DNA of 64,000 nucleotides from Gammaproteobacteria bacterium. GTDB lineage: Bacteria > Pseudomonadota > Gammaproteobacteria > SZUA-140. The stretch covers positions 8,506-72,505 of the forward strand of contig JALSGV010000044.1 in assembly GCA_026982565.1 (NCBI GenBank). Reading direction: 5' to 3'. Positions 1-64,000 of this stretch are shown here, one piece after another (the stretch's first letter is position 1; each line of letters opens with the position of its first letter). Made by a program: the position numbers and the translations under genes. The notes beneath the pieces are model-generated. The model saw nothing but the letters and a program-made list of their open reading frames with translations. It had not been told where the DNA came from and searched no databases.

Positions 1-180
1 AGTTATGGGTCAATTCGATGACGGCCGACTTGCTCTCGTCCTCATAGCCGACGAAAGCCAGGGTAAACCGGCCTTCCGTATACTCCTCCATGCGCAGCAG
101 GCGCATGGCCAGGACCTCGGTGTAGAACTTGATGGACCGTTCGAGATTCCCGACACGGATCATGGTGTGAATAATGCGCA
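1..180 (-). CDS. gloA: Lactoylglutathione lyase (glyoxalase I), 5' part only; gene runs off the window start
   Basis: Minus-strand translation from the ATG at 180-178 gives [60 protein letters not shown]. This is a near-collinear match to the E. coli GloA N-terminus ([26 protein letters not shown]...LAFVGYGPE...AVIELTYN). It is absent from the ORF track because there is no in-window stop. Confidence 0.85.
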
Positions 181-280
181 TTGCCTCTCCCTCATGTTCT
201 CGCCCCCGCCAGCCCGGTCCATGCGCCGCTTCCCGGCAAAGCGCATCACGACAGGCCGGTCTTGTTTCCGGGCGTCCCTG

Positions 281-1492
281 TTATTGTTTTAAACGTGCTG
301 CGATACGCAAGCGCAGCGCATTCAGCCTGATGAATCCGGCGGCATCCTTCTGGTTGTATTTCCCCTCATCATCTTCGAACGTGGCGACATCTGCATCGAA
401 AAGACTGTAACTCTCCGACCTCCTGCCGACCACCTGGACATTGCCCTTGTACAGTTTGAGGCGCACCTCGCCTGTTACCGTGGCCTGGGACATGTCGATC
501 ATCTCCTGCAACATCTCCCGCTCCGGGCTCCACCAGTAGCCGTTATAGATGAGACTGGCGTAACGGGGCATAAGTTCATCTTTCAGGTGGGCCACCTCCC
601 GGTCCAGGGTGATGGACTCCAGGGCGCGGTGGGCCTTGAGCATGATGGTGCCGCCGGGCGTCTCGTAACAGCCGCGGGATTTCATGCCCACATATCGGTT
701 TTCCACGATGTCCAGGCGGCCGATGCCGTTCTGCCCCCCCAGATGGTTCAAGGTCGCCAACACCTTGGCGGGACTCATGGCCTCGCCGTTGATGGCGGTG
801 ATATCCCCCTTCTCATAGGTCAGCTCGACATACACCGGCTGATCCGGCGCCTGCTCCGGGGCCACCGACCAGCGCCACATGTCCTGCTCCGGCTCGCACC
901 AGGGATCCTCCAGGCACCCACCCTCATAGGAAATGTGCAGCAGGTTGGCGTCCATGGAGTATGGGGACTTCCTGCCGCGTTTCTTCTCGATGGGTATGCC
1001 GTGCCGCTCGGCATAGGCCAGCAGTTTCTCCCGCGAATTGAGATCCCACTCCCGCCAGGGCGCGATGACATGAATATCGGGCTTGAGGGCATAGGCGCCC
1101 AGCTCGAAACGCACCTGATCGTTGCCCTTGCCGGTGGCGCCGTGGGAAATGGCGTCGGCGCCCGTCTCGCTGGCGATCTCCACCAGGCGCTTGGCGATGA
1201 GGGGACGCGCAATGGAAGTACCCAGCAGGTACTCGCCTTCATAGACCGTGTTGGCGCGGAACATGGGAAACACATAGTCGCGCACGAAATCCTCGCAGAG
1301 ATCCTCGATGTAGATTTCCTTCACCCCCAGGGCCTCGGCCTTGGCGCGCGCCGGCGCCACCTCCTCGCCCTGCCCGATATCCGCGGTGAAGGTCACCACC
1401 TCGCAACCATAGGTTTCCTGCAGCCAGCGCAGAATCACCGCTGTATCCAGGCCGCCGGAATAGGCGAGCACGACTTTCTTGATGTCTGACAT
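281..1492 (-). CDS. argG: Argininosuccinate synthase
   Basis: 403 aa. N-terminal PP-loop [15 protein letters not shown], and a full-length ArgG-like sequence ([32 protein letters not shown]). Confidence 0.95.
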
Positions 1493-1550
1493 AGTCCGTA
1501 ATGTTGATGGTTGATATCTGTTATTCCCTCACCCCAACTCCTCTACCTCG

Positions 1551-1604
1551 GAGGGTGTCGTAAAAGCCCCTCTCCCGCCGGGAGAGGGGCTTTTACGACA
1601 CCCT
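1551..1604. repeat. REP-like long palindrome (copy 1 of a 4-member family): GAGGGTGTCGTAAAAGCCCCTCTCCC-GCC-GGGAGAGGGGCTTTTACGACACCCTC; likely also a bidirectional terminator
   Basis: Near-perfect 26-bp inverted repeat, intergenic between the argG start and the E2-E3 gene stop. Related copies lie at 11811-11875, 31583-31655 (inverted) and 58209-58236, and share the CCCTCACCCC / GGAGGGTGTCG(C/T)AAAAG / CTCCC(G/T)CCGGAGGGAG cores. Confidence 0.7.
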
Positions 1605-1683
1605 CCATGGGGAGTGGGAAACGAAAGGGACAGCCCCGATCCCAATCTTCTATCTTTCCTCTTTCCTCTTTTATCTTTAAAGT

Positions 1684-4600
1684 TTATCTTTTCCCCGCCT
1701 TCTTCGCCGACCGCATCAGACGCGACAACAAACGCCGCGCCATCTCGCCAAACATCTCGGTCTGGGTGGGATGGGGATGAATGGCCGCGGCGACCTGGTC
1801 CAGCGTCATCCTGCCGGCGACCATCATCACGGCCTCGCCGATGAGGGTATCCGCATGGTCCGCCAGGAAATGCACGCCGACGATGCGCCGCGTCTTCTTG
1901 TCGGCCACGATCTTGATCATGCCCAGGGTCTCGCCCGTGATCATGGCCTTGGCGTCGATGCTGAAGGGCATCTTGACCTCCACCGCATCCATGCCCTTTT
2001 CTCTGGCCTGCGCCACGGACAGGCCGACGAAGGCGGCCTGGGGCCGGGTGAAGATCACGCCGCAGTCCTGATCCTGGTCATAGGCCGCCGGCTCGCCGGC
2101 GATGGTGGACGCGGCCACGCGCCCTTGTTGTCCCGCCGTATGGGCCAGCATCAGGCCGCCGATGACATCGCCGACCGCGAAGATGTGAGGAACACTGGTG
2201 CGGCAACTGGCGTCGGCCTTGATGACGCCCCGCTCGATGGCCACGCCGGCCTTGTCCAGTTTGAGGGGCTCCAGCACAGGGCGCTTGCCCGTGGCCATGA
2301 TGACGTAGTCGCACTCAGTCTTGTGGGACTGGCCACCGGCGTCCTCGAACTCAACCGTCATGGCCCCCGGCGCGCCGGCGATGGCGCCGATCTTGACGGC
2401 GGTCTTGATGTCGAGGCGCGGTTCGTCATTGAGAATGGCGGTCAACTGGCCGGCAATCTCCGTCTCCACTTCCGCCAGGATGCGCTCCTGGGCCTCCAGC
2501 AAGGTCACCTCGGCACCGAAATCCTGGAAGATCTGCGCCATCTCCAGGCCGATGGCGCCACCACCGATGACCACCATGCTCCTGGGCACCTCGGTCAAAC
2601 CCCATACCGTATCCGATGTCAGGACCCCGCCCTGAGCCACACCCTCGGCGGCGCCGGGAATGGGCGGCACGTAGGGCGGCGCGCCGGTGGCGATGACGGC
2701 GCAGCCGAAAGTGATGCGTTCACCCTGGCTGCCATCCCCCAGGGGGGCGCGCGCGTGGGGGTCGGTGGTATTGGCCGAGGTATCCACGAACAACTGGTGA
2801 TCCGACTCGAAAGAGGCAAATCCCTGGATGACCTTGATCTTGACCCCCTTGTCGGTCTTGAGGGCCATGTCGCCACGGGTCTCCAGCACCTCGCGGCGCG
2901 TCTTCTCCAGCAGGGACCAGTCCAGCTTCGCGCCGGTGGTGCCCACCACGCCCAGATGGGCGTCATGGGCGCGGTCGCGGATGCGGTCCGCCGCGGCGCG
3001 CCAGGCCTTGGAGGGAATGCAGCCGCGCCACAGGCACTCGCCGCCCGGATAGGGCGCGTCGTTGATCATGGCCACCTTGATGCCATGGGCGGCCAGATCG
3101 CGGGCGCAGTCCTCGCCGCCCGGACCGCCGCCGATGACGACCACGTCATAATCCCATTCCCCTTCCGGGATGGCGGGGCCGGGCGCGCCCATCCAGGTCT
3201 CCGGGTGTTCGATTGCCTGCTTGAGCGCCTTGAGATACAAAGCCACCTGGGCGCCGTTCACCACGCGGTGATCGGCGGTGACGGTGAGGGGCATGCCCTC
3301 CTTGCCGGCGGCGGAAATGGCCAGAATGGCCGCCGTGCCGGGCGTCGGGATGGCATCGAAATGGTCGACGCCCAGCATACCCATATTGGAAACCATAAAG
3401 GTAGGATTGGAGAATTCCTCGGGCTTGAGGCGGCGGTTGCGCGCCTTCGCCACCAGATCCTTCCAGTCCTGGTTCAGTTCTTCCAGGGGGCGCGATTCAC
3501 AATGGCGCAGCACCGGCACCACCAGGCCGCCGTCATCGGCCGCCACCGCCATGCCCACATCCACGTTGCCGCGCTCCACCAGCTTGTCCACGGGCTGATA
3601 GGCCCAGTTCATGCGTGGCTGTTCCTGCATGGCCAGGGCGCAGGCCTTGGCGATGGCCACCGTCACCGATACCCCGTTCTTCTTGGCCGCGCGGATCAGG
3701 GCGTCGGGATGGGCGTTGACCGTGACCCGGAAGGTGGGCATGGTCAGTGAGGCCGTCATGTTCTGGCTGATGGCGCGCTCCAGGGAAGTCATCTTGCGGC
3801 CCTCGCCCGGCACCTGAATCTCGGGCATGGCGGGCGCGGCAGCCGCGGCCACGGGGGCCGGCGCGCCGTGTTGCCTCCCTTGTCGCGCGGCGGCGCGTTG
3901 CACATCGCTGCCCGTGATGACGCCGCCGGGCCCGCTGCCGCTCAGGGCGGCCAGGTCCACGCCATACTCCGCCGCCAGTTGGCGAGCGTAGGGCGTCGCC
4001 TGCTTTCCCGCGGGGCGCGGCGCCGGCGCCAGGCCCGGCATGCGGGCGGGGACTGGTGACTCCGCCTCCGCCGCAGGGGCGTCAGGCTGCGCCGCGGCTT
4101 CCTTGGGGGCGGCAGCCGCGGGAGAGGCCGCTTCGTCGCGCACCACCTGCGCGGCGGCCTCCACCAGGTAGGCCATGGGGGCGCCCACGGGCACCACACT
4201 GTCCACAGGGGTGATGGGACCGGACAGATAGCCCTCGCGGAACACCTCCACGTCCATAATGGCCTTGTCCGTCTCCACGGTGGCGACGATGTCGCCGCGC
4301 TCGATCCTGTCCCCGATATTCTTTTCCCAACTGACGACGATGCCTTCCGTCATGGTGTCGGAGAGCTGGGGCATCTTGATGGTATGCACCACCCCCTCCG
4401 GGGCCGCGGCGGCGCCGGAGGGCGCCGTGGATTCGGAAACCGCCGCCTCGGCTTCCGCCGCCGTGGCATCTTCCTGAGCAGAATCAGCCTGAACCGGCGC
4501 GCGCTCTGTTGCAAGCGCTTCTGTCGATACTTCTTCAGGGGTTTCCACCAGAAAGGCGATGGGCTCGCCCACCGGCACGGTGGCATCGACCTCGACGCGC

Positions 4601-4791
4601 GGCCCGGACAGATAGCCCTCGCGGAACACCTCCACGTCCATGATGGCCTTGTCCGTCTCCACGGTGGCGACGATATCGCCGCGCTCGATCCTGTCCCCGA
4701 TGTTCTTTTCCCAACTGACCAGCACACCTTCCGTCATGGTATCGGAAAGCTGGGGCATCTTGATGGCGTATCTTTCAGACATGTCACTCAC
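1684..4791 (-). CDS. Fused dihydrolipoamide acyltransferase (E2) - dihydrolipoamide dehydrogenase (E3): two lipoyl domains, E3-binding domain, E2 catalytic domain, then a full FAD/NAD E3
   Basis: Single 1035-aa ORF. Lipoyl motif appears twice (ATVETDKAIMDVE). PSBD-like region (PYARQLAAEYGVDLAALSGSGPGGVITGSDV). E2 catalytic domain with DHRVVNG. The E3 follows immediately: GXGXXG FAD site (DVVVIGGGPGGEDCA), redox disulfide (GGECLWRGCIPSK), NAD site (MVVIGGGAIGLEMAQ) and C-terminal HPHPTQTEMFGE. Confidence 0.85.
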   Translation of the reverse strand: MSDMSERYAIKMPQLSDTMTEGVLVSWEKNIGDRIERGDIVATVETDKAIMDVEVFREGYLSGPRVEVDATVPVGEPIAFLVETPEEVSTEALATERAPVQADSAQEDATAAEAEAAVSESTAPSGAAAAPEGVVHTIKMPQLSDTMTEGIVVSWEKNIGDRIERGDIVATVETDKAIMDVEVFREGYLSGPITPVDSVVPVGAPMAYLVEAAAQVVRDEAASPAAAAPKEAAAQPDAPAAEAESPVPARMPGLAPAPRPAGKQATPYARQLAAEYGVDLAALSGSGPGGVITGSDVQRAAARQGRQHGAPAPVAAAAAPAMPEIQVPGEGRKMTSLERAISQNMTASLTMPTFRVTVNAHPDALIRAAKKNGVSVTVAIAKACALAMQEQPRMNWAYQPVDKLVERGNVDVGMAVAADDGGLVVPVLRHCESRPLEELNQDWKDLVAKARNRRLKPEEFSNPTFMVSNMGMLGVDHFDAIPTPGTAAILAISAAGKEGMPLTVTADHRVVNGAQVALYLKALKQAIEHPETWMGAPGPAIPEGEWDYDVVVIGGGPGGEDCARDLAAHGIKVAMINDAPYPGGECLWRGCIPSKAWRAAADRIRDRAHDAHLGVVGTTGAKLDWSLLEKTRREVLETRGDMALKTDKGVKIKVIQGFASFESDHQLFVDTSANTTDPHARAPLGDGSQGERITFGCAVIATGAPPYVPPIPGAAEGVAQGGVLTSDTVWGLTEVPRSMVVIGGGAIGLEMAQIFQDFGAEVTLLEAQERILAEVETEIAGQLTAILNDEPRLDIKTAVKIGAIAGAPGAMTVEFEDAGGQSHKTECDYVIMATGKRPVLEPLKLDKAGVAIERGVIKADASCRTSVPHIFAVGDVIGGLMLAHTAGQQGRVAASTIAGEPAAYDQDQDCGVIFTRPQAAFVGLSVAQAREKGMDAVEVKMPFSIDAKAMITGETLGMIKIVADKKTRRIVGVHFLADHADTLIGEAVMMVAGRMTLDQVAAAIHPHPTQTEMFGEMARRLLSRLMRSAKKAGKR

Positions 4792-4887
4792 TCAGGAATT
4801 TTGGTACCGCAGAGGATACCCGGATTTGCAGAAAATACAATCCCTTCCCGCATCTCCAGGGATGGGGGAAGGGGTATGGAGCAGGTG

Positions 4888-5874
4888 TCAGTGTTTGCCG
4901 GGAAACAGGGACAGGGCCGCCGCGATGACATCCTTGGCGGAGGGTATGGCCGCCTTTTCCAGCTTGTGATTGTAGGGGATGGGCACATTGGCGGCGGAGA
5001 CGCGCACCGGCGGCGCATCCAGCTCGAAAAAGCATTCCTCGTTGAAGATGGCCATCACCTCGGCGCCCACCCCGACGGGGGCCTCGGCCTCCTCGGCGAT
5101 GATGGCCTTGTGGGTGCGGGCGACGGAGGCCTTGATGCCCTCGCGGTCCAGAGGGCTGAGCGCATAGAGATCCACCACCTCGGCCTCGATGCCGTGCTCC
5201 CTGGACAGCACTTCGGCGGCCTGCAGGCACCAGTGTACGGAGATGTTGTAGCCGAACAGGGTGATGTCACGTCCCTGTCTGACCACCTCGGAGCCTTCCA
5301 GGGGATGGAAGAATTCCTCGTCGGGCACCTCGCCCTTCATGTTGTACATGAGTTCGTGCTCGTTGATGAACACGGGATCGGCGCAGCGCACCGCCGATTT
5401 CAGCAGGCCATAGGCCTGTTTCGGGTTGGAGGGCGTCACCACGCGCAGCCCGGCGATGCCCATGAACACCTTCTCCATGCGCGCGGAGTGCTGGGCGCCC
5501 AACTGATGGGCGGTGCCGCCCGGCGAGCGGATGACGATGGGCGCCGTGAGCTGGCCGCCGGACATGTAACGCACCTTGGCGGCGGTGTTGACGATCTGGT
5601 CCGTGGCCAGCCAGGCGAAGTTCACCGACATGATCTCGATGATGGGCTTGACGCCCACGAAAGAGGCGCCGATGCCCAGGCCGGTGTAGCCGTTCTCGCT
5701 GATGGGCGTGTCGATGACCCGCTCCGCGCCGTACTTGTCGTACAGCCCCTGCGTGGCCTTGTAAGTGCCACCGGCCACGCCGATGTCCTCGCCCATGACA
5801 ATGACCAGGGGGTCATTGCCCAATTCCTCATCGTGGGCGCGGCGCAGCGCCTCCCAATACATCATCTGTGACAT
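4888..5874 (-). CDS. pdhB: Pyruvate/2-oxoacid dehydrogenase E1 component beta subunit (transketolase-like)
   Basis: 328 aa. Typical E1-beta N-terminus (YWEALRRAHDEELGNDPLVIVMGEDIG...YGAERVIDTPISENG). The start overlaps the pdhA stop by 1 nt, suggesting translational coupling. Confidence 0.9.
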   Translation of the reverse strand: MSQMMYWEALRRAHDEELGNDPLVIVMGEDIGVAGGTYKATQGLYDKYGAERVIDTPISENGYTGLGIGASFVGVKPIIEIMSVNFAWLATDQIVNTAAKVRYMSGGQLTAPIVIRSPGGTAHQLGAQHSARMEKVFMGIAGLRVVTPSNPKQAYGLLKSAVRCADPVFINEHELMYNMKGEVPDEEFFHPLEGSEVVRQGRDITLFGYNISVHWCLQAAEVLSREHGIEAEVVDLYALSPLDREGIKASVARTHKAIIAEEAEAPVGVGAEVMAIFNEECFFELDAPPVRVSAANVPIPYNHKLEKAAIPSAKDVIAAALSLFPGKH

Positions 5875-6923
5875 TAGTTGACTCCACCGTGTACATAGGG
5901 ATCGTTTTCGGCCAGCACATACTTCTCCAGATCCTCCACCCTGGGCTCCGGGGACTGCTCGGCGAAACCGATCACTTCATTTTCAATCTCTTCGATAATG
6001 GCCTTGTCCATTTCCTTGAACTCGCTCAGGGTCAGATCCCGGGAGTCGATGAGGCGGTTGCGCAGGATGTGGATGGGATCGCGCTTGAGCCACTTGCTCT
6101 CTTCGTCCTTGGAACGGTAGGCGTTGGAATCGGACATGGAATGGCCGCGGTAGCGGTAGGTCATCAATTCCAAAAAATAAGGCCCGTTGCCGGACCTTAC
6201 GTGTTCGATCGCCTTTTTGGCCGCCGCATACACCACCTCCACGTCCTGACCGTCCACCTGGACGGCGGGAATATCGTAGGCGGCGGCGCGCTTGTACTGA
6301 TCCTGAACCGCCGTGGAGCGGTCGATGCGGGTGCCGATGCCGTAGAGATTGTTTTCACACACATAGAGCACGGGCAGATCCCAGATCTTGGCCATGTTCA
6401 GGGACTCGTGAAAGGTGCCCTGGTTGTTGGCGGCATCGCCCAGAAAACAAATGGAGATCTCGTCCCCGCCCTTCATCTTGAGGCCCTTGGCGATGCCCAC
6501 CGCCAGCGGAAACGGGCCGCCCACCAGGGCATAACCGCCCATGAAACGGTGCGCCACGTCGAAGATGTGCATGGAACCGCCACGGCCCTTGCAGGTGCCG
6601 CCCTCCTTGCCGAACAACTCCGCCATGACCGCGCGCGGATCGGATCCGCACTTGATGGCGTGGATATGGTCGCGGTAGCTGGTCATGACATAGTCATGGC
6701 CGATGCGCGCGGCTTCGAGCACGCCATGGGCGCACGCCTCCTCGCCGGAATAGAGATGCAGGAACCCGCCGATCTTGCGCTCCACGTAGGCCTCGTAACA
6801 TCTTTCCTCAAAACGCCGGGCGTAGAGCATTTCGCGCAGCAGCCGCTTTTTGTCCGTCACGCTGAGCAGTTCACTGTCGTTCTCCGCCACACCCTGTTGT
6901 GCAAAACCTGGCATTACTTTCAT
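5874..6923 (-). CDS. pdhA: Pyruvate/2-oxoacid dehydrogenase E1 component alpha subunit (TPP-dependent)
   Basis: E1-alpha signatures (YRFEERCYEAY...GFLHLYSGEEA; YRYRGHSMSD). The start is placed at the internal MKVMPG Met (6923-6921), preceded by GAAGGATGG Shine-Dalgarno. The ORF-track start at 7028 adds a non-conserved 35-aa extension. Confidence 0.85.
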   Translation of the reverse strand: MKVMPGFAQQGVAENDSELLSVTDKKRLLREMLYARRFEERCYEAYVERKIGGFLHLYSGEEACAHGVLEAARIGHDYVMTSYRDHIHAIKCGSDPRAVMAELFGKEGGTCKGRGGSMHIFDVAHRFMGGYALVGGPFPLAVGIAKGLKMKGGDEISICFLGDAANNQGTFHESLNMAKIWDLPVLYVCENNLYGIGTRIDRSTAVQDQYKRAAAYDIPAVQVDGQDVEVVYAAAKKAIEHVRSGNGPYFLELMTYRYRGHSMSDSNAYRSKDEESKWLKRDPIHILRNRLIDSRDLTLSEFKEMDKAIIEEIENEVIGFAEQSPEPRVEDLEKYVLAENDPYVHGGVN

Positions 6924-7113
6924 AAGCCATCCTTCTGTTATTTCGTGTATGAAAAATCTGTCGATTTGGTTACGATGAACGGCCTGGCCACCCCCGGTTT
7001 CGTTATATTTTTGCGGTATGGCCGGCAAAAACCCATCATCTTTGGCCCGCTATCATCAGCTTTTTTGGCTACCAGGTCAAGAATATACCACACAATAAGA
7101 AAGGTTATTAGAC

Positions 7114-8598
7114 GTGAAAATCCATTTGAAACACCGCGCGGACCTGCCCACGCAGGCGGAACTCGACAAGATCAGCAACCTCATCATTTTGCTGCCGGAA
7201 CGGGACACATCTGCGCCCTGGCCCGCCTTTCCATTCATGAAAATTATTAGAAACAGGCTTAAAATCACTGATTCAAAAATAAATTCCAAATCGGCGATAA
7301 CGACCGACTTGCCCAACGAGGCAGGCACGCGGACCACCCTGAGCACCCTCAGGGCCGAACTCACCACCCATGAACTGCTGCGCCTGGCGCGCAAGCACGC
7401 CGATGTCCATCTGGCGCAGAATCCCCGCGACGTCACCCTCATCATGCCGGGCATCCGCCAGCGGGCGCTGCGTCACCGCGCGGCCGAGGCCATGCTCGCC
7501 GCACTCCTCGCCGGAGCCGCCGCCATGCCCACCTGCAAGAGCGCCAAGCCCGGCAAAAAGCGCCTGCGCGCCGTCACCTGCCACGGCCTCGGCGATTCAT
7601 TCGACTACCGGCGCATCCAGGCCGAGTGCGCGGGCAACTCCCTGGCGCGGGAGCTGACGGCCCTGCCTCCGAACCTGCTGACGCCCCGCCTCTACCGCCA
7701 GCGCATCCGGCAACTGGCGCGCCAGCAGGGCTGGACAATGCGCTTCCTGAACCACAAGGCCCTGGAGAAGGAAAACGCCGGCGCCTTCCTGGCCGTGGCC
7801 CAGGGCAGCCCGGACAAGGACGCCGGCATGGTGCGCCTCAGCTATATTCCCGCGCGCGGCAAAAGCAGAAAGCCCCTCACCCTCGTCGGCAAGGGCATCT
7901 GCTACGACACGGGCGGCGTCAACCTGAAACCCGCCCGCCACATGCACGGCATGCACGAGGACATGCAGGGCAGCGCCGTGGCCCTGGGCGCCCTCCTCGC
8001 CCTGAGCCAGCTCAAGGTCCCGTTTCCCGTGCACTGCTGGCTCGCCCTGGCGCAGAACCACATCGGTCCCAGGGCCTACAAACAGAACGACGTCGTCACC
8101 GCCAGCAACGGCACCACCATCGAAGTGATGCACACGGACGCCGAAGGGCGCATGGTGCTGGCCGACACCCTGGCCCTGGCGGCCCGTGACAAGCCCGCCC
8201 TGATGATCGACTACGCCACCCTGACGGGGTCCTGCGTCTACGCCCTCGGCACCCGCTACAGCGGCGCCTTCACCAACCGGGACAGCTATATTCCAACCCT
8301 CATCGCGGCGGGAAAGCACAGTGGCGAACGGGTGTGGCCTTTCCCCCTCGACGAAGATTACGAAGAAGCCCTGGAGAGCAAAATCGCCGACATCAAACAA
8401 TGCACCCTGGATGGCGAGGCGGATCACATCATCGCCGCGCGCTTTCTGCAGCGCTTCGCGGGCAAGGGCCCCTGGATCCACATCGATCTGGCCGCAGGCA
8501 ATCACAAAGGGGGGCTGGGTCACATTCCCACGGACTACACGGGCTTCGGGGTGCGATTCACACTCAATCTGCTCCTCGACCAAAAGATCATGGAATGA
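7114..8598 (+). CDS. M17-family (leucyl/cytosol) aminopeptidase-like protein
   Basis: 494 aa. C-terminal M17 catalytic domain (LVGKGICYDTGGVNLKP...HTDAEGRMVLADTLA..., compare the NTDAEGRL signature). Divergent from the pdh operon. Confidence 0.75.
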   Translation: MKIHLKHRADLPTQAELDKISNLIILLPERDTSAPWPAFPFMKIIRNRLKITDSKINSKSAITTDLPNEAGTRTTLSTLRAELTTHELLRLARKHADVHLAQNPRDVTLIMPGIRQRALRHRAAEAMLAALLAGAAAMPTCKSAKPGKKRLRAVTCHGLGDSFDYRRIQAECAGNSLARELTALPPNLLTPRLYRQRIRQLARQQGWTMRFLNHKALEKENAGAFLAVAQGSPDKDAGMVRLSYIPARGKSRKPLTLVGKGICYDTGGVNLKPARHMHGMHEDMQGSAVALGALLALSQLKVPFPVHCWLALAQNHIGPRAYKQNDVVTASNGTTIEVMHTDAEGRMVLADTLALAARDKPALMIDYATLTGSCVYALGTRYSGAFTNRDSYIPTLIAAGKHSGERVWPFPLDEDYEEALESKIADIKQCTLDGEADHIIAARFLQRFAGKGPWIHIDLAAGNHKGGLGHIPTDYTGFGVRFTLNLLLDQKIME

Positions 8599-8610
8599 GG
8601 CCCGGCGCCG

Positions 8611-8624
8611 TACTATAGTATAAT
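8611..8624 (+). promoter_or_regulatory. Candidate hicBA promoter -10 (TATAAT, 8619-8624) overlapped by a perfect 10-bp palindrome TACTATAGTA (8611-8620), a possible autoregulatory operator
   Basis: Seen directly in sequence. It lies 29 nt upstream of the hicB ATG. AAAGGA Shine-Dalgarno precedes the start. Confidence 0.35.
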
Positions 8625-8652
8625 GGGAAGGTAATCAGACAAAGGATTAGCC

Positions 8653-8865
8653 ATGAAAAACGAATTCACTGCGGTGATAAAGCAGGAAGCGGATTGGTGG
8701 ATAGGGTGGATTGAAGAGGTCCCAGGTGTCAATTGCCAGGAAAAAACCTATGAGGAATTGAGACAAACCTTGGAGCTTACGCTAAAAGAAGCCCTGGAAC
8801 TGAACCGGCAGGACGCTCTGACCGCCGCCGGCAGTGGCTACAAGGAAGAAAAAATCGCGCTATGA
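8653..8865 (+). CDS. hicB: HicB-family antitoxin (small UPF0150-type)
   Basis: 70 aa; FTAVIKQEADWWIGWIEEVPGVNCQEKTYEELRQTLELTLKEALEL matches the short HicB/UPF0150 pattern. Immediately followed by a HicA-like gene. Confidence 0.7.
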   Translation: MKNEFTAVIKQEADWWIGWIEEVPGVNCQEKTYEELRQTLELTLKEALELNRQDALTAAGSGYKEEKIAL

Positions 8866-8871
8866 TCTCCA

Positions 8872-9060
8872 ATGAGGAGAAGTAAACTTCTCAAGCATCT
8901 GCGCAATCACGGATGCGCGCTTTTGAGAGAAGGCGCAAAGCACTCCTGGTGGCATAACCCAGCATTGAACAAGCGCTCCGCAATTCCACGCCATTCCGAA
9001 ATAAAGGATATTCTGGCCAATAAAATTTGCAAAGACCTCGGAGTTGAAACTTTCAAATGA
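8872..9060 (+). CDS. hicA: HicA-family mRNA interferase toxin
   Basis: 62 aa; LLKHLRNHGCALLREGAKHSWWHNPALNKRSAIPRHSEIKDILANKICKDLGV matches the HicA consensus (L..L...GC...R.G..H.....P......T.PRH.EI......KI..DLG). Confidence 0.75.
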   Translation: MRRSKLLKHLRNHGCALLREGAKHSWWHNPALNKRSAIPRHSEIKDILANKICKDLGVETFK

Positions 9061-9117
9061 CGGCAAACACAGCGTTATGCACTACCGCACATCACCCGGA
9101 ATAAAGAAGGAAACCCC

Positions 9118-10119
9118 ATGCCTGAAGAATCACCCTTAGTAGAGGCTCAAAAGCAATTCACCGCCGCCCTGCCCTTCCGCGCCATGCCCGGCGAAACCAT
9201 TCCCCTCGCTGAGGCCGCGGGCCGCATCCTCCATGAGGACCTGGTGGCGCCCGAGGCCATCCCGCCCTACCCGCGCGTCATCGTGGAAGGCTTTCTGGTC
9301 CATACGGCGGCCACCGAAGGGGCTGCGGAGGACTCGCCCGTCACGTTCGACATCGTCGGCGAAGTCATGCCCGGCGACAGCGCCTGCCCTGATTTTCTGC
9401 CGGGCCAGGCCCTGCGCGTGGCCACGGGCAGCATCGTGTCCGACCAGCCATTGTCCGTGGTGCGCATGTGGGAGGCCCGCGTTGAAGGACAGCAGGTCAC
9501 CATCACCCGCCCCTTCCCGCCGCGTTTCTTCATCGAGGAACAGGGCTGCGATATCCAGCAGGGCGCCACGGTACTGGAAGCAGGCAGCCGCCTCACCACC
9601 ATGGACATCGGCAACATCGCCAGCCTGGGCATCGACACACTCAGCGTGGCGCGCCGCCCACGTGTCACCGTATTCAGTTCCGGCGACGAGGTCATTCCCT
9701 ACACGGAGCCTATGAAGCCGGGCGCCATTCGTGACAGCAATTCCGTCATGCTGTGCGCCGCCATCGACGCGGCAGGGGGCGAAGCGGCCTTCGCCGGTAT
9801 CATGAAAGACGACTTCGACCACTTTGCCGCCACCCTGAAGCAGGCGCTGCAGGACGCCGACATGGCCGTGATCTCCGGCGGCACCGCCGTGGGCGGGCAG
9901 GACTTCATCTCCGACCTGCTGCGCGCCGTGGGGGAACTCATCGTGGACGGCGTGCCCATGCGCTCGGGGCGGCCCCTGATCATGGGCGTGGCGGAAGGCA
10001 AGCCCATCGTCTGTGTCGCCGGACACCCCCCCGAGGCCCTGCGCGGCTTCCGCCTCTTCGGCGTCGCGGCGCTGGACAGGATCACCGGCCACCAGGCCGG
10101 ACTGCCCGCGGACGACTGA
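9118..10119 (+). CDS. MoeA-family molybdopterin-binding protein (N-terminal and MoCF-biosynthesis domains; C-terminal MoeA_C domain absent)
   Basis: 333 aa. MoeA-like N-terminus (ETIPLAEAAGRILHEDLVAPEAIPPY) and MoCF domain (PRVTVFSSGDEV...GAIRDSNS...ISGGTAVGGQD). Ends about 70 aa short of a canonical MoeA. Confidence 0.6.
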   Translation: MPEESPLVEAQKQFTAALPFRAMPGETIPLAEAAGRILHEDLVAPEAIPPYPRVIVEGFLVHTAATEGAAEDSPVTFDIVGEVMPGDSACPDFLPGQALRVATGSIVSDQPLSVVRMWEARVEGQQVTITRPFPPRFFIEEQGCDIQQGATVLEAGSRLTTMDIGNIASLGIDTLSVARRPRVTVFSSGDEVIPYTEPMKPGAIRDSNSVMLCAAIDAAGGEAAFAGIMKDDFDHFAATLKQALQDADMAVISGGTAVGGQDFISDLLRAVGELIVDGVPMRSGRPLIMGVAEGKPIVCVAGHPPEALRGFRLFGVAALDRITGHQAGLPADD

Positions 10120-10126
10120 CCCGCGC

Positions 10127-11167
10127 ATGCATGAACTGACCCTGACCCGTCCCGACGACTGGCACACCCACCTGCGGGATGGCGCGGCCCTGGCCACCAC
10201 CGTCCCCCATACGGCCCGCCAGTTCGCGCGCGCCATCGTCATGCCCAACCTGGCGCCGCCGGTGACGACCCTGGAACAGGCCGATGCCTACCGCGAGCGC
10301 ATCTGCGCCCACATCCCCGGAGGCACTGCGTTTACCCCCCTGATGACGCTCTACCTGACGGATGCGACCACGCCCGAGACCATCATCGCCGCCGCGGCGT
10401 CGGGGCGGATCGCCGCCGTCAAGCTCTACCCCGCCGGCGCCACCACCCATTCCAGCGCCGGCGTCACCGCGCTGGAGAAGGTTTACCCGGCCCTGGCGGC
10501 CATGGAGGAAGCGGACCTGCCCCTGCTGGTGCATGGCGAGGTGACCGATGACGACGTGGATGTCTTCGACCGCGAGAAAGTCTTCATCGAACGCTGCCTC
10601 GAACCCCTGACGGTAAAGTTTCCCGCTCTGCGCATCGTCTTCGAACACATCACCACGGCGGACGCCGTCGATTTCGTGCACGCGGCGCCGCGCACCGTCG
10701 CCGCCACCATCACCCCGCAGCACCTGCTGTTCAACCGCAACGCCCTGCTGGTGGGCGGCGTGCATCCCCATCACTACTGCCTGCCGGTGCTGAAGCGGGA
10801 ACGCCACCGCCGCGCCCTGCGGGAGGCGGCCACCAGCGGCCATCCGCGTTTTTTCCTCGGCACCGACAGCGCCCCCCACGAACGGCGGCGCAAGGAGTCC
10901 GCCTGCGGCTGCGCGGGCATCTACTCGGCCCACGCCGCCCTGGAACTGTATGCCGGCGTCTTCGAGGAGGCCGGCGCCCTGGACAGGCTGGAAGGCTTCT
11001 GCGCCCTCCATGGCGCGGCCTTCTACCGCCTGCCCGTCAACACGAACCGCGTGCGCCTGGTGCGGGAACCGTGGCAGGTACCGGACAGTTATGAACTGGG
11101 TGACGGGCGGGTGATTCCCCTGTGCGCGGGCGCGACACTGAACTGGCGGCTCGTCCATGAACACTGA
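10127..11167 (+). CDS. pyrC: Dihydroorotase (type II, E. coli-like)
   Basis: Start at [19 protein letters not shown] (E. coli: KIRRPDDWHLHLRDG). [24 protein letters not shown] and FLGTDSAPH are conserved. The ORF-track start at 10013 overlaps the upstream gene and is not conserved. Confidence 0.9.
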
Positions 11168-11804
11168 AGGGGACGCCGGAAAACCGCGCCTCGCCACCCG
11201 CTTCCGCGGCTACATGCCCGTGGTGGTGGACGTTGAAACCGGCGGTTTCGACGCGCGCAAGGACGCCCTCCTGGAAATCGCCACCGTCCTGCTCAACATG
11301 GATGAGGAAGGCCGCCTGTCGCGGGGGGAAACCATTGCATTTCACGTGGAACCCTTCGAGGGCGCCAATCTGGATCCCAAGTCCCTGGCCTTCACGGGCA
11401 TCGACCCCTACCACCCCTTCCGTTTCGCCGTTCCCGAGATGGAGGCCATGCGCAAGACATTCCAGGCCATCCGCACGGCCCAGAAAGAGGCCGGCTGCAA
11501 CCGCACCATCCTGGTGGGCCACAACCCCGGCATGGACCTGGCCTTCGTCAATGCCGCGGCGCAACGCTGCAATCTCAAGCGCAACCCCTTCCATCCCTTC
11601 AGCACCTTCGACACCGCCTCCCTGGCGGGCGTGGCCTACGGCCAGACCGTGCTGGCGCGCGCCGTGCAGGCGGCGGGACTGCCGTGGGACAATGACAGGG
11701 CGCACTCCGCCATCTACGACGCCGAAGTGACCGCCGACCTGTTCTGCGCCATCGTCAACGCCTGGGATGAGTGCCGGAAAAAAGGGGGGCGGGAAAAGGA
11801 TTGA
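11157..11804 (+). CDS. rnt: Ribonuclease T
   Basis: 215 aa; [28 protein letters not shown]...[10 protein letters not shown]...[11 protein letters not shown]...[18 protein letters not shown] is near-collinear with E. coli RNase T. Overlaps the pyrC stop. Confidence 0.95.
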
Positions 11805-12367
11805 GCCCTCACCCCTTCCAGAGGGTGTCGCAAAAGCCCCTCTCCCGCCGGAGGGTGTTGTAAAAGGTCTTTGCCACTCAATCGCCCCAGCAGCACACCG
11901 GGTAACTGGCTGACATCCACCGGCGGCATGAAGTGGCCCCGGTTCGCCTGCCAGCAGCGGCTGGCCGGGAAGATCGTGCGCCACCACCGGCGCCAACGGG
12001 CAAGCGTCTGTGGATAAAGATCGAGTTGCTCGATCAACTGCTGCCGACGCTTTGCGCTGAGACCATACTCCATGGCCGTCACCAGTATCACCAGGACACC
12101 CAGATAGACCTTGCGCCCGAGAAAACGCACCGATGGCGGGGTGCAGCGGCGCCGGCATCCCTCGGTGGCGCAACAAAAACTCAGGCGCCTCTCATAGGTC
12201 TCATCCAGTGCACAACGGATACCCCGGGGCTTGCGTGGATAATGGGCTACATGCAGCGTACTGCCACAATGAGCGCAGCCTTCTGATTGAGCCTCGTCGG
12301 CGATTTCCTGATCAATACGAAAGAGAAACTGATAAAATCTGGAATCATTGAAAAATGCATGACACAC
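11714..12367 (-). CDS. Cys-rich hypothetical protein (putative zinc-ribbon; CxxC...CC...C); the 3' end reads through the REP element and overlaps the rnt 3' end
   Basis: 217-aa ORF; [19 protein letters not shown]...[11 protein letters not shown]...[17 protein letters not shown] recall it as a conserved hypothetical family but cannot name it. It sits at the core/island junction, next to an AT-rich stretch. Confidence 0.4.
11811..11875. repeat. REP-like element copy 2 (degenerate; GAGGGTGTCG(C/T)AAAAG as two direct half-sites after a CCCTCACCCC leader)
   Basis: ccctcaccccttccaGAGGGTGTCGCAAAAGCCCCTCTCCCGCCGGAGGGTGTTGTAAAAGG; same family as 1551-1604. Confidence 0.6.
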
Positions 12368-12740
12368 TGGACTTGCCTCCTTTTTTCTTGGTCGAAAAAC
12401 AGGAGACAGCCCCCTTGGATAATTTTCAAGTTATTTGAGGGGGTTTTTCTTTATCCATCAGATAATGTGATCAAAAATCGGGGTAAATCCATCAATTATT
12501 CTGCTCACTCTCACAAGCAGCCGGGTACAGCGTGCGGGAAACTGATCCCTTCGAGACACCCGCACCGCCAGTAGCGATGACACGGGAACGCTTCACCAGG
12601 GTCAACCGCATTCTCCAATCTGGAAACCGCCTGAAAAACACGAAGACGAAAACGACCTTGCCGCTGGCCGGTAAAATTGCGGCAAGGCAACCCATCGAGG
12701 CCATCCCGGATCATGATACTTTGATCTGAGCGCTTTCTTA

Positions 12741-13058
12741 ATGGGTCCCAATCGCTTTGTACTTAAGGTACAAGGCGATTCCATGATCGAGGCTGGGATA
12801 CTTGATGGTGATATGGTCATCATTGAACAGCGGAATTGCGCAGGAAACGGTGACATCGTTGTCGCCCTGATCGACAGGGACGAAGCAACACTGAAATGTC
12901 TTCAGCAAAATGAGGATGGGACAGTTACATTATTTCCCGCCAACCAAACAATGCAGCCCATGAATTATTCAGCGGAGCGCATAGAAATTCAGGGCGTAGT
13001 CATAGGGCAAATGCGATCATACAATACTAACCAACATAGACGCGCCAACGAAAGGTAA
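12741..13058 (+). CDS. S24 (LexA/UmuD-type) peptidase catalytic-domain protein; probably the C-terminal part of a frameshifted LexA-like gene
   Basis: 105 aa; VLKVQGDSMIEAGILDGDMVIIEQ...GDIVVALIDRDEATLKCL...TLFPANQTMQP...IEIQGVVIG is the LexA/UmuD Ser-Lys peptidase core. The upstream out-of-frame ORF 12532-12729 ends ...LPLAGKIAARQPIEAIPDHDTLI, which looks like the LexA linker/cleavage-site region. Confidence 0.55.
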   Translation: MGPNRFVLKVQGDSMIEAGILDGDMVIIEQRNCAGNGDIVVALIDRDEATLKCLQQNEDGTVTLFPANQTMQPMNYSAERIEIQGVVIGQMRSYNTNQHRRANER

Positions 13059-13063
13059 CCAGA

Positions 13064-14218
13064 ATGCAGGAAGCAACACACTACAAAGGCAGGGAGCACA
13101 GCGGCATCAAGCACTATCTTCTTGAAAGCTACCTGGAAGTACTGTTCATGATAATTGGCCAACATGAACGAAGAATATGCTACGTCGATTGCTTTTCAGG
13201 CCCTTGGAACGAAGCGAACGAGAACCTGGCTGGCACATCGATCGCGCTATCTCTGAATGTTATGCGCAAATGCCGCAACAGCCTAAGAAAACTGGGTAAA
13301 TCCGTCGAGTTTCGAGCCCTGTTCATCGAGAAGGAAAAGCATGCCTATAAAAAGCTCAACGCCTATCTGAAAGAAACCCATATAGATGGCGTCACATCAG
13401 AGGCTAAAAATGGTGAATTCCTTGACTTGCGCCCTGAGATACTGAAGTGGTGTAGCCCCAATGACTTTGTATTTTTCTTTATTGATCCGAAAGGCTGGAA
13501 GAACGCTATTGAAATACCAACACTGTCACCCCTATTGCGGCGTCAGCGATCAGAATTCCTGATAAACTTTATGTACGACTTCTTGAATCGTGCCCTTACA
13601 CAGGAACAATTTCAGGAAGATATGAACTCAATATTTGGTGAAATACCAGACACATCAGGAATGACACCGAAGGAAAGGGAAGAGCACCTGATACAGAGAT
13701 ACCTGGATTGCCTCAGATCCGTACCTACTGACAATAAAGACAGGCTACGATCAGCATATGTAAGTATATTGGACCCTATCAAAGACAGGACAAAATATCA
13801 CCTTGTTTATCTTACTCGCCACCCCTTGGGTATCGTGAAATTTATGAATGCCTCGGAAAAAATAGATATCGTACAGAAACGGGTACGCGCCAAAACAAAA
13901 CAACAGCGAAGGATCGAATCGACGAGACAGGAGGAGTTATTCTTCGACGAACCCGATTCCAGCACCACAGATACCGTGGCTATGGAAAGCGTAAAACAAT
14001 ATTGGCTAGAGAAACTTGCTACTACACCACGAGCATACGGGATAGAAGAGCTTGCAGACATGCTGGAAGAGACAAATTGGTTCGAAACAAATTTACAGCA
14101 AGCATTCAATGAGCTTATAGAGGAAGGTAAAGTGGTGAATATTGATTCTCGCGGCAAACGCCCCAAAAGGCCCGTGCACTTTGACAAGAACGAACAATTG
14201 AAAAGGACAAAGCCATGA
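13064..14218 (+). CDS. TcmP-like protein (three-Cys-motif partner protein family, as I recall TIGR04474), paralogue 1
   Basis: 384 aa. The N-terminal block HSGIKHYLLESYLEVLF...RICYVDCFSGPW parallels HSLAKHRVYEEYLLHYI...LTLIDGFAGGGVY in the second paralogue, an FxGxG-like nucleotide-binding motif. Directly followed by a Gp37/Gp68 gene with a 4-bp overlap. Confidence 0.55.
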   Translation: MQEATHYKGREHSGIKHYLLESYLEVLFMIIGQHERRICYVDCFSGPWNEANENLAGTSIALSLNVMRKCRNSLRKLGKSVEFRALFIEKEKHAYKKLNAYLKETHIDGVTSEAKNGEFLDLRPEILKWCSPNDFVFFFIDPKGWKNAIEIPTLSPLLRRQRSEFLINFMYDFLNRALTQEQFQEDMNSIFGEIPDTSGMTPKEREEHLIQRYLDCLRSVPTDNKDRLRSAYVSILDPIKDRTKYHLVYLTRHPLGIVKFMNASEKIDIVQKRVRAKTKQQRRIESTRQEELFFDEPDSSTTDTVAMESVKQYWLEKLATTPRAYGIEELADMLEETNWFETNLQQAFNELIEEGKVVNIDSRGKRPKRPVHFDKNEQLKRTKP

Positions 14219-14970
14219 GTACGCAATCTTCTATTGAATGGACCGAACAGACGTGGAATCCGGTAACAGGATGCACGAAGATATCCCCTGGATGCAAACA
14301 CTGCTATGCCGAAACTATGGCGAGGAGGCTCGAGGCCATGGGTGTTCGTGGATATGAAAATGGTTTCAGCCTTACCCTACTTCCAGAACGCCTGGGTGAA
14401 CCTCTGAAGCGCAGGAAACCGACGGTATATTTTGTTAACTCGATGAGCGACCTGTTCCATGAGGAGATTCCGGATAGCTTTATCCAACAAGTCTTCGATA
14501 TCATCAGACAAACACCTCAACACACCTATCAAATCTTGACCAAACGTGCCTACAGGATGGCGGAATTCTTCGATCATTACACTGCACCTCGAAATGCCTG
14601 GCTTGGCGTTTCAGTCGAAGATAGAAGACACGGTTTACCAAGAATCAAAGCACTCCGTAAAATATCAGCACAGATTCGGTTCTTGTCCGTAGAACCATTA
14701 CTCGAGGATCTTGGGAAAATTGATTTGCGGGATATCCATTGGGTCATTGTCGGAGGCGAATCCGGACCGAAGGCCCGCCCAATGAAGCAAGACTGGGTAA
14801 TCAATGTTCAGCGCCAGTGCGAACAACAAAATGTTGCCTTCTTCTTTAAGCAATGGGGCGGCTGGGGAGCTGACGGCAAAAAACGGGCAAAGAAACAAAA
14901 TGGCAGGACGCTATTAGGAAAGACGTGGGATGAAATGCCGACGCCTACGCTAGGCAATCAGTTTTTATAA
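14215..14970 (+). CDS. Phage Gp37/Gp68-family (DUF5131) three-Cys-motif protein
   Basis: 251 aa; SIEWTEQTWNPVTGCTKISPGCKHCYAETMA is the family's characteristic N-terminal W...WNP.TGC...GC..CYA motif (C-x6-C-x2-C), followed by VEPLLEDLG...VIVGGESGP.ARPM...W. Confidence 0.75.
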   Translation: MSTQSSIEWTEQTWNPVTGCTKISPGCKHCYAETMARRLEAMGVRGYENGFSLTLLPERLGEPLKRRKPTVYFVNSMSDLFHEEIPDSFIQQVFDIIRQTPQHTYQILTKRAYRMAEFFDHYTAPRNAWLGVSVEDRRHGLPRIKALRKISAQIRFLSVEPLLEDLGKIDLRDIHWVIVGGESGPKARPMKQDWVINVQRQCEQQNVAFFFKQWGGWGADGKKRAKKQNGRTLLGKTWDEMPTPTLGNQFL

Positions 14971-14984
14971 ATATCACCCTGATA

Positions 14985-16340
14985 TTGATAGGAGTAATAG
15001 ATTTGCCAAAAAAGGAATATGATTGGCAGCTTGGCGAGGATCCCCCAAAGATTGAACTGCACAGCCTGGCTAAACATCGTGTTTACGAAGAATACCTCCT
15101 CCACTACATCCAGGTACTAAATTCTAATCCAAAGATTCCAAAATTTCGGCTAACACTGATAGACGGCTTCGCCGGCGGCGGCGTCTATCTCGACCCAAGA
15201 AACAATAGCCTATATACCGGGTCGCCACTGCGCCTTATCAAGGCGGCAGAAGCAGCGGCTTCTGCGGTAAATGTCAAACGGCAGCAAGGAGGGGTTCGTA
15301 ACCCTTTTGAACTACAGGCTGAGTATTTCTTCATTGAAAAGAAAAAGTCAAACCATGACTATCTGAACTGGTATCTGCGCGAACAGGGTTTGGGAGAACG
15401 CCTCAATAAGGATATCTTCTCATGGCCGGGTCAGTTCACAAAATTTCTGCCAACATTAATTAGCCGTATTAGCAGCAAAGGGAAAAGTCAACGGTGTATT
15501 TTTTTATTGGACCAATACGGTTATGGAGAAATCCCGTTTCCAGATATTCAAACAATTTTCGCAAAATTGCCCCATGCCGAGATCATATTGACCTTTGCTA
15601 CAGACTGGCTCATCGACTACATGTCAAACAAGCCAGAATATCTCAAAACTCTACAACGAATCGGGATCGCTCATGAGCTAGATATCGATCAATTATTGAA
15701 CTCCAAGAACGACACACCACAATGGCGACAACTAGTCCAATTTGAATTACATAAAGCCATTCCAAAACTCAGTGGCGCACTGCATTACACCCCCTTCTTT
15801 ATTGTGTCACCAGAGGCCAACCGCTCATTCTGGTTAATCCACCTTTCAAACCATCCGCGCGCGCGTGATGTAATGACACAATTGCATTGGCAGCTGAAGA
15901 ATCACTTCACACATTATGGCGGAGCTGGACTCCATATGTTTGGCTACGACCCGATGAAAGATGAACAACTGATCGGCGTGGCCGACATGTTTGGTAATAG
16001 TGAATTTTCCTTTGACAAGATTGCAAGAAAAAGAACTATCGAAGGGATAGTAGAAGAACTTCCACGGCTGATACACCGTTTCGCTGATGGAATTCGGTTT
16101 GATGAGTTCTACCGTTTAGTCGCTAACCAAACACCCGCTACGAGCGACCATATTCGAGAAGGCGCAAATCTATTGGCAGAGATTAAGGAGCTTGAAATTC
16201 TAGGCCCCAATGGAGAAAGACGGCGGAAAGCAAATACTATTACTAATCAAGATATTATTCGACCGCCTCAGCAAAAGACCCTCAGTTTTAGCAATAATGT
16301 GCCACTTGAAAGGAAAAACGAAAAAGCAACTAAAAAGTGA
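14985..16340 (+). CDS. TcmP-like protein, paralogue 2 (longer, C-terminal extension)
   Basis: 451 aa. Shares the HS..KH...Y...Y...D.F.G.G N-terminal architecture with the 13064-14218 product, and has a mid-region FLLDQYGYGEIPF like FFFIDPKGWKNAIEIP in paralogue 1. Confidence 0.55.
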   Translation: MIGVIDLPKKEYDWQLGEDPPKIELHSLAKHRVYEEYLLHYIQVLNSNPKIPKFRLTLIDGFAGGGVYLDPRNNSLYTGSPLRLIKAAEAAASAVNVKRQQGGVRNPFELQAEYFFIEKKKSNHDYLNWYLREQGLGERLNKDIFSWPGQFTKFLPTLISRISSKGKSQRCIFLLDQYGYGEIPFPDIQTIFAKLPHAEIILTFATDWLIDYMSNKPEYLKTLQRIGIAHELDIDQLLNSKNDTPQWRQLVQFELHKAIPKLSGALHYTPFFIVSPEANRSFWLIHLSNHPRARDVMTQLHWQLKNHFTHYGGAGLHMFGYDPMKDEQLIGVADMFGNSEFSFDKIARKRTIEGIVEELPRLIHRFADGIRFDEFYRLVANQTPATSDHIREGANLLAEIKELEILGPNGERRRKANTITNQDIIRPPQQKTLSFSNNVPLERKNEKATKK

Positions 16341-16361
16341 CACATGCAACATTCTCAATCA

Positions 16362-19067
16362 TCAATCTGATATTCGCGCAAAACGCTCAAAATCTTTCAA
16401 ATGCCGTGATTCATTGATCTCGTTATGGGGGATCAGCAGGTATTTCCATGGTTTCCCGCCATGTTTTTCCGCATATTCCGAAGCATGCCGACACCACTGG
16501 GCCGCTACCTCAGCTTTGGCCAACGCTTCCGAATCCTGCATGTCGGACTTGGCTTTGGTTTCCACCATATAAATCACACGATCCGTCTCGGCCACGAAAT
16601 CCGGCACGTATTCGGGCTGTTCCGCGCCGTGCTGGTAGTAGGTCTGGAACTGCCCCTTGACAGGCCGGAACCACTTTTCCACGTCGCGCTCCAGGATAAC
16701 GGCGAACCGTCGTTCGCTGTCTGAATCGAACTTTTGTAGTGGATAGAGGCATTTTTTGAACCCACCGAACAGCATCTGCTTGATCCGGCCTTTGTCATCC
16801 ACGGTTTCACGATAATTGCGAACCGGATGCTTTTCCGACGCCGTATAGTTGCAGGGCTTGAGCTGGGTGAATCCGCGGCTGACCTTGACCTCATATCCAG
16901 CCGCTTTTTCCCAGAAATGCTCCATCATCTGGGTATGAATATGCTCGCCGATAAGCCGTCGGTCACGGTCCAATACTGCCTGAGCCTCGTCCTTGGACAG
17001 ATAGCTCAACAGGTGTCGCACAACCTGTCCAGCCAGGTCGTAGAGCAAATCGGCATGTGCGGCATAGTCGATATCGTCGTAGTCAACCAGCGTGTATACG
17101 ACATAATCTTCGAGTCGCTGCTCAGTGATACCCACTTCCGAGGCCAGGGTCTCCTGCTCGTTGGTGCGCAAGTTCTGGATGATCAGCTCCCGATCCACAG
17201 GTTGCAGGTGCAGGCCGCTCAAATCCAGGGTAAAGGGATTGAAGCCCACGGTCACTTCTCCAGTTGGAACCACCGCAATTCGGGGAATATCGATAATCTT
17301 CCGGCTGACAATCTCGGTGGTCCTGGCCACGATCGTTTCCAGATCGACTGCCTCTTTCTCCAACAGCTCACCTTGCATAGGTGTCAGGCGTTCCTTGACC
17401 CGCTCCATGATGGCCTCACGCACATGGGGCTGGTTCAGGGCTGAACTGGTGGGCACCTTGTCATGCTGCTTTTCCAGTTCATGAATCACATCAAGCACCG
17501 CACGGGCCGCCTCCTTTTCCGCTTCCTGGGTGAATACTGGCGCTTCCAGACCTTCTGGCTTGATTTCATACTGTGTTCCACCCGCACTTGTTGCCTTGGG
17601 CTCAGCCAGCCCCAAGGCTTCCTCTGCAGTGGAACCCACGGTGATGCTGATCATCCCCTCGTCATCGTCCGGTGCTTCCAGAATCACCTGTTTGAGTCGG
17701 ATGGGCGAATCTCCCCGGTTGGCCTCGTCGATGATCTCCTGAAAGCGATCATGGGCGATGATATTGAGCCTATCCACCGCACTCGCGCCGGTACGTTTCC
17801 CGTAGGGCAATCGCAAGCCGCGGCCGATGGACTGTTCGATCAAGGTACGCGCATTGGCGGCACGCAACGGCACGATGGTGTAGAGATTGGTAACATCCCA
17901 GCCCTCCTTGAGCATGTTGACGTGGATCACGATCTCAGTCGGCTCCCCCTCGCTCTCCACGGCCAGCAGCCGCTCAATCATCTCCTCTTCCGCCTTGCCG
18001 GTCTTGCTGCTGTCCACCTGGATCACCTTGTCGCGGTAACGGCCCTCGAAGAAGGCCTCGGACTGAATCAACGCCAGTAACTGCGATGCATGCGTGGTAT
18101 CACGGGCGATCACGAGCACGAAGGGTTTGACCGTTTTTACGCTGTTCTGGCGCGCATAGGTCATCAGCTCCACCTTGGTAGCCTCGTGCACACGAATGCC
18201 GTCCTCCAGCTTGATCTTTTCGATCTCCTCCGGCGTATGGCGTTTGGCGTCGAAATCGCGTTGGGTAACTACTGCTGGCTCTTTGACGAAACCGTCCTCC
18301 ATGGCACGAGCCAGGGGATAATCCATCACCACGTTCTTGAACGGCACAGGCCCACGGTTGGATTCCACGAAGGGGGTCGCCGTCAGTTCCAGGCCAAACA
18401 GGGGTTTCAATTCATTGATGGCGCGCACCCCGGCGCTGGCGCGGTAGCGGTGCGACTCATCCATCAGCAGCACCAGATCGGGCAACTCGGCGAGATAATT
18501 GAAGTAGCTGTCCCCCAGGTACTCGGACAGGCGCTTGATACGGGGACTCTTGCCGCCACGCACCTCCGAGTTGATCTTGGAAATATTGAAAATGTTAATC
18601 ACGACAGGCGACAGCAGGCTCAGATTACCCGCGCGCTGTTCATAATTGTCCCCAGTGATGATCTCTGGTGGATAGGCAGCGAACTCGGCGATGCCCTTGA
18701 ACACATACTTGGGTGTGTTGGGGGTAAAGTCCGTGATCAACTTGTCGTAGATGGTCAGGTTCGGCGCCAGCACGAAAAAGTGCTTGAAGCCATGGGCCAG
18801 GTGCAGATAGCTGATAAAAGCCCCCATCAGGCGCGTCTTACCCACACCAGTGGCCAACGCGAAACACAGCGACGGAAACTCCCGCTCGAAATCCTCCAGC
18901 GTGGGGAACTCCGCCTTGAGGATATTTAGCACCGCCTCCAGATCGCGGTCATGGCTGCGCATATCCGGTGCAGTATCCAACGCCCTGGCCAATTTCTCCA
19001 GGGACTCGGCCTGGGGAGGGCGCAGTGACAACCGCCCCTTGATGGAATTCAACACGCGCAGATTCAT
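16362..19067 (-). CDS. res: Type III restriction-modification system restriction subunit (Res; SF2 helicase-like ATPase with C-terminal nuclease)
   Basis: 901 aa. Walker A LATGVGKTRLMG, motif II LVLLMDESHRY, motif III LELTATPF. The start overlaps the mod stop by 4 bp. Confidence 0.85.
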   Translation of the reverse strand: MNLRVLNSIKGRLSLRPPQAESLEKLARALDTAPDMRSHDRDLEAVLNILKAEFPTLEDFEREFPSLCFALATGVGKTRLMGAFISYLHLAHGFKHFFVLAPNLTIYDKLITDFTPNTPKYVFKGIAEFAAYPPEIITGDNYEQRAGNLSLLSPVVINIFNISKINSEVRGGKSPRIKRLSEYLGDSYFNYLAELPDLVLLMDESHRYRASAGVRAINELKPLFGLELTATPFVESNRGPVPFKNVVMDYPLARAMEDGFVKEPAVVTQRDFDAKRHTPEEIEKIKLEDGIRVHEATKVELMTYARQNSVKTVKPFVLVIARDTTHASQLLALIQSEAFFEGRYRDKVIQVDSSKTGKAEEEMIERLLAVESEGEPTEIVIHVNMLKEGWDVTNLYTIVPLRAANARTLIEQSIGRGLRLPYGKRTGASAVDRLNIIAHDRFQEIIDEANRGDSPIRLKQVILEAPDDDEGMISITVGSTAEEALGLAEPKATSAGGTQYEIKPEGLEAPVFTQEAEKEAARAVLDVIHELEKQHDKVPTSSALNQPHVREAIMERVKERLTPMQGELLEKEAVDLETIVARTTEIVSRKIIDIPRIAVVPTGEVTVGFNPFTLDLSGLHLQPVDRELIIQNLRTNEQETLASEVGITEQRLEDYVVYTLVDYDDIDYAAHADLLYDLAGQVVRHLLSYLSKDEAQAVLDRDRRLIGEHIHTQMMEHFWEKAAGYEVKVSRGFTQLKPCNYTASEKHPVRNYRETVDDKGRIKQMLFGGFKKCLYPLQKFDSDSERRFAVILERDVEKWFRPVKGQFQTYYQHGAEQPEYVPDFVAETDRVIYMVETKAKSDMQDSEALAKAEVAAQWCRHASEYAEKHGGKPWKYLLIPHNEINESRHLKDFERFARISD

Positions 19068-20857
19068 TGCTCTTCCTCCCCAAACAGGGCCACCTGTCCG
19101 GGTGCGGTTTTCTTCTTTGACTTCTTCTTAGGTACGGCTGGCTGTTCAGGTTCTGGCTCCAACATTGGGAGATTCTGTACGTTCAAGCTGTAGTCGTCAC
19201 GACCCCATTCGCAACGGGAAAGCACCACTTTGGGAATCTTCTTGATGGTGAGATTGGGCCAGCGCTCCGTCGCTTTTGCCGCGCTGATACCCCGGAAAGC
19301 GCTGCATAGTACCAGCAAGCTGCGGCCTTCACCCACCTCTTCCGCCAGGGCCTGCAACTGGCTCACCGACAGGTTCTGCGTGGTGACATAGATGAAATCC
19401 TGCTCCGTGGAATGGCCGTGCTGCCACCAGACGGTTTCCGACGGCGTATAGGTAAATCCCTCCAGCTTGCACAGCGCCTCGGCCAACATGGCAGCATTGT
19501 ATTCCTTATTGATGACCCAGTTACCCCACTTGTCCTTCTCCAGCAATGAAGGGGCCAGGCGGTAGTAACGGAAACCGCCGCCACCCTTCCACTCATAATT
19601 CTCACTAACTCCAGACTTATCATCCCCATCAATAACTCTCATTAATCTTGGAACTATATGTGTATATGCCTGTTCCCGTAATTCCACTGTAATCCATTTT
19701 CTACCCATTTTATGGGCCACGGCAGAAGTAGTGCCCGACCCACCAAAAGAGTCAAGCACAAGATCACCCGGTTTGGAAAAGTGTTTCAATATTAGCTCTA
19801 ATAGTTTTTCTGGCTTTTTTCCGCCCCGGAAATCCACACCACCTTCATGTCTACAATTACCAAAACTACCAGCCAGATCGAAGAAATTTTGGATTGGTTT
19901 TGCTTTATCCGCCTTCCCTTCTTTTATAGCACTTAATGTTTTCAACGGTATACCTGAGTAAAATTTACCTTTTGTGGCTGTAGATTTTTTTGGACCCGTC
20001 ATGTAACGGTAACCCAATCCATCCTCACCTATTCCATAGACTTTATATAAACATGATAATCCATCTATTTTTTTTCTAGGAGCTAAGTACTTATCAAGAA
20101 ACTCTCCTGAACTTCCAGACTGCCGAACCAAAGACCCTGTTGCCCACGTCTCCTTTAACCCTGTTAAGGATGGCTCTATTTTCTTGATTTCGTATTCTCC
20201 AGGCTTAAATAACACCACCTTCTTTCCACCCAACTCTAGCTCTTCACCATCTGATTTTTCAATTATCATCCATTCAAATTTTTCAATCTTGTAGGGTTCT
20301 TTATCTTTATTCGCCTTCGCCAAATTGCGATCCTTTGCATAGATAAAGCACTGCTCAATTACTTTTTGGTAATCGTTATCTTCTGCAAGAGTTTTATGGC
20401 CATATCTAACTTGAACATAAAATGTCGTTAAATAGTTCGATCTTCCAAAGATCTCATCTAGCAACACTTTAAGATATGCACCTTCACCATCATCTATTTG
20501 ACAACAAAAAAAACCATCATCTGAAAGCAGTCGCCTAAGAGATTCCAAACGATCTCTCATCAAAGATAACCATATTGAGTGCTCTATTCCATCATCGTAG
20601 TTTTCAAAAGCATTTCCGGTATTGTATGGAGGATCGATATAGATACACTTCACCTTGCCCGTAAACTCCTGCTCCAGCGCCTTCAGCGCCAGCAGGTTGT
20701 CACCGAAGATCAGGCGATTGTCGAAAATGTCGTTCTCCGTCACCCGATGCTTGGCGTAATACGACTTATCCGGATCTTCCAGCAGAATCCGCGGTTCCAG
20801 CTTCGGCCGCTTGTCCTTTCCTATCCAGGTGAGTTCCAGTTTTTGTTTCTTGGCCAT
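19064..20857 (-). CDS. mod: Type III restriction-modification system methyltransferase subunit (Mod; beta-class N6-adenine MTase)
   Basis: 597 aa. Motif IV IYIDPPYNTGNAF, motif I VLDSFGGSGTTSAVA near the C-terminus, and a central variable TRD. AT-rich compared with its surroundings. A8/T8 homopolymers at 20506-20513 and 20068-20075. Confidence 0.9.
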   Translation of the reverse strand: MAKKQKLELTWIGKDKRPKLEPRILLEDPDKSYYAKHRVTENDIFDNRLIFGDNLLALKALEQEFTGKVKCIYIDPPYNTGNAFENYDDGIEHSIWLSLMRDRLESLRRLLSDDGFFCCQIDDGEGAYLKVLLDEIFGRSNYLTTFYVQVRYGHKTLAEDNDYQKVIEQCFIYAKDRNLAKANKDKEPYKIEKFEWMIIEKSDGEELELGGKKVVLFKPGEYEIKKIEPSLTGLKETWATGSLVRQSGSSGEFLDKYLAPRKKIDGLSCLYKVYGIGEDGLGYRYMTGPKKSTATKGKFYSGIPLKTLSAIKEGKADKAKPIQNFFDLAGSFGNCRHEGGVDFRGGKKPEKLLELILKHFSKPGDLVLDSFGGSGTTSAVAHKMGRKWITVELREQAYTHIVPRLMRVIDGDDKSGVSENYEWKGGGGFRYYRLAPSLLEKDKWGNWVINKEYNAAMLAEALCKLEGFTYTPSETVWWQHGHSTEQDFIYVTTQNLSVSQLQALAEEVGEGRSLLVLCSAFRGISAAKATERWPNLTIKKIPKVVLSRCEWGRDDYSLNVQNLPMLEPEPEQPAVPKKKSKKKTAPGQVALFGEEEQ

Positions 20858-20866
20858 GATTTACCT

Positions 20867-21427
20867 TTAGAGTGGTTGCGTGAGAGCAGCCATCATCGAA
20901 TTCTTCACTGTTTGCACGTCGGTCTGATTTTCGAAAATTGCCCTTGGCTGTTTGTTCCAGGTGTTCGCCTTTATAACATTGATCAATTCATTCGCAATGG
21001 TGTCGATCGCCACCGAGATTCGCTTTTTCTCATCGTCGGTCAGCGCCAAATCGCCACTCCAGCGCAACTGAGTCTTCAGTAATAGTATATGCAGAATCAG
21101 CCATTTTCCGTGCCGAAGGATTTCGCCATCTTCCTGAGATTCACCTTTGGCACGATCGATGATCGTTTTCTGAACAATGCGGCTTATCTGTACGACACGC
21201 CATAGTTCCCTGGCTGTCAAAGCATCCGAAAAAAGGCGTTCATACGCCTCATCCAATGGCGATCCCGTTGCGGACAGGTCCGGCCGTCTGAACAACCGCT
21301 TTTGATCTTTCTTTGCCGCCACAACAAAGGCAGGCCAGGAGCTGGCTGTTTCGCAACATGCCAGAGCGGGTGCGGCCTCACGAACGCTGAAGACTGCATC
21401 CGATAACGAGGGGGTCATTGTCGCCAT
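20867..21427 (-). CDS. Hypothetical protein (no recognisable domain) downstream of the AIPR gene, overlapping it by about 50 bp
   Basis: 186-aa ORF in the same orientation as AIPR and mod-res. Coding status is uncertain. Confidence 0.35.
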   Translation of the reverse strand: MATMTPSLSDAVFSVREAAPALACCETASSWPAFVVAAKKDQKRLFRRPDLSATGSPLDEAYERLFSDALTARELWRVVQISRIVQKTIIDRAKGESQEDGEILRHGKWLILHILLLKTQLRWSGDLALTDDEKKRISVAIDTIANELINVIKANTWNKQPRAIFENQTDVQTVKNSMMAALTQPL

Positions 21428-22691
21428 GCTTATACAGATACTCGATACCCGTTATAGCCAGTGTCTGTCGCCACGTTTCCTGGCGTTCATCCAGCGCCGA
21501 GAAATCCTCAAGGTCAACCGCGTTCTGGCGGTTACGGTACTGGGTTACCCGTTTGCCAAACTCATCGGGTGCTTGGTCAAGAGAGATGAATGTAACCAGC
21601 ACCTCGGCGGGATGGTCGTCGAAATAGGCTGCATTTTGCTCTGCAATGGTACCAACAGTTTGTGCGCCATTGATGATGGAAATATCACGGACTCGAAAAC
21701 GTCCTTGCTGCCGATCTTGTTGAATCGGCGGTAGCTGCTGAATACTTGAGCAGAGAAATGTCACTCCATTGTTGAAATAGAAGAAATGATCCCATTCTTC
21801 CTGCAAAGTTTTCGCCATGCCGTCATTGACAACAGTCGAGCCCTTGAATCTCCGTATATTTTTCTCGACTATGCGGTCGCCATACTGCTGCTCCAAATTA
21901 GCGAGGTTTTTTGCCGACATTCGCCCATAGAAACCTCGGTACGGGCTTTCAATATAGCCAAAATCGAGCAGATTGACTTCAGTATCTATGGGTTGAGCCG
22001 CTTGATCGTCCAGTTGAAATCCATGGAGGCTTGTCAGCCCTCGCGAATAGCAGCGAAGAAAATCGGGCACCGTAGCATTGTATGTATGTTCGAGGTCTGA
22101 GAATATGTTTCTGCGGTCATCTGATATTGCTCCCCCGGTGTGAGCAAGAACGACTTTGACTCGGTGACCTTCATCTGCCAGGGCGCTTTCAATGGCATGT
22201 CTTTTCTCGTTCAGAGCCTCATTGAAGCGGTCGTATTTTCCAGCCAGAAGATCCACGACACCATCCTTGAACTTGGATACATCCCCCAGGTCAGGTTCAC
22301 CTCTCCCGCTGGAGATATATTTGGATTGAATCAACCATAGTGTTCCGTCCGCGCCAATATAAACAGAATCGATGCCGTGATCGTCACCGCCATCGATGCA
22401 GGCAGCAACGGCTTCTTCTTGAGTGGCCCCTGCTTCATGAGTTAGCACAAAGGCTGCGATAGCTTTGGATAGAAAATTGTTTCGTCGTGCGTCATCATTC
22501 GCACCAATACCTGTAATTAATGCACCAAACTCATTGTCCAATGACTCAGTCAAAAGCCTTAGTTCAAGTGGCGTTCCTTGTGGTGGCATTTTCACGATTC
22601 CCGGATTTCGTAACAAAACAATACCCTGCATTTCCTCTAGCTTGGCTTTGTCAATGGATGCAAACGACGTGTTTCGCCTACCGTTGCCCAA
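21378..22691 (-). CDS. AIPR-family abortive-infection-like protein (restriction-endonuclease-like N-terminal region plus AIPR domain)
   Basis: 437 aa. N-terminal HGIDSVYIGADGTLWLIQSKY (Mrr-cat-like D...QxK) and C-terminal AIPR hallmark ISIINGAQTVGTI (NGxQT). The true start may be the internal Met at 22631, which would remove the 55-bp overlap with the upstream ATPase. Confidence 0.7.
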   Translation of the reverse strand: MGNGRRNTSFASIDKAKLEEMQGIVLLRNPGIVKMPPQGTPLELRLLTESLDNEFGALITGIGANDDARRNNFLSKAIAAFVLTHEAGATQEEAVAACIDGGDDHGIDSVYIGADGTLWLIQSKYISSGRGEPDLGDVSKFKDGVVDLLAGKYDRFNEALNEKRHAIESALADEGHRVKVVLAHTGGAISDDRRNIFSDLEHTYNATVPDFLRCYSRGLTSLHGFQLDDQAAQPIDTEVNLLDFGYIESPYRGFYGRMSAKNLANLEQQYGDRIVEKNIRRFKGSTVVNDGMAKTLQEEWDHFFYFNNGVTFLCSSIQQLPPIQQDRQQGRFRVRDISIINGAQTVGTIAEQNAAYFDDHPAEVLVTFISLDQAPDEFGKRVTQYRNRQNAVDLEDFSALDERQETWRQTLAITGIEYLYKHGDNDPLVIGCSLQRS

Positions 22692-24955
22692 TAGCTGCCA
22701 GATTTACGGTTGCGTGGCCATCCACTATCCGGGTCAACCAGGCTTTCCATCAACGCCAACACTTCTTTTCCAAATGCGAGTGCATCATCATCCAGTAATT
22801 CAAATGACAGCGCATTGAAATGCGCACCAAACAAGTTTCTCGCCTGTATGATTCTTGTAAGTTCATTCAGATGAGGTTCGAGCACCTTCTCGATGTAGGT
22901 CACTGTGCCATCCGGTTCTTCCTTCTTGTGTTCAACTTTCAGAGCCGCCCTAAGCTTCTTGTCAATTGCTGGCAAGAGGTCACCCAAGGTATAACGACCA
23001 CTTGCGCGGCGTGGTACCTGGCACTCGTACGTCACCGTCAGAAATTCGAGTGCGGCCTCGAGGACCACACCTGCTTTTGCGCAAACCAGCTGCACGTCAG
23101 GCGGCGTCTCCTCCAGCAGCATTTTCAATCTTTCAATATCAGGTATGCTTTGAGTGAGGGAGATGCCGCCATCCAACGTCCATTTCTTGAGTTCGACAAA
23201 CTGGCATTGCCCATTTTTCAGCCAACCCCAACGAAACTTCTCTTTCCAGGGACGATAGTGCGTTGTGATGATGCATTGACGGAATTTGTTGGCTTCCTCG
23301 TACAACATTTCAATCAGTCGCTCAACATGAGGCTCATCCACGCTACCGAGCACATCATCTAGAACAAGTATCGTCTCCTCTGGCTTTTCTCTCCGGACCA
23401 GCGACAGGAATACGCAAAGCCCCAAGGTATCCAGATGGGAATCACTGAAATAGGCCTGGGGCGGCGCGCCTCCCTTCCCCAAGAATTCTGCCGAAATATC
23501 CAAAGAGGCCCGCCTCACCGGATCCAGTTCAAGGCTGATTTTATTTAAACCTTCTCCAGGATGAACCTTCTCGTACAACACCCCGACATCATTAGCGATT
23601 TCGTGCAATATATTGTCGGTATATTTCTTTCGCTCAGTTTCTACAATTTCGAGAGCTTTTTTCAACCGCGGCAGTAACACATCGAGTTCCTGCTGGATCT
23701 GACTGTTGGATTCCAAGGTATCGAGTGATGTTTTCAGAGCTTCGATAAACCGCATACTATCCGCGCACTCGTCCGACAGTACCCTCCATTTCCCGATCAG
23801 CTCTTCGCCATTTGCCAGCCACTCTGTCCAGTCATCTACCCTGGCTGGATAAGGCAGGTCTGGTATTGTGATATCAACCGGCAAAGCATCGTCTTTTGTA
23901 GACTCTACAAATTTTTGGGCATCCTGCAAAGCCGTGTTAATCAGTTCATCAAGCTCTCGTTCTTTCTGTTCCAGCGAACTTTCCAACAGCGTCAGTTTGC
24001 GCCTAGCTTCTTTGAGTTGATTGGCAACCACCTGAGACTCGATCCTTTCCGTGACTCTTGCCGGCAGTCCGGCGACCTTCTCCGCACTCTCGCACAGTGG
24101 ACAAACTTCAGGGTCGGGATGATTTTCGAAATGACTCTGCGCAGCATGCAGTATTTCGAGTATCTCGACATATTCCCCAGCTACTTTCTCAGTCAAGCCC
24201 AGAACATGCTGCTTCTGATCTTCAATGGCAGCCTTTATGCTGGATATTTCCTTTTTGCGTGCACAAATTGCTTCTGGATAACTGAGAAGTTTTCGGAATG
24301 TTTCTCGCAATTCATCCAAAGCAGCCCTTGTAGCCTCGACTGATGCCATGTCCCGGGCAACTTCATTCTGCGCCCACTGAATCGCATCATCACCCACCTT
24401 TCCTGCCTGTTCCCAGAAGTTTTCTATCGTATCCCTGTTTTCCTGAACACGTGCAATGGCAACTTCGATCCGGCTTTCGATATCGCGGATAAGCGCACGC
24501 AGATTGGCTTCCGATGCTTCAACACCTGCCACGTCGATAAAGTGGCTGATAGCTGAATAGCGATCAGCTGGTCTTGCTTCGACCAGATTCAGGATTTGAC
24601 TCCTTCGTAATACGTTTACAAGCGGGCGATGATCTTCTGAATCCACCAGTACGTTGCCTTTTTCAAGCGTCGCCTTGCAGCTGCCAGTTGATAGTGTCAG
24701 CGTAACCGAGGTGTCAGACGGCGTTTTGCCAACCGTATGCCAGTATTTACCAGTCCTGTTCAGCCCTCTGTTATCAAGCGAGCCGACCCTGCCGTTGCCG
24801 ATGAAGTCGAATGCGTCACATATTGTTGACTTACCGGTACCGTTCTCACCATATATAAGTGTCAGCTTTTTTCCTTTTTCGAAGGTGAGGGTGAACGGGG
24901 CAACAGCCCCCCTAAGATGATCAATTGTCAGTGATTTTAGAGCACCGCTATTCAT
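22637..24955 (-). CDS. SMC/Rad50/RecF-like ABC ATPase with long coiled coil, CxxC zinc-hook-like motif and an about 200-aa C-terminal domain of unknown function
   Basis: 772 aa. Walker A LIYGENGTGKSTICDA at the N-terminus. Mid-protein HPDPEVCPLCES within a predicted coiled coil. C-terminal signature-like FSDSHLDTLGL, Walker B ILVLDDVLGSVD and H-loop CIITTHY, then an extra domain with no recognisable motif. Confidence 0.75.
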   Translation of the reverse strand: MNSGALKSLTIDHLRGAVAPFTLTFEKGKKLTLIYGENGTGKSTICDAFDFIGNGRVGSLDNRGLNRTGKYWHTVGKTPSDTSVTLTLSTGSCKATLEKGNVLVDSEDHRPLVNVLRRSQILNLVEARPADRYSAISHFIDVAGVEASEANLRALIRDIESRIEVAIARVQENRDTIENFWEQAGKVGDDAIQWAQNEVARDMASVEATRAALDELRETFRKLLSYPEAICARKKEISSIKAAIEDQKQHVLGLTEKVAGEYVEILEILHAAQSHFENHPDPEVCPLCESAEKVAGLPARVTERIESQVVANQLKEARRKLTLLESSLEQKERELDELINTALQDAQKFVESTKDDALPVDITIPDLPYPARVDDWTEWLANGEELIGKWRVLSDECADSMRFIEALKTSLDTLESNSQIQQELDVLLPRLKKALEIVETERKKYTDNILHEIANDVGVLYEKVHPGEGLNKISLELDPVRRASLDISAEFLGKGGAPPQAYFSDSHLDTLGLCVFLSLVRREKPEETILVLDDVLGSVDEPHVERLIEMLYEEANKFRQCIITTHYRPWKEKFRWGWLKNGQCQFVELKKWTLDGGISLTQSIPDIERLKMLLEETPPDVQLVCAKAGVVLEAALEFLTVTYECQVPRRASGRYTLGDLLPAIDKKLRAALKVEHKKEEPDGTVTYIEKVLEPHLNELTRIIQARNLFGAHFNALSFELLDDDALAFGKEVLALMESLVDPDSGWPRNRKSGSYWATVGETRRLHPLTKPS

Positions 24956-25160
24956 CTGACGCCTCCTTGTCTAGCGCTTTTTCTATCAGCAAACGCCAGT
25001 CCTCTGCCCTCAATTTACCTGAAGCTATTTCCCGGGACGTATGCGGAGCATCTTCCTTTAGAATCAATCCCTCATCCAACAATGCGTTGGTTACGATTTC
25101 TGCGAGTTCCTCGGCAGGTGTTTTGTCATTTTCTTCTGCGTCACTCATATGAGCCTCCAT
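24948..25160 (-). CDS. Small acidic hypothetical protein (70 aa) between the SNF2 helicase and the SMC-like ATPase genes, overlapping both ends
   Basis: ORF MEAHMSDAEENDKTPAEELAEIVTNALLDEGLILKEDAPHTSREIASGKLRAEDWRLLIEKALDKEASDE. Overlaps the SNF2 stop by 16 bp and the ATPase start by 8 bp. No homology recognised. Confidence 0.4.
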   Translation of the reverse strand: MEAHMSDAEENDKTPAEELAEIVTNALLDEGLILKEDAPHTSREIASGKLRAEDWRLLIEKALDKEASDE

Positions 25161-28009
25161 TCGATGGTGAACAGGTGCTTTTCCTCTGCCTTTTGCGTGA
25201 GCCGGGCTTCCAACTCAACAATGAGCGCATTGCGCTTTTCTTCTACCTCATCCTGCCGATCAAACAGTTCACGACGTAGCCTGTTGCGCTTCTGTTCCAG
25301 CTCGCGCTGTTGTTTCTGCCAGTCCAGTTTTTCCTCCAGCGTTGGCGCGGTTGCAGCGGTGCGCCGCACTTCCTTGATCTGACGGTCCATTTCCTTGATT
25401 TCCTGTTCCAGCCCTACCTTAAGGTCATCCGCCCAGGCATCGAGCTTTTGGACCTCCTGTTCAAAGTACCCAAGGTTGCGCCGGTTGATGGACTCGGCCA
25501 GTCGGTTTTTTCGTTCGATCAGGTCGGATTCCAGTGCAGGATTAACTGGTAGTGCGCTGATTTGCTCCTGGTGGCTTGCAGGCAGGCGCAGGAGCTTTTC
25601 CGGGTCGTCTTCAGGTAGTACTTCACCACTATCGGTCACGGCAGAAACTACGAGGTGTTGTTCGGTTCCACCAAGAGACTGGATGGTCAGTAGTTCCGCA
25701 ATCAGAACCCCGCTTTTCCCTCGCCAGGCCTCCAGCGTGGTCAGGCGACCGCCTTTCCAGGCGCCATAGTCGAATACCAGTCGTGCCGGAGGCAGATCAC
25801 GGGCTTTGGCCTGTTGCAGCACATACTCGCCCAGGGGATGCCCCAGACGGTAGAGATGGGCGTCACCTGTGCGTCGTGGCAGTTCGTAACGGCCCAACGG
25901 GACGGCATCCCGAAGGCTGTCATCAGGCAGGGACTCGAGAATGAAGCTATTATCGCCGTCGAAGCGGGCATGACGTTTGAGTTCCACCCGGGTGAGGTTC
26001 ATGAATAGCTGTTCGTAACGGTTGCGGGTTTCGAGGCTGTCGATACGGATCTTTTCCAGTACCTGTTCATCGAAATGCTCGAACAGGGCTTCTCTGGTCT
26101 TGACCATGGCCTCGTTGATTTCAGTGGCCAGCTCCAGCTGCAACTGTTCGAAGCTCTTGCGGATGGTTTCGGGATCCCGGCAGCTTTGATAGATATCCGC
26201 GATACGGCGCTCAAAATCCACGCCTGAACCAATGACGCCGAGCACTTCGTCACTGGCACCGAAGACACCGTCGAACAGGCGGAACTTCTGTTCCAGCAGT
26301 TCATAGACCCGGCGATCCGCCTCGTTGGTCAGATCGACGAAGTTCACCACCACGACATCGAACTTTTGCCTGTAGCGGTGGCAGCGGCCGATACGCTGCT
26401 CGATGCGTTGCGGGTTCCAGGGCAGATCGTAGTTGATGACCAGCGAACAGAATTGCAGGTTGATGCCTTCCGCGCCGGCTTCGGTAGCGATCATGATCTT
26501 GCCCTGGTCGCGGAAGTATTCCACCAGTGCGGCGCGGGTGTCGGCGGTTTTTGAGCCGGTGATGCGATCTGAGCCGGCGTGTTTTTCCAGCCAGTCCTTG
26601 TAGACCTGACGTGCTGCCGGATTGTCGTTGGTGCCGTTGAACAGAACGATGCCATCCCCGTAGGCAGTTTCCCTGAGCAGGGACAGAAGATAGTCCTGCG
26701 TACGGCGGGATTCAGTGAAGATCAGTGCCTTGCGCGGTGCGCCAAGTTTGTCGAGTTCCCTGAAAGCGCGATCCAGGGCGGTGATCAGCGCCTTGCCCTT
26801 GGCGTTGTCGCGTATCGCCTTCGCCATGGTCTCGTAGCGGCGCAACTCGGCAATTTCGTCACGAATGGCCTGCTTGTCTTTCTCATCGAGCAGGTTGTTT
26901 GCCAGCTCAATCTCCCACTCCTCGGCTTCTTCATCAAGGGCTTCGTAATCCTTGTCAAGGGAGTCGATGAGTGATTCGGCCGTTTCGGCATCTTCGAGCA
27001 GCTTTTCCAACCGGGCCGCCATGGTACCCAGGGCACCTCCAATGGCATAAGTGGATGACGCCAGCAGCTTCCACAGAACCAACGAGATGAGTTGCCGCTG
27101 GCCACTAGGCAGGGCCTTGAGTTCTGGGCGGCGCAGGTAGTCGGCGACCAGTTCGCGCAGGTGCTGCTCGTCCCTGGTGGGCGTGAACTGCTCCACTAGG
27201 GGAATGCGTTTGGTATAGGCAATGGTGTGGGCCACCTGCTTGCGCAGCGTGCGCTTGCACAGAGGCGCGATGCGGCTGCGCAGCTGCTGGAAGACGGCGT
27301 TGTCGTTCAGCCGCGCATACTGGCGACGAAAACTGTCCAGATCGCCAAACACGCGCTCGTCGATGATACTGACCAGTCCATAGAGCTCCAGCAAGGAATT
27401 TTGCAGTGGAGTAGCGGTGAGTAGCACCTTGGATTTCACGCCGGCCAGCCCATCCTTGAGGGTGTTGGCGATGATATTACCTTTCTTATAGACATTGCGC
27501 AGGCGGTGCGCCTCGTCATAGACCAGCAGATCCCAGGGAACCATGCGCACATTGTCAATCCTGGACTTGGCGAACTGATAGGAGCAGATCACCGGCCGGT
27601 CGGTGTCGAAGGGGTTGAGTACACCTTGTCTCCTGAGCTGGTTGTAGCTCTTGGACTCGAGTATCAAGGAGTCCAGCGCAAATTTGTCCAGTAACTCCTG
27701 ATGCCACTGCTTGCGCAGATTGGCGGGCACGATGATGAGGATGCCACGCTTGCGCTCCGCCCAGAATTGGGCAAGGACGAGGCCGGCTTCGATAGTCTTC
27801 CCAAGACCAACCTCATCAGCCAGGATAACACCACGGGACAAGGGGTTCTGGCATGCGAACAGTGCCGCCTCGACCTGGTGAGGGTTCAAATCAACCTGAG
27901 CATCCATGAGGGTAGATCCCAAGGAATCCACCGAATCACCAGCAGCCCGGCGTGTGAGCTGCCAGGCAAAAAACTGGCTGTGGTAAAGGGTAAGCCCGAG
28001 GTCGTTCAC
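25145..28009 (-). CDS. SNF2-family (Swi2/Snf2) helicase-like ATPase with C-terminal coiled-coil region
   Basis: 954 aa. Motif I ILADEVGLGKTIEA, II LLVYDEAHRLRN, III VLLTATPLQNS, VI EQRIGRCHRYRQK. The C-terminal 130 aa is charged and heptad-like (EEKLDWQKQQRELEQKRNRLRRELF...). Confidence 0.85.
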   Translation of the reverse strand: MNDLGLTLYHSQFFAWQLTRRAAGDSVDSLGSTLMDAQVDLNPHQVEAALFACQNPLSRGVILADEVGLGKTIEAGLVLAQFWAERKRGILIIVPANLRKQWHQELLDKFALDSLILESKSYNQLRRQGVLNPFDTDRPVICSYQFAKSRIDNVRMVPWDLLVYDEAHRLRNVYKKGNIIANTLKDGLAGVKSKVLLTATPLQNSLLELYGLVSIIDERVFGDLDSFRRQYARLNDNAVFQQLRSRIAPLCKRTLRKQVAHTIAYTKRIPLVEQFTPTRDEQHLRELVADYLRRPELKALPSGQRQLISLVLWKLLASSTYAIGGALGTMAARLEKLLEDAETAESLIDSLDKDYEALDEEAEEWEIELANNLLDEKDKQAIRDEIAELRRYETMAKAIRDNAKGKALITALDRAFRELDKLGAPRKALIFTESRRTQDYLLSLLRETAYGDGIVLFNGTNDNPAARQVYKDWLEKHAGSDRITGSKTADTRAALVEYFRDQGKIMIATEAGAEGINLQFCSLVINYDLPWNPQRIEQRIGRCHRYRQKFDVVVVNFVDLTNEADRRVYELLEQKFRLFDGVFGASDEVLGVIGSGVDFERRIADIYQSCRDPETIRKSFEQLQLELATEINEAMVKTREALFEHFDEQVLEKIRIDSLETRNRYEQLFMNLTRVELKRHARFDGDNSFILESLPDDSLRDAVPLGRYELPRRTGDAHLYRLGHPLGEYVLQQAKARDLPPARLVFDYGAWKGGRLTTLEAWRGKSGVLIAELLTIQSLGGTEQHLVVSAVTDSGEVLPEDDPEKLLRLPASHQEQISALPVNPALESDLIERKNRLAESINRRNLGYFEQEVQKLDAWADDLKVGLEQEIKEMDRQIKEVRRTAATAPTLEEKLDWQKQQRELEQKRNRLRRELFDRQDEVEEKRNALIVELEARLTQKAEEKHLFTIEWRLI

Positions 28010-28077
28010 TATTTCTATTCCGGTATTGTCATTTCCGTTTCAGATTCGCATCCCACATCATTTTACATTCAACTACA

Positions 28078-29331
28078 TCATGTCTCCCAAAGACATCGGA
28101 TTGGCACCGCGTACAAGCCCTCTCCAAAGGGCATCGTGGCTTCACCGTCGTATAGCACTATCCCTCCGACAAATCGTTGAGCAGCAGCCTGCTTGAGTCT
28201 GCGCAGTCCTCGAAAATCTGAGGCCGTTACCGTGGCCGCTGCCTTGATCTCGACACCGGCAACCCGCTGGCCGCTCGTTTCCAGCACGATATCCACTTCG
28301 GCGCCATCCTTGTCGCGGAAATGGTGAAAGTTGACGGTATCTTCCCACCCGCTTGCCTGGCGGCGTAATTCCTGAAACACGAAAGTTTCCAATAGCTGGC
28401 CCAGCAGCGCACGATCGGACTTCAGTGCCGCCACGTCTACCCCCAGCAACGCACAGGCAAGGCCGGTGTCACCCAAGTGCAGCTTGGGGGTCTTGATCAA
28501 GCGTCGCAGGCGGTTGCTGTGCCAGGATGGCAGTTCCTCCAGCAGGAATACCCGTGTCAGCAGCGTGATGTAGTCGCGTATGGTCTGCCGGCTGAGCTGG
28601 AATGGCGATGCCAGATCACTCACGTTGAGCAGCCGGGCGGTCTGTCCGGCGGCCAGCATCAACAAACGCGGCAAGGCATCCAGTAACCGGATACGCGCCA
28701 GATCCCGTACGTCGCGCTGCACTAGCGTCTCGATGTAATCGCGGTACCAAGCGGCCCGCCGGCGTGGAGCCAGGCGGGCAAGCGCCGCAGGATAGCCGCC
28801 TGCGACGATCCGTTCGGGCAGCTCGTCGCCGAGACGAGGCCAGTTACCCATTTCGAATCCCGCCCCGAACAGCGTGTTCAGAAACGTGGGTGGCGTTCTC
28901 GTCAGCTCCACCTGGGCTAACGGGTGCAGTCGCAGGATCTCCATGCGCCCCGCCAGGGAATCAGCGAGTTTCGGTACCAACAGCACGTTGGCAGAGCCGG
29001 TGAGCAGGAACCGGCCCGGTGTGCGGTCGCGGTCCACGGTGCTTTTCAGGGCAGTGAATAGTTCGGGAACCCGCTGCACCTCATCGAGAATGGCCCGCTC
29101 CGGCAGATCCCCGGCAAAACCCACCGGGTCCTCCCGAGCAGCGGCAAGCGCAACATCATCATCGAAACTGAAGTACGCACAACCCCTCGCCTCACCCACC
29201 ATACGCGCCAATGTGGTCTTGCCACACTGGCGCGGCCCGTGGATCAGAACGACAGGTGTATCGGCCAGCGCCTCATCGAGGCGCGGCTCCACCAGGCGGG
29301 GGTAAATTGCAGGATTGGCCATACCGGCCAA
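28078..29331 (-). CDS. AAA+ ATPase of the DUF4143/AAA_14 (COG1373) family
   Basis: 417 aa. Walker A VLIHGPRQCGKTTLAR. Typical length and architecture. High-GC, core-like composition. Confidence 0.8.
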   Translation of the reverse strand: MAGMANPAIYPRLVEPRLDEALADTPVVLIHGPRQCGKTTLARMVGEARGCAYFSFDDDVALAAAREDPVGFAGDLPERAILDEVQRVPELFTALKSTVDRDRTPGRFLLTGSANVLLVPKLADSLAGRMEILRLHPLAQVELTRTPPTFLNTLFGAGFEMGNWPRLGDELPERIVAGGYPAALARLAPRRRAAWYRDYIETLVQRDVRDLARIRLLDALPRLLMLAAGQTARLLNVSDLASPFQLSRQTIRDYITLLTRVFLLEELPSWHSNRLRRLIKTPKLHLGDTGLACALLGVDVAALKSDRALLGQLLETFVFQELRRQASGWEDTVNFHHFRDKDGAEVDIVLETSGQRVAGVEIKAAATVTASDFRGLRRLKQAAAQRFVGGIVLYDGEATMPFGEGLYAVPIRCLWET

Positions 29332-29414
29332 TCGTAACCTTAGGAATCGGCCAATTGCAAGTTTTTGCCCCGTCCAATTGTAACTTTATGGTTCGGCTGA
29401 TTGTAACTTTCCGG
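29323..29414. repeat. Four tandem, roughly 24-bp direct repeats (consensus CGGCCAATTGTAACTTT) immediately upstream of the DUF4143 ATPase start
   Basis: ccggCCAATCGTAACCTTagg / tcggCCAATTGCAAGTTTtt / cgtCCAATTGTAACTTTatgg / cggCTGATTGTAACTTTccgg, seen directly; iteron or operator-like. Confidence 0.6.
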
Positions 29415-29764
29415 CCATCTCTGCAGACCCGGAAGGAGATGTCCAGGTGATGGCACTGCCATCACCCTCGGGCCACGAACTCCCTTCGCGCCTGGAAATC
29501 GAAATTCCCCCGAAAGCCCGCACGTTGCTCCACGCTTTCACCGTTGAAATCCCGGAGCCATTCTTCCAGACTGCGGGCTGATACATCGCCATATCGCTTG
29601 GATAAAATCGCACAAACAGAAAACATCAGCAGTCCACGCAGAATAACCCGTCGTCATTCTCGCATATTTCCACTGTGAGTTCCCCAGCCCGTGTTTCTCA
29701 CCAGGAGGCGGGATGAAATAGTCGTGCGAGGCCCCGCTGATGGTGGGCCTGTTGTTTGATCATC

Positions 29765-30703
29765 CTACTGCTTTCCCTTGTTCCCCGCACTCCGGCCGAC
29801 CAGGGTCACCCCCGCCAGGATCATCGCCGCCCCGGCCAGTTGCGCCATGCCCAGGGATTCATCGAGCAACAGCCAGGCGAGGAACAGCGTGACCACAGGG
29901 CCCGTCGAGCCGATGATGGAGGCCGGGCTGGCGCCGATGCGATGGATGCCGGCATGCATGAGGAAAGCCGGCACCACCGTTGACACGATGGCCATGAGCA
30001 GCGTCAAGGCGTAAACCTCCAGCGGCAGATTGAGCGCCGACAGAGGATGGCTGAGACTGAAATGGACAACTGCCGCAATACTGGCCGCCGTCATGGCATA
30101 GGCGGTAAACGCGATGGAGCCTGAGCGCCGCATACGGGCGCCGGACAGCATCAGATAGAGAGCGAACACTACGGCCGATGCGAATACCAGGGACGCGCCC
30201 AGCCACAGGCGCGGCAATACCGTCTCCTGCGGCTGCATAAAGACCACTGCGATCCCCAGGTAACTCAGAACCAGTGCGCCTGCCTCACCTGCCGAGATGG
30301 GACGGCGGTAAAATAATGACGAGAACATTACCACCATTGTCGGATAGAGAAACAGGATCAGACGCTCTACACCGGCCGGAATGTATGCCAGCCCGGCAAA
30401 GTCGAGAAACCCTGCCAGATAGAAACCCATCATCCCCAGCGCGGCGATCAGCGCCAGCTCGCGGCGCCCGGGCGACGGAATGTGGCGCTGGCTCTGCAAC
30501 CAAAGGGCGACACCGAGAAAAAAAGGCAGCGCAAACAGCATGCGCAAGGTCATCAATGTAATGGCGTCCACCTCGGTGCTGTGAGCATAGGCCAGCTTGA
30601 CAAGAACCGCCTTGGTGGAAAATCCCACGGCCGCGAGCAGCACCATGGATATGCCGATCAGGCGCTGACGAGCCCTTGTTTGTATCGTTCGAGCCGTTTC
30701 CAC
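29765..30703 (-). CDS. DMT-superfamily (EamA-like) transporter
   Basis: 312 aa; about 10 predicted TM helices. Duplicated EamA-like halves. Confidence 0.75.
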   Translation of the reverse strand: METARTIQTRARQRLIGISMVLLAAVGFSTKAVLVKLAYAHSTEVDAITLMTLRMLFALPFFLGVALWLQSQRHIPSPGRRELALIAALGMMGFYLAGFLDFAGLAYIPAGVERLILFLYPTMVVMFSSLFYRRPISAGEAGALVLSYLGIAVVFMQPQETVLPRLWLGASLVFASAVVFALYLMLSGARMRRSGSIAFTAYAMTAASIAAVVHFSLSHPLSALNLPLEVYALTLLMAIVSTVVPAFLMHAGIHRIGASPASIIGSTGPVVTLFLAWLLLDESLGMAQLAGAAMILAGVTLVGRSAGNKGKQ

Positions 30704-31052
30704 GCACGTCTCCCTGTTGGTCAGGGCAACCGTGGATCTTGCTTCAGGAAGGTGTCAGGACAGAGCTTTGCGGCGAGATCCGCGGCTGTCCTGAGTTGAT
30801 TGAAATTTATGAAATGTAATCAGCACAGACCGCAGTGGAAACCCGGTTTCCACCACAGTCGCATGGAGCGAACAGTTGATTCTGTGCTGATGAAAGAATT
30901 CATGAAATCAGACTAACTGCGCCACAGCCTCTTTGTCAACACTTCTTCCTGTTCCCGCGAAGACCCTGTCACCGGCCCCGCCTACTGTACTCTGGAACCC
31001 TGGTGAACGATGCATGAACGAACTTCATGGCCGCGTTGCTGCCACCCAGTGA

Positions 31053-31590
31053 TCAACCCGCCGGGCCGTTCTGCGGATTTCCATTCCGGGTCAACACACC
31101 TTCCGTGCAGCGCATGTCCATTGGCCGGCAGACATCGGCCTTTCTGAACCATCTCGCCTGATTGTCGGTCTGGATCAGCACAACCTTGCTCTTGACCTCG
31201 ACAACGAAACCACAGTGGATATCATCACCTTTCTGCAGATGCTCCCGGAAAGTGGATGTCGGTAATGCCCCGGTCCTTGAACACGGCAATCACGCGCTGA
31301 TGCCGGTCCGGTAGGACGGGAAGTTCGTCCTTGATACTGGTGAGCGCGCCGGCCACATCCTCGTCGGCATAGATGGCCAATGCCTCTTTCAGATGGCGCC
31401 CCACGCCGTAGCAGTCCACCACCGGTCCGCAGTGCTTGTTGGGACAGGTCCGATTGACACGGGCGATGGCTTGCAAGAGATCGTGGTCGCGAATGGAGCG
31501 ATCGAGGTATAGCACCTATTCGACCGGCGCATCGAAACCGTGAGCAGCATGCTCTTGGCGATGATAAAGGCCAGGCTGTCGGTTCTCCCC
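31053..31590 (-). pseudogene. hsdR: Remnant of a Type I restriction enzyme R subunit (HsdR) C-terminal helicase region; frameshifted and truncated
   Basis: Three consecutive frames: ...HGFDAPVE (end of ORF 31516-32097), then MLYLDRSIRDHDLLQAIARVNRTCP...VVDCYGVG (31225-31515), then a shifted tail. These match the HsdR/SF2 motifs ...TGFDAP..TLYLDKP..H.L.QAI.RVNR.....G.VVDY.G. A REP-like element and grxD follow immediately. Confidence 0.55.
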
Positions 31591-31655
31591 TCTCCCTCCG
31601 GAGGGAGAAGGGACTAAAACCTTTTGCGACACCCTCCAGGGAGGGGTGAGGGGGG
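31583..31655. repeat. REP-like element copy 3, inverted orientation (CTCCCCTCTCCCTCCGGAGGGAGAAGGGAC ... CTTTTGCGACACCCTCCAGGGAGGGGTGAGGGGGG)
   Basis: Reverse complement of the CCCTCACCCC...GAGGGTGTCGCAAAAG unit seen at 11811-11840. Lies between the HsdR remnant and the grxD stop. Confidence 0.6.
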
Positions 31656-31673
31656 ATAGAAAAGAAAGGCTGA

Positions 31674-31997
31674 TCAGCTCACTGCGCTGTGGGCGGCCTG
31701 CACCATTTTCTGCAATTCGCCCTGCTGGTAGAGTTCCATGACGATGTCGCAGCCGCCTACCAGTTCGCCATTGATATAGAGCTGGGGAAAGGTGGGCCAG
31801 TTGGCGTACTTGGGGAGGTTGGCGCGGATCTCGGGATCGGCCAGGACGTCCACGTGAACGAAATCCGCGCCGCAGGCCTGCAGGGCCTGGACCACGTGGC
31901 TGGAGAAACCGCACATGGGAAATTGCGGCGATCCCTTCATATAGAGGACGATGGAATGACCTTCGACCTGCTGTTTGATTTTTTCCATCACATCCAT
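31674..31997 (-). CDS. grxD: Monothiol glutaredoxin (Grx4 family, CGFS active site)
   Basis: 107 aa; VLYMKGSPQFPMCGFSSHVVQAL...WPTFPQLYINGELVGGCDI. Confidence 0.95.
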   Translation of the reverse strand: MDVMEKIKQQVEGHSIVLYMKGSPQFPMCGFSSHVVQALQACGADFVHVDVLADPEIRANLPKYANWPTFPQLYINGELVGGCDIVMELYQQGELQKMVQAAHSAVS

Positions 31998-32072
31998 ATC
32001 GTCTGATCCTCACTTTCTGTCGATTGCATATAAACCGCCATGATACGACAAATACCTGACTAATCCAATAGG

Positions 32073-33617
32073 TTATTGGCCTTCGGCTGGGCCCCATCCC
32101 CCGCCGCCAGGCGTCTCGATGCGCAGCCGGTCGCCCGCCTGCACGGTGAAAACCGTCTTGGGGGGCAACTTGCGCCCGTTCAGGGTATCGCTACCCACCT
32201 TGCCCGGGGCCCCACCCCGCAGCCCCCAAGGTGCATGGTAACGCCGTTCCGTAATGAGTGTGACCGTCGCCGGGGCGAGAAATTCATATTCCCGCACCAG
32301 CCCGTCCCCGCCCGCGTGGCGTCCCGCCCCGCCGGAGCCATGGCGGATCCCGTAGCGCCGGATGCGCAAGGGAAAATGCATTTCAGCGCTCTCTATGGGG
32401 GTGTTGAGCGTATTGGTCATGTGGGAATGTATGGCGCCCAGGCCAGCCCGCCGCGCTCCGCCTCCCATGCCGCCGCCCAGGGTCTCGTAATAATCCCAGG
32501 CCTGGCCGTGATCCCCGCCCATGGCAATGTTGTTCATGGTGCCTTGGCTGGCGGCGGGAATACGCCCGGGCATGGCCTGGGCCAATGCCCCCAACACCAC
32601 GTCCACGATGCGCATGCTGGTCTCCACGTTGCCCGCGGCCACCGCGGCGGGGCGGCGCGCATTGACCAGGCTCCCCGCGGGCGCCGTGAGCGTAATGGGC
32701 CGGAAGCTGCCGGCGCAGGCCGGCGTCTGGGAGGGCATGAGACAGCGGAACACGTAATAGACCGCTGCCGCCGCCACCGACAGGGGGCAGTTGATGTTGC
32801 CCGGCGCCTGCGCCGCCGTGCCGCTGAAATCCACGGCCACGTCTTCCCCCTGCTTGGTGATGCATACCTGGATGGGAATGTCCCGGAGCCCGGTACCGTC
32901 GTCATCCATGACATCGGCAAAGGTATAGCGCCCATCGGGAATTCGGGCCAGGCTGCCCCGCGCCAGGCGCTCGCCGTAATCATTGAGGGCGCGCAGGGCC
33001 TGTGCGTATGAAGCGCTTCCCATCCCCTCCACCAATGCCCGCAGGCGCCGCGCCCCGCAGCGGTTGGCGCTGAGCTGGGCCGCATAGTCGCCCCGCGCCT
33101 GCGCCGCGTTGCGGCTGCCCTTTATGATCTCCGCCATCGCCTCCTCATTCACCTGCCCGTCGCGCGCGAGATGGGTGGGGGGAATGACGACGCCCTCCTC
33201 CTCCAGGGTGCGCGAGATGGGCATGGAGCCGGGGGTGGCGGCGCCGATATCGGCGTGATGGGCGCGATTGACCACGAAACCCGCCAACTCTTCCCCTTCC
33301 AGAAACACAGGAGTAATGAGGGTCACATCGGGGAGGTGGGTGCCGCCCAGGTAGGGATCGTTGACGATGACCGTATCCCCGGGCCGCCAGGCCATGCGGC
33401 GCACGATGCCTTCCATGGCATAGGCCATGCTGCCGAGATGAACGGGGATATGGGCGGCCTGGGCGCACAGCCCGCCCGAAGTGTCGAACACGGCGCAGGA
33501 GAAGTCCAGGCGGTCCTTGATATTGGGGGACAAGGCGGCGCGTTGCAGCACCGCGCCCATCTCGTCACAAATGGCGCTGATGCGGCTGGCGAAAAGGCTC
33601 AGTTCAATGGCGTTCAT
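32073..33617 (-). CDS. Hydantoinase B / oxoprolinase-family protein (HyuB-like); no adjacent A subunit
   Basis: 514 aa; [23 protein letters not shown] and the glycine-rich C-terminus are typical of N-methylhydantoinase B / 5-oxoprolinase B. Confidence 0.8.
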
Positions 33618-33760
33618 GTCCAGGCCATCTTATGGCGTGATCCCGCGCCGCACAAGACGTTGTCAAGTTGAACCGGGGAAGCGGGTGCTATAAACTCTGC
33701 CCCAGCAATTCACTCGGGAATAATGCCGGCGCCTGGCCGGCGTATTCACCTCTCAAGCAT

Positions 33761-34354
33761 ATGGAGAAAGCAATGGAACACAAACTACCCGAACTGCCCT
33801 ACAGCAAAGACGCCCTGGAGCCCCATATTTCGGCCGAGACGCTGGAATATCACTACGGCAAGCATCACCAGACCTACGTCACCAATCTGAACAAGCTCAT
33901 TTCCGGCACGGAATTCGAGGACATGAGCCTGGAGGACATCATCAAAAAATCCAGCGGCGGCCTGTTCAACAACGCGGCCCAGGTCTGGAATCACACCTTC
34001 TACTGGAACTGCCTCAGCCCCAACGGGGGCGGCGCGCCCGGCGGTGAGCTGGCCGCGGCCATCGACAAGGCCTTCGGCTCCTTCGAGGAATTCAAGAATC
34101 AGTTCAGCCAGACAGCCATCACCACCTTCGGCTCCGGCTGGGCCTGGCTGGTCAAGAACGCCGACGGCTCCCTGGCCCTGGTCAGCACCAGCAACGCCGG
34201 CTGCCCCCTGACAGCGGACCAGACGCCGCTGCTGACCTGCGACGTATGGGAGCACGCCTACTACATCGACTACCGCAACGCGCGCCCGCAATACGTTGAC
34301 CACTTCTGGAATCTCGTCAACTGGGATTTCGCCGCCGGCAATTTCGCGGGCTGA
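33761..34354 (+). CDS. sodB: Fe/Mn superoxide dismutase
   Basis: [36 protein letters not shown]...[16 protein letters not shown]...[16 protein letters not shown] is near-identical in pattern to E. coli SodB. Start taken at [14 protein letters not shown]; the ORF-track start at 33668 is not conserved. Confidence 0.95.
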
Positions 34355-34364
34355 GATTGCAAGA

Positions 34365-34392
34365 CGGCGCCGGCCAGGCGGCCGGCGCCGCG
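34365..34392 (+). terminator. GC-rich perfect hairpin GGCGCCGGCC-aggc-GGCCGGCGCC just downstream of sodB (no U-tract)
   Basis: Seen directly in sequence. Lacks a T-run, so it may be a regulatory or structural element rather than an intrinsic terminator. Confidence 0.35.
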
Positions 34393-34393
34393 A

Positions 34394-35113
34394 GTGGCTT
34401 CCATGGCGCAAACCCGCAAACAGGTTCAGATCAACTATTTCTCTGACGTCCTGTGTGTATGGGCCTATACGGCGCAAATCAGACTGGACCAATTGAAGGC
34501 CCAGTTCGGCGACAGCGTCAGCGTAACCTATCACTACCTGACCATTTTCGGCCATACGCAGTCACGGGTCGTCGAAGGATGGAAAGAGCGGGGTGGCGTC
34601 GAGGCCTATTGCGAACATGTCAGACAGGTCGGAGAAACTTTCGATCACATCCATATTCACCCAGACATATGGAAAACCAACCGTCCCGCCTCTTCCCTGA
34701 GCTGCCACCTGTTTCTCAAGGCCGTGGAACTGCTGGAGCAGAAAGGCCTGATTCCCACCACGCCACAGGCGCACTGCGATGGCAGGACACTCTACGAGGA
34801 AGCGGCCTGGCAGTGCCGCCTGGCCTTTTTTCGCGACCTGAAGGACATTGCGCGCTATGAATGCCAGATGGAGATCGCCGCCACACTGGGCTTGCCATGC
34901 GCCGAAATCGATACCCTGCTGAAAAACGGCGAGGCCTGCGCCGCCCTCAGCGCCGACCTCGAAAGCAAGGAAAAATATGCCGTCAAGGGCAGCCCCACCC
35001 TGATTCTCAATGAAGGCCGCCAGATCCTCTACGGCAACATCGGTTACAAGATCATCGAGGCCAACATCCACGAACTGCTCGAACGGCCCGCGGACCAAGC
35101 CAGCTGGTGTTGA
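34394..35113 (+). CDS. DsbA-like thioredoxin-fold protein (FrnE/HCCA-isomerase-like; single Cys in place of CxxC)
   Basis: 239 aa; N-terminal VQINYFSDVLCVWAY resembles the DsbA/FrnE active-site region but has CVWA rather than CPxC. Confidence 0.55.
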   Translation: MASMAQTRKQVQINYFSDVLCVWAYTAQIRLDQLKAQFGDSVSVTYHYLTIFGHTQSRVVEGWKERGGVEAYCEHVRQVGETFDHIHIHPDIWKTNRPASSLSCHLFLKAVELLEQKGLIPTTPQAHCDGRTLYEEAAWQCRLAFFRDLKDIARYECQMEIAATLGLPCAEIDTLLKNGEACAALSADLESKEKYAVKGSPTLILNEGRQILYGNIGYKIIEANIHELLERPADQASWC

Positions 35114-35291
35114 TATGATTAACCCGGCACGCTACCCATATACGTAAATTCTCCACTGGCCTGTCACCCCTCGCCCAGAATGGAAGGACCTGCAAAACGC
35201 CTGAATCCTTTGCGAATCCGGAAAAGCGGCTATAATAACCTGTGTTGCAGCCCTGTGCTGCTTTTTGCTTTCAGGACCGCGGAAAATTCTC

Positions 35292-36476
35292 ATGGCAGAC
35301 CACTTGATGACGAACTATGCCCCACTGCCGATCACCTTCACCCGTGGTGAAGGCGCCTGGTTGTGGGACGAGCAGGATAAAATCCACCTCGACGCCTTGA
35401 GCGGCATCGGGGTGTGCGGCCTGGGCCATGCCCACCCTGCGGTAACGGAGGCCATCCGTGAGCAGGCGCAGCGGTTGTTGCACACCAGCAACCTCTACCA
35501 TATCCAGCGCCAGGAACAACTGGCGGAGAAGCTGTGCGGCGTGGCGGACATGGAGAAGGCCTTTTTCTGCAACTCCGGCGCGGAAGCCGTGGAAGCCGCC
35601 ATCAAACTGGCCCGCCTCCATGGACACCAGCGGGGCATTGCACAACCTTCCATCATCGTCATGGAAAACAGTTTTCACGGCCGCACCCTGGCCACCCTCT
35701 CCGCGACGGGCAACCGCAAGGTGCAGGCCGGTTTCGAACCCCTGGTGCAGGGCTTCATCCGCGCTCCTTTTAATGACATCGAGGCCCTCAGGGTGATCGC
35801 CCGGAACGACCCCAACGTGGTGGCTGTGCTCCTCGAACCCATACAGGGGGAAGGCGGTATCATCGTCCCCGACGATGACTACCTGCCGCAGGTGCGCGCC
35901 CTGTGCGACGACCATGGCTGGCTCATGATGCTCGACGAGATCCAGACCGGCATGTGCCGCACCGGCGCCTGGTTCGCCTGCCAGCATGGCAACACCCTTC
36001 CCGATGTCATGTGCCTCGCCAAGGGACTGGGCAACGGCGTACCCATCGGCGCCTGCCTGGCGCGCGGCAAGGCGGCCGAAGCCTTCCAGCCCGGCAACCA
36101 CGGTTCGACCTTCGGCGGCAACCCCCTGGCATGCAGCGCCGCACTGGCCGTCATTACCACTCTGGAGGAACAGGACCTGGCCGCACGCGCTGCCGAACTG
36201 GGTGAGAACATTCGTGAGGGCCTGAAAAATGCCCTGGCTGATTGCAGTATTGTCAGGGAAATTCGTGGCGCAGGCCTGATGATCGGCATCGAACTGCACC
36301 GCCCCTGTACGGATCTGGTCACGTCGGCGGCCGTGGATCACGGTCTGTTGATCAGCGTTCAGGCTGAACGCACCATCAGGCTGCTGCCGCCTCTCATCAT
36401 CAGCGATGACGAGGCCTACCAGCTCATCAATATTACCAGCACCGTTATCCATGACTTTGCTGCAACCACCGACTGA
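35292..36476 (+). CDS. argD: Acetylornithine aminotransferase (class III PLP aminotransferase)
   Basis: MTNYAPLPITFTRGEGAWLWD...GLGHAHPAV..., FFCNSGAEAVEAAIKLAR, DEIQTGMCRTG, GSHGSTFGGNPLAC. Start taken at MADHLMTNY. Confidence 0.9.
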   Translation: MADHLMTNYAPLPITFTRGEGAWLWDEQDKIHLDALSGIGVCGLGHAHPAVTEAIREQAQRLLHTSNLYHIQRQEQLAEKLCGVADMEKAFFCNSGAEAVEAAIKLARLHGHQRGIAQPSIIVMENSFHGRTLATLSATGNRKVQAGFEPLVQGFIRAPFNDIEALRVIARNDPNVVAVLLEPIQGEGGIIVPDDDYLPQVRALCDDHGWLMMLDEIQTGMCRTGAWFACQHGNTLPDVMCLAKGLGNGVPIGACLARGKAAEAFQPGNHGSTFGGNPLACSAALAVITTLEEQDLAARAAELGENIREGLKNALADCSIVREIRGAGLMIGIELHRPCTDLVTSAAVDHGLLISVQAERTIRLLPPLIISDDEAYQLINITSTVIHDFAATTD

Positions 36477-36512
36477 GTTCCTGTCAGCGAGAATAAATTC
36501 TGAAACAGTTTT

Positions 36513-37418
36513 ATGAAGCAGCCTCGTCATTTCTTGTCTTTGCTGGATATTTCAGGCGAAGAATTCCGCAACCTGATCACGCGCGCCATTGAACTCAAGG
36601 CCATGGTGCGCGCCGGCACCATTTACGAGCCCCTGAAGAACAAAACCCTGGCCATGGTGTTCGAGAAATCATCCACACGCACGCGCGTCTCATTCGAAAC
36701 AGGCATGGTGCAATTCGGTGGCAGCGCCATTTTTCTCTCGCCGCGGGATACCCAGCTTGGTCGAGGCGAACCCGTGGAGGACTCGGCCCGCGTGCTGTCG
36801 CGCATGGTGGATGTCATCATGGTGCGGACCTACGCCCATGAAACCCTGGAACTGTTCGCCACGCATTCACGCGTCCCGGTGATCAACGGCCTGTCGGACC
36901 TGTTTCACCCCTGCCAATTGCTGGCGGACATGCAGACCTATTTTGAACACCGCGGCGATATAGGAGGCAAGACCGTGGCCTGGATCGGCGACGGGAACAA
37001 CATGTGCCATTCCTATATCAACGCCGCGCACCTGCTGGGTTTCAAGCTGCGCATCGCTTCACCAGCCGGCTACCAGCCCCGCCCGCATCTCATCCAGGCA
37101 AAACAGGCCGGCATCGAGCTGTTCGAGGATCCCGCGGAAGCAGCCCGGAATGCCGACCTCGTGGTCACCGATGTGTGGGCCAGCATGGGACAGGAAGATG
37201 AAAACCATCAGCGCAGCCTGGCATTCCGGAATTATCAGGTCGACAGCCGGCTGATGGCGCTGGCCGCCCCGAATGCGGTCTTCATGCATTGCCTGCCCGC
37301 CCACCGCGGCGAGGAAGTCTCCGCCGATGTCATCGATGGCAGCCAGAGCGTGGTGTGGGACGAGGCCGAGAACCGCCTGCACGCCCAAAAGGCCCTGCTG
37401 GAGTTCCTCCTTACCTGA
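36513..37418 (+). CDS. argF: Ornithine carbamoyltransferase
   Basis: 301 aa; [24 protein letters not shown] motifs. Confidence 0.95.
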
Positions 37419-37427
37419 CGGATAACC

Positions 37428-38474
37428 ATGGAAACGCTTCTCGACATCAAGGATATCGAGTGCCGGTATCACCGCCAGACGGTCGTCGATGGACTCACCT
37501 TCCATGTCAACAAGGGCAACATCGCCTGCCTGCTGGGTCCCAGCGGTTGTGGCAAGACTACGGTATTGCGCGCCATCGCCGGCTTCGAGCCCCTATTGAG
37601 GGGAGAGATACGCCTGGACAACCGCTCCCTGTCCCGCCCGGGGTATCTACTCCCCCCCCACAAACGCCGTCTGGGCATGGTGTTCCAGGACTACGCGCTC
37701 TTTCCCCACATGGACGTCAATGGAAATGTCTGCTTCGGCATCCGCGGCAAGTCTTCCAGCGAGAAACAGGCCATTGCCGCCCAATTACTGGAGACCGTTG
37801 GCATGGCGCAATTTGACAAGCGTTATCCCCACGAGCTCTCGGGTGGACAACAACAGCGTGTGGCGCTGGCCCGCGCGCTGGCCGCCCAACCCGTCCTGCT
37901 CCTGCTGGACGAACCCTTTTCCAACCTTGATATCGATTTGCGCGAACGCCTGGGAATTGAAATCCGCGACTTGCTCAAGGCGCGCGGCATCACCACCCTG
38001 TTGGTCACCCATGACCAACATGAGGCCTTTGCCCTGGGGGACCAGGTGGGAATCATGAACGAGGGACGTATCCTGCAGTGGGACACCCCCTTCAACATCT
38101 ACCACGAGCCCGCCAACCGCTTCATTGCGGACTTCATCGGGCAGGGCGTATTCCTCAAGGGCACACTCATCACATCCGATTCGGTGCAAACGGAAATCGG
38201 TATTATTCAGGGTGACCGCGCCTACCCTTGGCCACCAGGAAGTGAAGTGGACATCCTGCTGCGCCCCGACGATATCGTCCCCGACCCGCAGAGCAGCCTG
38301 CGCGGAGAAATCGTCCAGAAGGCGTTCAAGGGCGCGGAGATCCTCTATACCCTCAAGCTCTCAACGGGCAACAAGATACTTTCCCTGTTTCCCAGTCATT
38401 ATCACCACACCATTGGAGAAACCGTGGGCATCCGCATCGCGGCGGATCATCTGGTGGCGTTTCCCCTTGAATAA
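37428..38474 (+). CDS. ABC transporter ATP-binding protein with C-terminal TOBE domain (PotA/FbpC/ModC-like); no adjacent permease or binding protein
   Basis: 348 aa. Walker A GPSGCGKTT, signature LSGGQQQRVALARAL, Walker B LLLDEPFSNLD, and a C-terminal about 100-aa beta-rich TOBE-like tail. Confidence 0.85.
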   Translation: METLLDIKDIECRYHRQTVVDGLTFHVNKGNIACLLGPSGCGKTTVLRAIAGFEPLLRGEIRLDNRSLSRPGYLLPPHKRRLGMVFQDYALFPHMDVNGNVCFGIRGKSSSEKQAIAAQLLETVGMAQFDKRYPHELSGGQQQRVALARALAAQPVLLLLDEPFSNLDIDLRERLGIEIRDLLKARGITTLLVTHDQHEAFALGDQVGIMNEGRILQWDTPFNIYHEPANRFIADFIGQGVFLKGTLITSDSVQTEIGIIQGDRAYPWPPGSEVDILLRPDDIVPDPQSSLRGEIVQKAFKGAEILYTLKLSTGNKILSLFPSHYHHTIGETVGIRIAADHLVAFPLE

Positions 38475-38478
38475 ACGA

Positions 38479-38514
38479 ACAACGGCCAGCCTGGGTCCAG
38501 ACTGGCCGTTGTTG
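38479..38514. terminator. Bidirectional terminator-like hairpin AACAACGGCCAG-(12 nt)-CTGGCCGTTGTT between convergent ABC ATPase and cytochrome c4 genes
   Basis: Perfect 12-bp stem, seen directly. Confidence 0.55.
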
Positions 38515-38531
38515 TGGTGATGCCGTGTCAA

Positions 38532-39173
38532 TCAGGGAAGTTGCGCAGCGAGATATTCAGACACGGCCTTGATTTCATCGTCCTTGAGGCGCTTGGCGAT
38601 ATCCGCCATCATACCCCCCGGATCATTGGCGCGCAGTCCCGATTTGAAGTCCTTGAGCTGCTTGATGAGATAGTCACGGTGCTGCCCGCCGATCACGGGA
38701 AACTGGGAGATTGTCTTGGACCTACCCTTGCCTTTGGGGCCGTGGCAGTTGATACACCCATAGACACCGTTCACGGGAATGCCTTCCTTGAAGATTTTCT
38801 CGCCTTTGCTTGCCAGCTTCTTGTTGATGGGTTCCAGGGGTTTCTTGGCCATTTTCTGCTTGGCGAAGTAGCTGGCGATATCCTTGGCGTCCTGCACACT
38901 GGCCACGGTGGCCGCCATGCCCGCCATGGTGTCATTGTTGGCGCGGATCCCTTTCTGAAAGTCACGGATCTGTTTTACGATGTATGCTTCATATTGCCCA
39001 GCCAGACGCGGAAAATCGGCGGTCGCGCTGTTACCATCCCCCCCATGACAACCGGCGCACAGCGCCGATTTCGCCTCACCTGCGGCCGGATCCCCACCAG
39101 CAGCCTGGGTATTGCTGATAACAAAGACAGACCCCACCAGAACTGCTGTCAAAACAGATAATTTCTTGATCAT
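38532..39173 (-). CDS. Diheme cytochrome c4
   Basis: 213 aa. Signal peptide, and two CxxCH haem sites (CAGCHG, CINCHG) in duplicated halves. Confidence 0.9.
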   Translation of the reverse strand: MIKKLSVLTAVLVGSVFVISNTQAAGGDPAAGEAKSALCAGCHGGDGNSATADFPRLAGQYEAYIVKQIRDFQKGIRANNDTMAGMAATVASVQDAKDIASYFAKQKMAKKPLEPINKKLASKGEKIFKEGIPVNGVYGCINCHGPKGKGRSKTISQFPVIGGQHRDYLIKQLKDFKSGLRANDPGGMMADIAKRLKDDEIKAVSEYLAAQLP

Positions 39174-39368
39174 AGATGCACCCTTTTATATTTGTTCTCT
39201 GCTATAGTTGGCGGGACATCCCACCCTGATTGTCATTGCAACCACAAGCGGTCCTATTTTAAGCTCATATCACGCTGACAATCAATCATCGATGATCCCG
39301 GGACAATAGCACCCGGCGCCCTGGCGATCAAGGACCCCCTGTAATTAACTCCTGATTATTCATACAGT

Positions 39369-40436
39369 TTATGCTGTTTCCCGCCGCCTTTTCCTATAAT
39401 TCACGACAGCGTTATGAAAGAAGGCAATGAACAGGGCGGCAATGAGGCCGACGAGGAACCCCAGAACGACGATCAGAGGACGCTGAGGCTTGACAGGCTC
39501 CTGAGGCGCCACGGCGGGATCCACCACCTTGAAGGCATATTCGTCCTGTACATTGGCCAGCATGATCTGCTTGGTCTCCGCCTCGATGAGGCGGTAGATG
39601 GCCTGTTGCACTTCCACGGAACTGGTCTTAGTCAGTTGCTTCTCCAGATAGCTGATACTCGTCCTTGCTTCCTCGATGGCCTGGCTGCTGAGCAGCTTGT
39701 TGACCCGCAGGACAAGGCTGTTGGCCCATTCCGCGGCAAGCTCTGGATCCCGCCATTCAATTGCCAACGTCAACAAGCCGGTTGAACGGTCCAGATCGAT
39801 AAACCGGATCTCATGATCGAAAAGGTTGAAGGCATCCCACAGGGTTGGCGCATCACCCTCGAAAAAGCCCAGACTGCCTTTCCCACCCTCACTGCCGCCG
39901 CCCTCTGCTTCGGGGAACAGAACGGGCATCAGATTCTCATCCTCGATAAAAGACGTGGTCAATGAACGTGAACCCAAGGTCGCAATGTGGCGGGCAATCT
40001 GCTTGCCACCTGCCCCCATGGAAATTCCGCTGCGGGCGAGGATGTCTCCAAACTGACTGGAATTGAAAGCAGACAACTTGCTGTCATCCTCCTCGAGGGA
40101 GACGGGAGCCAACAATACCTCGGCACGGTAGACTGGCGTCATCAGAAAGGCCGCGGCCAGCGCCAACAGTGTGCTTGCCAAGGTAAGCAGAAGAATGAGT
40201 TTCTTGTACCCGAGCATCACCTGACAGTATTCGAAGAGATCGATCTCGTCCTCGGGATAATAGGGATAAACAGGGGGCATAGGCGCCTGATAGGGCGCAC
40301 GGAACTCAGGGGGCTGCGCCTTCTCCCCTGGCTCAGGTCCCCCGGGATCCTCATGGGAAGGCTGATTGTCCTGCCGGGCCTTCTCGGCATCCCGCAGGCG
40401 GGCCTCCCCGACCTTATACAATGAGCGTTTCACCAC
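39369..40436 (-). CDS. Polysaccharide chain-length determinant / co-polymerase (Wzz/PCP-family) protein
   Basis: 355 aa. TM helix near the N-terminus (LILLLTLASTLLALAAAFL) preceded by the IDLFEY..VMLGYKKLI Wzz motif, a periplasmic coiled region, and a C-terminal TM (IVVLGFLVGLIAALFIAFF). Confidence 0.65.
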   Translation of the reverse strand: MVKRSLYKVGEARLRDAEKARQDNQPSHEDPGGPEPGEKAQPPEFRAPYQAPMPPVYPYYPEDEIDLFEYCQVMLGYKKLILLLTLASTLLALAAAFLMTPVYRAEVLLAPVSLEEDDSKLSAFNSSQFGDILARSGISMGAGGKQIARHIATLGSRSLTTSFIEDENLMPVLFPEAEGGGSEGGKGSLGFFEGDAPTLWDAFNLFDHEIRFIDLDRSTGLLTLAIEWRDPELAAEWANSLVLRVNKLLSSQAIEEARTSISYLEKQLTKTSSVEVQQAIYRLIEAETKQIMLANVQDEYAFKVVDPAVAPQEPVKPQRPLIVVLGFLVGLIAALFIAFFHNAVVNYRKRRRETA

Positions 40437-40447
40437 GGTTTTCCCTG

Positions 40448-43138
40448 TCAGAATACATCCAGCACCTTGAGGCTCGCGGCGGTAATGGCCAGTTGATAGA
40501 GGACCTGGCTGACATCGACCATCAACTGGTGGCTGCTGATACGGTCCAGCTTGAAAGGCACGACTATAACATCTCCTGGACCGATCCTGGCCTTTTTGCT
40601 CTGCACCACCGACCCATCGACATGGACCACATAGATCATCCGCTTGTTCCCTTTCTCATTGACCCCGCCACTGAGGCGGATATAGTCGTTCACGTCGAAT
40701 TTGCTGTGATAGAGATGGGAGGTGGGATGATAGACCTCTCCCATGACGATGACATCCTCGTACTGGTGGGGAATGAAGAGCTTGTCACCCGGCTGCAATG
40801 TGATATCGAAAGCCTCTCGATTCTCCAGTATGGCATCCAGCCTGATGACCATGCGCCCCAGGGCCCTGGCCTTCCGCATCTGCCCCAGCAGCACCTCCCC
40901 CTCCATCAGGGCCTTGTCCTTGTCCTTGCCGATATCCCGCCCCTCCACGCTGATGGTGGCCAGATCCTGTTCCAGGCGCGACGCCAGACGGTTGATCTGC
41001 TCCTGCTCGCGCAACCGTATGGACTCGCGCACGAAGACCGCCCCCTTGGGATAGGCGTCCTCCGTCAGGCCACCGGCCCGCCTGAGGAGATCGCTGAGCT
41101 TTTCTCCGCGCTCGATGGGATAGGTACCGGGGAAACGCACTTCTCCGGAAATCTCGAAACGGCCCTGGTCGGTCCAGTCGGGAATACGCCGCACCACGAT
41201 CTGGTCATAGGGCCTTACGGCGATATCACTGTGCTCATCGCCCTGGATCACGGCGCTGATATCGATTTCCATGCGCTGTTGCACCCTGCGCTCCCCCTGC
41301 TCCACCACAAAGCGGGTCAATTCCGCCTTGAGGGTATAGGCGCTATCTGTGAGGCCACCCGCCGCCTTCAACAAAGTACTGACCCTCATCTCCGCGGAAA
41401 CCGGATAACGCCCAGGATGGTGCACCATACCGGAAACCGTGGCCTCCTTGTACAGGCTGCCTGGCCGCGCCTGATAGCGCATGGTGTCCAGCAGGGGATC
41501 GATGACCTTGCTGCGGTCGTCATGTATATCAAAAACATAGACCTCATCCCGCGGTTGCAGCAATTTATCGGCGGCGCCCTTTCCCAGCAGCGCCTCGTTG
41601 AGATCCGTGGCCAGCAGCTCTATTCCGCGGTCATGAGGATTCTCGCGCTTGATGAGCACATAGCGGCTGTCGGCACCGGGCAACAAGGCCCGCATGCCGC
41701 CAATCAGGTCCGTCATGCGCATGCCCTTGAACCATTGCCTGATTCCCGGCCGTTGCACATGCCCATAGAGACTGACGATATTTTCCAACTGGCCCGATAC
41801 GGACGGAATGGAGATGATGTCGCCATCCCGCACCGGCATCTCCCGCCCGCCCGGCTGGCTCAGGTCGATGGCCACCATGATGCGCGCACCCGAGCTGCTG
41901 AAACGTTCGATACTGGCCTCCTGAAGCAGGGCCCCGGGCGCATAGCCTCCCGCCATCTCGACCAGTTCAGCCACTGTCCGCTCCCCTTTCAGTTCATAGA
42001 TGGCGGGCCGCCTCACCTGACCGTCGACAGTGACGGTTTGCCCCACAGGGGGGATGAATATCACGTCGCCCGGCAACAGGCGGACGTTGCTGCGCATATC
42101 CCCCTTTAACAGAAGATCGTAGAGGTCGAGGCGCGCGATGGTCTTGCCGTCACGCTTGAGCTGGATATTGCGCAGGCTGCCAATGGTCTTGACGCCGCCG
42201 CTGGCAAAGAGGGCATTGGTCATATTCGACAGGCCGCTGATCACATAGGAGCCTGGCTGTTCCACATCACCCATGGCAAAAACACGAATGGAACGCAGTT
42301 TCCCCAATGTCACCGAGGCCTTGACGCCAATCAGCTGGGTGGCGATGCGGTTGCGGATCTCCCTCTGCAGTTGGGAGAAGGTCAGGCCCGAGACAGGCAC
42401 AGGGCCAATACTGGGCAGCAGCAACATGCCATTGCGCGTGACCGGCAGTTCGTACTCCACGTTCTCCTTGCCAAACAGTTGCACCAGCACCGTATCCCCC
42501 GGCCCCAGCACATAGTTGTCGGGGACGGGGACGCCCGTGACGGCCCTCAGGGCCTCCTGTTTTCCCGAAAACAAATCGTAACCGAAGGGTTTGACCTCCT
42601 GCTCCAGGGGGAGGATCTTGAACGTCACCGCCAGGCCTGCAAAAGCGGGCTCCGCCTCGATACGTTCCGCCGCCTCCCGCTCACTGAGCCCCGCCAGGGG
42701 TATCCGGCCCACATTGCCGAGGGTCAACCCTCCGCCATTATCCAGTACGAACAGGGTGCGATCAGGAATGCGCACATCCCGTTTCGTCATCGCTTTCGCT
42801 TCCAGGCCGGCCTCATCCGGCCTCGCGCTGAACCTCAGCAGAATGGTTTCACCACCAAAGATGCGGGGAATATCGGGTGTCGCAGATTTTGTATCCGTGG
42901 GGTTCCCTGGTAGAAACGCCGCAGACCTGGAGAAATCCTCCTCCACCGACCAGTCGGCGCCTAGCTCCTGGTTCTGGCTCCCCGCGGCCCTGTTTCCCAT
43001 CTGCCCGGAAGCGCCCTGGAGCCCCTGCAGTTGCTTCATCATCTGTGGCGTGACCTCCAGGGCGAACACGCCATGGAAACACCAAAACAGGGCTGACAGG
43101 ACGACGACTGCTTTCCAGAAATTATTCATGTGAATCAT
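40448..43138 (-). CDS. Large periplasmic polysaccharide export protein (Wza-like Poly_export domain plus multiple SLBB repeats)
   Basis: 896 aa. Signal peptide, then a PGDTVLVQLFG...YELPVTRNGMLLLPSIGPVPVSGLT Poly_export motif. Then repeated SLBB-like units (PGD.I.IP...). Confidence 0.8.
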   Translation of the reverse strand: MIHMNNFWKAVVVLSALFWCFHGVFALEVTPQMMKQLQGLQGASGQMGNRAAGSQNQELGADWSVEEDFSRSAAFLPGNPTDTKSATPDIPRIFGGETILLRFSARPDEAGLEAKAMTKRDVRIPDRTLFVLDNGGGLTLGNVGRIPLAGLSEREAAERIEAEPAFAGLAVTFKILPLEQEVKPFGYDLFSGKQEALRAVTGVPVPDNYVLGPGDTVLVQLFGKENVEYELPVTRNGMLLLPSIGPVPVSGLTFSQLQREIRNRIATQLIGVKASVTLGKLRSIRVFAMGDVEQPGSYVISGLSNMTNALFASGGVKTIGSLRNIQLKRDGKTIARLDLYDLLLKGDMRSNVRLLPGDVIFIPPVGQTVTVDGQVRRPAIYELKGERTVAELVEMAGGYAPGALLQEASIERFSSSGARIMVAIDLSQPGGREMPVRDGDIISIPSVSGQLENIVSLYGHVQRPGIRQWFKGMRMTDLIGGMRALLPGADSRYVLIKRENPHDRGIELLATDLNEALLGKGAADKLLQPRDEVYVFDIHDDRSKVIDPLLDTMRYQARPGSLYKEATVSGMVHHPGRYPVSAEMRVSTLLKAAGGLTDSAYTLKAELTRFVVEQGERRVQQRMEIDISAVIQGDEHSDIAVRPYDQIVVRRIPDWTDQGRFEISGEVRFPGTYPIERGEKLSDLLRRAGGLTEDAYPKGAVFVRESIRLREQEQINRLASRLEQDLATISVEGRDIGKDKDKALMEGEVLLGQMRKARALGRMVIRLDAILENREAFDITLQPGDKLFIPHQYEDVIVMGEVYHPTSHLYHSKFDVNDYIRLSGGVNEKGNKRMIYVVHVDGSVVQSKKARIGPGDVIVVPFKLDRISSHQLMVDVSQVLYQLAITAASLKVLDVF

Positions 43139-43246
43139 GTAAGTACAAGCCTGGTGCCAAGCAATTGATACTGCCAGCAGACAACAGCAATTGCCTCAGC
43201 CAGGACTGATTGACCGCAACCGGCTGATGAGCAAATTTTATTATTG

Positions 43247-43282
43247 TTAACCCGGCAACAATATATATGATAGCCGGGTTAA
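43247..43282 (-). terminator. Hairpin TTAACCCGGC-(16 nt AT-rich loop)-GCCGGGTTAA downstream of the yjbH-like gene, followed on the transcribed strand by an A/U-rich tract
   Basis: Perfect 10-bp stem. It could also act as an operator in the roughly 225-bp AT-rich gap upstream of the wza-like gene. Confidence 0.4.
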
Positions 43283-43364
43283 TAAGAGATGACCCTTCCA
43301 GATCACGGAACATGAGAATACCACATCAGGGCTAAGAACTGATGGCAAGAGGGACAGGGCCCGC

Positions 43365-45485
43365 CTATTTGCCGAAATCCGTCCATGGCCCGATTTCACT
43401 GCTATCCAGCATGAGTGGACGTTCGACCAAGCTGTACAGATCCCCTGGAGACGCCACCATCTGGCCCACATCCCTGGTCCACGGCGCAATGGACATGCTG
43501 GCAAAGGCCTGGGTGTCCTTGGTCAACATGGCGTTCAGGTAAACCATCATATAGATGCCCTTGTCGTAATAGGGGTCGTCCGGGCTGCCCGGCGACGTGA
43601 TGTCGTCACCATCGGTCATGGTATACCAGGCGCCCAGCTCGACGCCCGAGCGGAAACGGCGCTTCAATTCAAAGCGCACGCCATTGTCCCTGGCCAGGAA
43701 GCGTCCTCCCCGGGCGGTCGCCGTCAGCCCCATGACGGGCATGCGGTAGTGAAGGGCCCCCAGGGCCGTCAATACAGAGTAATTCCGGAAGTCCAGATAG
43801 CCGTCGGGGGAGCGCTGCCTGAGCCAGTCGATGCTCAGGTCCACGGCCCAATCTCCCGCGCGCGGCAGATACAATACCTGCCCTCCTATCCCGGCAAACA
43901 TCTCCTCGTAGTAACCGGCGGATACACGGCTGAAGACACGTTCACCCAGGAGGGTGAATTTATTGATCAGAAATTTGTCCAGATTGAGGCGCCCGCCCTG
44001 CAGATATTGGGCGATATCCGAGCGCACATGGGGCAGCTCGCTATTGGATGCCTGCGTGACTTTACTGACATCTTCGAGAAGGGTGAAGCGCACACCGCTG
44101 TCCAGAAAGAAACCCTGTCCAAAATGCTTGCGATATTGCGCCAGGGAGTAGATATCATAGTGAAAGGCGCCGCTGGGGTCGTTCACGAACAGGCGCACGT
44201 TAAAGGGCACCACGTGAAGACTGGACAGGCGCCGGTCCTCCCATTTGAAAGCCAGCAGATGCCCCTCATTGTCCTCGGCGGTCTCCAGCTTCTCCACCTG
44301 CTCTTGGTGCAGGGCATCCTCAATCGCCGCATGGCGCCGGCCAGACTGTGGCGCCGCGAAGCTCACCTCAACGGATTGACTCAGCCTTTCCTCCGCGACT
44401 TCGCCATTGAAATAGGACCTCAACACATTCAGGTCCGTGAAATGATACGTCAGCAACGGCAGATCATTACGCGTATAGGTAATGTGGAAGGCCTCCATGT
44501 CGGAAGGCCCTGACAACAACAGGGTGCGCGCCGCGCGGCCTACCGCCCTTCCCATCAGGAAGATGCGAGGATGGGTCAGGTTCACGCGAACCACTCCGCC
44601 ACTGATCTCCACGTGGACATTTTTGTAACCCTGCATTTCCAGGTCTCTGAGCAAGATCCCGCCATACCTGGAATCCTGACGCCACGCCTCCATGGCCCGC
44701 TGCCGCCGCTTTTCCCGAAACGGCGCCGGCTCATCGAACTTGGGGATATATTCCTTGCGACCCAGAGGAATGGACACAAACAGGTTGCCCCCAAGATCAC
44801 CACTATTGTAGGAGAGCTGGGCGCCAATCCAGCCCATTCGATACTCCACGCCATAGGTCATGCCTCCGACCTTTTCATCAGCACCGGATTCAGCCGCCCG
44901 CAGGTCGCTCTTATAGTCATTGGCGTCATATTCCAGCACCAAACCCAGCCTCTCGTGCCAGGAAGGGCTGTAGCGCAGGCCGCCATACAGGCCATCGATA
45001 CGATCCGTGCCATACCCAAGGACCACATCGACATCGTCAAGAAATCTCTTGTTCAGCGCGATGAAATGGGCCGAGAACAGGCGGGTGCCGGTGAAGTCCT
45101 GTGTGCCCGCAGAAACCGCGGGAAAAAAACGCGACTCCCGCAACAACAGCAATTTGGCATCGAAAGCCTTGTCCTTGTAGTCACCGAAATCCGCGCCTTC
45201 GACATCCTGAAAGGCGGAAACACCGTCGAGGCGGGTATACCGGGCAGAGAGTTCCAGCCGGGGAAGGAAGCTGATGCTGCTCCAGATAGCGCCATAAGGG
45301 TCATTGTAGCTGACGCCAAAGCGCAAGACGCCTTCGCTGGCGATCCGACCGTCAGGCATATTGATCAGGCCCGTCTGGCCGGTTGAAGATGGCTGAGCAT
45401 GCAGCCACAGAGGATTCAGCAGGAAACACAGGCCAAACCAAGCGGCCTTAGCGCGCCGGCCATTCCGCGAACGCGCTGCCGTCAA
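43365..45485 (-). CDS. yjbH: YjbH-family outer-membrane exopolysaccharide-associated protein
   Basis: 706 aa. Signal peptide. GLINMPDGRIASEGVLRFGVSYNDPY...LELSARYT...YKDKAFDAKLLLLRE...PAVSAGTQDFTG parallels E. coli YjbH (...SYNDPY...LEFSVRYT...YKDKSFD...PALAVGTRD). C-terminal ...FVSIPLG...WTRD. Confidence 0.7.
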   Translation of the reverse strand: MTAARSRNGRRAKAAWFGLCFLLNPLWLHAQPSSTGQTGLINMPDGRIASEGVLRFGVSYNDPYGAIWSSISFLPRLELSARYTRLDGVSAFQDVEGADFGDYKDKAFDAKLLLLRESRFFPAVSAGTQDFTGTRLFSAHFIALNKRFLDDVDVVLGYGTDRIDGLYGGLRYSPSWHERLGLVLEYDANDYKSDLRAAESGADEKVGGMTYGVEYRMGWIGAQLSYNSGDLGGNLFVSIPLGRKEYIPKFDEPAPFREKRRQRAMEAWRQDSRYGGILLRDLEMQGYKNVHVEISGGVVRVNLTHPRIFLMGRAVGRAARTLLLSGPSDMEAFHITYTRNDLPLLTYHFTDLNVLRSYFNGEVAEERLSQSVEVSFAAPQSGRRHAAIEDALHQEQVEKLETAEDNEGHLLAFKWEDRRLSSLHVVPFNVRLFVNDPSGAFHYDIYSLAQYRKHFGQGFFLDSGVRFTLLEDVSKVTQASNSELPHVRSDIAQYLQGGRLNLDKFLINKFTLLGERVFSRVSAGYYEEMFAGIGGQVLYLPRAGDWAVDLSIDWLRQRSPDGYLDFRNYSVLTALGALHYRMPVMGLTATARGGRFLARDNGVRFELKRRFRSGVELGAWYTMTDGDDITSPGSPDDPYYDKGIYMMVYLNAMLTKDTQAFASMSIAPWTRDVGQMVASPGDLYSLVERPLMLDSSEIGPWTDFGK

Positions 45486-45500
45486 GGCCAGAAGAAATTA

Positions 45501-45908
45501 TCAGGGGCTGACGCCGTGCGTTGGGGTTGAATTTCCACCGCCCCCTCCACCGCCGGCTACTGCGGCCAGCAAGGCCGCCAATCCGACGCCTACGCCAATA
45601 GCGATTTTGGAAACACCCTTACCTGACGTTGCAGCCTCCCCAGTCTCTCCAACGCCAGTTGTCGCCTCGGACCCAGGAGGCGACACATCAGAAGGGTCGG
45701 AAACAGGCGCTTCCGCTTCTTTGGATGGCTTTTCATCCGACCTGGGTTTGACGATCCCGATGGCGGCCGCCAACTGGACGGAGGCTTCGCCCTGACCCGG
45801 CGCCCGGGGCGGCGCACCCGCAAGGGACTGGGCCGCGAGATGAGGACTCGCAAAAACCAGAATCACGCACAAGGTAAAAACTCTATGCATTCGCATACTT
45901 CTGTTCAT
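45501..45908 (-). CDS. Small secreted Gly/Ala/Ser-rich protein (YjbE-like)
   Basis: 135 aa. Signal peptide, low-complexity G/A/S/T-rich body ending in a poly-Gly run. Sits immediately upstream of yjbH, as in E. coli yjbE-H. yjbF/G equivalents were not recognised. Confidence 0.45.
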   Translation of the reverse strand: MNRSMRMHRVFTLCVILVFASPHLAAQSLAGAPPRAPGQGEASVQLAAAIGIVKPRSDEKPSKEAEAPVSDPSDVSPPGSEATTGVGETGEAATSGKGVSKIAIGVGVGLAALLAAVAGGGGGGGNSTPTHGVSP

Positions 45909-46028
45909 GACCTACCCTCCCCCTGGCATCAGTCCCTGTTGAGTAACCCCTGAATCCGTAGGTTCAGGTAATCGATAGAGGCGATTGTATACACTTTTGA
46001 ACAAGGAAGCCAAATGGCTGACAAAGCC

Positions 46029-48038
46029 TCATTCATAAGTATGGAAAAAGCGCGTGATAAGCACATCCCGGCCCCGCTTTTCCACATCGATCTTCACCCG
46101 CCCCTTGACGGTCGTAATTGAAGGCTCCCCCTTCAGAAGCACCTTGACCTCGAAGCCCCCCTCCCCCTGGGCACGATCCTTCCCGCTTTGCGTCCATGTC
46201 AGGTCCTCGATAATAAACTGACGCTTTTCCGTTACTTCAAACAGCTCCCGATAGTCTCCGGCAATACCTTCTCTATCATTACGATCATTGGTGCGCGCAT
46301 CCTGGGCAAAAACACTCAATAACCCCCGCAGATCGCCCTCTTCATAGCTGCGCACAAAGACCCTCATCATGCTGTCCAGTTCTTCCTGTGGAATAGCTTC
46401 TATCCGGGGCGTTTCCATAAGGGGCGGCGGCGGTGGCAGACTGGCTATCCCCGTCACCGATTCGCCCCTGGATGGAACGTCGAATGTGGGAGCGGCGGAC
46501 TCCCCAGCGGGAAGCTGTTGGATTTTACCTTGCATCCCGGGTTGAACCGGCACGGCGGTGGGAACCGGTCCTGGAGCAAGCGGGACAGCAGGCTCCGCTG
46601 CCTTCATGGAAACAGCGGCGGGTTTCTCTACTTGCTTCTTAGCGGGTTTGCTTATCAGGGCCTCAACCCTTTTCTGCATCGGGGCGGGCACATTGACTGG
46701 AGCGGGCACGGGTGGCGTCTGAGATGTGCGCCGGGGCGACAAGGTCAAGCCGGTTACAACAGGCTCCTCACGGCGTTCGTCCGCGGGCGCCTTCTCTGTT
46801 GTAATTTTCTCCACGACCGGGGCTTCCTTCTTCTCCTCCACGACGCTCTGAAGCGGTTCTCTCTCCCCTTCAGACTGAGCAACGGGTCGTGAATCTCGCG
46901 GCTCCTCTTCCATTTCAGGGCTGGCTGGAACAGCGGCCTCCTCCTTAGGCACTCCCAATGGTTCCTTTTCCGGGGCCTCAGGAGAAATGGCTGCCGGGCC
47001 GACCGCATTCCCCGCAAGGACAGGCATTTCAGGCGCGGCCGCCGACGGCGCCCTTGCCGCGCCGGGATCCACCGTTCCATCTTCACTGAATAGCGCTGAC
47101 AACTGTCCCGGCGCTATCTGATATTCATAGACAGCCGCCAAAACGCCCACAAAGACAAGCAATGTGGCCAGTATCACCCCCCACCTGGCTGAAGAGCGGC
47201 CCCGGGACCTGTGCTGATAGGCTGCCTCGACTGCCGATCCAAGATCTTCATCGGCCACAATGGGAGCGATTTTGCTACTGCGCCTCCCTTCCTCTTCAAC
47301 GTCCGGCATCACAGGGGTGACCGGGGGCGCTGCCCGCACGCCCGCGTCGTTATAAGCGCGCTCAATACTGTCCGCAATAAAGGACTCTTCATCCTGAGCG
47401 GAGGCTACGGCGCTTGCCACGCCATTCTCACGAACTGCCGTTCCAGCTAACCCGCCCGGCAACGAAGCTCCGCTTCCGGCCACGCCTTCAGGCCGCGTTC
47501 CGGTTTGTTCAGGTTCATTTTTCTTTTTCACCTTGGCGAATGAAACGATGGAACGGGCAAAGGAATGCGTATCTTCCTTTTGTCTATTGATTTCCCCGCC
47601 GCCTGGCGATGGCCCAGCCTGGCGCAAATCATATTCGCGCCGTTTTGCAGGATCCCTCAGGATGGAATAGGCGCGGTTGATGCATTCAGCGAATTCGGCG
47701 CTCCACCCCTCCGCCATATCGTCCCTGTCCAGCATGAAAAGATGCATCAGCAAATGGTAGTGCCTGCGGATCTGCTCCTGGGTTGCGTGACGATCCACGC
47801 CCAAATGGCGATAATAGTCGCCACCCGGGACAAACAACACGCGCCCCACGAAGAAGGATGCCGCAGCCACCAATTCCTCGGATAGACGGCTTTCCGGATC
47901 CGCCGCGTCCTCGGCGGCAACCGTTTCCAGCAGCTTGCCGAGATCCTCGGGCAACGGCTTGTCCGGCCCGATCAGAGCAGCGAAATGCGAGGGGTCCTCG
48001 CGGAAATCCAGCACCAGCTGAAAGATGTCATATGTCAC
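46029..48038 (-). CDS. J-domain-like (degenerate HPD) membrane protein with Pro/Ala-rich linker and C-terminal NTF2/SnoaL-like domain
   Basis: 669 aa. N-terminal YYRHLGVDRHATQEQIRRHYHLLMHLFMLDRDD...INRAYSILRDPAKRREYD is J-domain-like, but HPD is replaced. One TM helix (WGVILATLLVFVGVLAAVY). Long PA-rich low-complexity region. C-terminal about 130-aa globular domain. Confidence 0.5.
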   Translation of the reverse strand: MTYDIFQLVLDFREDPSHFAALIGPDKPLPEDLGKLLETVAAEDAADPESRLSEELVAAASFFVGRVLFVPGGDYYRHLGVDRHATQEQIRRHYHLLMHLFMLDRDDMAEGWSAEFAECINRAYSILRDPAKRREYDLRQAGPSPGGGEINRQKEDTHSFARSIVSFAKVKKKNEPEQTGTRPEGVAGSGASLPGGLAGTAVRENGVASAVASAQDEESFIADSIERAYNDAGVRAAPPVTPVMPDVEEEGRRSSKIAPIVADEDLGSAVEAAYQHRSRGRSSARWGVILATLLVFVGVLAAVYEYQIAPGQLSALFSEDGTVDPGAARAPSAAAPEMPVLAGNAVGPAAISPEAPEKEPLGVPKEEAAVPASPEMEEEPRDSRPVAQSEGEREPLQSVVEEKKEAPVVEKITTEKAPADERREEPVVTGLTLSPRRTSQTPPVPAPVNVPAPMQKRVEALISKPAKKQVEKPAAVSMKAAEPAVPLAPGPVPTAVPVQPGMQGKIQQLPAGESAAPTFDVPSRGESVTGIASLPPPPPLMETPRIEAIPQEELDSMMRVFVRSYEEGDLRGLLSVFAQDARTNDRNDREGIAGDYRELFEVTEKRQFIIEDLTWTQSGKDRAQGEGGFEVKVLLKGEPSITTVKGRVKIDVEKRGRDVLITRFFHTYE

Positions 48039-48451
48039 TGTTTTAGTACTCCTCGGAATTTTCCGGGAAAACCTGTCCGTTATATACTATATCGACCCTG
48101 GGCCGCGCCCCTTGAACCCAGGTCGAATCCTGATTCTATCAAGGCCCACTACAAACATTCCATTTATTTCAAAACGTTAGCCTATGAGGCGGCAATACTT
48201 GGCAACCGGCTCCCCGCGGGCCAGTTCAGGCTTTATACGTGTCAGCCCCCTCAGAAAACTAGCGCGTTCCGAGCCACAGATCAACAAGCAACTGCTTCAC
48301 CCGCGAAACGTTAAAGATATTTACCGGCTTTGTCGATGGTGAAGCAGAGGTTGTAAATTTATTGCAGATAATTGCTATACTTGTATCCCTTGCACGCCAA
48401 GGCAGCGACCAAGAGACAAACAGCAAAATGCAATGATGGACGTCACAAGAT

Positions 48452-50380
48452 TTGGAGCAAATCCGAACCATGAATCGTGCGCTGAACGTAGACTATGGCT
48501 TTCCCGCCCATGATACGTTGTATCAAGTTTTTGAGACCAAGGCCAAAACAAATCCATCCGATGCCGCCATCGAAGCGCCAAGCAGGGAAGCGCTCGACTT
48601 TTGGAATCTCGGCAAGCATATCAACGCCACGATCGCCTGCCTGAACGAGGCCGGCATCGGCCGGAATGACCGGGTCGCACTGGTACTTCCCAATGGTCCT
48701 GAAATGGGTGCGGCTTTCCTGGCCGTAGGCGCTGCAGCCACCTGCGCGCCACTCAATCCCGGATATCGTAAAAGTGAATTTGAGTTCTTTCTGTCTGACC
48801 TCAACGCCAAGGCGCTCCTGATTCAGGCGGGCATGGACTCTCCGGCCAGGGATGTGGCTGCTGAACGCAAGATACCCATCATAGAACTTCAACCCAGTCT
48901 GGATGACCCGGCGGGCGTTTTCTCCTTACGCTGCGGCACCCGCCACACTATCAGTCATGGAGGACCCGCGCAACCCGGTGACATAGCCCTGGTCCTGCAT
49001 ACCTCCGGGACAACATCAAGACCCAAGATCGTCCCACTGACGCACCGTAACATCTGTACCTCGGCCCATAATATCGGCCTTACGCTTGATTTGAGCAGTA
49101 AGGACCGCTGCCTGAATGTGATGCCCCTATTCCATATCCACGGGTTGATCGCCGGGATCCTTTCTTCCCTGGCCGCAGGCGGGAGCACGGTCTGCATGAG
49201 TAAATTTTCAGCCGCGGGATTTTTCGAGTTGCTGCATCAGTACAAGCCCAGCTGGTACACCGCCGTACCCACCATCCATCAGACCTTGTTGTCCAAACTG
49301 GACGAACACCGGGATCAACTCGAAAATCATCGCTTGCGATTCATTCGTTCCTCGTCTGCCGCCCTGCCGCCACAGGTGATGGCCGATCTGGAAGAAGCAT
49401 TTGGCGTTCCAGTCCTGGAGTCCTATGGCATGACCGAGGCTGCACATCAAATGGCCAGTAACCCACTTCCTCCCCTGACCCGCAAACCCGGCTCGGCCGG
49501 CCTGGCTGCGGGACCGGAGGTCGCCATCATGGATGAAAAAGGGAACCTGCTGCCCCCTGGCGAAAAAGGGGAAATCGTTATTCAAGGCGACAATATCACC
49601 AGCGGCTACGAAGGCAACGAACAGGCCAATGCCGAAGCCTTTACCAATGGCTGGTTCCGCACCGGCGACCAAGGCTACCTCGATAATGAGGGCTATCTTT
49701 TCATAACCGGACGGCTCAAGGAAATCATCAACAGAGGGGGAGAAAAGGTATCACCCAGGGAAATCGATGAGCTTCTCGTAGAACACCCCGATGTCTCGCA
49801 GGCTGTCGCCTTCGCCTTGCCCCATCCCTCACTGGGTGAGGACATCGCGGCCGCTGTTGTCCTGCACGAAGGAGCGAACCTCACAGAGGCCGCATTACGC
49901 GATTATCTTTTTGGAAAGATCGCCGACTTCAAGATTCCCAGCCAACTGCTGATCGTCGACATGATCCCCAAAGGTCCCACGGGAAAGGTACAACGAATCG
50001 GGCTGGCGGAAAAGTTCTCCGATCTTTTGACCCGCGACCACCTTGCCCCTGAAAGCGACCTGGAAAAAACCATCGCCGATATAATCAAGGAGGTCTTGGG
50101 CGCGGAAAATATCAGCATGAACGACAATTTCTTCGCATTGGGAGGAGATTCCATTCGCGCGACCCAGGCAGCCGCGCGCATTCGCGCCACGTTCCAGGTT
50201 GAACTCCCCATCATTACCCTGTTCAGAAAACCTACAGTCATCGAACTTGCAAACGAAGTTGCCCACCTGACAGAGAATAAAGGCGATGATGACATCGCCG
50301 ATATCCTGGCTGAACTGGAATCCATGTCCGATGAAGACGCGGAGCGCTTGCTCAATGAACTGGATGACACGGGCCGCTGA
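48452..50380 (+). CDS. Acyl-AMP ligase / acyl-CoA synthetase-like adenylating enzyme fused to a C-terminal carrier protein (A-T didomain) with acidic C-terminal tail
   Basis: 642 aa. AMP-binding core (LVLHTSGTTSRPKIVPLTHRN; YGMTE; GWFRTGDQGYLDNEGYLFITGRLKEIINRGGEKV). C-terminal PCP (FFALGGDSIRATQ). Tail DDDIADILAELESMSDEDAERLLNELDD. Confidence 0.8.
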   Translation: MEQIRTMNRALNVDYGFPAHDTLYQVFETKAKTNPSDAAIEAPSREALDFWNLGKHINATIACLNEAGIGRNDRVALVLPNGPEMGAAFLAVGAAATCAPLNPGYRKSEFEFFLSDLNAKALLIQAGMDSPARDVAAERKIPIIELQPSLDDPAGVFSLRCGTRHTISHGGPAQPGDIALVLHTSGTTSRPKIVPLTHRNICTSAHNIGLTLDLSSKDRCLNVMPLFHIHGLIAGILSSLAAGGSTVCMSKFSAAGFFELLHQYKPSWYTAVPTIHQTLLSKLDEHRDQLENHRLRFIRSSSAALPPQVMADLEEAFGVPVLESYGMTEAAHQMASNPLPPLTRKPGSAGLAAGPEVAIMDEKGNLLPPGEKGEIVIQGDNITSGYEGNEQANAEAFTNGWFRTGDQGYLDNEGYLFITGRLKEIINRGGEKVSPREIDELLVEHPDVSQAVAFALPHPSLGEDIAAAVVLHEGANLTEAALRDYLFGKIADFKIPSQLLIVDMIPKGPTGKVQRIGLAEKFSDLLTRDHLAPESDLEKTIADIIKEVLGAENISMNDNFFALGGDSIRATQAAARIRATFQVELPIITLFRKPTVIELANEVAHLTENKGDDDIADILAELESMSDEDAERLLNELDDTGR

Positions 50381-50452
50381 CCACCTGCAACAAATCCAGA
50401 AACACCCATAAAACCGCTCGGCAGTGAAGAAGGAATACGCAAGGATAAATAA

Positions 50453-52195
50453 ATGAAAGATGCCGCCAGAAAAACGGCGCCTAGTGACTTCGCCAACAAG
50501 CTTGCCACGCTTTCTCCCGCCAAGCGCGCCCTGCTCGACAAGCTCTCAGCCAAGGGAAAGCATGGCGGCAACACCCTGATAGCCAAAACTCTCAGGAGAC
50601 TGGGTATCTCGCATGCCTACTGTCTGGCGGGAACACCCATCCACAAGACAATGGGCGCCTGCATCAAGGAAGGCATCCGTGTTCTGGGTGTTCGGCATCA
50701 GCAGGCCGCTGTCATGATGTCCCTGGCACACAATTACACCACGGGGAAAATGACTTCCATCGCCATGGCTTCTTTCGGTCCTGCGGTTACCAACATGGTT
50801 ACGGGCGTCCTCAACGCCAGGGACGATTGCTGGCCACTTATCGTTATCGGCGGAAGACAACCCATCGATACCCAGCATATGGGCTGCTTCCAGGATCTGG
50901 ACGCCATCCCCATATTCAGCCCCATCACAAAGTGGACGGCCGCCGTGAGAAAAACGGAAGACATCCCTGAATATCTCGAACGCGCCTATCATATCGCCAC
51001 AGAGGGGAGACCCGGCCCCGTCTATCTTGACATCCCCGTCGAAAGCCTTGAAAGGTCAGCCACGCTACCCCCAAGCCCGGCGCGGGAAACAGCTCCTCCA
51101 CCGACGGTAGATACACAAAAGATTAAGCTGGCAGCGGATCTCCTGAGCAAAGCCATGCGTCCGGCCCTGCTTCTGGGGAAAGGCATTCGCTGGTCTATGC
51201 CCACGGAGGAGCTGTCCCGGCTCATCGGGAAACTCAACATGCCTTTCTCTGCCTCACCCATGGGCAGGGGCTATCTCCCTGACGATCATCCTCTGTGTTT
51301 CAATGGGCTGTCCACGGACCTCCAGGGTGGCGCCGATACCGTGATCATGGTCGGCGCCCGCATGAACTGGACATTCCGCTTTGGAAGTGAACTCGCCAAG
51401 GACGCTAAATTCATCCAGATTGATATCTGCCCAGATGAAATCGGCAGAAACATTACGCCAGACATCGGCATCGTGGGTGACATAAAAACAGTTCTGCAAG
51501 CCCTGCTGGCGGAAATTGAACACAGCAACCCCGCGGACGCCATAACCAAAGACAGATGTTCATGGGTCGAACACATGGACGCCCGGCGGAAAGAAAGAAA
51601 CAGCCAGATGCAGGCGCTTTCAAACAGCGACAATATCCCCATTTCTCCTCACCGTATGTGCAGGGAGATACGCGACTTCCTTCCAAGGAACGCCATCGTT
51701 ACCGTGGATGGGAGCACCATAATGGCTGCCGTACAACAAGTGATACCCAGTTATCTTCCGGCCAGCAGACTCACGGCGGGCGTCAATGGGTGCATGGGCA
51801 CTGCCGTCCCCTACGCCATTGGCGCCAAAATCGCCAACCCGGAGCGTCCTGTTATCGCTATCAGCGGCGATTCCGGATTTGGATTCAACGCCATGGAAAT
51901 GGAAATGGCGGTCAGGCACAGGGTCCCCGTAATATTTATTGTCGCCAACAACGGCGGCATTGTCGGCTCCGTCTTCCAGAACATCGTTGCTCCCGACTAC
52001 ACGGAAAGAACTGCTCTTTTCGAGCCGGGCATTCGTTATGAAAAAATCATGGAGGCCTTTGGCGGCCATTACGAGAGCGTGAGCCGGGCGGAGGAAATTG
52101 GCCCCGCATTGGCCCGGTCCGCCAACTCCGGCCTGCCGGCATGTGTCAATATTTTCATCGATCCTGACGTCCCTCCACTGGATCATATGGGATGA
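50453..52195 (+). CDS. Thiamine-pyrophosphate-dependent enzyme of the acetolactate-synthase / pyruvate-oxidase family with a short basic N-terminal extension
   Basis: 580 aa. The three-domain ALS-like layout is alignable (GISHAYCLAGTPIH...ASFGPAVTNMVTGVLNA...RPGPVYLDIP; C-terminal TPP-binding GDSGFGFNAMEMEMAV...VANNGG). Confidence 0.8.
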   Translation: MKDAARKTAPSDFANKLATLSPAKRALLDKLSAKGKHGGNTLIAKTLRRLGISHAYCLAGTPIHKTMGACIKEGIRVLGVRHQQAAVMMSLAHNYTTGKMTSIAMASFGPAVTNMVTGVLNARDDCWPLIVIGGRQPIDTQHMGCFQDLDAIPIFSPITKWTAAVRKTEDIPEYLERAYHIATEGRPGPVYLDIPVESLERSATLPPSPARETAPPPTVDTQKIKLAADLLSKAMRPALLLGKGIRWSMPTEELSRLIGKLNMPFSASPMGRGYLPDDHPLCFNGLSTDLQGGADTVIMVGARMNWTFRFGSELAKDAKFIQIDICPDEIGRNITPDIGIVGDIKTVLQALLAEIEHSNPADAITKDRCSWVEHMDARRKERNSQMQALSNSDNIPISPHRMCREIRDFLPRNAIVTVDGSTIMAAVQQVIPSYLPASRLTAGVNGCMGTAVPYAIGAKIANPERPVIAISGDSGFGFNAMEMEMAVRHRVPVIFIVANNGGIVGSVFQNIVAPDYTERTALFEPGIRYEKIMEAFGGHYESVSRAEEIGPALARSANSGLPACVNIFIDPDVPPLDHMG

Positions 52196-53178
52196 GCAGG
52201 ACATCTAAAATATCTCAAGCCCAGGATCATACAGCATGTAAAACCGGGAGACAGAAAATGACTATTCACCAGTACGGCGAAAGATTAAGAGACACCACCA
52301 GGAACTCTGACATCACCACCTTCACAGGTGTCTATGATGTATTCTCTGCTTCCATCGCCGCGAAGTACAACGATGGAATCTTTGTCAGCGGCTTCGGCTT
52401 TGCAGCAAGCTTCTATGGCCTTCCAGACGTTGGGTTTATTGCGTGGCCGGACATGGTTTCCTACGTACAAAGAATGCGCACCATACTTCCCGACCATCAT
52501 ATCCTGGTTGATATCGACGACGGTTACTGTGATACGGAAGTGGCATGCCATGTTGTCTCGCTGCTTGAATCCGTAGGCGCATCCGGCATCATCATGGAAG
52601 ATCAGCTCAGGCCACGCCGCTGTGGGCATGTGGATGGCAAGCAGATCATGGAACTCGACCAATTCATGGCCAAACTGGACAAGGTCATGTCGGTGCGCCA
52701 GGATATTTTCGTCGTGGCGCGTACGGATGCATCGGATCCCGAGGACATTATCAAAAGGGTCAGGGCCTTCTCGAGCGCGGGAGTAGATGCCATTCTTGTC
52801 GACGGATTGCGTGATCTGCAATTTCTGAAAACCATAAAAAGCCAGTTTGATCAGCCGCTCATGTTCAACCAGATCGCTGGCGGAAAATCCCAGCCCTGCG
52901 ACCTAGATGAACTCAAGTCGCTGGGCGTCTCTCTTGTCAACTATAGCACCCCCTGCCTCTTTGCCGCGCAGACAGCTATTGAAGACACGATGAAATTTCT
53001 CCAGAAAAGCAACGGACGGCTTCCAGATCAGTCTCAGCAAAGAACATGCTTGTGCGAATGCAATGAGGTCTTGAGCGAAAACCTTTCCAGAAGAGACAAA
53101 AACAAGGAAACACTTCGGCCTCCCAGGCTCCAGGATGTGCAAATTTCCACGCCTCGCAAGAAACGGGCTGCGCTCTGA
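52192..53178 (+). CDS. Isocitrate lyase / PEP mutase-superfamily protein (methylisocitrate-lyase-like; not a PEP mutase)
   Basis: VDIDDGYC and IIMEDQLRPRRCGH (the ICL/MICL-type K/R-R-CGH catalytic loop), VVARTDA. It lacks the PepM-specific EDKx5NS motif. 4-bp overlap with the upstream TPP-enzyme gene. Confidence 0.75.
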   Translation: MSRTSKISQAQDHTACKTGRQKMTIHQYGERLRDTTRNSDITTFTGVYDVFSASIAAKYNDGIFVSGFGFAASFYGLPDVGFIAWPDMVSYVQRMRTILPDHHILVDIDDGYCDTEVACHVVSLLESVGASGIIMEDQLRPRRCGHVDGKQIMELDQFMAKLDKVMSVRQDIFVVARTDASDPEDIIKRVRAFSSAGVDAILVDGLRDLQFLKTIKSQFDQPLMFNQIAGGKSQPCDLDELKSLGVSLVNYSTPCLFAAQTAIEDTMKFLQKSNGRLPDQSQQRTCLCECNEVLSENLSRRDKNKETLRPPRLQDVQISTPRKKRAAL

Positions 53179-53213
53179 TGTCACAATTCATAAGCAGGAT
53201 CCAGAACACTTAA

Positions 53214-56200
53214 ATGTCCACCCTAGAGAACAAACTCGCGTCGCTCTCTTCTGAACAACGCGCGGCATTGGCAAAAAGACTGAAAAACAAACAGGGAAAG
53301 TCTGGCCAGTCTCCCTGCCGGGACAGCATCCCACAAAGACAGAGATCCGAGGACACGCCTCTTTCACACGCACAGCAACGTCTGTGGTTTCTGGACCAGA
53401 TGGACCCAGGAAGCCCCTTGTACAACCTGCACCTGACCCTTGACCTGAAAGGATCCTTGGATACCATCGCGCTACAGAAATCGCTCGATGTGATCATCGA
53501 GCGTCATGAATCCCTGCGAACCATTTTCAGGACGGAAAACAACCTAACGATCCAGAAAGTCCTGCCAGAGCACAGGCTACACATCAAAATCAGTGACCTG
53601 TCTCATCTTCCACCCTGGGAACGAGAGAAACAGGCCCGCAGCGTGATCATCGATGAAGCCAGCATTCCTTTCGACCTGTCGGATCGCCCGCCACTCCGCG
53701 CGTCTCTTCTAAAACTTGAAAAGGACCATCACGTCTTCTTCATAATAATCCACCATATTATCGTCGATGGATGGTCACTCGGCATATTTCAGGAAGAACT
53801 GGAAAAGCTCTATGATGGGTTCTGCAGAAACACTGTACCTGGCCTTCCCGACCTGCCCATCCAATACACCGACTTCTCCTTATGGCAGCGCGAATATCTG
53901 CAGGATCACATGATCGAGCGGCAATTTAATTATTGGCGTGAAAAAATGTCTGGCGCTGCGCCACTGCTCGACCTTCCCTCAGACAAACCCAGGCCCGCCG
54001 TCAAGACCATCAATGGCGCGCGCCAATCCGTCTTTATAGACGACATGCTGACCAGGAAATTGAATGAACTATGCCGGAAAGAGCAAGTCACGCTCTACAT
54101 GGTCCTATTAAGCGCCTACCAGATACTTCTGCACCGCTATTCCGGAAAAGACGATATTATCGTGGGATCACCTATTGCCGGGCGAATCCGGCCGGAATTC
54201 GAAAATCTGATCGGCTTCTTTGTCAACGCGCTTATCATGCGCACCGACCTTTCTGGAAACCCCTCCTTTCTGGAATTGCTGAAGCGTGTCCAGAAAACGG
54301 CGCTGGAGGCATATGACAACCAGGATATTCCTTTCGAAAAACTGGTTGAAAAATTGAAACCCCAGCGCAACCTGTCCTATTCACCCATATACCAAGTGGC
54401 ATTTGCCTTTCAGAACATGCACATCAAGCCGATCAGGCTGAGAAGGCTGAGCGTATCCACATTGGAAATCGACAGGGGCACTGCCGCTTTCGACCTCTCT
54501 CTGTTCGTTCTCAATACAGAACGTGGCCTGAAGGTCATGATGGAATACAACACGGATCTGTTCGAGCATCAGACAGCTGAACGCATGCTGGGTCATTACC
54601 TGGTACTACTCAACGCCATCGTGGAAACACCTGGGGAATCCATCGGCAAGCTTCCCCTCCTGAAAAAAGACGAGAGGGAAACGATGCTCTCCAGGTGGAA
54701 CCAAACCCAGGCTGACTACCCGCGTGACAAGAGCCTCGTCGCCCTGTTTCAGGAACAAGCCGGGATCGCCACCAGCAAAATCGCCGTAGCTAACGAGGAA
54801 GGCGGCTACACCTATGGCCAACTCAATGAAATGGCCAACCAACTGGCGCGCCATCTGATAGCACAGGGAGGCAGGCCTGGCGAAATCATTGGCCTGTGCC
54901 TGGACCGCTCCATTGAGATGTTTGTCGGCATGCTCGGAATTCTCAAGACAGGAGCGGCCTACCTCCCCCTTGATCCCGATTATCCCCGAGAAAGACTGAA
55001 GTTCATGGCCAGGGACTGCAATGTTTCAAGGGTTGTCACCCTGGAAAAACACCGGGATATCACCTCCGGGTTCCATACAAAAACGATTTCCCTCGATATG
55101 GAGTGGCATGAGATAGCCATCCAGCCCGGAGACAACCTGGATATAAATATCAATCCCGGGGACCTGTGTTACGTTATCTATACATCCGGCTCCACCGGGA
55201 TGCCCAAAGGGGTGCTCATCGAACATGGGAATATCGTCCACTCGACATGCGCCCGCATGGACTACTACCCTGATCCCGTAGAGCGTTTTATCCTTCTATC
55301 TTCATTCTCCTTCGACAGTTCCGTTGCGGGGATATTCTGGACCTTGTGCCAGGGCGGAACCCTGGTGCTTCCTGGTCAGGGCGACGAAAAGGACCTGCAC
55401 AAGATCGCCACCCTCATCCACCATCACCAGCCATCCCATATGCTATGCCTGCCCTCGGTCCATGGGCTGCTGCTGGATACGGCCTCACCCGGTCAACTTT
55501 CATCCCTGAGGACCGTTATCGTCGCAGGAGAAACCTGTCCGGTTTCTCTCGTGCAAAAACATGCCGAAAAACTTCCTCACAGCAGGCTCTATAACGAATA
55601 CGGCCCCACGGAAGGCACGGTATGGAGCACTGTTTACAGCGTTGACCTCCAGAACCCGCCGAGGCACCACATACCAATAGGGAAACCCATTCAGAATGTT
55701 CAGGCCTACATTCTGGACAAAAATCTGCAAGCTGTTCCCATAGGCGTCACGGGAGAGTTGCATATAGCCGGTGAGGGGCTGGCCAGAGGCTACCTGAACA
55801 ATGATGTCTACAACCGGACAAAATTTATCCGGCTACCCCTGCACGAGGGCGGAAGAAAAACCCGCCTGTACAAGACAGGCGACCTGGCCCGATACCTCCC
55901 TGACGGTAATATTGTCTATATGGGAAGAACAGACGCCCAGGTAAAGCTGAGAGGCTACCGGATCGAGCTGGGCGAAATAGAAAGCGCCATCGCCACCCAC
56001 CCGAAAGTCAGGGAAACAGCCGTCATTGTCCGCGAAGACAGGCCGGGAGACAAACGCCTCACTGCCTATATCGCGCCACGACAGGGCACGCAGCCAAACC
56101 AAGGCATGATCCGCGCCTATCTAGAGGAAAAACTTCCGGCGTACATGATCCCATCCACATTCGTTTTTATCGATGGATTCAAACTGACTCCCAACGGAAA

Positions 56201-57386
56201 GGTTGACAAAAATGCCCTGCCCGAACCCCACGATATATCCCCTGAACATGAAGAGCAATACATTGCGCCGCGCAATAATACAGAGTCCATTCTGGAAGAA
56301 ATCTGGGCGGAAACCCTCGGCCTCGAAAAAGTGGGCGCAAAAGATAACTTTTTCAATCTTGGGGGCCATTCACTGCTCGGAGTCTCACTACTGAACAACG
56401 TCGAAAAGAACTTCGGGAAACGCCTTCCCATATCCTCACTTTTCAAGGCGCCTACCATCGAGGGCATGGCCCGCCTGCTGGATGCGGAAAGTGGAGCAAT
56501 GGCTGACACGACTTCCCCGGAAACCGGCAAACAGTGGGAAACGCTTGTCGCCATAAAGCCGGAAGGGAAGCGCACCCCCTTTTTCTGCGTTCACGGCAGG
56601 GCACATTCCCTCTCGCAGTACATGCACGAAGAACAACCTTTCTACTGGCTGCACCATGGGCAGGATGCCAAGCGCACAAAATATCTTTCCGTGGAAGCAA
56701 TAGCCGATATCCACCTGCGGGAGATCAGAACCGTCCAGCCAGCAGGGCCATATTACATAGGCGGTTTCTCATTCGGCGGCATGGTTGCTTTTGAGATGGC
56801 GCAGAAACTCATCAATGAAGGGGAGGAGATTGCCGTGCTGGCCCTTTTCGACCCGACTCTGGTCGGAAAATTTTCCCATGGGTCAGGGAATAAAAGCAAA
56901 TTACACGCGTTCTTGAGCCGCCTGAAAAAAGAACAGTCATCTACCGGAAAAATCCAACAGATCCTGGATATAACCCACTCCAGGGCGCGACGGCTCAGGC
57001 ACAACCTCTCGGAACAATCCAAATCCATCATCTGCAAGGCTTGCATGTCCCTGGACAGGCCGGTTCCGGCCCCGCTGGCGGTCTTCAACCTGATACGGAT
57101 GTTCAAACAAGCCGCCTCACAATATGAATACAAGCCCTATCCTGGGCCTGTCACCATGTTCGTCCCCGAAAGCTATCACAAACGGGAGAGGCTGCTTGAG
57201 AACCTGAAAGCAAGATGGTCTGATATCGCCCGGCAAGGCGTGGAATTCCGCTTCGTCAAGGGAGCAACGTCCCACCACAAAATGGTTGAGGAGCCTTTTG
57301 TCAGAGACCTGGTCGAGCAACTGGAGGATTGTCTCATGAGCGCATCGGGCGAACACGGCTTGAACCAGGAAAAGCGGCCCAAATGA
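53214..57386 (+). CDS. Single-module nonribosomal peptide synthetase: condensation (starter-type) - adenylation - thiolation - thioesterase
   Basis: 1390 aa. C domain: [22 protein letters not shown]. A domain: [80 protein letters not shown]. T domain: [14 protein letters not shown]. TE domain: [12 protein letters not shown]. Confidence 0.9.
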   Translation: [1390 protein letters not shown]

Positions 57387-57393
57387 CAAGCTC

Positions 57394-58113
57394 TTGCCAG
57401 TTCCCATGCCAGGAAAACCAGATACAAGCCAGGGACTGATATCGGCGGGGACAGGCGAAATTCATGTCTGGAGGGCGTCTCTGAATGCGGCCACTCCCCT
57501 CGCGCAGGAGTTCATCGCCATTCTTGACGACGAGGAACGGCGCAGGTCGGAGGGGTTCATCCATCATTCAGACAGGGCGGATTATATCGCGAGACGGGCA
57601 ATACTCCGCTTAGTCATCTCAAGATACACAGGCAATGAGCCGCGATCCCACCGCTTCCAGCGCGGCAAACACGGCAAACCGTTCCTCTGCAATCCGCAAA
57701 ACAGGGCGGGCATCCAATTCAACCTTTCTTTTTCAGGCCACCACCTGCTCATAGCAGTCACCGCAAGACAACCCGTGGGCGTGGACATTGAGCGCGCCCA
57801 GACACATATCGACCACCTGGATATTGCCAGGCTCTACTTCCCGGAAGAAGAGTACGAATATATACGTCAACAGCCCCCCCCACAGCAAACCGCGGCGTTC
57901 TATAGAATATGGACAATGAAAGAAGCCTATGTAAAAGCTCTTGGGCAAGGCATGTCATTGGACCTGAAGAAATTCACGGTTCTGAATGCAGACAGAAAAA
58001 ACACATGCCCGGAAATTCGGGAAATCCCCACGGAACAGGGTTATTACGCGGCAATCGCACTCATGGGTAAGATAACAAAGCTCTCCTTCATGGAACTCTC
58101 CCAAATCATGTGA
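57394..58113 (+). CDS. Sfp-type 4'-phosphopantetheinyl transferase
   Basis: 239 aa; GKP...FNLSFSGHHLL...VGVDIE...W..KEAYVKALG core motifs. Follows the NRPS by 8 bp. Confidence 0.8.
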   Translation: MPVPMPGKPDTSQGLISAGTGEIHVWRASLNAATPLAQEFIAILDDEERRRSEGFIHHSDRADYIARRAILRLVISRYTGNEPRSHRFQRGKHGKPFLCNPQNRAGIQFNLSFSGHHLLIAVTARQPVGVDIERAQTHIDHLDIARLYFPEEEYEYIRQQPPPQQTAAFYRIWTMKEAYVKALGQGMSLDLKKFTVLNADRKNTCPEIREIPTEQGYYAAIALMGKITKLSFMELSQIM

Positions 58114-58208
58114 ACGGTCAGCGATGAGGGCAGCGGCCCCTAAGAAGGCTGCAGGTACAGGATTTATGGACTCTTCAGCAGAATTTGCAGGTTGCCACCG
58201 TTCTAACT

Positions 58209-58236
58209 TCCTCTTCCTCCGGAGGGAGAGGGGACC
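58209..58236. repeat. REP-like element copy 4 (CCTCTTCCTCCGGAGGGAGAGGGGACCC) in the convergent gap between the PPTase and sulfotransferase genes
   Basis: Shares the CTCCCTCCGGAGGGAGA(A/G)GGGAC core with copy 3. Confidence 0.5.
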
Positions 58237-58276
58237 CTTTATTCATGGCCCATGAAAATCATGACGTTGCCCCCCC

Positions 58277-59059
58277 TTATTCAACAGAAGTTGATAATCT
58301 CCCGGCCTGTTCGAGCGCCTGCCTCAGCGCCTCGTAATTTCCGATGTAGTCTTCAGGCCCCTTTGTAGCCTGGCGTTTGATTTCCCCTTGCTCTTTTTCC
58401 ATGTCCGTTTTATCACAGTCCAGCAATTGAAGGCCTGCTTCCAGCGCGTTATCCTGATGGCGTAGAAAATCTTCATAATATACCCTGACATAAGGATTGG
58501 TTACCGACAGTGCGGCAAGCCGTGTATCCACCCAGTCTTTGGAGATAACACGCTTGATGGCCTCCCGGATGGAGATCCTGACTTTCAGGTCCTCGGGGTA
58601 AGCCTTTCCAACATAGCTGTTTGTCAGGCTTGCAAGATATTTGGAACACAACCAGGCAATATTATCACGGCGGACGATATGAATAACCGCAATGTCTTGC
58701 CTGCTTGAGATCCAGCCGAGGTGACGCGCAAACTGATCAACCCAGAGCGCGGGTGACAGCCTGGGTGAAAACAACCACTTGTTGGAAGCCCTGAACAAAC
58801 GCCGATACCCGATCCACGCGGGTTTTTTTCTCAGCAAGCCTTCGATATGCTGCCTCTCCCTGTCCGGCAGGCGGGAAAAATCCCCATTCAGGGCGCTCTC
58901 CGCCAAACCGGGCTTGTCAGAAAAATATTCTTTCTGGAACCATTCCCAGCCACATGCAATATCGGGGTGCATATTCATCAATTCGGCATATGCACTACTC
59001 CCGGTGCGTTGAGTGCCGACTATAATAAAGTGCTTCATAATATCGGGGAACTCAAGCAC
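58277..59059 (-). CDS. Sulfotransferase-family protein
   Basis: 260 aa; N-terminal P-loop-like PAPS 5'-phosphosulfate-binding motif IIVGTQRTGSS (compare xGxxRSGTT). Size typical of Stf0/Sulfotransfer_3 enzymes. Confidence 0.6.
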   Translation of the reverse strand: MLEFPDIMKHFIIVGTQRTGSSAYAELMNMHPDIACGWEWFQKEYFSDKPGLAESALNGDFSRLPDRERQHIEGLLRKKPAWIGYRRLFRASNKWLFSPRLSPALWVDQFARHLGWISSRQDIAVIHIVRRDNIAWLCSKYLASLTNSYVGKAYPEDLKVRISIREAIKRVISKDWVDTRLAALSVTNPYVRVYYEDFLRHQDNALEAGLQLLDCDKTDMEKEQGEIKRQATKGPEDYIGNYEALRQALEQAGRLSTSVE

Positions 59060-60215
59060 CCCGCCCCTCTATCACCGCCATCAACTGGTTCACATTGGAG
59101 AGATCATGCTCATTCAGGGCATGACGCCGCGCCGCTTCCCCCATTCCAACCCGCTGCCGCTCATTTTCCAAAAGCTGCGCCACACGACTCTTCATTTCCT
59201 CGAAAGTCTTGCCGCAGAACCCAATCTTCCCTTCTTCAAGGATCCCATCCGTATCAATACCCAGGCTTACAACGGGAACGCATCTCATCCATGCCTGAAT
59301 GAAAGTATTTGGAAACCCTTCCAAAAGGCTCGTATTCACAAAGATATGCGCAGCCGCCATCAGCCGGTTAACCTCATCCTGCGTCTTCTCGCCCAGATAT
59401 CTCAGATTGCCCAGTTGCTCAATCTCGCGGTGAAGATCACCGTATAGCCTGGCGTCACCCGCGCGCCCCGCCATCACAAACTCGACATCAGACATATGCC
59501 CAAGCTCCCTGGCAAGCCTTACGAACAACTCGGGCCGCTTCACGCGCTTGAAATTGGCCACCCAGAGCACCTTCAGTGGAAGCGGCTTCTCCAGCGACTC
59601 CAATGGCCTGGGATGAAAATTCCTTATAACCGCGTCCGCCTCCCTCCCGAAGTTTCTTTTCAAAAGTGTTTTCTGCCTGCGGGTCTGCGTGACGATAGCG
59701 CTGGCATGGCGAATACCATGGCTACCGATTTTCTTGTCAATAAACGGAACATTGTAACCTGGCAGTCTCCACAACTCAGGAACAGTCATCACATCAAGGT
59801 CTGAGGCAATGTGGAGCACCATTCTCGCCTTGTTTTTTCTTGCATAGTGGGCGGCTATGCCCGTATAGGCGGTAAATCCCCGCTGATAAATGATATCCGG
59901 CGAGATTCCGCCGAGCACTTTCATAAGGGCCGGATAGTCCGCCACGAACCCCATCCGCTTGAGGTAACGGCTGGCAGGCACCTTTACAATTTCATAACCG
60001 ACTGGCTCAAACCCAGGATCAATGTTCCTCGCCACATAATAAATCTCGTACTCGTCCCGCTTTACGAAGCTCTCCAGCAATATCCTTGCCTGATACTGTG
60101 CGCCACCGTGAACCGCCGAGAAATGCGACATCAAAAGGAAACATAATCTTTTCTTGCGTTTTTCCATATTCAGCGCTGTGGGCGTGTCAGATGGAAGTCT
60201 CACTTTCCACGGCAA
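59052..60215 (-). CDS. Glycosyltransferase family 4 (GT-B, RfaG-like)
   Basis: 387 aa; the C-terminal Glycos_transf_1 domain has FVNTSLLEGFPNTFIQAWMRCVPVVS (E-x7-E). Overlaps the neighbouring gene ends, indicating an operon. Confidence 0.75.
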   Translation of the reverse strand: MPWKVRLPSDTPTALNMEKRKKRLCFLLMSHFSAVHGGAQYQARILLESFVKRDEYEIYYVARNIDPGFEPVGYEIVKVPASRYLKRMGFVADYPALMKVLGGISPDIIYQRGFTAYTGIAAHYARKNKARMVLHIASDLDVMTVPELWRLPGYNVPFIDKKIGSHGIRHASAIVTQTRRQKTLLKRNFGREADAVIRNFHPRPLESLEKPLPLKVLWVANFKRVKRPELFVRLARELGHMSDVEFVMAGRAGDARLYGDLHREIEQLGNLRYLGEKTQDEVNRLMAAAHIFVNTSLLEGFPNTFIQAWMRCVPVVSLGIDTDGILEEGKIGFCGKTFEEMKSRVAQLLENERQRVGMGEAARRHALNEHDLSNVNQLMAVIEGRGA

Positions 60216-61474
60216 GCTTCCCGGTAACGATTCTCCACCAGGTCGGCAATTTTTTCATAGCTGCGCTGCCCGAGTACATATGCCCTTCCCCTTTCCCCCA
60301 TTTCCTCGGCCTCACCAGGGTTTTCCAGAAGCTCAACAACAGCCCTGGCAAAAGCCGCCTCATCATAGGCGACACAAACACCGCCCCGGCTTTCACGCAG
60401 GACCATTTCCTGCTCGGGGTGGTCATTAGCCACCACGGGCCGGCCCAGCGCCATATATTCAACCACCTTGGTTGGAGAAGTGGAATTCAGAATTGGCGTT
60501 GGATAGAAGGGCGACACACAGACTTTCGCGCCCCGCACGTATTTCAATGCATCCTTCTGCGGAAGAAACCCGGTAATCACCACCGCATCTTCCATGTTCA
60601 AGCGCCTGGCCTCATTCCTGATGACAGCCGTGTCTTCCGGGTCCTCTCCATCGCCAACCAGGTACAGCCTTGCCCCTGGCCGCGACTTAGTTACAAGCGC
60701 CATCACCCTGACCAGAAAATCAATCCTTCTTTCCCTGATGAGCGTACCCAGATATACGACTCTCTCCTCGGAGTCCTGCGTCACGCAGGCATCCTCCTCC
60801 CTTACCAGCCCGGAGATTTTCTTCATGCTGACGCCCATGGGAACCGCGGTCAGTTTGCTTTCTGCAATCCCTTCCCTGGCAACATCCCTCTTCATCTGTT
60901 CACTCTGCACGAAAACCTCATCGGCAAAGGGCATGATGACTTTATAGAGCAGAAACTTGAACATCATACCGCGAAAGCGGTAGAACACGGGATAGCGGGC
61001 CGAGCCTTCCTCAGCGGCATAGAGCGAGGCCTCAGGAAAAGGGTAGGACAACCAATAGAAGAAACGCGTGTCGTTCAGCTTTGCCGCCAGAATTCCAACC
61101 AGCGCCACGAGAAACTGGTCCTTGACCTGTATAAAATCATATTGATTCCCATGCGCCAGTTTCAACATCTTGAATGAATGAAAAAGATTATAAATGTGCT
61201 TTCTCAAACGGCAGAGCCGCGTCCCGCCATTATCGGTCCGCCCTACCCATACGCGGCCACCCTTCCATTGCGTACAATATGAACGCGCGCAGGTTTCCTC
61301 CGACTGCAGGATCCAGTCAATGCCGTGCCCCCTGGAAGCAAGCTCTTCACCAAACAGAACGGCAACATCCACCCGGAAAGGCGGAAACTTGTCCGCGGAG
61401 CAGAAAAGAAACTTCAGATTTCCCTTGTTTTCATTCATCGCAGCCAGATCTCCCGGATCGAAGGCCGGGTTCAT
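60200..61474 (-). CDS. Glycosyltransferase family 4 (GT-B)
   Basis: 424 aa; VCVSPFYPTPILNSTSPTKVVEYMALGRPVVANDH (E-x7-E-like region) and an N-terminal Glyco_trans_4-like domain. Confidence 0.75.
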   Translation of the reverse strand: MNPAFDPGDLAAMNENKGNLKFLFCSADKFPPFRVDVAVLFGEELASRGHGIDWILQSEETCARSYCTQWKGGRVWVGRTDNGGTRLCRLRKHIYNLFHSFKMLKLAHGNQYDFIQVKDQFLVALVGILAAKLNDTRFFYWLSYPFPEASLYAAEEGSARYPVFYRFRGMMFKFLLYKVIMPFADEVFVQSEQMKRDVAREGIAESKLTAVPMGVSMKKISGLVREEDACVTQDSEERVVYLGTLIRERRIDFLVRVMALVTKSRPGARLYLVGDGEDPEDTAVIRNEARRLNMEDAVVITGFLPQKDALKYVRGAKVCVSPFYPTPILNSTSPTKVVEYMALGRPVVANDHPEQEMVLRESRGGVCVAYDEAAFARAVVELLENPGEAEEMGERGRAYVLGQRSYEKIADLVENRYREACRGK

Positions 61475-62289
61475 GATTGGACCGGCAGAGCGGGAGAAAC
61501 AGACAACAAGGACCTGGCCTGCGTATAAACTGGCATACAGATATCGCTGACCATGTCATGCGCCCTCTGCGGCAACCGCTCCGCCTTTTTGATGCTTTTT
61601 TTATTGATCGGGCTGATATATTGCGACTTGAAAGGCAGGTCGATGAAATCATAGATCTGATCGAACAAGGCTGCGCTGTCAGAAACAAGCTCATCATAGT
61701 CGACAACCATGACGTCATCCCCAAGCTCCCTTTTAATTTCGAAAAGCTGCATGGTTTTCCCCTTGTAGGCCAGGCAGGCCCTGCGCGCCCGCCCGACCAT
61801 TATCAGACCAAGGCGTTCATAGCGTCTCTTTTCATCACCTTCGAGATACCCGGCGCCACAAGCCTCGAACAATTCATTGAGCGCGAAGCGGCTCCAGTTA
61901 TACAGCATGGAATGAATGACTGAATAGGGGTTTCTCAACACCCAGATCAGGCGAAATCCGCCCTTGTGCTGAAAATACTCATGAAAACACTCATTGAGAT
62001 AGGTTGTCTGGAAACAATAGCGGCCGGGGGCAATGGAAAACCCCTTTTTATTTCCAGAAAGAATAAGCGCCGCATCCAGCTCGTCGTCAGGGCCAGTCCA
62101 ATAGTCCACCATGCCTTCACTCTTGAAAATGATCCGGGCGAGCATGGTCGTTCCCGAACGCTGACAGCCGCTCACCAAAACGGCATTGGGAAAATCACCA
62201 AGATTTTTCAGGAGATGACACCCGCCAGACCTGACATGGCGCGCAAATTTCCGCCACGTACCTATTTCATGGCTCCCGTATCGCAACAT
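61471..62289 (-). CDS. Sulfotransferase-family protein
   Basis: 272 aa; VLVSGCQRSGTTMLARI matches the PAPS-binding 5'-PSB loop. First gene of a four-gene minus-strand operon (ST-GT-GT-ST). Confidence 0.7.
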   Translation of the reverse strand: MLRYGSHEIGTWRKFARHVRSGGCHLLKNLGDFPNAVLVSGCQRSGTTMLARIIFKSEGMVDYWTGPDDELDAALILSGNKKGFSIAPGRYCFQTTYLNECFHEYFQHKGGFRLIWVLRNPYSVIHSMLYNWSRFALNELFEACGAGYLEGDEKRRYERLGLIMVGRARRACLAYKGKTMQLFEIKRELGDDVMVVDYDELVSDSAALFDQIYDFIDLPFKSQYISPINKKSIKKAERLPQRAHDMVSDICMPVYTQARSLLSVSPALPVQS

Positions 62290-62354
62290 GATGGCCTCGT
62301 CCCGCTCGTTACCGCTTCTTATTCGTATTCTGGAAGTAACTGCTCATGCCCCGT

Positions 62355-62730
62355 TTACCCGTCATTCCGGCTCAATTTTCACCCTGCGAGCACAAATCCC
62401 GAGAGCACCGAGATCTCTGCAGCTACTTGATTCTTAAGGAAGGCCTGATTAATCCGACAATCGTCATTCCCGCGCAGGCGGGAATCCAGGAAAATCAAAT
62501 AACTGGATCCCGGCCTTCGCCGGGATGACGAATTAATCAGACCTTCCTTAATAAGATACAGTGCCGCATTATGGCCATTCCCGCGCGGACGGGAATCCGG
62601 GAAAATCTATGGGTTCTGGATTCCTGCATCCGCAGGAATGACAGAACTCGGTACTCTCAAGTACAAATGAGCCGGAACCCCTGTCGGAAAAGCCGCTGGT
62701 CTCCCGCTTACGCCATGCGGGAATGACGCA
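62355..62730. repeat. Cluster of dRS3-like palindromic repeats (ATTCCC-N8-GGGAAT and variants), including an about 120-bp MITE-like unit with 20-bp terminal inverted repeats (62437-62556)
   Basis: GTCATTCCCGCGCAGGCGGGAATCCAGGAAAATC (62462-62495); CCATTCCCGCGCGGACGGGAATCCGGGAAAATC (62575-62608); ATTCCTGCATCCGCAGGAATGAC (62620-62642); GCGGGAATGACG (62716-62729); CGTCATTCCGG (62359-62370); ATCCCGGCCTTCGCCGGGAT (62505-62524). TIR: TTAAGGAAGGCCTGATTAAT ... ATTAATCAGACCTTCCTTAA. Confidence 0.6.
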
Positions 62731-62791
62731 TAGCAACTATCCCGCCATCTGAGGTGTGAGTCAGTCACCTCTGAAAGACGCATATTGCCTG

Positions 62792-63046
62792 TTAGGGGCC
62801 AAGGCGCTCTCGCCAGTAAGCTGGTTTCCTAGAATGATGAGCAATAGCGATTACTACTGTTTCAAGTTTGCCTTCGGTGACAACCAGGTCATACGGAAAT
62901 CGCTTGTGTATCAGCCGCTTTACACCTATGGCGCCGGATTTACCCGGCATTGGAGAGAGTGGGAGTATTTCTTCTTCTATCAAGTCAATAGCAATTTCCA
63001 CAGCACCGGCAAATTCTTTTCCAGGACCTTCACAGTTCCTTGTCAT
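62792..63046 (-). CDS. RelE/ParE-family toxin (N-terminally short)
   Basis: 84 aa; GVKRLIHKRFPYDLVVTEGKLETVVIAIAHHSRKP matches the ParE/RelE C-terminal core (R.L....PYR.VY......V.I.R..H.R). An in-frame stop immediately upstream limits the N-terminus. Confidence 0.5.
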   Translation of the reverse strand: MTRNCEGPGKEFAGAVEIAIDLIEEEILPLSPMPGKSGAIGVKRLIHKRFPYDLVVTEGKLETVVIAIAHHSRKPAYWRERLGP

Positions 63047-63103
63047 ACCAGTCTGCCGCTGCTATCGCTTCTTCAGCGGCTTCCTGGAGTATCCTTGCCT
63101 TCC

Positions 63104-63346
63104 TCACTGCTGGTTCATGTATCGCGTTCGCATTTTCAGCCTAAATTCCTCCCGGTCAAGTAGTTTTGCCTGCCCTGAATCAATCAAAGAAATCCGGCGT
63201 AATATCTCATGGTCCCATGCATCCTCGACACCGCTCTCTCCAGGCTCATCCAAGCTGGCTATCAGGCCATGCGCTAACTCCGCACGTTCAGCCTCGGTGA
63301 GGTCCAGCACTTCGGTACGTATCCGCTCTAATGCTCCAGACGCCAT
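63104..63346 (-). CDS. Putative addiction-module antitoxin (TIGR02574/Unstab_antitox-like)
   Basis: 80 aa; LTEAERAELAHGLIASLDEPGE...VEDAWDHEILRRISLIDSGQAKLLDREEF fits the small helical antitoxins that pair with ParE/RelE toxins. Sits 57 bp upstream of the toxin. Confidence 0.55.
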   Translation of the reverse strand: MASGALERIRTEVLDLTEAERAELAHGLIASLDEPGESGVEDAWDHEILRRISLIDSGQAKLLDREEFRLKMRTRYMNQQ

Positions 63347-63494
63347 AAGCCTCCAATATTTAGTATGGCTATTGTAGCCCCATATAGACCCCCTAACAAG
63401 GCGGACAAGTATGTATGTGTGTAGTTGACAGAAGATGACTGAACCCCTAAATTATTTAGGTGTAGCGACAACAATTGTCAAATTTGTGGTGCTT

Positions 63495-64000
63495 ATGAAA
63501 GTGCAGGACTTTTTCAATGAAAATCCGGTATTCCGGCATGAGGCCTTCGTGGCCTTTCTGGAAACCACCGGCTCGCGCCGGACGAAGACACGGGAGGCAC
63601 TGCTTGCCTATCACGTCAAGGAAGGGCACCTACTACGGCTCCGACGTGGCCTGTATGCCGTCGTTCCCCGGGGATTCAATCCCGAAGACTACCCGGTCGA
63701 TCCCTACCTGCTGGCAGGGCATCTCGCAAACGATGCTGTCCTGTCCCATCACAGCGCATTGCAATTTCACGGCAAGGCCTATTCTGTGCATCATCGGTTT
63801 ACATATCTAACCCGGAATACCCGACGGCCTTTCGTCTTTCGTGGGCAGGAATTCCTTGCTGTCCCATTTCCCAGGGTACTGTTGGCGCAACAGGCCGAAT
63901 TATTCGGGGTCACGGTTCAACGCCATGCCGGTGGGAATGTCCGAGTGACGAGTCTGGAGCGTACCCTGGTCGATGTGCTGGTGCGCCCTGATCTGGGTGG
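63495..64000 (+). CDS. AbiEi-family (COG5340) antitoxin / transcriptional regulator, 5' part (runs off the window end)
   Basis: Open frame from the ATG at 63495 with no stop to the window end: MKVQDFFNENPVFRHEAFVAFLETTGSRRTKTREALLAYHVKEGHLLRLRRGLYAVVPRGFNPEDYPVDPYLLAGHLANDAVLSHHSALQFHGKA...VTSLERTLVDVLVRPDLG. The wHTH ..G.L.RLRRGLY.. and TS.ERTL.D.L motifs match AbiEi. Confidence 0.5.
   Translation, partial: MKVQDFFNENPVFRHEAFVAFLETTGSRRTKTREALLAYHVKEGHLLRLRRGLYAVVPRGFNPEDYPVDPYLLAGHLANDAVLSHHSALQFHGKAYSVHHRFTYLTRNTRRPFVFRGQEFLAVPFPRVLLAQQAELFGVTVQRHAGGNVRVTSLERTLVDVLVRPDLG

Follow-up and report, generated by a model that had tools for sequence, protein, structure and literature searches.

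An E2-E3 fusion in a probable three-gene pyruvate dehydrogenase operon of an uncultured gammaproteobacterium

In the textbook view of the pyruvate dehydrogenase (PDH) complex, the dihydrolipoamide dehydrogenase (E3) is separate, shared and reversibly docked on a shell built from 24 or 60 E2 subunits. The window analysed here (the whole stretch of 64,000 nucleotides) contained one reading frame in which E2 and E3 appeared to be joined, which raises the questions of whether the fusion is genuine, whether both halves belong to the enzymes they resemble, and what kind of complex such a chain could build. An earlier note, made from the letters of this DNA, had described a complete E2 (two lipoyl domains, a peripheral subunit-binding domain and the catalytic core) in frame with a complete E3, a description borne out by Pfam matches and motifs. 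We consider the gene to be a genuine and conserved E2-E3 fusion in an E1alpha-E1beta-E2E3 PDH operon, with a probability of about 0.85.

Domain organisation of the fused gene and its operon

The fused, pdhC-like gene occupied positions 1684 to 4791 of the minus strand and encoded 1035 aa from a GTG at 4791 (stop codon 1684-1686). Translation probably begins at the ATG of position 4782, giving 1032 aa; a database protein 100% identical to it (P0001) has 1032 aa and begins three codons downstream of the GTG. Biotin_lipoyl was matched twice in Pfam (best stretch 10-79, other copy about 137-210). Lipoyl domain 1 (4546-4770, minus strand; residues about 8-82; PF00364) carried the lipoyl-lysine K48 in ETDKA, while lipoyl domain 2 (4162-4383, minus strand; residues about 137-210; PF00364) carried K176; its counterpart in the alignment to mammalian E2p was the inner lipoyl domain. 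The ETDKA motif was located at residues 45-49 and 173-177 (TDKA at 46 and 174). The peripheral subunit-binding domain (PSBD; 3892-4002, minus strand; residues about 264-300) was recognised by E3_binding (PF02817, residues 265-298, 1.2e-13, 51.5 bits against a cutoff of 23.7), and the E2 acyltransferase catalytic domain (3190-3798, minus strand; residues 332-534) by 2-oxoacid_dh (PF00198, 332-534, 8.1e-47, 160 bits). The E2 catalytic residues were Ser468 (SNMG, 468) and His508 (DHRVVNG, 507). The earlier note had placed the end of the E2 core at DHRVVNG, too early by about 20 residues, as the core extended to ...IEHPETWM (534). The C-terminal helix sequence HPETWM was retained and aligned with human residues 641-646.

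A connector of fixed length and strong conservation (GAPGPAIPEGEWD; 3151-3189, minus strand; residues 535-547) led into the E3 dihydrolipoamide dehydrogenase module (1741-3150, minus strand; residues 548-1017). This half was matched by Pyr_redox_2 (PF07992, 548-890, 4.1e-64), Pyr_redox_dim (PF02852, 911-1017, 1e-27, the dimerisation domain) and PF00070. It displayed the FAD site GGGPGG at 554, the redox disulfide C586/C591 in CLWRGC (586-591), the NAD site GGGAIG at 743 and the His1007/Glu1012 dyad inside HPHPTQTE (1005-1012). Every motif named in the earlier note (DHRVVNG, the FAD GXGXXG site, CLWRGC, the NAD site and HPHPTQTE) was present. The chain ended in a basic C-terminal tail (RRLLSRLMRSAKKAGKR; 1687-1740, minus strand; residues 1018-1035), which was conserved (R699, R700, L701, R704 and R707 invariant, in the numbering of alignment A1), predicted to be helical (residues 690-714 of the AF2 model) and also found in a stand-alone homologue, P0125.

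Genes for the E1 beta subunit (4888-5874, minus strand; 328 aa; Transket_pyr and Transketolase_C in Pfam) and the E1 alpha subunit (5874-7028, minus strand; ORF of 384 aa from a TTG; E1_dh 6.6e-83 in Pfam) overlapped by one base and lay directly upstream of the fused gene on the same strand, where the earlier note had recognised pdhA and pdhB, without mention of the minus strand. The true start of E1 alpha is probably further downstream than the TTG, since the orthologue of Sulfuriflexus mobilis has 330 aa. A promoter and terminator scan of positions 1400-7400 gave counts not above those of shuffled sequence, and no rRNA, tRNA or Rfam matches were found in the window.

Conservation of the junction and identity of the two halves

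At least 580 species-representative genomes encoded a relative, the fusion recurring in hundreds of gammaproteobacterial genomes of sulfur-oxidiser type, and 80 loci were examined. The nearest species-representative relative came from a gammaproteobacterial metagenome-assembled genome (87% identity), and E1alpha/E1beta lay upstream of the fused gene wherever the loci held sufficient upstream DNA. The fusion-bearing taxa were mostly named as sulfur oxidisers (Sulfuriflexus, Thiogranum, Thiohalobacter, Thiohalomonas, Thiohalomonadaceae, Chromatiales). Of 76 loci, 71 had 40 aa between DHRxxNG and GxGxxG, with GPAIPEGxWDYD as the junction pattern, and conservation of the connector (0.79) was comparable to that of folded domains, against 0.36 to 0.47 for flexible linkers. 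Structure prediction of the junction, as proposed in the earlier note, gave a connector predicted to be ordered (pLDDT 75-91); the AF2 run was of a monomer, with pLDDT and pTM (0.71) as its only outputs. The connector began directly past the E2 C-terminal helix, and E3 was attached about 6 to 13 residues beyond this helix.

The E2 half aligned end to end with the mammalian 60-mer E2p, both lipoyl domains and PSBD included, and the alignment of the E2 domain reached residue 645 of the 647-residue mammalian protein. Its motif carried Asn at the usual Asp (DHRVVNG), and the E2 domain was about 22 residues shorter than the Pfam model, the missing part including the hairpin before the catalytic His. 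Its NCBIfam score for TIGR01349 (329.9 bits) was below the equivalog cutoff of 445. TIGR01349 nevertheless outscored the other E2 models, and the best-matching solved structures were E2p, so the half was taken as a divergent E2p and not as a non-E2 protein. The E3 half likewise scored below its NCBIfam equivalog cutoff (TIGR01350, 382.7 bits against 408.8), so that each half was regarded as a divergent member of its family. Alignment with solved relatives displayed an insertion in the FAD domain of this half, and its redox motif, CLWRGC in place of the usual CLNVGC, marked a divergent subfamily. The same subfamily included P0125, a stand-alone E3 of 487 aa (58% identical) located beside an unfused E1alpha-E1beta-E2-E3 operon. 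The E1 and E2 of that operon were only 26-40% identical to those of the window; since the two operons are unrelated, P0125 was ruled out as a fission product of the operon in the window.

Joined genes in an assembly may reflect a frameshift, or the loss of a stop codon, between neighbouring E2 and lpd genes, and a 536-aa relative (P0124) at first resembled a separate E2. That protein was annotated as partial, on a contig of 3993 bp, and was ruled out as a separate E2, being a fragment at a contig end. The frame across the junction was single and open in 80/80 loci, from different species and assemblers. The best 120 protein clusters were fused throughout (120/120, 1000-1140 aa, both PF00198 and PF07992), and the finished genome of the cultured isolate S. 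mobilis carried the fusion in the same gene order. The fused protein of S. mobilis is WP_126453847.1, and complete genomes with the fusion include AP018725.1 and Ectothiorhodospiraceae bacterium 2226. Long homopolymer runs were absent from the junction DNA. The two concerns of the earlier note, a broken junction frame and unfused relatives, were thereby settled in favour of the fusion, and an artefact was rejected as having next to no chance of being correct. It is also very improbable that the same mRNA yields additional free E3 through internal initiation at Met534, even though a GGAG lies 6 nt upstream of this ATG in the window and P0125 has an N-terminus (MGSSAKTTVIPEGDWD) that resembles the junction and begins at the position equivalent to Met534. 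Among the 75 loci (of 81) in which the junction pattern was located, anti-Shine-Dalgarno pairing was ordinary (median at quantile 0.41 of all positions of the same genes) and 10 of the 75 had a non-start codon (ATC, ATA, CTC, CTA, CTT). Internal initiation was rejected, neither the Shine-Dalgarno signal nor the start codon being conserved.

The function of the genuine fusion could still differ from that of a PDH component in two ways, both of which we regard as improbable. The C-terminal half could be a flavoprotein disulfide reductase that is related to the complex's lipoamide dehydrogenase but has a different role, such as defence against oxidants or reduction of thiols, with the lipoyl arms feeding it. 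The missed TIGR01350 cutoff, the unusual CLWRGC and the FAD-domain insertion would fit such a role, as would the location of P0125 next to an operon already owning a canonical E3, and the E2p of Mycobacterium tuberculosis also serves a peroxidase system (PMC12995895). However, all the best matches of this half were E3, both by sequence and by fold. Its top 35 solved structures scored 183-238 bits (best 1ebd, 238), against 166 bits for the sister enzyme mercuric reductase (MerA) and about 143 for glutathione reductase, and the top 50 Foldseek matches of its predicted structure were all E3 (TM 0.85-0.90). This half also had the His-Glu dyad together with a GxGxxG of NAD type, and a Glu past the following strand, in our reading of the alignment, would indicate NAD over NADP. 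In addition, no other E3 gene was present in the operon or the 64-kb window, and a complex of E1 and E2 without E3 could not turn over. The absence of a separate lpd, as claimed in the earlier note, holds for these 64 kb only. Equally improbable is a substrate other than pyruvate, i.e., another 2-oxoacid or acetoin. The E2 half did fall under the cutoff of the PDH acetyltransferase equivalog (TIGR01349), and branched-chain and acetoin complexes likewise use E1 alpha/beta architectures. Both E1 subunits, on the other hand, passed PDH-specific NCBIfam cutoffs (E1alpha, TIGR03182, 414.5 bits against 393.85; E1beta, NF006667, 365.6 bits against 321), and the best solved relatives of the E2 half were E2p with 226 bits, against at most 111 for E2o and E2b. 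The E1 family models thus suggest that the complex is specific for pyruvate.

Proposed mechanism and assembly of the complex

The fused protein appears functional, and we propose the following reaction path. The two lipoyl domains, on long Ala/Pro/Glu-rich arms, would be acetylated by E1, which presumably docks on the subunit-binding domain that the protein has kept, and would pass the acetyl group to CoA at the E2 active site (His508/Ser468). The covalently attached E3 would then re-oxidise the lipoyl groups through Cys586-Cys591, FAD, His1007/Glu1012 and NAD+. The fusion would leave every binding domain free for E1, now its only partner, although the retained PSBD could still bind the E3 of another chain. 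The E2:E3 stoichiometry would be 1:1. The earlier note had rightly raised the matter of stoichiometry, the E2 core being a 24/60-mer and E3 a dimer. Such a fusion may be tolerable where E3 is not shared among complexes, for instance in autotrophs whose TCA cycle is incomplete.

E2 needs to form a trimer and E3 a dimer, the active site of E3 being built across the dimer interface; every chain would therefore be engaged in both 3-fold and 2-fold contacts. The inner cavity of the Geobacillus 60-mer is about 118 Å across (about 0.86 million cubic Å), and C-terminal extensions of E2p point into the shell interior. By a rough volume estimate, sixty E3 modules of 53 kDa each would take up about 3.8 million cubic Å and hence could not fit inside a canonical shell, which favours another arrangement. 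In canonical cores, the free E2 C-terminal helix makes the 2-fold trimer-trimer contact that locks the shell (PMC12995895). Because the short rigid connector starts at this very helix and each chain would take part in both contacts, the assembly is probably not a classical 24/60-mer shell with loosely tethered E3.

A PDH core of new architecture, in which E3 dimers would be integral structural struts, is suggested by a chain that would belong to an E2 trimer as well as to an E3 dimer and that links its two halves by an invariant connector of fixed length. We put this forward tentatively for the clade, at slightly less than even odds. Conceivable forms are a D3 hexamer, in which three E3 dimers connect two trimers, and an enlarged cage whose two-fold edges are occupied by E3 dimers. 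Either form would take the place of the closed 24/60-mer E2 shell that carries E3 on its exterior. Foldseek found no solved chain covering both halves (best query-normalised TM 0.59), and a structural template for the fusion is therefore lacking. A large clade, mostly of autotrophic sulfur-oxidiser type, joins E3 to E2 in an apparent 1:1 ratio by a rigid connector at the shell-forming contact, a natural test of how far the classical PDH architecture is dispensable. The compact three-gene PDH may also be of use for engineering. Value is to be expected from structural study rather than from finding the gene.

Comparison with known systems

The gene is an under-studied known oddity and not a discovery, being ordinary for its clade and already in public databases. 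The earlier note had called the fusion unusual, which is right in comparison with characterised complexes and wrong for the databases, where the architecture is widespread. An E2-E3 fusion (PdhC) was reportedly first described by Powles and Rawlings (Microbiology 1997, 143:2189) in Thiobacillus (Acidithiobacillus) ferrooxidans, a chemolithoautotrophic proteobacterium. It is said to be encoded in a three-gene pdhA-pdhB-pdhC operon whose E1 is of the alpha/beta type, E2 and E3 forming one polypeptide of about 1000 aa. A three-gene locus fits this precedent: the PDH of A. ferrooxidans is encoded by three consecutive genes, AFE3068-70 (genome paper, PMC2621215). Like the reported PdhC, the fusion of the window was an uninterrupted E2+E3 frame that stood third in its operon, behind pdhA and pdhB. 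Its source differs, being an uncultured gammaproteobacterium with Sulfuriflexus, Thiogranum and Thiohalobacter-type lineages as the nearest named relatives. No Acidithiobacillus records were seen among the best 120 proteins or the 80 loci listed, and searches of open-access full texts found no discussion of a PDH E2-E3 fusion.

Compared with the canonical PDH of alpha2beta2-E1/60-mer type (mitochondria, alphaproteobacteria, Geobacillus), the window encoded the same modules, with the same chemistry predicted, and its E3 half aligned with the Geobacillus E3 (1ebd). In canonical complexes, a separate, shared E3 competes with E1 for non-covalent docking on PSBD or E3BP (PMC12995895), whereas the E3 of the window was covalently joined to E2, in what would be a 1:1 ratio. 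Covalent rearrangement of PDH modules around E3 was shared with the lipoyl-E3 proteins (Neisseria P64k; N. gonorrhoeae E3, 602 aa), which the E3 half matched in the solved structures 1bhy, 1ojt and 5u25. Those proteins add just a lipoyl domain to E3, with neither PSBD nor E2 catalytic core, and so escape the conflict of oligomeric symmetries.

More distant E2-E3 fusions were found in other lineages (P0132, P0133, P0134, P0137, P0139, P0156, P0160, P0166, P0173), including a Bathyarchaeota genome (P0156). The eight covered by the Pfam scan (all but P0160) displayed E3_binding, 2-oxoacid_dh, Pyr_redox_2 and Pyr_redox_dim on one chain, with one lipoyl domain in seven and none in P0173. They were just 30-37% identical to the protein of the window and carried canonical CLN-type redox motifs (CLNRGC, CLNTGC, CLNVGC and similar). 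Their connectors varied in length and sequence, unlike the fixed connector of the window's clade, and they probably represent independent fusion events.

In the trimeric E2p of Corynebacterium glutamicum and the hexameric DlaT of M. tuberculosis, the 24/60-mer shell is lost through a change in the C-terminal helix of E2 (PMC12995895). Unlike in these actinobacterial cores, the C-terminal helix encoded in the window was kept and extended, and not re-oriented by an insertion. OdhA/Kgd, from another lineage, has the E2o catalytic domain fused to E1o, an example of how catalytic components of such complexes can be joined, and differs in its partner (E1-E2) from the E2-E3 chain of the window. Component fusions of this kind were reflected in a weak match to NF008907 in the NCBIfam scan.

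The fused gene and its operon

A single minus-strand open reading frame (1684..4791; GTG start, 1035 aa), at the coordinates of the earlier note, encoded the E2 (acetyltransferase) and E3 (lipoamide dehydrogenase) components of a pyruvate dehydrogenase (PDH) complex. The identical database protein P0001 (1032 aa) starts at the ATG at 4782, three codons 3' of this GTG. Pfam detected two lipoyl domains, an E3-binding domain (residues 265-298), a 2-oxoacid_dh catalytic domain (332-534), Pyr_redox_2 (548-890) and Pyr_redox_dim (911-1017). All motifs previously read from the sequence were recovered (DHRVVNG at residue 507, GGGPGG at 554, CLWRGC at 586-591, GGGAIG at 743 and HPHPTQTE at 1005), along with TDKA at residues 46 and 174 and SNMG at 468. 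The E2 core was complete, as had been proposed, since its alignment to the mammalian E2p (647 residues) extended as far as residue 645, but it ran past DHRVVNG, its supposed end, to ...IEHPETWM (534).

Genes for E1beta (4888-5874) and E1alpha (5874-7028), overlapping by one base, followed one another immediately upstream in the same orientation, and both exceeded curated PDH-specific NCBIfam cut-offs, in agreement with the pdhA and pdhB first assigned there. The claimed lack of a separate lpd held as far as the 64-kb window, within which no E2 or E3 homologue was found besides the fused gene.

Conservation and divergence of the fusion

The E2-E3 fusion was real, conserved and functional-looking, which confirmed the original observation and supported its interpretation. 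The best 120 protein clusters (68-100% identical) were all 1000-1140 aa long and each contained PF00198 and PF07992, and at least 580 genomes encoded a relative when each species was represented by one genome. A stop or frameshift at the junction, a doubt raised initially, was sought through relatives: in all 80 fetched loci, which covered 64-87% identity and a wide range of assemblers and habitats, one alignment and one open frame ran through the junction, and the isolate Sulfuriflexus mobilis, whose genome is finished (AP018725.1), displayed the identical E1alpha-E1beta-E2E3 arrangement. E1alpha and E1beta preceded the fusion in every fetched locus with enough DNA. The order M17 aminopeptidase (divergent), E1alpha, E1beta, E2E3 and argG was common to the window (281-8598) and S. 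mobilis (L083, 6336-15529); argF was located farther along the window (36513-37418). A possible split relative, P0124, was ruled out, being an incomplete protein from the end of a contig. Members of the family differed in how many lipoyl domains they carry, with three in the clade member P0013 (1140 aa) versus two in the window protein.

Both halves were divergent family members. The C-terminal half was nearest to authentic lipoamide dehydrogenases (Geobacillus E3 1ebd, 238 bits) rather than to mercuric reductase (166 bits) or glutathione reductase (~143 bits), and its predicted fold matched E3 structures with TM 0.85-0.90, the best 50 matches being all E3. The N-terminal half was nearest to mitochondrial-type E2p across its whole length. 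Scores fell under the equivalog cut-offs for both E3 (TIGR01350, 382.7 vs 408.8) and E2 (TIGR01349, 329.9 vs 445). The redox motif was CLWRGC, DHRVVNG carried Asn in place of the Asp usual in the family, and the E2 domain was short by about 14 residues in the hairpin that leads to the catalytic His (3220-3300, minus strand, residues ~494-512). The hairpin loss and the Asn were kept within the window clade but not in distant E2-E3 fusions, and CLWRGC was likewise conserved in the clade.

A conserved basic tail, RRLLSRL[RM]RSxK..., followed the E3 His-Glu motif (1687-1740, minus strand, residues 1018-1035); it was predicted to lengthen the long C-terminal helix and had no counterpart in canonical E3 structures (1ebd alignment). 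Both this tail and the IPEGDWD N-terminus of the fused E3 were kept by P0125 (locus L081, 5001-6464), a CLWRGC-subfamily E3 that stands alone and shares 58% identity with the fused half. Its gene was divergent from an unrelated, complete and unfused E1alpha-E1beta-E2-E3 operon with its own canonical E3.

At 50% identity clustering, the whole window clade formed one representative (P0049). Other full E2-E3 fusions fell into at least nine clusters at 30-37% identity (P0132, P0133, P0134, P0137, P0139, P0156, P0160, P0166 and P0173), with P0152 and P0200 as shorter relatives. At most one lipoyl domain was present in these distant fusions, their redox motifs were of the canonical CLN type and their connectors differed greatly in length; the architecture was confirmed by Pfam in the eight scanned (8/8), and P0156 came from a Candidatus Bathyarchaeota genome. 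The fusion architecture probably has more than one origin. Where carriers of the window clade are named, they belonged overwhelmingly to sulfur-oxidiser lineages, which fits the idea that an E3 fusion would be tolerable where no sharing of E3 with other complexes is needed.

Powles and Rawlings (Microbiology 1997) reportedly described a pdhABC operon of Thiobacillus ferrooxidans whose PDH has 'an unusual E2-E3 subunit fusion'. The three PDH genes of the A. ferrooxidans genome paper (AFE3068-70; PMC2621215) agree with this account. Full-text searches of the open-access literature found no discussion of E2-E3 fusions of this type. The window fusion is a member of a kind reportedly described already and abundant in databases, and its novelty is low.

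The junction and the assembly of the complex

The junction is the most informative part of the window protein. The three classical inter-domain linkers were Ala/Pro/Glu-rich and weakly conserved (majority-residue fraction 0.36-0.47), while the junction (0.79) was comparable to folded domains (0.75-0.86). Its length was constant (71 of 76 loci had a DHRxxNG-to-GxGxxG distance of 40 residues) and its sequence near-invariant across the fetched loci (W-[ML]-G-x-x-G-P-A-I-P-E-G-x-W-D-Y-D). In the structure prediction suggested by the earlier note (AF2 monomer, residues 321-1035, pLDDT 80, pTM 0.71), the junction was coil, yet confident (pLDDT 75-91). Because the stand-alone P0125 begins with MGSSAKTTVIPEGDWD, sequence comparison assigns IPEGxWD to the E3 module, and the real spacer is only about six residues. 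Production of a free E3 from a conserved internal start was tested across loci and rejected.

The E2 C-terminal helix (human 642-647) enters a pocket of the adjacent trimer, building 24/60-mer shells, and its alteration yields trimers or hexamers in actinobacteria (PMC12995895). HPETWM of the window protein aligned with precisely this helix. E2 active sites lie between trimer subunits, and an E3 active site needs both subunits of a dimer to be complete; each fused chain must therefore be part of a trimer and of a dimer at once. Extensions at the C terminus of E2p project into the shell. The engineered E2p-L4P particle (8eqn, one of the solved relatives of the E2 half), with about 79 residues beyond the E2 core, reportedly places them inside. 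Sixty E3 modules would need several times the space that the shell interior offers. From these opposing demands, the inward extensions and the limited interior, we infer that the assembly is non-canonical and that E3 dimers form part of its scaffold. No solved structure spanning both halves was found by Foldseek.

PDH complexes cycle through E1, E2 and E3 on swinging lipoyl arms. The fused complex would run this standard cycle on its own arms, with E3 provided in cis at 1:1 with E2. The binding domain, still present, would presumably be free for E1; canonical complexes have E1 and E3 competing for it (PMC12995895). The remaining interest is structural, in a rigid, invariant connector placed at the shell-forming helix of a protein obliged to be both trimer and dimer.

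Other loci in the window

Positions 13064-29331 look like a defence island, anti-phage or mobile, with two TcmP-like 'three-Cys-motif partner' genes (13064-14218 and 14985-16340) on either side of a weak radical-SAM mobile-pair-like gene (14215-14970), together with restriction-endonuclease-like (16362-19067), DNA methyltransferase-like (19064-20857), AIPR/MzaE-like (21378-22691) and SMC-like (22637-24955) genes and a DISARM DrmD-like SNF2 helicase (25145-28009; 665 bits, under cutoff). A small biosynthetic cluster on the plus strand (48452-57386) encoded an adenylation-thiolation didomain protein (48452-50380), a TPP-dependent enzyme (50453-52195), a PEP-mutase-family protein (52192-53178) and a 1390-aa C-A-T-TE non-ribosomal peptide synthetase (53214-57386), and is a candidate phosphonate-containing peptide pathway. 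Exopolysaccharide genes (39369-45485 and, on the minus strand, 58277-62289) comprised a chain-length-determinant-like gene, a Wza-like exporter with SLBB domains, YjbH, a sulfotransferase and several glycosyltransferases.

Follow-up and report, generated by a model that had tools for sequence, protein, structure and literature searches.

The stretch of DNA analysed here (the window, 64,000 nucleotides) carries the convergent genes rnt and grxD, and between them lies an island of 19,731 bp (11856–31586) with 19-bp direct repeats at both ends. The features of this interval are as follows.

11806–11855, no strand: left half of a split palindromic REP, directly after the rnt stop codon (11804).
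11863–12367, minus: conserved Cys-rich HTH-like ORF, its 3' end truncated at the REP junction.
12619–13058, plus: LexA-like repressor pseudogene (tblastn with intact 212-aa orthologues from loci L169 and L170).
13064–14218, plus: TcmP-1, three-Cys-motif partner with a GMT-like wHTH domain (TIGR04474 7e-30; PDC-M30A).
14215–14970, plus: DUF5131 (phage Gp37/Gp68), radical-SAM superfamily (PF07505 1e-110; PDC-M30B, PDC-M41B; phrog_2045).
14985–16340, plus: TcmP-2, a larger second TcmP paralogue (TIGR04474 2e-60; PDC-M30A, PDC-M41A).
16362–28009, minus: six-gene cassette, one translationally coupled operon running from 28009 down to 16362 and made up of the next six genes, the last of them first.
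16362–19067, minus: Type III restriction subunit Res (PADLOC REase_III 5.5e-215; PF04851).
19064–20857, minus: beta-class Type III methyltransferase Mod (MTase_III 7.8e-179; DPPY75, target-recognition domain, FGGSG371).
20867–22589, minus: AIPR/AbiU-like abortive-infection gene (two ORFs rejoined: PF10592 positions 2–305 of 308, 7e-38).
22637–24955, minus: Rad50/SMC-like ABC ATPase, 772 aa (domain searches, motifs, AlphaFold model).
24948–25148, minus: 66-aa acidic protein (ORF with overlaps of 4 nt with SNF2 and 8 nt with the SMC-like gene).
25145–28009, minus: SNF2-family helicase, DrmD-related (PF00176 1e-31; NF038318 665 bits, cut-off 950).
28078–29322, minus: AAA_14 + DUF4143 ATPase, single-gene defence candidate PDC-S01 (PF13635 1e-46; PDLC04790 6.6e-168).
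29326–29417, no strand: four tandem 23-bp units with the core GGCCAATTGTAAC (starts 29326, 29349, 29372, 29395).
29765–30703, minus: EamA/DMT transporter (PF00892; GC3 0.74).
31225–31515, minus: internal fragment of hsdR (Type I restriction subunit HsdR), a relic (PADLOC REase_I 646–720 of 1029, 4e-14; PF22679).
31587–31652, no strand: right half of the split REP, adjoining the grxD stop codon (31674), with the second 19-bp repeat copy at 31587–31605.

The gene content given by the first-pass annotation (S24 remnant, TcmP/Gp37, Type III restriction-modification (R-M), AIPR, an SNF2/SMC-like trio and a DUF4143 ATPase) was recovered in full by domain searches, and among these genes the S24/TcmP operon alone lies on the plus strand, as had been stated.

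The island is a foreign, defence-rich variable region of 19.7 kb that entered a palindromic REP hairpin at its centre. The left copy of the 19-bp direct repeat (CCCCTCTCCCGCCGGAGGG) occupies 11837–11855, within the left REP half, and is identical to the right-hand copy at 18 of 19 positions, and the REP arms (11806–11836 and 31621–31652) are inverted relative to each other. In-silico removal of 11856–31605 restored a full REP hairpin (−76.4 kcal/mol, compared with −73.4 kcal/mol for the intact copy at 1525–1615), and the rebuilt empty site was aligned over its full length with this intact copy. The REP would formerly have been the sole element in the rnt–grxD gap, probably as a two-way terminator. 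Since the 19-bp direct repeat falls within a repeated element family, two independent REP copies instead of one split copy are a less likely but conceivable reading. The proposal of a foreign defence-rich insertion was borne out by comparison with relatives: rnt and grxD are convergent in 45 of 80 related genomes, with a median gap of 144 bp (largest 8.8 kb) against 19,869 bp in the window, and none of the island proteins was found in the rnt–grxD loci of the 80 genomes, among which the nearest rnt is 69% identical and none is an empty site of the same genus or species.

The left border had correctly been placed at a REP, here the left half of the split copy, and the reported lack of a tRNA and an integrase also held: no tRNA was found in the whole window, and the domain search revealed no integrase, excisionase or transposase domain among the island ORFs. 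The right border had been set at a 4 × 24-bp repeat array and the island estimated at 16–17 kb; however, the period is 23 bp, and a border at the array is about 2.2 kb too far left. The true right edge is the REP half next to grxD, hence the island extends over the 19,731 bp between the split-REP borders and also contains the EamA gene and the hsdR fragment. The EamA transporter is missing from the rnt–grxD interval in all 45 relatives keeping synteny, and is part of the inserted interval, not of the conserved flank. Since the array starts 4 nt before the DUF4143 start codon, it is a feature of the promoter/operator region rather than an island edge, and the four repeats probably act as an operator or promoter element for this gene. 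By its genomic neighbourhoods, the DUF4143 ATPase does not belong to the conserved cassette: a homologue stood beside the cassette in none of the 85 loci scanned, the sole match (27% identity, L093) being in the Mod region.

The LexA-like pseudogene is truncated at its 5' end and lacks the wHTH domain (residues 1–66), its Ala-Gly cleavage site is changed to Ala-Arg, and a frameshift occurs near 12720; the S24 catalytic ORF (12741–13058) is intact (PF00717, 6e-24). The DUF5131 protein carries the Cys motif C20-x6-C27-x2-C30, and its assignment to the radical-SAM superfamily is supported in the literature (PMC9477430). TcmP-1 orthologues were found directly upstream of DUF5131 in all six loci examined, three of which have a LexA-like gene further upstream (with the same 5-nt gap in two); in two loci the genes that come immediately next, in the same orientation, encode a Type III or a Type I R-M system. 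TcmP-2 is absent from all six TcmP-1 loci, and a TcmP-2-like gene comes after DUF5131 in locus L159. The DUF5131 protein matches PDC-M30B (1e-116) and PDC-M41B (9e-115), and both TcmP proteins match the corresponding A components; unlike in PDC-M30 and PDC-M41, two TcmP paralogues flank DUF5131 here and the LexA-like regulator, usual for the module, has become a pseudogene. The DUF4143 ATPase likewise matches PDC-S01 (7e-168), all three PADLOC entries being candidates predicted by genomic association only. TcmP-DUF5131 is a radical-SAM-like module, normally under a LexA-like repressor; in this copy the repressor has decayed and a second TcmP has been added.

The cassette genes overlap by 4, 8 and 4 nt or are separated by gaps of 47 and 9 nt, their lengths are within the family norm, and the catalytic motifs are all intact. 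SNF2 has the motifs GLGKT68, DEAH165 and QRIGRCHR538, and its C-terminal ~300 aa gave no family match. The SMC-like ATPase has Walker A (GENGTGKS36), a zinc-hook-like motif (CPLC285) in a coiled coil and Walker B at 529, and its AlphaFold model resembles Rad50, SMC and LmuB (Foldseek 7e-12). Its conserved C-terminal domain of ~200 aa carries R706-N-x4-H712, and by this conserved motif only it is a possible, putative HEPN domain; for the domain, Pfam returned nothing and the best Foldseek E value, 0.2, was not significant. The AIPR gene is split by one frameshift near 21400–21427 (a C5 run) that recurs in an independent assembly; it was present in 19 of 83 loci, at two different positions, and AIPR genes are associated with Type III R-M operons (PMC3506569, PMC2292703). 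AIPR is an optional passenger of the cassette, and is dead here. Res has GVGKT74, DESH203 and a C-terminal PD...ExK at 822. The Mod target-recognition domain (~19807–20407) is 8–28% identical to orthologues and its flanks mostly 62–88%; it coincides with a segment of GC 0.38 (19591–20610), and the AT-rich patch of Mod is, judged from the sequence, a swapped target-recognition domain.

The six-gene cassette is widespread and conserved in many unrelated bacteria (Thiodiazotropha, Cupriavidus, Desulfobulbaceae and many metagenomes). Loci were gathered via the SMC-like protein, and the counts therefore describe loci carrying its gene: where the upstream flank reaches 5 kb or more (33 loci), SNF2 precedes this gene in 31; where the downstream flank reaches 7 kb or more (24 loci), Mod and Res follow it in all 24; and the cassette is colinear in all 17 loci with sufficient flank on both sides. 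Most loci also have the 66-aa protein gene, placed before the SMC-like gene. Consequently, Type III R-M, AIPR and the SNF2/SMC trio, which had been counted among at least four stacked systems, are one conserved operon. Such colinearity shows co-inheritance and is not proof of functional integration. No name for the cassette was found in the curated libraries or literature searched, nor any experiment or paper on it.

The strong GC variation between modules that had been noted is real: host genes have a GC3 of 0.77–0.87, as opposed to 0.44–0.74 for island genes (TcmP operon 0.44–0.49, Mod 0.48, SMC-like 0.51, Res 0.70, SNF2 0.69). The description of Type III R-M as AT-rich is valid for Mod, mainly in its target-recognition domain, but not for Res, the composition of which is the same as that of SNF2. 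Jensen-Shannon segmentation placed breakpoints at 12230, 16400, 19590, 20610 and 25570, and did not separate the right-hand third of the island, from SNF2 through the hsdR fragment, from host composition. Three of the five breakpoints fall inside the cassette, one on each side of the Mod target-recognition domain (19590 and 20610) and one within SNF2 (25570), so they do not serve as module borders. In nearly all loci, the 66-aa and SMC-like genes have a lower GC3 than SNF2 and Res, and this pattern is repeated in unrelated hosts; hence, GC differences among cassette genes are not evidence of the serial acquisition read from them earlier. The mosaic reflects mostly a recombining sub-structure that is intrinsic to the cassette, not the order of arrival at the site.

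From these results, we favour, with a probability of roughly 0.7, an island of three potentially functional defence units (the cassette, TcmP-DUF5131 and PDC-S01) together with relics, placed in a split REP, the mosaic being mainly cassette sub-structure. A possible but rather doubtful alternative is that the cassette is a conserved mini-island, in which Type III R-M, a two-gene system of the small and SMC-like proteins, and a solitary SNF2 co-travel and act independently. The small and SMC-like pair also stands alone on Bacteroidota plasmids, and it diverges independently of SNF2 and Res (identity to the window, SMC versus SNF2 or Res: r about −0.39 over 35 loci, with the nearest relative omitted); AIPR presence is variable, and R-M-embedded abortive-infection and HEPN genes have been regarded as separate second-line modules (PMC3710099). 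Independent action is opposed by an invariant gene order and strand, translational coupling, an SMC-to-Mod spacing of 7–25 bp in most loci, and very strong conservation of the SMC-like protein in the cassette context (769–774 aa, 53–81% identity). It is opposed also by the co-divergence of SNF2 and Res (r = 0.96, 35 loci), suggesting that they share a complex or are at least selected jointly. The co-evolving backbone of the cassette consists of SNF2, Mod and Res; the 66-aa protein and the SMC-like ATPase are a pair embedded in it, which has a history of its own and is able to stand alone.

It is improbable that the whole 19.7 kb is a decayed single integrative element, entered in one step by site-specific recombination in the REP loop and later deprived of its integrase. 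The 19-bp direct repeats at each end would fit such an origin, as would the closest cassette (Thiodiazotropha locus L084, 81–82% identity), which lies between two tyrosine-integrase genes, and the weak resemblance of the left-end Cys-rich ORF to transposase HTH domains; against this, the island has no integrase, excisionase or transposase domain, its composition falls into three very different classes and several of its genes are truncated at internal joins, both of which point to more than one event. Serial arrival of four or more defence systems independent of each other (TcmP/Gp37, Type III R-M, AIPR, the SNF2/SMC trio, DUF4143) with GC steps as joins is very improbable and is largely refuted for the 16362–28009 block, for although the steps are real, relics of earlier occupants exist (the hsdR fragment and the truncated LexA-like and Cys-rich genes), and the TcmP operon and DUF4143 gene are truly separate from the cassette, the latter keeps its colinearity (with or without AIPR) and its internal GC3 pattern in unrelated hosts and contains three of the steps.

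The cassette resembles several known systems in part. As in Type III R-M (EcoP15I, EcoP1I), Mod is a beta-class N6-adenine enzyme (DPPY, recognition domain, FGGSG; PADLOC MTase_III 8e-179), Res combines SF2 helicase motifs with a PD...ExK nuclease at its C-terminus, and the two genes overlap by 4 nt; unlike in the canonical systems, Mod-Res always comes after SNF2, a ~60-aa protein, the 772-aa ATPase and sometimes AIPR. The ABC ATPase with coiled-coil insert and CxxC hook recalls RloC, and the extra C-terminal domain, in which R-N-x4-H fits the HEPN Rx4-6H, and the embedding in an R-M operon (PMC3710099) recall PrrC-EcoprrI and RloC, Rad50-like ABC ATPases fused to a HEPN anticodon nuclease. 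However, the partner is Type III and not, as for PrrC, Type Ic R-M, SNF2 and small-protein partners are added, the protein has no Pfam, PADLOC or NCBIfam match to either, and its C-terminal fold is only putative. SNF2 is nearest to DrmD of Class 1 DISARM (DrmD, DrmMI, DrmA/B/C; PADLOC 1.3e-198) and is likewise accompanied by an adenine methyltransferase, but it scores below the curated cut-off and matches over residues 32–668 only; DrmA, DrmB (DUF1998) and DrmC (PLD) are absent from the island, and the methyltransferase is here the Mod of a Type III system, with the nuclease Res as its partner. The top PADLOC match of the SMC-like protein is LmuB of Lamassu (5e-27), and its model matches the LmuB structures 9hqx_B and 9uxh_F; in contrast to Lamassu (LmuB, LmuC, LmuA effector), the island has no LmuA or LmuC homologue, the partner is the 66-aa acidic protein, and a possible effector domain, with no fold match, is fused to the SMC-like C-terminus.

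A mechanism for the favoured reading may be proposed. Mod would methylate adenine at host sites, with a new specificity due to the exchanged recognition domain, and Res would cleave incoming DNA lacking this methylation. By analogy with PrrC, which guards the EcoprrI Type I enzyme, and with Lamassu, a second layer could be provided by the Rad50-like ATPase together with its small partner and by the SNF2 translocase; it would sense DNA ends or a phage interfering with restriction.

The internal hsdR fragment, the truncated LexA-like gene and the 3'-cut Cys-rich ORF are scars indicating that the site has turned over. The open frame of the Cys-rich ORF (GC3 0.50) continues through the REP into rnt and stops at 11714, and its homology is limited to query residues 1–168; the homologues (2006 cluster representatives at E ≤ 1e-3, typically 185–200 aa) match transposase-type HTH domains sub-threshold only. 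The hsdR fragment retains helicase motif VI (QAIARVNR).

Among 80 genomes related to the source, an uncultured gammaproteobacterium, 45 have a convergent glutaredoxin gene (grxD) next after rnt, and hydantoinase B often lies beyond it; in these 45 relatives the gap between rnt and grxD has a median of 144 bp, is below 500 bp in 32 genomes and reaches 8.8 kb at most. The corresponding gap in the window, from the end of rnt at 11804 to grxD at 31674-31997, is 19,869 bp, and none of the proteins encoded there, that of the EamA transporter included, was found in any of the 80 related loci. A REP-like palindromic element lies directly after rnt (11806-11855), and its mirror image just before grxD (31587-31652). 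The two pieces are the left and right halves of a palindrome like the intact REP copy at 1525-1615, which is one long palindrome of ~90 bp, and the 19 nt at the centre of the palindrome, CCCCTCTCCC[G/T]CCGGAGGG, are retained in both halves as a direct repeat. In silico deletion of 11856-31605 rebuilt a full hairpin of -76.4 kcal/mol (-73.4 kcal/mol for the intact copy), and the separate halves fold at -27.7 and -48.8 kcal/mol. From the split halves and the rebuilt hairpin, the island is therefore delimited as 11856-31586 (19,731 bp), the landing site of this integrase-less island being a REP hairpin between convergent housekeeping genes.

The first-pass annotation had placed the left border at this REP element, as is confirmed here, and the right one at an array of four 24-bp repeats, where the other REP half at 31587-31652 has to be substituted. 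It had also stated that neither a tRNA nor an integrase bounds the island, and indeed no tRNA was found in the window and no integrase or transposase domain in any island ORF. A classical integrase-borne genomic island was accordingly rejected, the 19-bp direct repeats being its sole feature present. The REP copies look like members of a genome-wide family with a two-arm structure; a core-only copy is located at 58213-58233. The rnt-grxD interval was likewise rejected as a recurrent defence hotspot, since the only other large insertion (8.8 kb) carries nucleotidyltransferase, asparagine synthase and methyltransferase genes and no defence genes. In a GTDB scan, the RNase T of the source was at most 69% identical to that of any species representative, so that inference of the empty site had to rely on distant relatives. 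The closest lineages are sulfur-oxidiser-like, and the sole close DNA found comes from the same population and consists of an ENA contig with 99.96-99.98% identity and a Logan contig of 2.2 kb with 100% identity.

All genes named in the first-pass annotation were recovered by domain searches:

Main genes of the island (window coordinates, strand, assignment)
12741-13058, plus, S24 peptidase ORF (domain search)
13064-14218, plus, TcmP-1 (TIGR04474 at 7e-30)
14215-14970, plus, DUF5131/Gp37-Gp68 (PF07505 at 1e-110; C20-x6-C27-x2-C30)
14985-16340, plus, TcmP-2, an extra paralogue (TIGR04474 at 2e-60)
16362-19067, minus, Type III Res (REase_III at 5.5e-215)
19064-20857, minus, Type III Mod (PF01555 at 6e-40; MTase_III at 7.8e-179)
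20867-22589, minus, AIPR, frameshifted
22637-24955, minus, Rad50/SMC-like ATPase, 772 aa
24948-25148, minus, 66-aa ORF
25145-28009, minus, SNF2 helicase
28078-29322, minus, AAA_14-DUF4143 ATPase (candidate PDC-S01, 6.6e-168)

The plus-strand genes from S24 to TcmP-2 form one operon. The insertion also contains the EamA transporter gene and an internal HsdR fragment of 96 aa (PADLOC REase_I positions 646-720 of 1029); this fragment is all that is present of a Type I R-M system, as complete hsdR, hsdM and hsdS are absent. The DUF4143 ATPase lies outside the cassette formed by the minus-strand genes from SNF2 to Res. The array formerly taken for the island edge does consist of repeats, with a period of 23 bp; it begins 4 nt before the start codon of the DUF4143 gene, to whose promoter or operator region it belongs. 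As such, the island is an ordinary defence island.

The island had been described as at least four stacked, separate systems. Three of these belong to a single cassette, since the complete colinear set of genes was present in all 17 loci for which both flanks were available. The Rad50/SMC-like family (769-774 aa, 53-81% identity) is strikingly conserved. The genes are co-directional in the three genomes compared: Thiodiazotropha has SNF2, small, SMC, Mod and Res; Cupriavidus taiwanensis shares with the window an AIPR gene placed between SMC and Mod; and in a Desulfobulbaceae genome AIPR is placed between SNF2 and the small gene. A metagenome scan added 80 cassette loci. Where the upstream flank was 5 kb or longer, SNF2 was found upstream in 31 of 33 loci, and where the downstream flank was 7 kb or longer, Mod and Res were found downstream in 24/24 loci; AIPR was present in 19 of 83 loci. 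In the window, the genes overlap by 4 nt (SNF2/small), 8 nt (small/SMC) and 4 nt (Mod/Res), and AIPR is set off by gaps of 47 and 9 nt. As judged from gene content and order, the cassette is a predicted Type III R-M system of five to six genes with conserved accessory ATPases, and it is spread over Proteobacteria, Desulfobulbaceae, Opitutaceae and many metagenomes.

Many cassettes (L092, L105, L114, L123 and others) have an extra ~1.1-1.3 kb between Mod and Res, and in L098, L100, L103 and L112 a gap of ~1.6-2.0 kb without an AIPR match separates SMC from Mod; these gaps imply that other variable passengers, too, occupy these slots. The small and SMC-like genes also stand alone, as a pair, on Bacteroidota plasmids. 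On the Fibrella plasmid CP155473.1 (7769-10382 of the compared locus L172), for example, the pair, with an SMC-like protein 30% identical to that of the window, occurs without SNF2, Mod and Res, next to genes for a patatin-like phospholipase, a ThiF-family protein, a WYL protein and a PDDEXK nuclease.

Segmentation of the 8-36 kb part of the window yielded GC contents of 0.455 (12231-16400), 0.564 (16401-19590), 0.382 (19591-20610), 0.498 (20611-25570) and 0.599 (25571 onward), with the host at 0.675; the island's right edge is not marked by any compositional break. The compositional mosaic noted earlier is thus real, whereas an equation of breaks with module borders fails, as three of the five breakpoints fall inside the cassette. 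The 0.38 GC patch coincides with the target-recognition domain of Mod, which is 8-28% identical to its orthologues, the flanking parts being mostly 62-88% identical; this pattern indicates a probable swap of Mod specificity. In the window, GC3 is high in SNF2 and Res (0.69 and 0.70) and low in the small and SMC genes (0.46 and 0.51), and the same pattern recurs in unrelated hosts (0.68/0.47/0.45/0.62/0.63 in Thiodiazotropha; 0.39/0.19/0.21/0.37/0.44 in a low-GC locus). Over 35 loci, the identities of SNF2 and Res to the window proteins are correlated (r = 0.96), and the divergence of SMC is uncoupled (r about -0.39 without the nearest relative). These correlations, the GC3 pattern and the free-standing pair thus point to a backbone of SNF2, Mod and Res in which an exchangeable module of two genes is embedded.

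The first-pass annotation had interpreted the GC steps as a record of serial acquisition. From the sequences compared, the internal steps of the cassette are better read as a family trait, not as such a record at this site: within a single operon, they would reflect a recognition domain that was swapped and a sub-module that recombines, not systems that arrived one after another. GC steps can mislead, and gene-by-gene annotation over-counts systems in defence islands. Serial turnover of the whole island is nevertheless likely, because the island shows three composition classes and, at internal joins, three genes that are truncated (the hsdR fragment, a LexA-like gene and a conserved Cys-rich ORF). 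In a search of the representative library, homology of the Cys-rich ORF ended exactly at the REP junction. A terminator-like hairpin (12411-12450; CCCCCTTGG...GAGGGGG, then a T run) lies in the non-coding join between this ORF and the truncated LexA-like gene; there is no plus-strand gene upstream of it, and it is therefore probably a leftover of a deleted neighbour.

The motifs of the four large cassette proteins other than AIPR are intact: DPPY75 and FGGSG371 in Mod; GVGKT74, DESH203 and PD...ExK at 822 (PDFVAETDRVIYMVETK) in Res; GLGKT68, DEAH165 and QRIGRCHR538 in SNF2; GENGTGKS36, CPLC285 and ILVLDD529 in the SMC-like protein. As in Type III R-M systems, Mod is a predicted N6-adenine methyltransferase with DPPY (motif IV) preceding FGGSG (motif I) and the recognition domain between them, and the adjoining Res has SF2 helicase motifs and a C-terminal PD-(D/E)xK nuclease. 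AIPR is split by a frameshift into ORFs of 403 and 186 aa, so that an intact AIPR/AbiU1, with PF10592 in one ORF, is not encoded. In silico repair, in which the halves rejoin at a C5 run near 21400-21427, restored a complete PF10592 domain (2-305 of 308, 7e-38), and AIPR is a real pseudogene, because an independent assembly shows this break as well. That AbiU1/AIPR genes occur within R-M operons, specifically those of Type III, had been noted in earlier comparative studies (PMC3506569, PMC2292703).

The SMC-like protein is a predicted Rad50-class ABC ATPase: its AlphaFold model matched Rad50 at 7e-12 and Lamassu LmuB at 9e-10 in Foldseek, Walker A, Walker B and the H-loop are present, and CPLC285 in the coiled coil is invariant in 27 sequences. 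It resembles RloC and PrrC in combining a Rad50-like ATPase with a C-terminal domain within an R-M operon, and the invariant CPLC285 would be the counterpart of the CxxC zinc hook in the coiled coil of RloC. In both RloC and PrrC, which are linked to R-M systems, a Rad50-like ATPase is fused to a HEPN anticodon nuclease (PMC3710099). The HEPN RNase domain of such proteins is C-terminal and has the motif Rx4-6H. The conserved C-terminal domain here (~200 aa) has invariant R706, N707 and H712 (R-N-x4-H); no HEPN match was obtained by Pfam (E<=1), PADLOC or PDB sequence search, and its model (AlphaFold, pLDDT 70) gave a best Foldseek E of 0.2, with weak matches to 1wwp and Csx1.

Several known systems were considered for the cassette and rejected. 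Hma and other DUF499-centred, BREX-related systems do not fit, as the ATPase here is Rad50/SMC-like and not DUF499, whereas Hma consists of a DUF499 ATPase (HmaC), an SNF2 helicase and a methylase (PMC12839542). Lamassu is represented by LmuB-like similarity alone (5e-27), with no LmuA or LmuC match among the neighbours. For class 1 DISARM, the DrmD equivalog model NF038318 scored 665 bits, short of its cut-off of 950, with only model positions 21-655 of 868 matched, and DrmA, DrmB (DUF1998) and DrmC (PLD) are absent from the island ORFs and the homologous cassettes. PADLOC 2.0 and NCBIfam 20 hold no dedicated model for the SMC-like protein, and no description of a cassette combining SNF2, Rad50/SMC and Type III genes was found in the literature searched.

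Each of the six TcmP-1 loci examined has TcmP paired with DUF5131. In three of them an intact LexA-like gene of 208-212 aa lies directly upstream, in two with the 5-nt spacing also seen in the window, and in one of the six its place is taken by an HTH_3 gene. The LexA-like gene of the window lacks the DNA-binding domain, has Ala-Arg for the Ala-Gly cleavage site and is frameshifted. In unrelated genomes, an R-M operon directly follows TcmP-DUF5131 on the same strand in L171 (Type III, 7001-13262) and L175 (Type I, 5001-11158), and in L159 (8916-14834) DUF5131 and a TcmP-2-like gene come right after the Res gene of a cassette. Such neighbourhoods hint that TcmP-DUF5131 may be an R-M accessory rather than a free-standing system. 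In the window TcmP adjoins DUF5131, as in the TIGR04474/PDC-M30/M41 pair, which PADLOC lists as the candidates PDC-M30 and PDC-M41 only, and DUF5131 has the three-Cys motif C20, C27, C30. No PDB sequence relatives of TcmP-2 and DUF5131 were found, and on function the literature searched offered only the classification of DUF5131 in the radical-SAM superfamily (PMC9477430).

In Type III enzymes, Mod methylates adenine in host sites, and Res together with Mod cuts unmodified DNA. By the same logic, Mod of the cassette would methylate adenine in its host sites, and Res with Mod would cut unmodified incoming DNA. By analogy, and with moderate confidence, the SMC-like protein may add a second-line sensor or effector layer that is coupled to restriction, and SNF2 may serve as a translocase or remodeller. 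A fuller proposal, to which we give a probability of about 35%, is that the cassette may be a distinct, widespread and unnamed multi-layer system, in which a Type III enzyme is coupled, physically or functionally, to SNF2 and to a Rad50-like sensor with a new, possibly HEPN-like, C-terminal effector, restriction interference or phage DNA ends triggering the second-line response. In parallel, TcmP-DUF5131 would be an SOS-controlled R-M accessory; a LexA-like gene lies upstream in three of the six loci, and the pair abuts R-M operons in several. Alternatively, the cassette modules may do no more than travel together. If instead the parts act jointly, the "guarded restriction enzyme" idea of PrrC-EcoprrI would be extended to Type III, and SNF2 and Rad50-like ATPases would gain a testable role.

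Elsewhere in the window, a lower-GC cluster (48452-57386; 0.51-0.56) encoding a stand-alone adenylation-PCP protein, a TPP-dependent decarboxylase, a PEP mutase and a C-A-T-TE NRPS of 1390 aa resembles a phosphonate-containing non-ribosomal peptide pathway. Exopolysaccharide genes (Wzz/GNVR, Poly_export/SLBB of 896 aa, YjbH) and two group-1 glycosyltransferase genes occupy 39369-45485 and 59052-61474, and this half of the window has a GC content of 0.51-0.61, as against 0.63-0.70 on the pyrC-rnt side. Finally, a 166-bp direct repeat, 93% identical between 4217-4382 and 4601-4766, corresponds to tandem lipoyl domains in a 2-oxoacid dehydrogenase E2/E3 fusion gene.

Follow-up and report, generated by a model that had tools for sequence, protein, structure and literature searches.

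A two-partner variant of the TcmP/DUF5131 pair, a candidate radical-SAM module acting on nucleic acid, in a bacterial defence island

Three intact plus-strand genes spanning positions 13064 to 16340 of the window, that is, the whole 64-kb stretch of DNA analysed here, encode a TcmP protein, a DUF5131 (Gp37/Gp68) protein and a second, longer TcmP of 445-451 aa (Table 1). This two-partner layout is a rare variant of the known TcmP/DUF5131 pair, which databases already name as a candidate DNA-modification or anti-phage module. We propose a mobile SAM-dependent enzyme system of two components, whose target would be nucleic acid, most likely DNA, and whose role would lie in phage-host conflict; our confidence in this reading is evenly divided.

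Gene order, upstream repressor and island setting

Table 1. Coordinates of the trio and of its immediate neighbours in the window
Feature	Positions	Strand	Remarks
lexA-like pseudogene, linker and self-cleavage-site fragment	12631-12720	+	frame +1, a different frame from the S24 part
lexA-like pseudogene, S24 peptidase half	12720-13058	+	frame +3; called ORF 12741-13058, 105 aa
TcmP, 'short' subfamily	13064-14218	+	384 aa; predicted RlmJ-like methyltransferase-fold core and C-terminal wHTH
DUF5131/Gp37Gp68 protein	14215-14970	+	251 aa; predicted radical-SAM-fold subunit, C20-x6-C27-x2-C30
TcmP, 'long' subfamily	15003-16340	+	445 aa from the probable TTG start at 15003; predicted RlmJ-like core and C-terminal wHTH
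Type III res	16362-19067	opposite to trio	downstream of TcmP-long
Type III mod	19064-20857	opposite to trio	follows res

Both TcmP genes abut DUF5131, with a 4-nt overlap on the upstream side and a gap of 14-32 nt on the downstream side. The overlap is the ATGA already noted in the preliminary description, which joins the DUF5131 start to the TcmP-short stop codon at 14215-14218. The longest TcmP-long ORF runs from 14985 to 16340 on the plus strand (451 aa), but the TTG at 15003 is more likely the start, because an AGGAG stretch (14990-14994) lies 8 nt upstream. With this strong ribosome-binding site, TcmP-long follows 32 nt past the DUF5131 stop, a spacing equal to that of native pairs. Neither TcmP ORF is truncated, and both retain all the residues that are invariant in their subfamilies.

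The placement of the trio in a defence island, next to Type III R-M genes, was also borne out, since res and mod come directly after it and the island further holds AIPR/AbiU-like, LmuB-like, DrmD-like and PDC-S01 genes. GC content is 0.41-0.51 across the trio region versus 0.60-0.70 in the flanking host genes. A tRNA or integrase was sought at the island edge, and the 64-kb window contains no tRNA; a promoter scan of 12200-16500 gave no enrichment (7 found versus 7.5 expected from shuffles).

Directly upstream, the called ORF contains a Peptidase_S24 domain only (E=6e-24) and covers only positions 114-201 of the LexA model TIGR00498; the S24 half still carries the serine (GDSM) and lysine (TLKC) motifs of the dyad. 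By tblastn, the linker fragment and the S24 half match residues 71-100 and 101-212 of the full-length LexA-like protein of a related locus (L004) with 70% and 78% identity, respectively, and residues 1-70, which comprise the HTH, have no match anywhere upstream. At the cleavage site, Ala-Arg (KIAARQP) has replaced the scissile Ala-Gly. We call the gene a pseudogene on the missing HTH, the frameshift at the linker and the change of the cleavage site from AAG to AAR, which leave the S24 domain alone intact; judged from sequence, it is the cassette's own LexA-like repressor. A full-length counterpart heads the cassette in L004, L181 and L183, and LexA-like repressors take this place in six or more loci, spread over three TcmP types (these three plus L008, L009 and L012); most loci have no such gene. 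The S24 remnant reported earlier is thus real but not unusual, as it is the decayed first gene of a cassette that regularly starts this way in close relatives. Upstream of lexA-like genes we found no SOS-box-like palindrome. In relatives, a conserved CTATAGT...GAGAAC-N5-GAGAAC element precedes these genes and is absent from the window, where the native promoter/operator has been lost, which leaves expression of the cassette unproven.

Families and predicted folds of the two partners

The middle protein had been assigned to Gp37/Gp68 (DUF5131) on its WNP.TGC-x6-C-x2-CYA motif, and both profile and cysteine triad agree. The PF07505 profile aligns over its entire length (model positions 1-243 of 243) with 369.1 bits (E=1.3e-110), against a gathering score of 28.9 bits, and the N-terminus reads W14-N-P-V-T-G-C20-x6-C27-x2-C30-Y-A. 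Of 62 diverse family members, all have C27 and C30, and at least 90% have C20. Searches of PDB sequences by phmmer and hmmsearch returned no match, and the structural model shows a radical-SAM fold, predicted as a partial TIM-barrel core closest to spore photoproduct lyase (SPL). This DNA enzyme tops the structural matches, among which RlmN, Cfr and viperins are also present. The Cx6Cx2C spacing departs from the canonical CX3CX2C motif; the radical-SAM superfamily includes members with non-canonical cysteine spacing, so this does not bar membership. RadicalSAM.org classes DUF5131 as one of the radical-SAM subgroups (PMC9477430). Clustered at 50% identity, the family comprises ~39,500 clusters.

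Resemblance to these enzymes has clear bounds. SPL (PDB 4fhc), which performs radical-SAM DNA repair, shares only 15% identity with DUF5131, which in turn is ~90 residues shorter, carries Cx6Cx2C, depends on a separate partner and has no lesion-repair context. RlmN and Cfr, which modify a nucleic-acid adenine, and the antiviral prokaryotic viperins are likewise radical-SAM enzymes, but they are single proteins with CX3CX2C, whereas DUF5131 amounts to a minimal core of 250 aa, obligatorily partnered by a methyltransferase-fold protein. TIGR04471, 'radical SAM mobile pair protein A', is related in sequence (E=4e-28 over residues 12-213) and likewise belongs, by definition, to a mobile pair of genes; its partner family differs from TcmP, and DUF5131 is not a member (98 bits versus a family cut-off of 355).

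Both flanking proteins pass the curated TIGR04474 cut-off of 53 bits (104.7 bits for the upstream copy, 205.2 bits for the downstream one), which upholds their earlier assignment to TcmP rather than to another, characterised family. The profile matches of all three proteins are strong and well outside what chance would give. They share the N-terminal HS..KH / D.F.G motif and a C-terminal GMT-like wHTH (PF22560; residues 284-361 in TcmP-short). The preliminary description had spoken of a duplicated partner; two TcmP paralogues are indeed present, but duplication in situ is ruled out by an identity of only 21% and by their separate subfamilies, each with more than 1300 matches (1376 homologues for TcmP-short). 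The two are ancient paralogues from large subfamilies that are each normally paired alone with DUF5131. Their motifs I and IV differ, reading DCFSGPW and DPKGW in TcmP-short, DGFAGGG and DQYGY in TcmP-long.

The predicted TcmP structure shows an RlmJ-type class-I methyltransferase fold followed by a C-terminal winged helix, RlmJ being the best structural match by two methods. At the sequence level, a broad TcmP profile aligned with RlmJ in hhalign (E=4.6e-6, 86.5% probability), which brought motifs I, GSP, II and IV into register; narrow TcmP-long or TcmP-short profiles gave no significant alignment. PF04378, the RlmJ family, matched none of the window proteins and none of 101 TcmP-long members at E<=10, and searches of PDB sequences with phmmer and profile hmmsearch gave no TcmP match. 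A search for RlmJ homologues yielded only relatives of 83-99% identity, which added little profile depth. RlmJ, the 23S rRNA A2030 N6-methyltransferase, is likened to TcmP by motif I (DxFAGxG/DTHAGAG), GSP, the motif II acid and the motif IV Asp, all of which align, and by the N-terminal ..KH motif, equivalent to RlmJ K18. All 115 TcmPs compared, drawn from four groups, carry the equivalents of K18 and D164, the D/F/G of motif I and the motif II acid; K18 and D164 (within DPPY) are reportedly important in RlmJ. Profile and motif comparison sustain the SAM-binding-like FxGxG motif claimed earlier, save that the last motif I glycine, the third, is a Trp in TcmP-short. This Trp and the departure of motif IV from canonical DPPY in both proteins render methyl transfer by TcmP uncertain. 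TcmP further differs from RlmJ in its extra wHTH, in its constantly linked radical-SAM gene and in being mobile rather than housekeeping. wHTH domains occur in two of three TcmP clades, and the commonest type (49 of 115) is core-only, without wHTH.

Proposed function and competing readings

The pairing itself recurs far beyond the window: of 80 genome loci, which span many phyla, 71 have TcmP adjoining DUF5131, and a direct DUF5131-TcmP fusion is on record (P0281). The same two families, adjacent and translationally coupled, make up the catalogued pair (TIGR04474; PADLOC PDC-M30 and PDC-M41). Accordingly, DUF5131 matches PDC-M30B/M41B (E=1.3e-116 and 9e-115), and the A-component models match TcmP-short (PDC-M30A, E=3e-14) and TcmP-long (E=7e-19). 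PADLOC PDC systems are 'guilt-by-embedding' candidates drawn from their defence-island setting, not validated systems (PMC10855318). Searches of a literature library on TcmP, DUF5131, PDC-M30/M41 and GMT-wHTH found no functional characterisation, in keeping with the earlier statement that no function is established for the pair. What sets the window locus apart from the known pair is one DUF5131 with two partners of different subfamilies, together with the pseudogene repressor. We rejected an origin of the trio in which a short-type and a long-type pair recombined within DUF5131, as neither its N- and C-terminal halves nor 40-aa sliding windows revealed chimerism. The last ~10 DUF5131 residues resemble long-type tails, a signal too weak to use.

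In the model that we infer for cluster binding, SAM cleavage, complex formation, DNA substrate, chemistry and defence phenotype, DUF5131 would be the catalytic radical-SAM subunit, whose three cysteines would hold a [4Fe-4S] cluster for the cleavage of SAM into a 5'-deoxyadenosyl radical. TcmP, as the RlmJ-like subunit, would bind SAM and a flipped-out base, probably adenine, and in two of three clades would supply a winged-helix DNA-binding domain; selection and presentation of the target would fall to this subunit, which may also be what methylates it. Acting jointly, the two subunits would introduce an unusual base modification or process one, either to mark self-DNA or to disable invader DNA. 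A two-subunit enzyme working on nucleic acid, probably DNA, fits the sequence-level evidence of DUF5131-TcmP and ParB_N-HTH_ParB-DUF5131 fusions. DNA as the substrate is suggested by the ParB fusions, by the wHTH in both window TcmPs and by the LexA-like repressors that head cassettes. A role in conflict is suggested by the island genes, by R-M genes directly neighbouring the pair in several other loci, by the pair's position between integrase and immunity repressor in Gordonia phage Easley and by the PADLOC listing. Counting against the proposal, the closest solved relatives of TcmP are RNA methyltransferases (RlmJ, Trm1), many pairs lie among ordinary metabolic genes (L002, L003), and core-only TcmPs and the Cx6Cx2C spacing weigh the same way; defence-model matches occur in only a minority of immediate neighbours.

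The window locus combines a LexA-type cassette (lexA-like, TcmP-short, DUF5131) with TcmP-long. Since TcmP-long represents the other major type and lies immediately downstream as a further partner gene, one radical-SAM subunit could plausibly serve two targeting subunits. Taken to its full extent, that is, a minimal radical-SAM enzyme common to two interchangeable RlmJ-like wHTH targeting subunits, whose radical chemistry on DNA hypermodifies or damages specific sites for immune or epigenetic ends, this idea seems improbable to us. The trio may instead be an accident of island assembly, in which shuffling brought a LexA-TcmP-short-DUF5131 cassette against a TcmP-long lacking its own DUF5131, leaving one working partner and the other stranded or decaying. 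We regard this as a doubtful but serious contender. In about 175 other DUF5131 loci there is no case of TcmP directly flanking the gene on each side, and no close relative of either TcmP lies in such a trio: the closest to TcmP-long (58-71% identity) belong to plain DUF5131-TcmP-long pairs, the closest to TcmP-short to plain LexA-TcmP-short-DUF5131 cassettes. The window DUF5131 is L004-like over its whole length (78% and 79% identity in the N and C halves), and the 5' end of the cassette is already damaged in both repressor and promoter. Chance assembly is nonetheless at odds with the intactness of both TcmP ORFs and with the native-like placement and strong ribosome-binding site of TcmP-long. 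Moreover, two-TcmP loci recur independently: a second, smaller TcmP occurs in 8 of about 30 TcmP-long loci, and in L008 and L009 TcmP-small, LexA, DUF5131 and TcmP-long form one same-strand array.

Other readings concern the substrate. An RNA target, with a base of the translation machinery (rRNA or tRNA) modified as an abortive-infection switch or in a resistance-like fashion, would draw on the analogies with RlmJ (m6A2030) and RlmN/Cfr (radical C-methylation of A2503), on the presence of the latter two among the DUF5131 matches, on core-only TcmPs devoid of a DNA-binding domain and on the label 'RNA methyltransferase' given to DUF5131 by phage annotators. We consider it unlikely in view of the ParB fusions, the wHTH domains of two TcmP clades, SPL as the top match, the LexA-like control and R-M neighbours, and solo phage DUF5131 genes that lie among DNA-metabolism genes (Dam, RuvC, PAPS-reductase-like). 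The same SPL likeness, along with LexA-like repressors with intact S24 heading cassettes of three TcmP types, could speak for SOS-induced DNA repair, whereby the radical-SAM enzyme reverses a specific lesion and TcmP flips or recognises it. Yet the genes are scattered and mobile, occurring in defence islands, in prophage lysogeny regions and beside R-M systems rather than in the core genome; most loci do without LexA, SPL similarity is confined to the fold, and LexA/CI-like repressors are also common on mobile elements, all of which makes repair quite unlikely. Finally, DUF5131 could, like viperin, make a chain-terminating or toxic nucleotide analogue, with TcmP methylating or sensing a small ligand. 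The ParB and TcmP-wHTH associations point instead to polymer substrates, TcmP retains base-flipping-type RlmJ residues, and the module has no conserved nucleotide kinase or other partner that handles nucleotides, so that we deem this scarcely credible.

Meaning for the DUF5131 and TcmP families

Among the large branches of radical-SAM proteins that are uncharacterised is DUF5131, whose genes in cellular genomes are nearly always accompanied by TcmP. Predicted folds can now be given to both partners, SPL-like radical SAM for one and RlmJ-like methyltransferase plus winged helix for the other, and these, together with the DNA-binding and partner fusions and the recurrent LexA-type switch, yield a testable hypothesis of two-subunit radical-SAM modification of nucleic acid. 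At the window locus only the arrangement is rare, the parts being known, and ordinary pairs are equally suited to first experiments, but two partners at one locus offer a natural test of TcmP as the setter of target specificity. If the pair is a defence or DNA-marking system, radical chemistry on DNA would join the known immune repertoire; if one enzyme is truly shared, the system would stand as a mechanistically new class of DNA modification or defence, in which exchanging TcmP swaps the target specificity.

Gene content of the trio and conserved residues

ORF calling recovered the three genes at the positions proposed in the preliminary description, including the ATGA overlap. For TcmP-long, an AGGAG sequence placed 8 nt ahead of the TTG codon makes this the more likely start; the 445-aa product is also the version called in two public assemblies. 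The middle protein carries a WNPVTGC-x6-C-x2-CYA motif and matched the DUF5131 profile PF07505 over its full length (E=1.3e-110, 369 bits), which confirms its proposed Gp37/Gp68 assignment. Similarly, profile searches identified both flanking proteins as TcmPs, as anticipated, with TIGR04474 scores of 104.7 (upstream) and 205.2 bits (downstream) against a curated cut-off of 53 bits, and both possess a C-terminal PF22560 'GMT-like wHTH' domain. The PADLOC models PDC-M30A/B and PDC-M41A/B cover precisely this TcmP and DUF5131 pairing (B component, E about 1e-115).

Features of the window in and around the trio
Feature	Position	Strand	Remarks
HicA toxin ORF	8872-9060	+	62 aa; PF07927, E=3e-8; among host metabolic genes
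Cys-rich ORF (CAHCGS...)	11714-12367	-	217 aa; ends at the island's left edge
Hairpin	12408-12445		strong, 16-17 bp, then T-run; at host-like/island junction
LexA-like pseudogene, linker part	12631-12720		residues 71-100, different frame; scissile Ala-Gly changed to Ala-Arg
LexA-like pseudogene, S24 part	12720-13058		residues 101-212, 78% identity
Inverted repeat	12750-12780		13 nt, AATCGCTTTGTAC / GTACAAGGCGATT; 92% complementary, 5-nt spacer; start of S24 ORF
TcmP-short	13064-14218	+	384-aa ORF
DUF5131	14215-14970	+	251-aa ORF; start overlaps preceding stop (ATGA)
TcmP-long	14985-16340	+	longest ORF, 451 aa; likelier TTG start at 15003, 445 aa
186-aa protein, AIPR/AbiU-like (437 aa), LmuB-like SMC/AAA ATPase (772 aa)	20867-24955	-	Pfam/PADLOC
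DrmD-like SNF2 helicase (954 aa), then PDC-S01 (AAA_14 + DUF4143)	25145-29331	-	PADLOC DrmD E=1e-198; PDC-S01 E=3e-168

The predicted radical-SAM fold of DUF5131 agrees with RadicalSAM.org, where the family figures as a subgroup of the superfamily (PMC9477430), and with the below-threshold score of the protein against the 'radical SAM mobile pair protein A' model. Alignment of a broad TcmP profile with RlmJ, whose sequence was checked against 4blu, yielded 86.5% probability (E=4.6e-6). The paired elements are the GSP motif, motif I, the acidic residue of motif II and the Asp of motif IV. Neither the narrow profiles nor PF04378 from Pfam produced a match, and searches of PDB sequences were likewise empty. 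Sequence support for an RlmJ-like TcmP is weaker, if consistent. Among 115 TcmPs from four groups, the counterparts of RlmJ K18 (Lys) and D164 (Asp of motif IV) were universal, as were D-x-F-x-G in motif I and two acidic residues. In this comparison TcmP-short invariably has Trp in place of the third motif-I Gly, and its motif IV is DPKGW; TcmP-long has DQYGY there in every case, and both window TcmPs retain all subfamily-invariant residues.

Linkage, subfamilies and the two-partner layout

The DUF5131 family comprises 39,557 representatives at 50% identity. When an iterated TcmP profile was run on 80 reference-genome DUF5131 loci from many phyla, 47 had TcmP as the immediate upstream gene and 24 as the downstream one; nine had it on neither side, and no locus had it on both. 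On 80 viral contigs, 26 of 81 DUF5131 genes had a TcmP partner, and the remainder mostly encode longer, solo phage-type proteins. We also found a DUF5131-TcmP fusion (P0281) and two ParB_N-HTH_ParB-DUF5131 fusions of about 515 aa with the ParB part N-terminal (P0253, P0255). Collectively, linkage and fusions support a two-subunit enzyme. A further DUF5131 protein, P0358 (711 aa), bears a weak FGase-like region after this domain. In the Anatilimnocola sp. locus L002, a 502-aa protein devoid of Pfam matches (5447-6955) lies about 220 nt upstream of a DUF5131-TcmP-long pair on the same strand, and could be an extra module gene.

The flanking genes had been described as a duplicated partner. Duplication is ruled out by their mutual identity of 21% over 277 residues and by their membership of separate subfamilies, 'short' (about 385 aa) and 'long' (about 420-445 aa), with >1300 homologues of its own kind for each. 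TcmP-short lies upstream of DUF5131 with overlapping stop/start in the comparison loci L004, L005, L007 and L181-L183, and TcmP-long is usually downstream (L002, L006, L008-L012, L087-L091). The third and commonest type, of about 285-310 aa, is without the wHTH yet a bona fide TIGR04474 member.

The direct short-DUF5131-long order occurred only in the window among about 175 loci examined, and the window is likewise the only one of 15 TcmP-short loci with a second partner. A second, core-only TcmP was present in eight of about 30 TcmP-long loci (L008, L009, L010, L012, L014, L023, L096, L097), with TcmP-small, LexA-like, DUF5131 and TcmP-long following one another on one strand in L008 and L009. 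The metagenomic relatives nearest to the window TcmP-long (58-71% identity) are plain pairs. The window DUF5131 is nearest to that of the LexA-TcmP-short-DUF5131 cassette L004 in its N and C halves alike (78% and 79% identity), and hence gives no sign of chimerism. In L016 (Methyloversatilis universalis), an inserted element splits TcmP-long (6753-9143); a second copy of the element's 385-aa ORF lies directly upstream of DUF5131 (4576-5733).

Repressor decay and the defence island

The S24 remnant, previously deemed unusual, has full-length counterparts, as LexA-like repressors (205-212 aa, HTH + S24) directly precede TcmP-short in the related cassettes L004, L181 and L183; others directly precede DUF5131 in L008, L009 and L012. 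LexA-like residues 1-70 are missing in the window. L004, L181 and L182 share a conserved element resembling a promoter/operator ahead of their repressor genes, CTATAGT...GAGAAC-N5-GAGAAC, and this too is missing in the window. Judged from these fragments and the missing element, the remnant is the cassette's own repressor, now a pseudogene, and the native control region has been lost. L182 shows the converse of the S24-only remnant in the window, as it keeps the opposite half: an 82-aa ORF with LexA_DNA_bind only (4675-4923; E=1.6e-4), downstream of the GAGAAC-N5-GAGAAC element.

Neighbour annotation corroborated the defence-island setting beside a Type III R-M. A low-GC stretch (about 12.3-29.4 kb), after the host genes pyrC and rnt, holds the trio, the Type III res/mod genes and the minus-strand genes listed in the table. 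The AIPR and LmuB-like ORFs overlap, and with the 186-aa protein look like a composite Abi/Lamassu-type system; no other DISARM genes lie near the DrmD-like helicase. The Cys-rich ORF, without Pfam or PADLOC matches, overlaps the rnt 3' end by 90 nt and is also a gene call in the ENA assembly. The hairpin may be a terminator or island-boundary element. Elsewhere, R-M genes directly adjoin the pair in a minority of loci, L005 reading HTH-TcmP-DUF5131-mod-res on one strand; other pairs lie among metabolic genes or, in Gordonia phage Easley, between integrase and immunity repressor, and solo phage DUF5131 genes among DNA-metabolism genes.

Proposed activity and alternatives

What the analysis shows is confined to the folds, the conserved residues, gene linkage and fusions, and the decay of the repressor; the rest we infer. 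In our best reading, to which we give an even chance, TcmP and DUF5131 constitute a two-subunit, SAM-dependent system modifying nucleic acid, probably DNA. DUF5131 would supply the radical chemistry, and TcmP base flipping, SAM binding and targeting via its wHTH. The system may serve in phage-host conflict, and in the window's lineage would originally have been under SOS-type control.

Linkage and fusions favour DNA as substrate, and RNA is rather unlikely. SOS-induced lesion repair seems more doubtful still, and a viperin-like small-molecule product is highly improbable. Orthogonal to this chemistry, the trio itself could be an accidental juxtaposition, a sizeable though lesser possibility. 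PADLOC lists the pair as an unvalidated 'guilt-by-embedding' candidate (PMC10855318). Our literature search found no paper characterising it, consistent with the earlier statement that no function is established.

The pair is known in that TcmP is already named, and defined, as the partner of a three-Cys protein; the window differs in that a single enzyme is flanked by two partners, each with a wHTH and each from its own subfamily, and in that the repressor has decayed. The family is a worthwhile target, to which the window locus contributes an arrangement, not a new principle.
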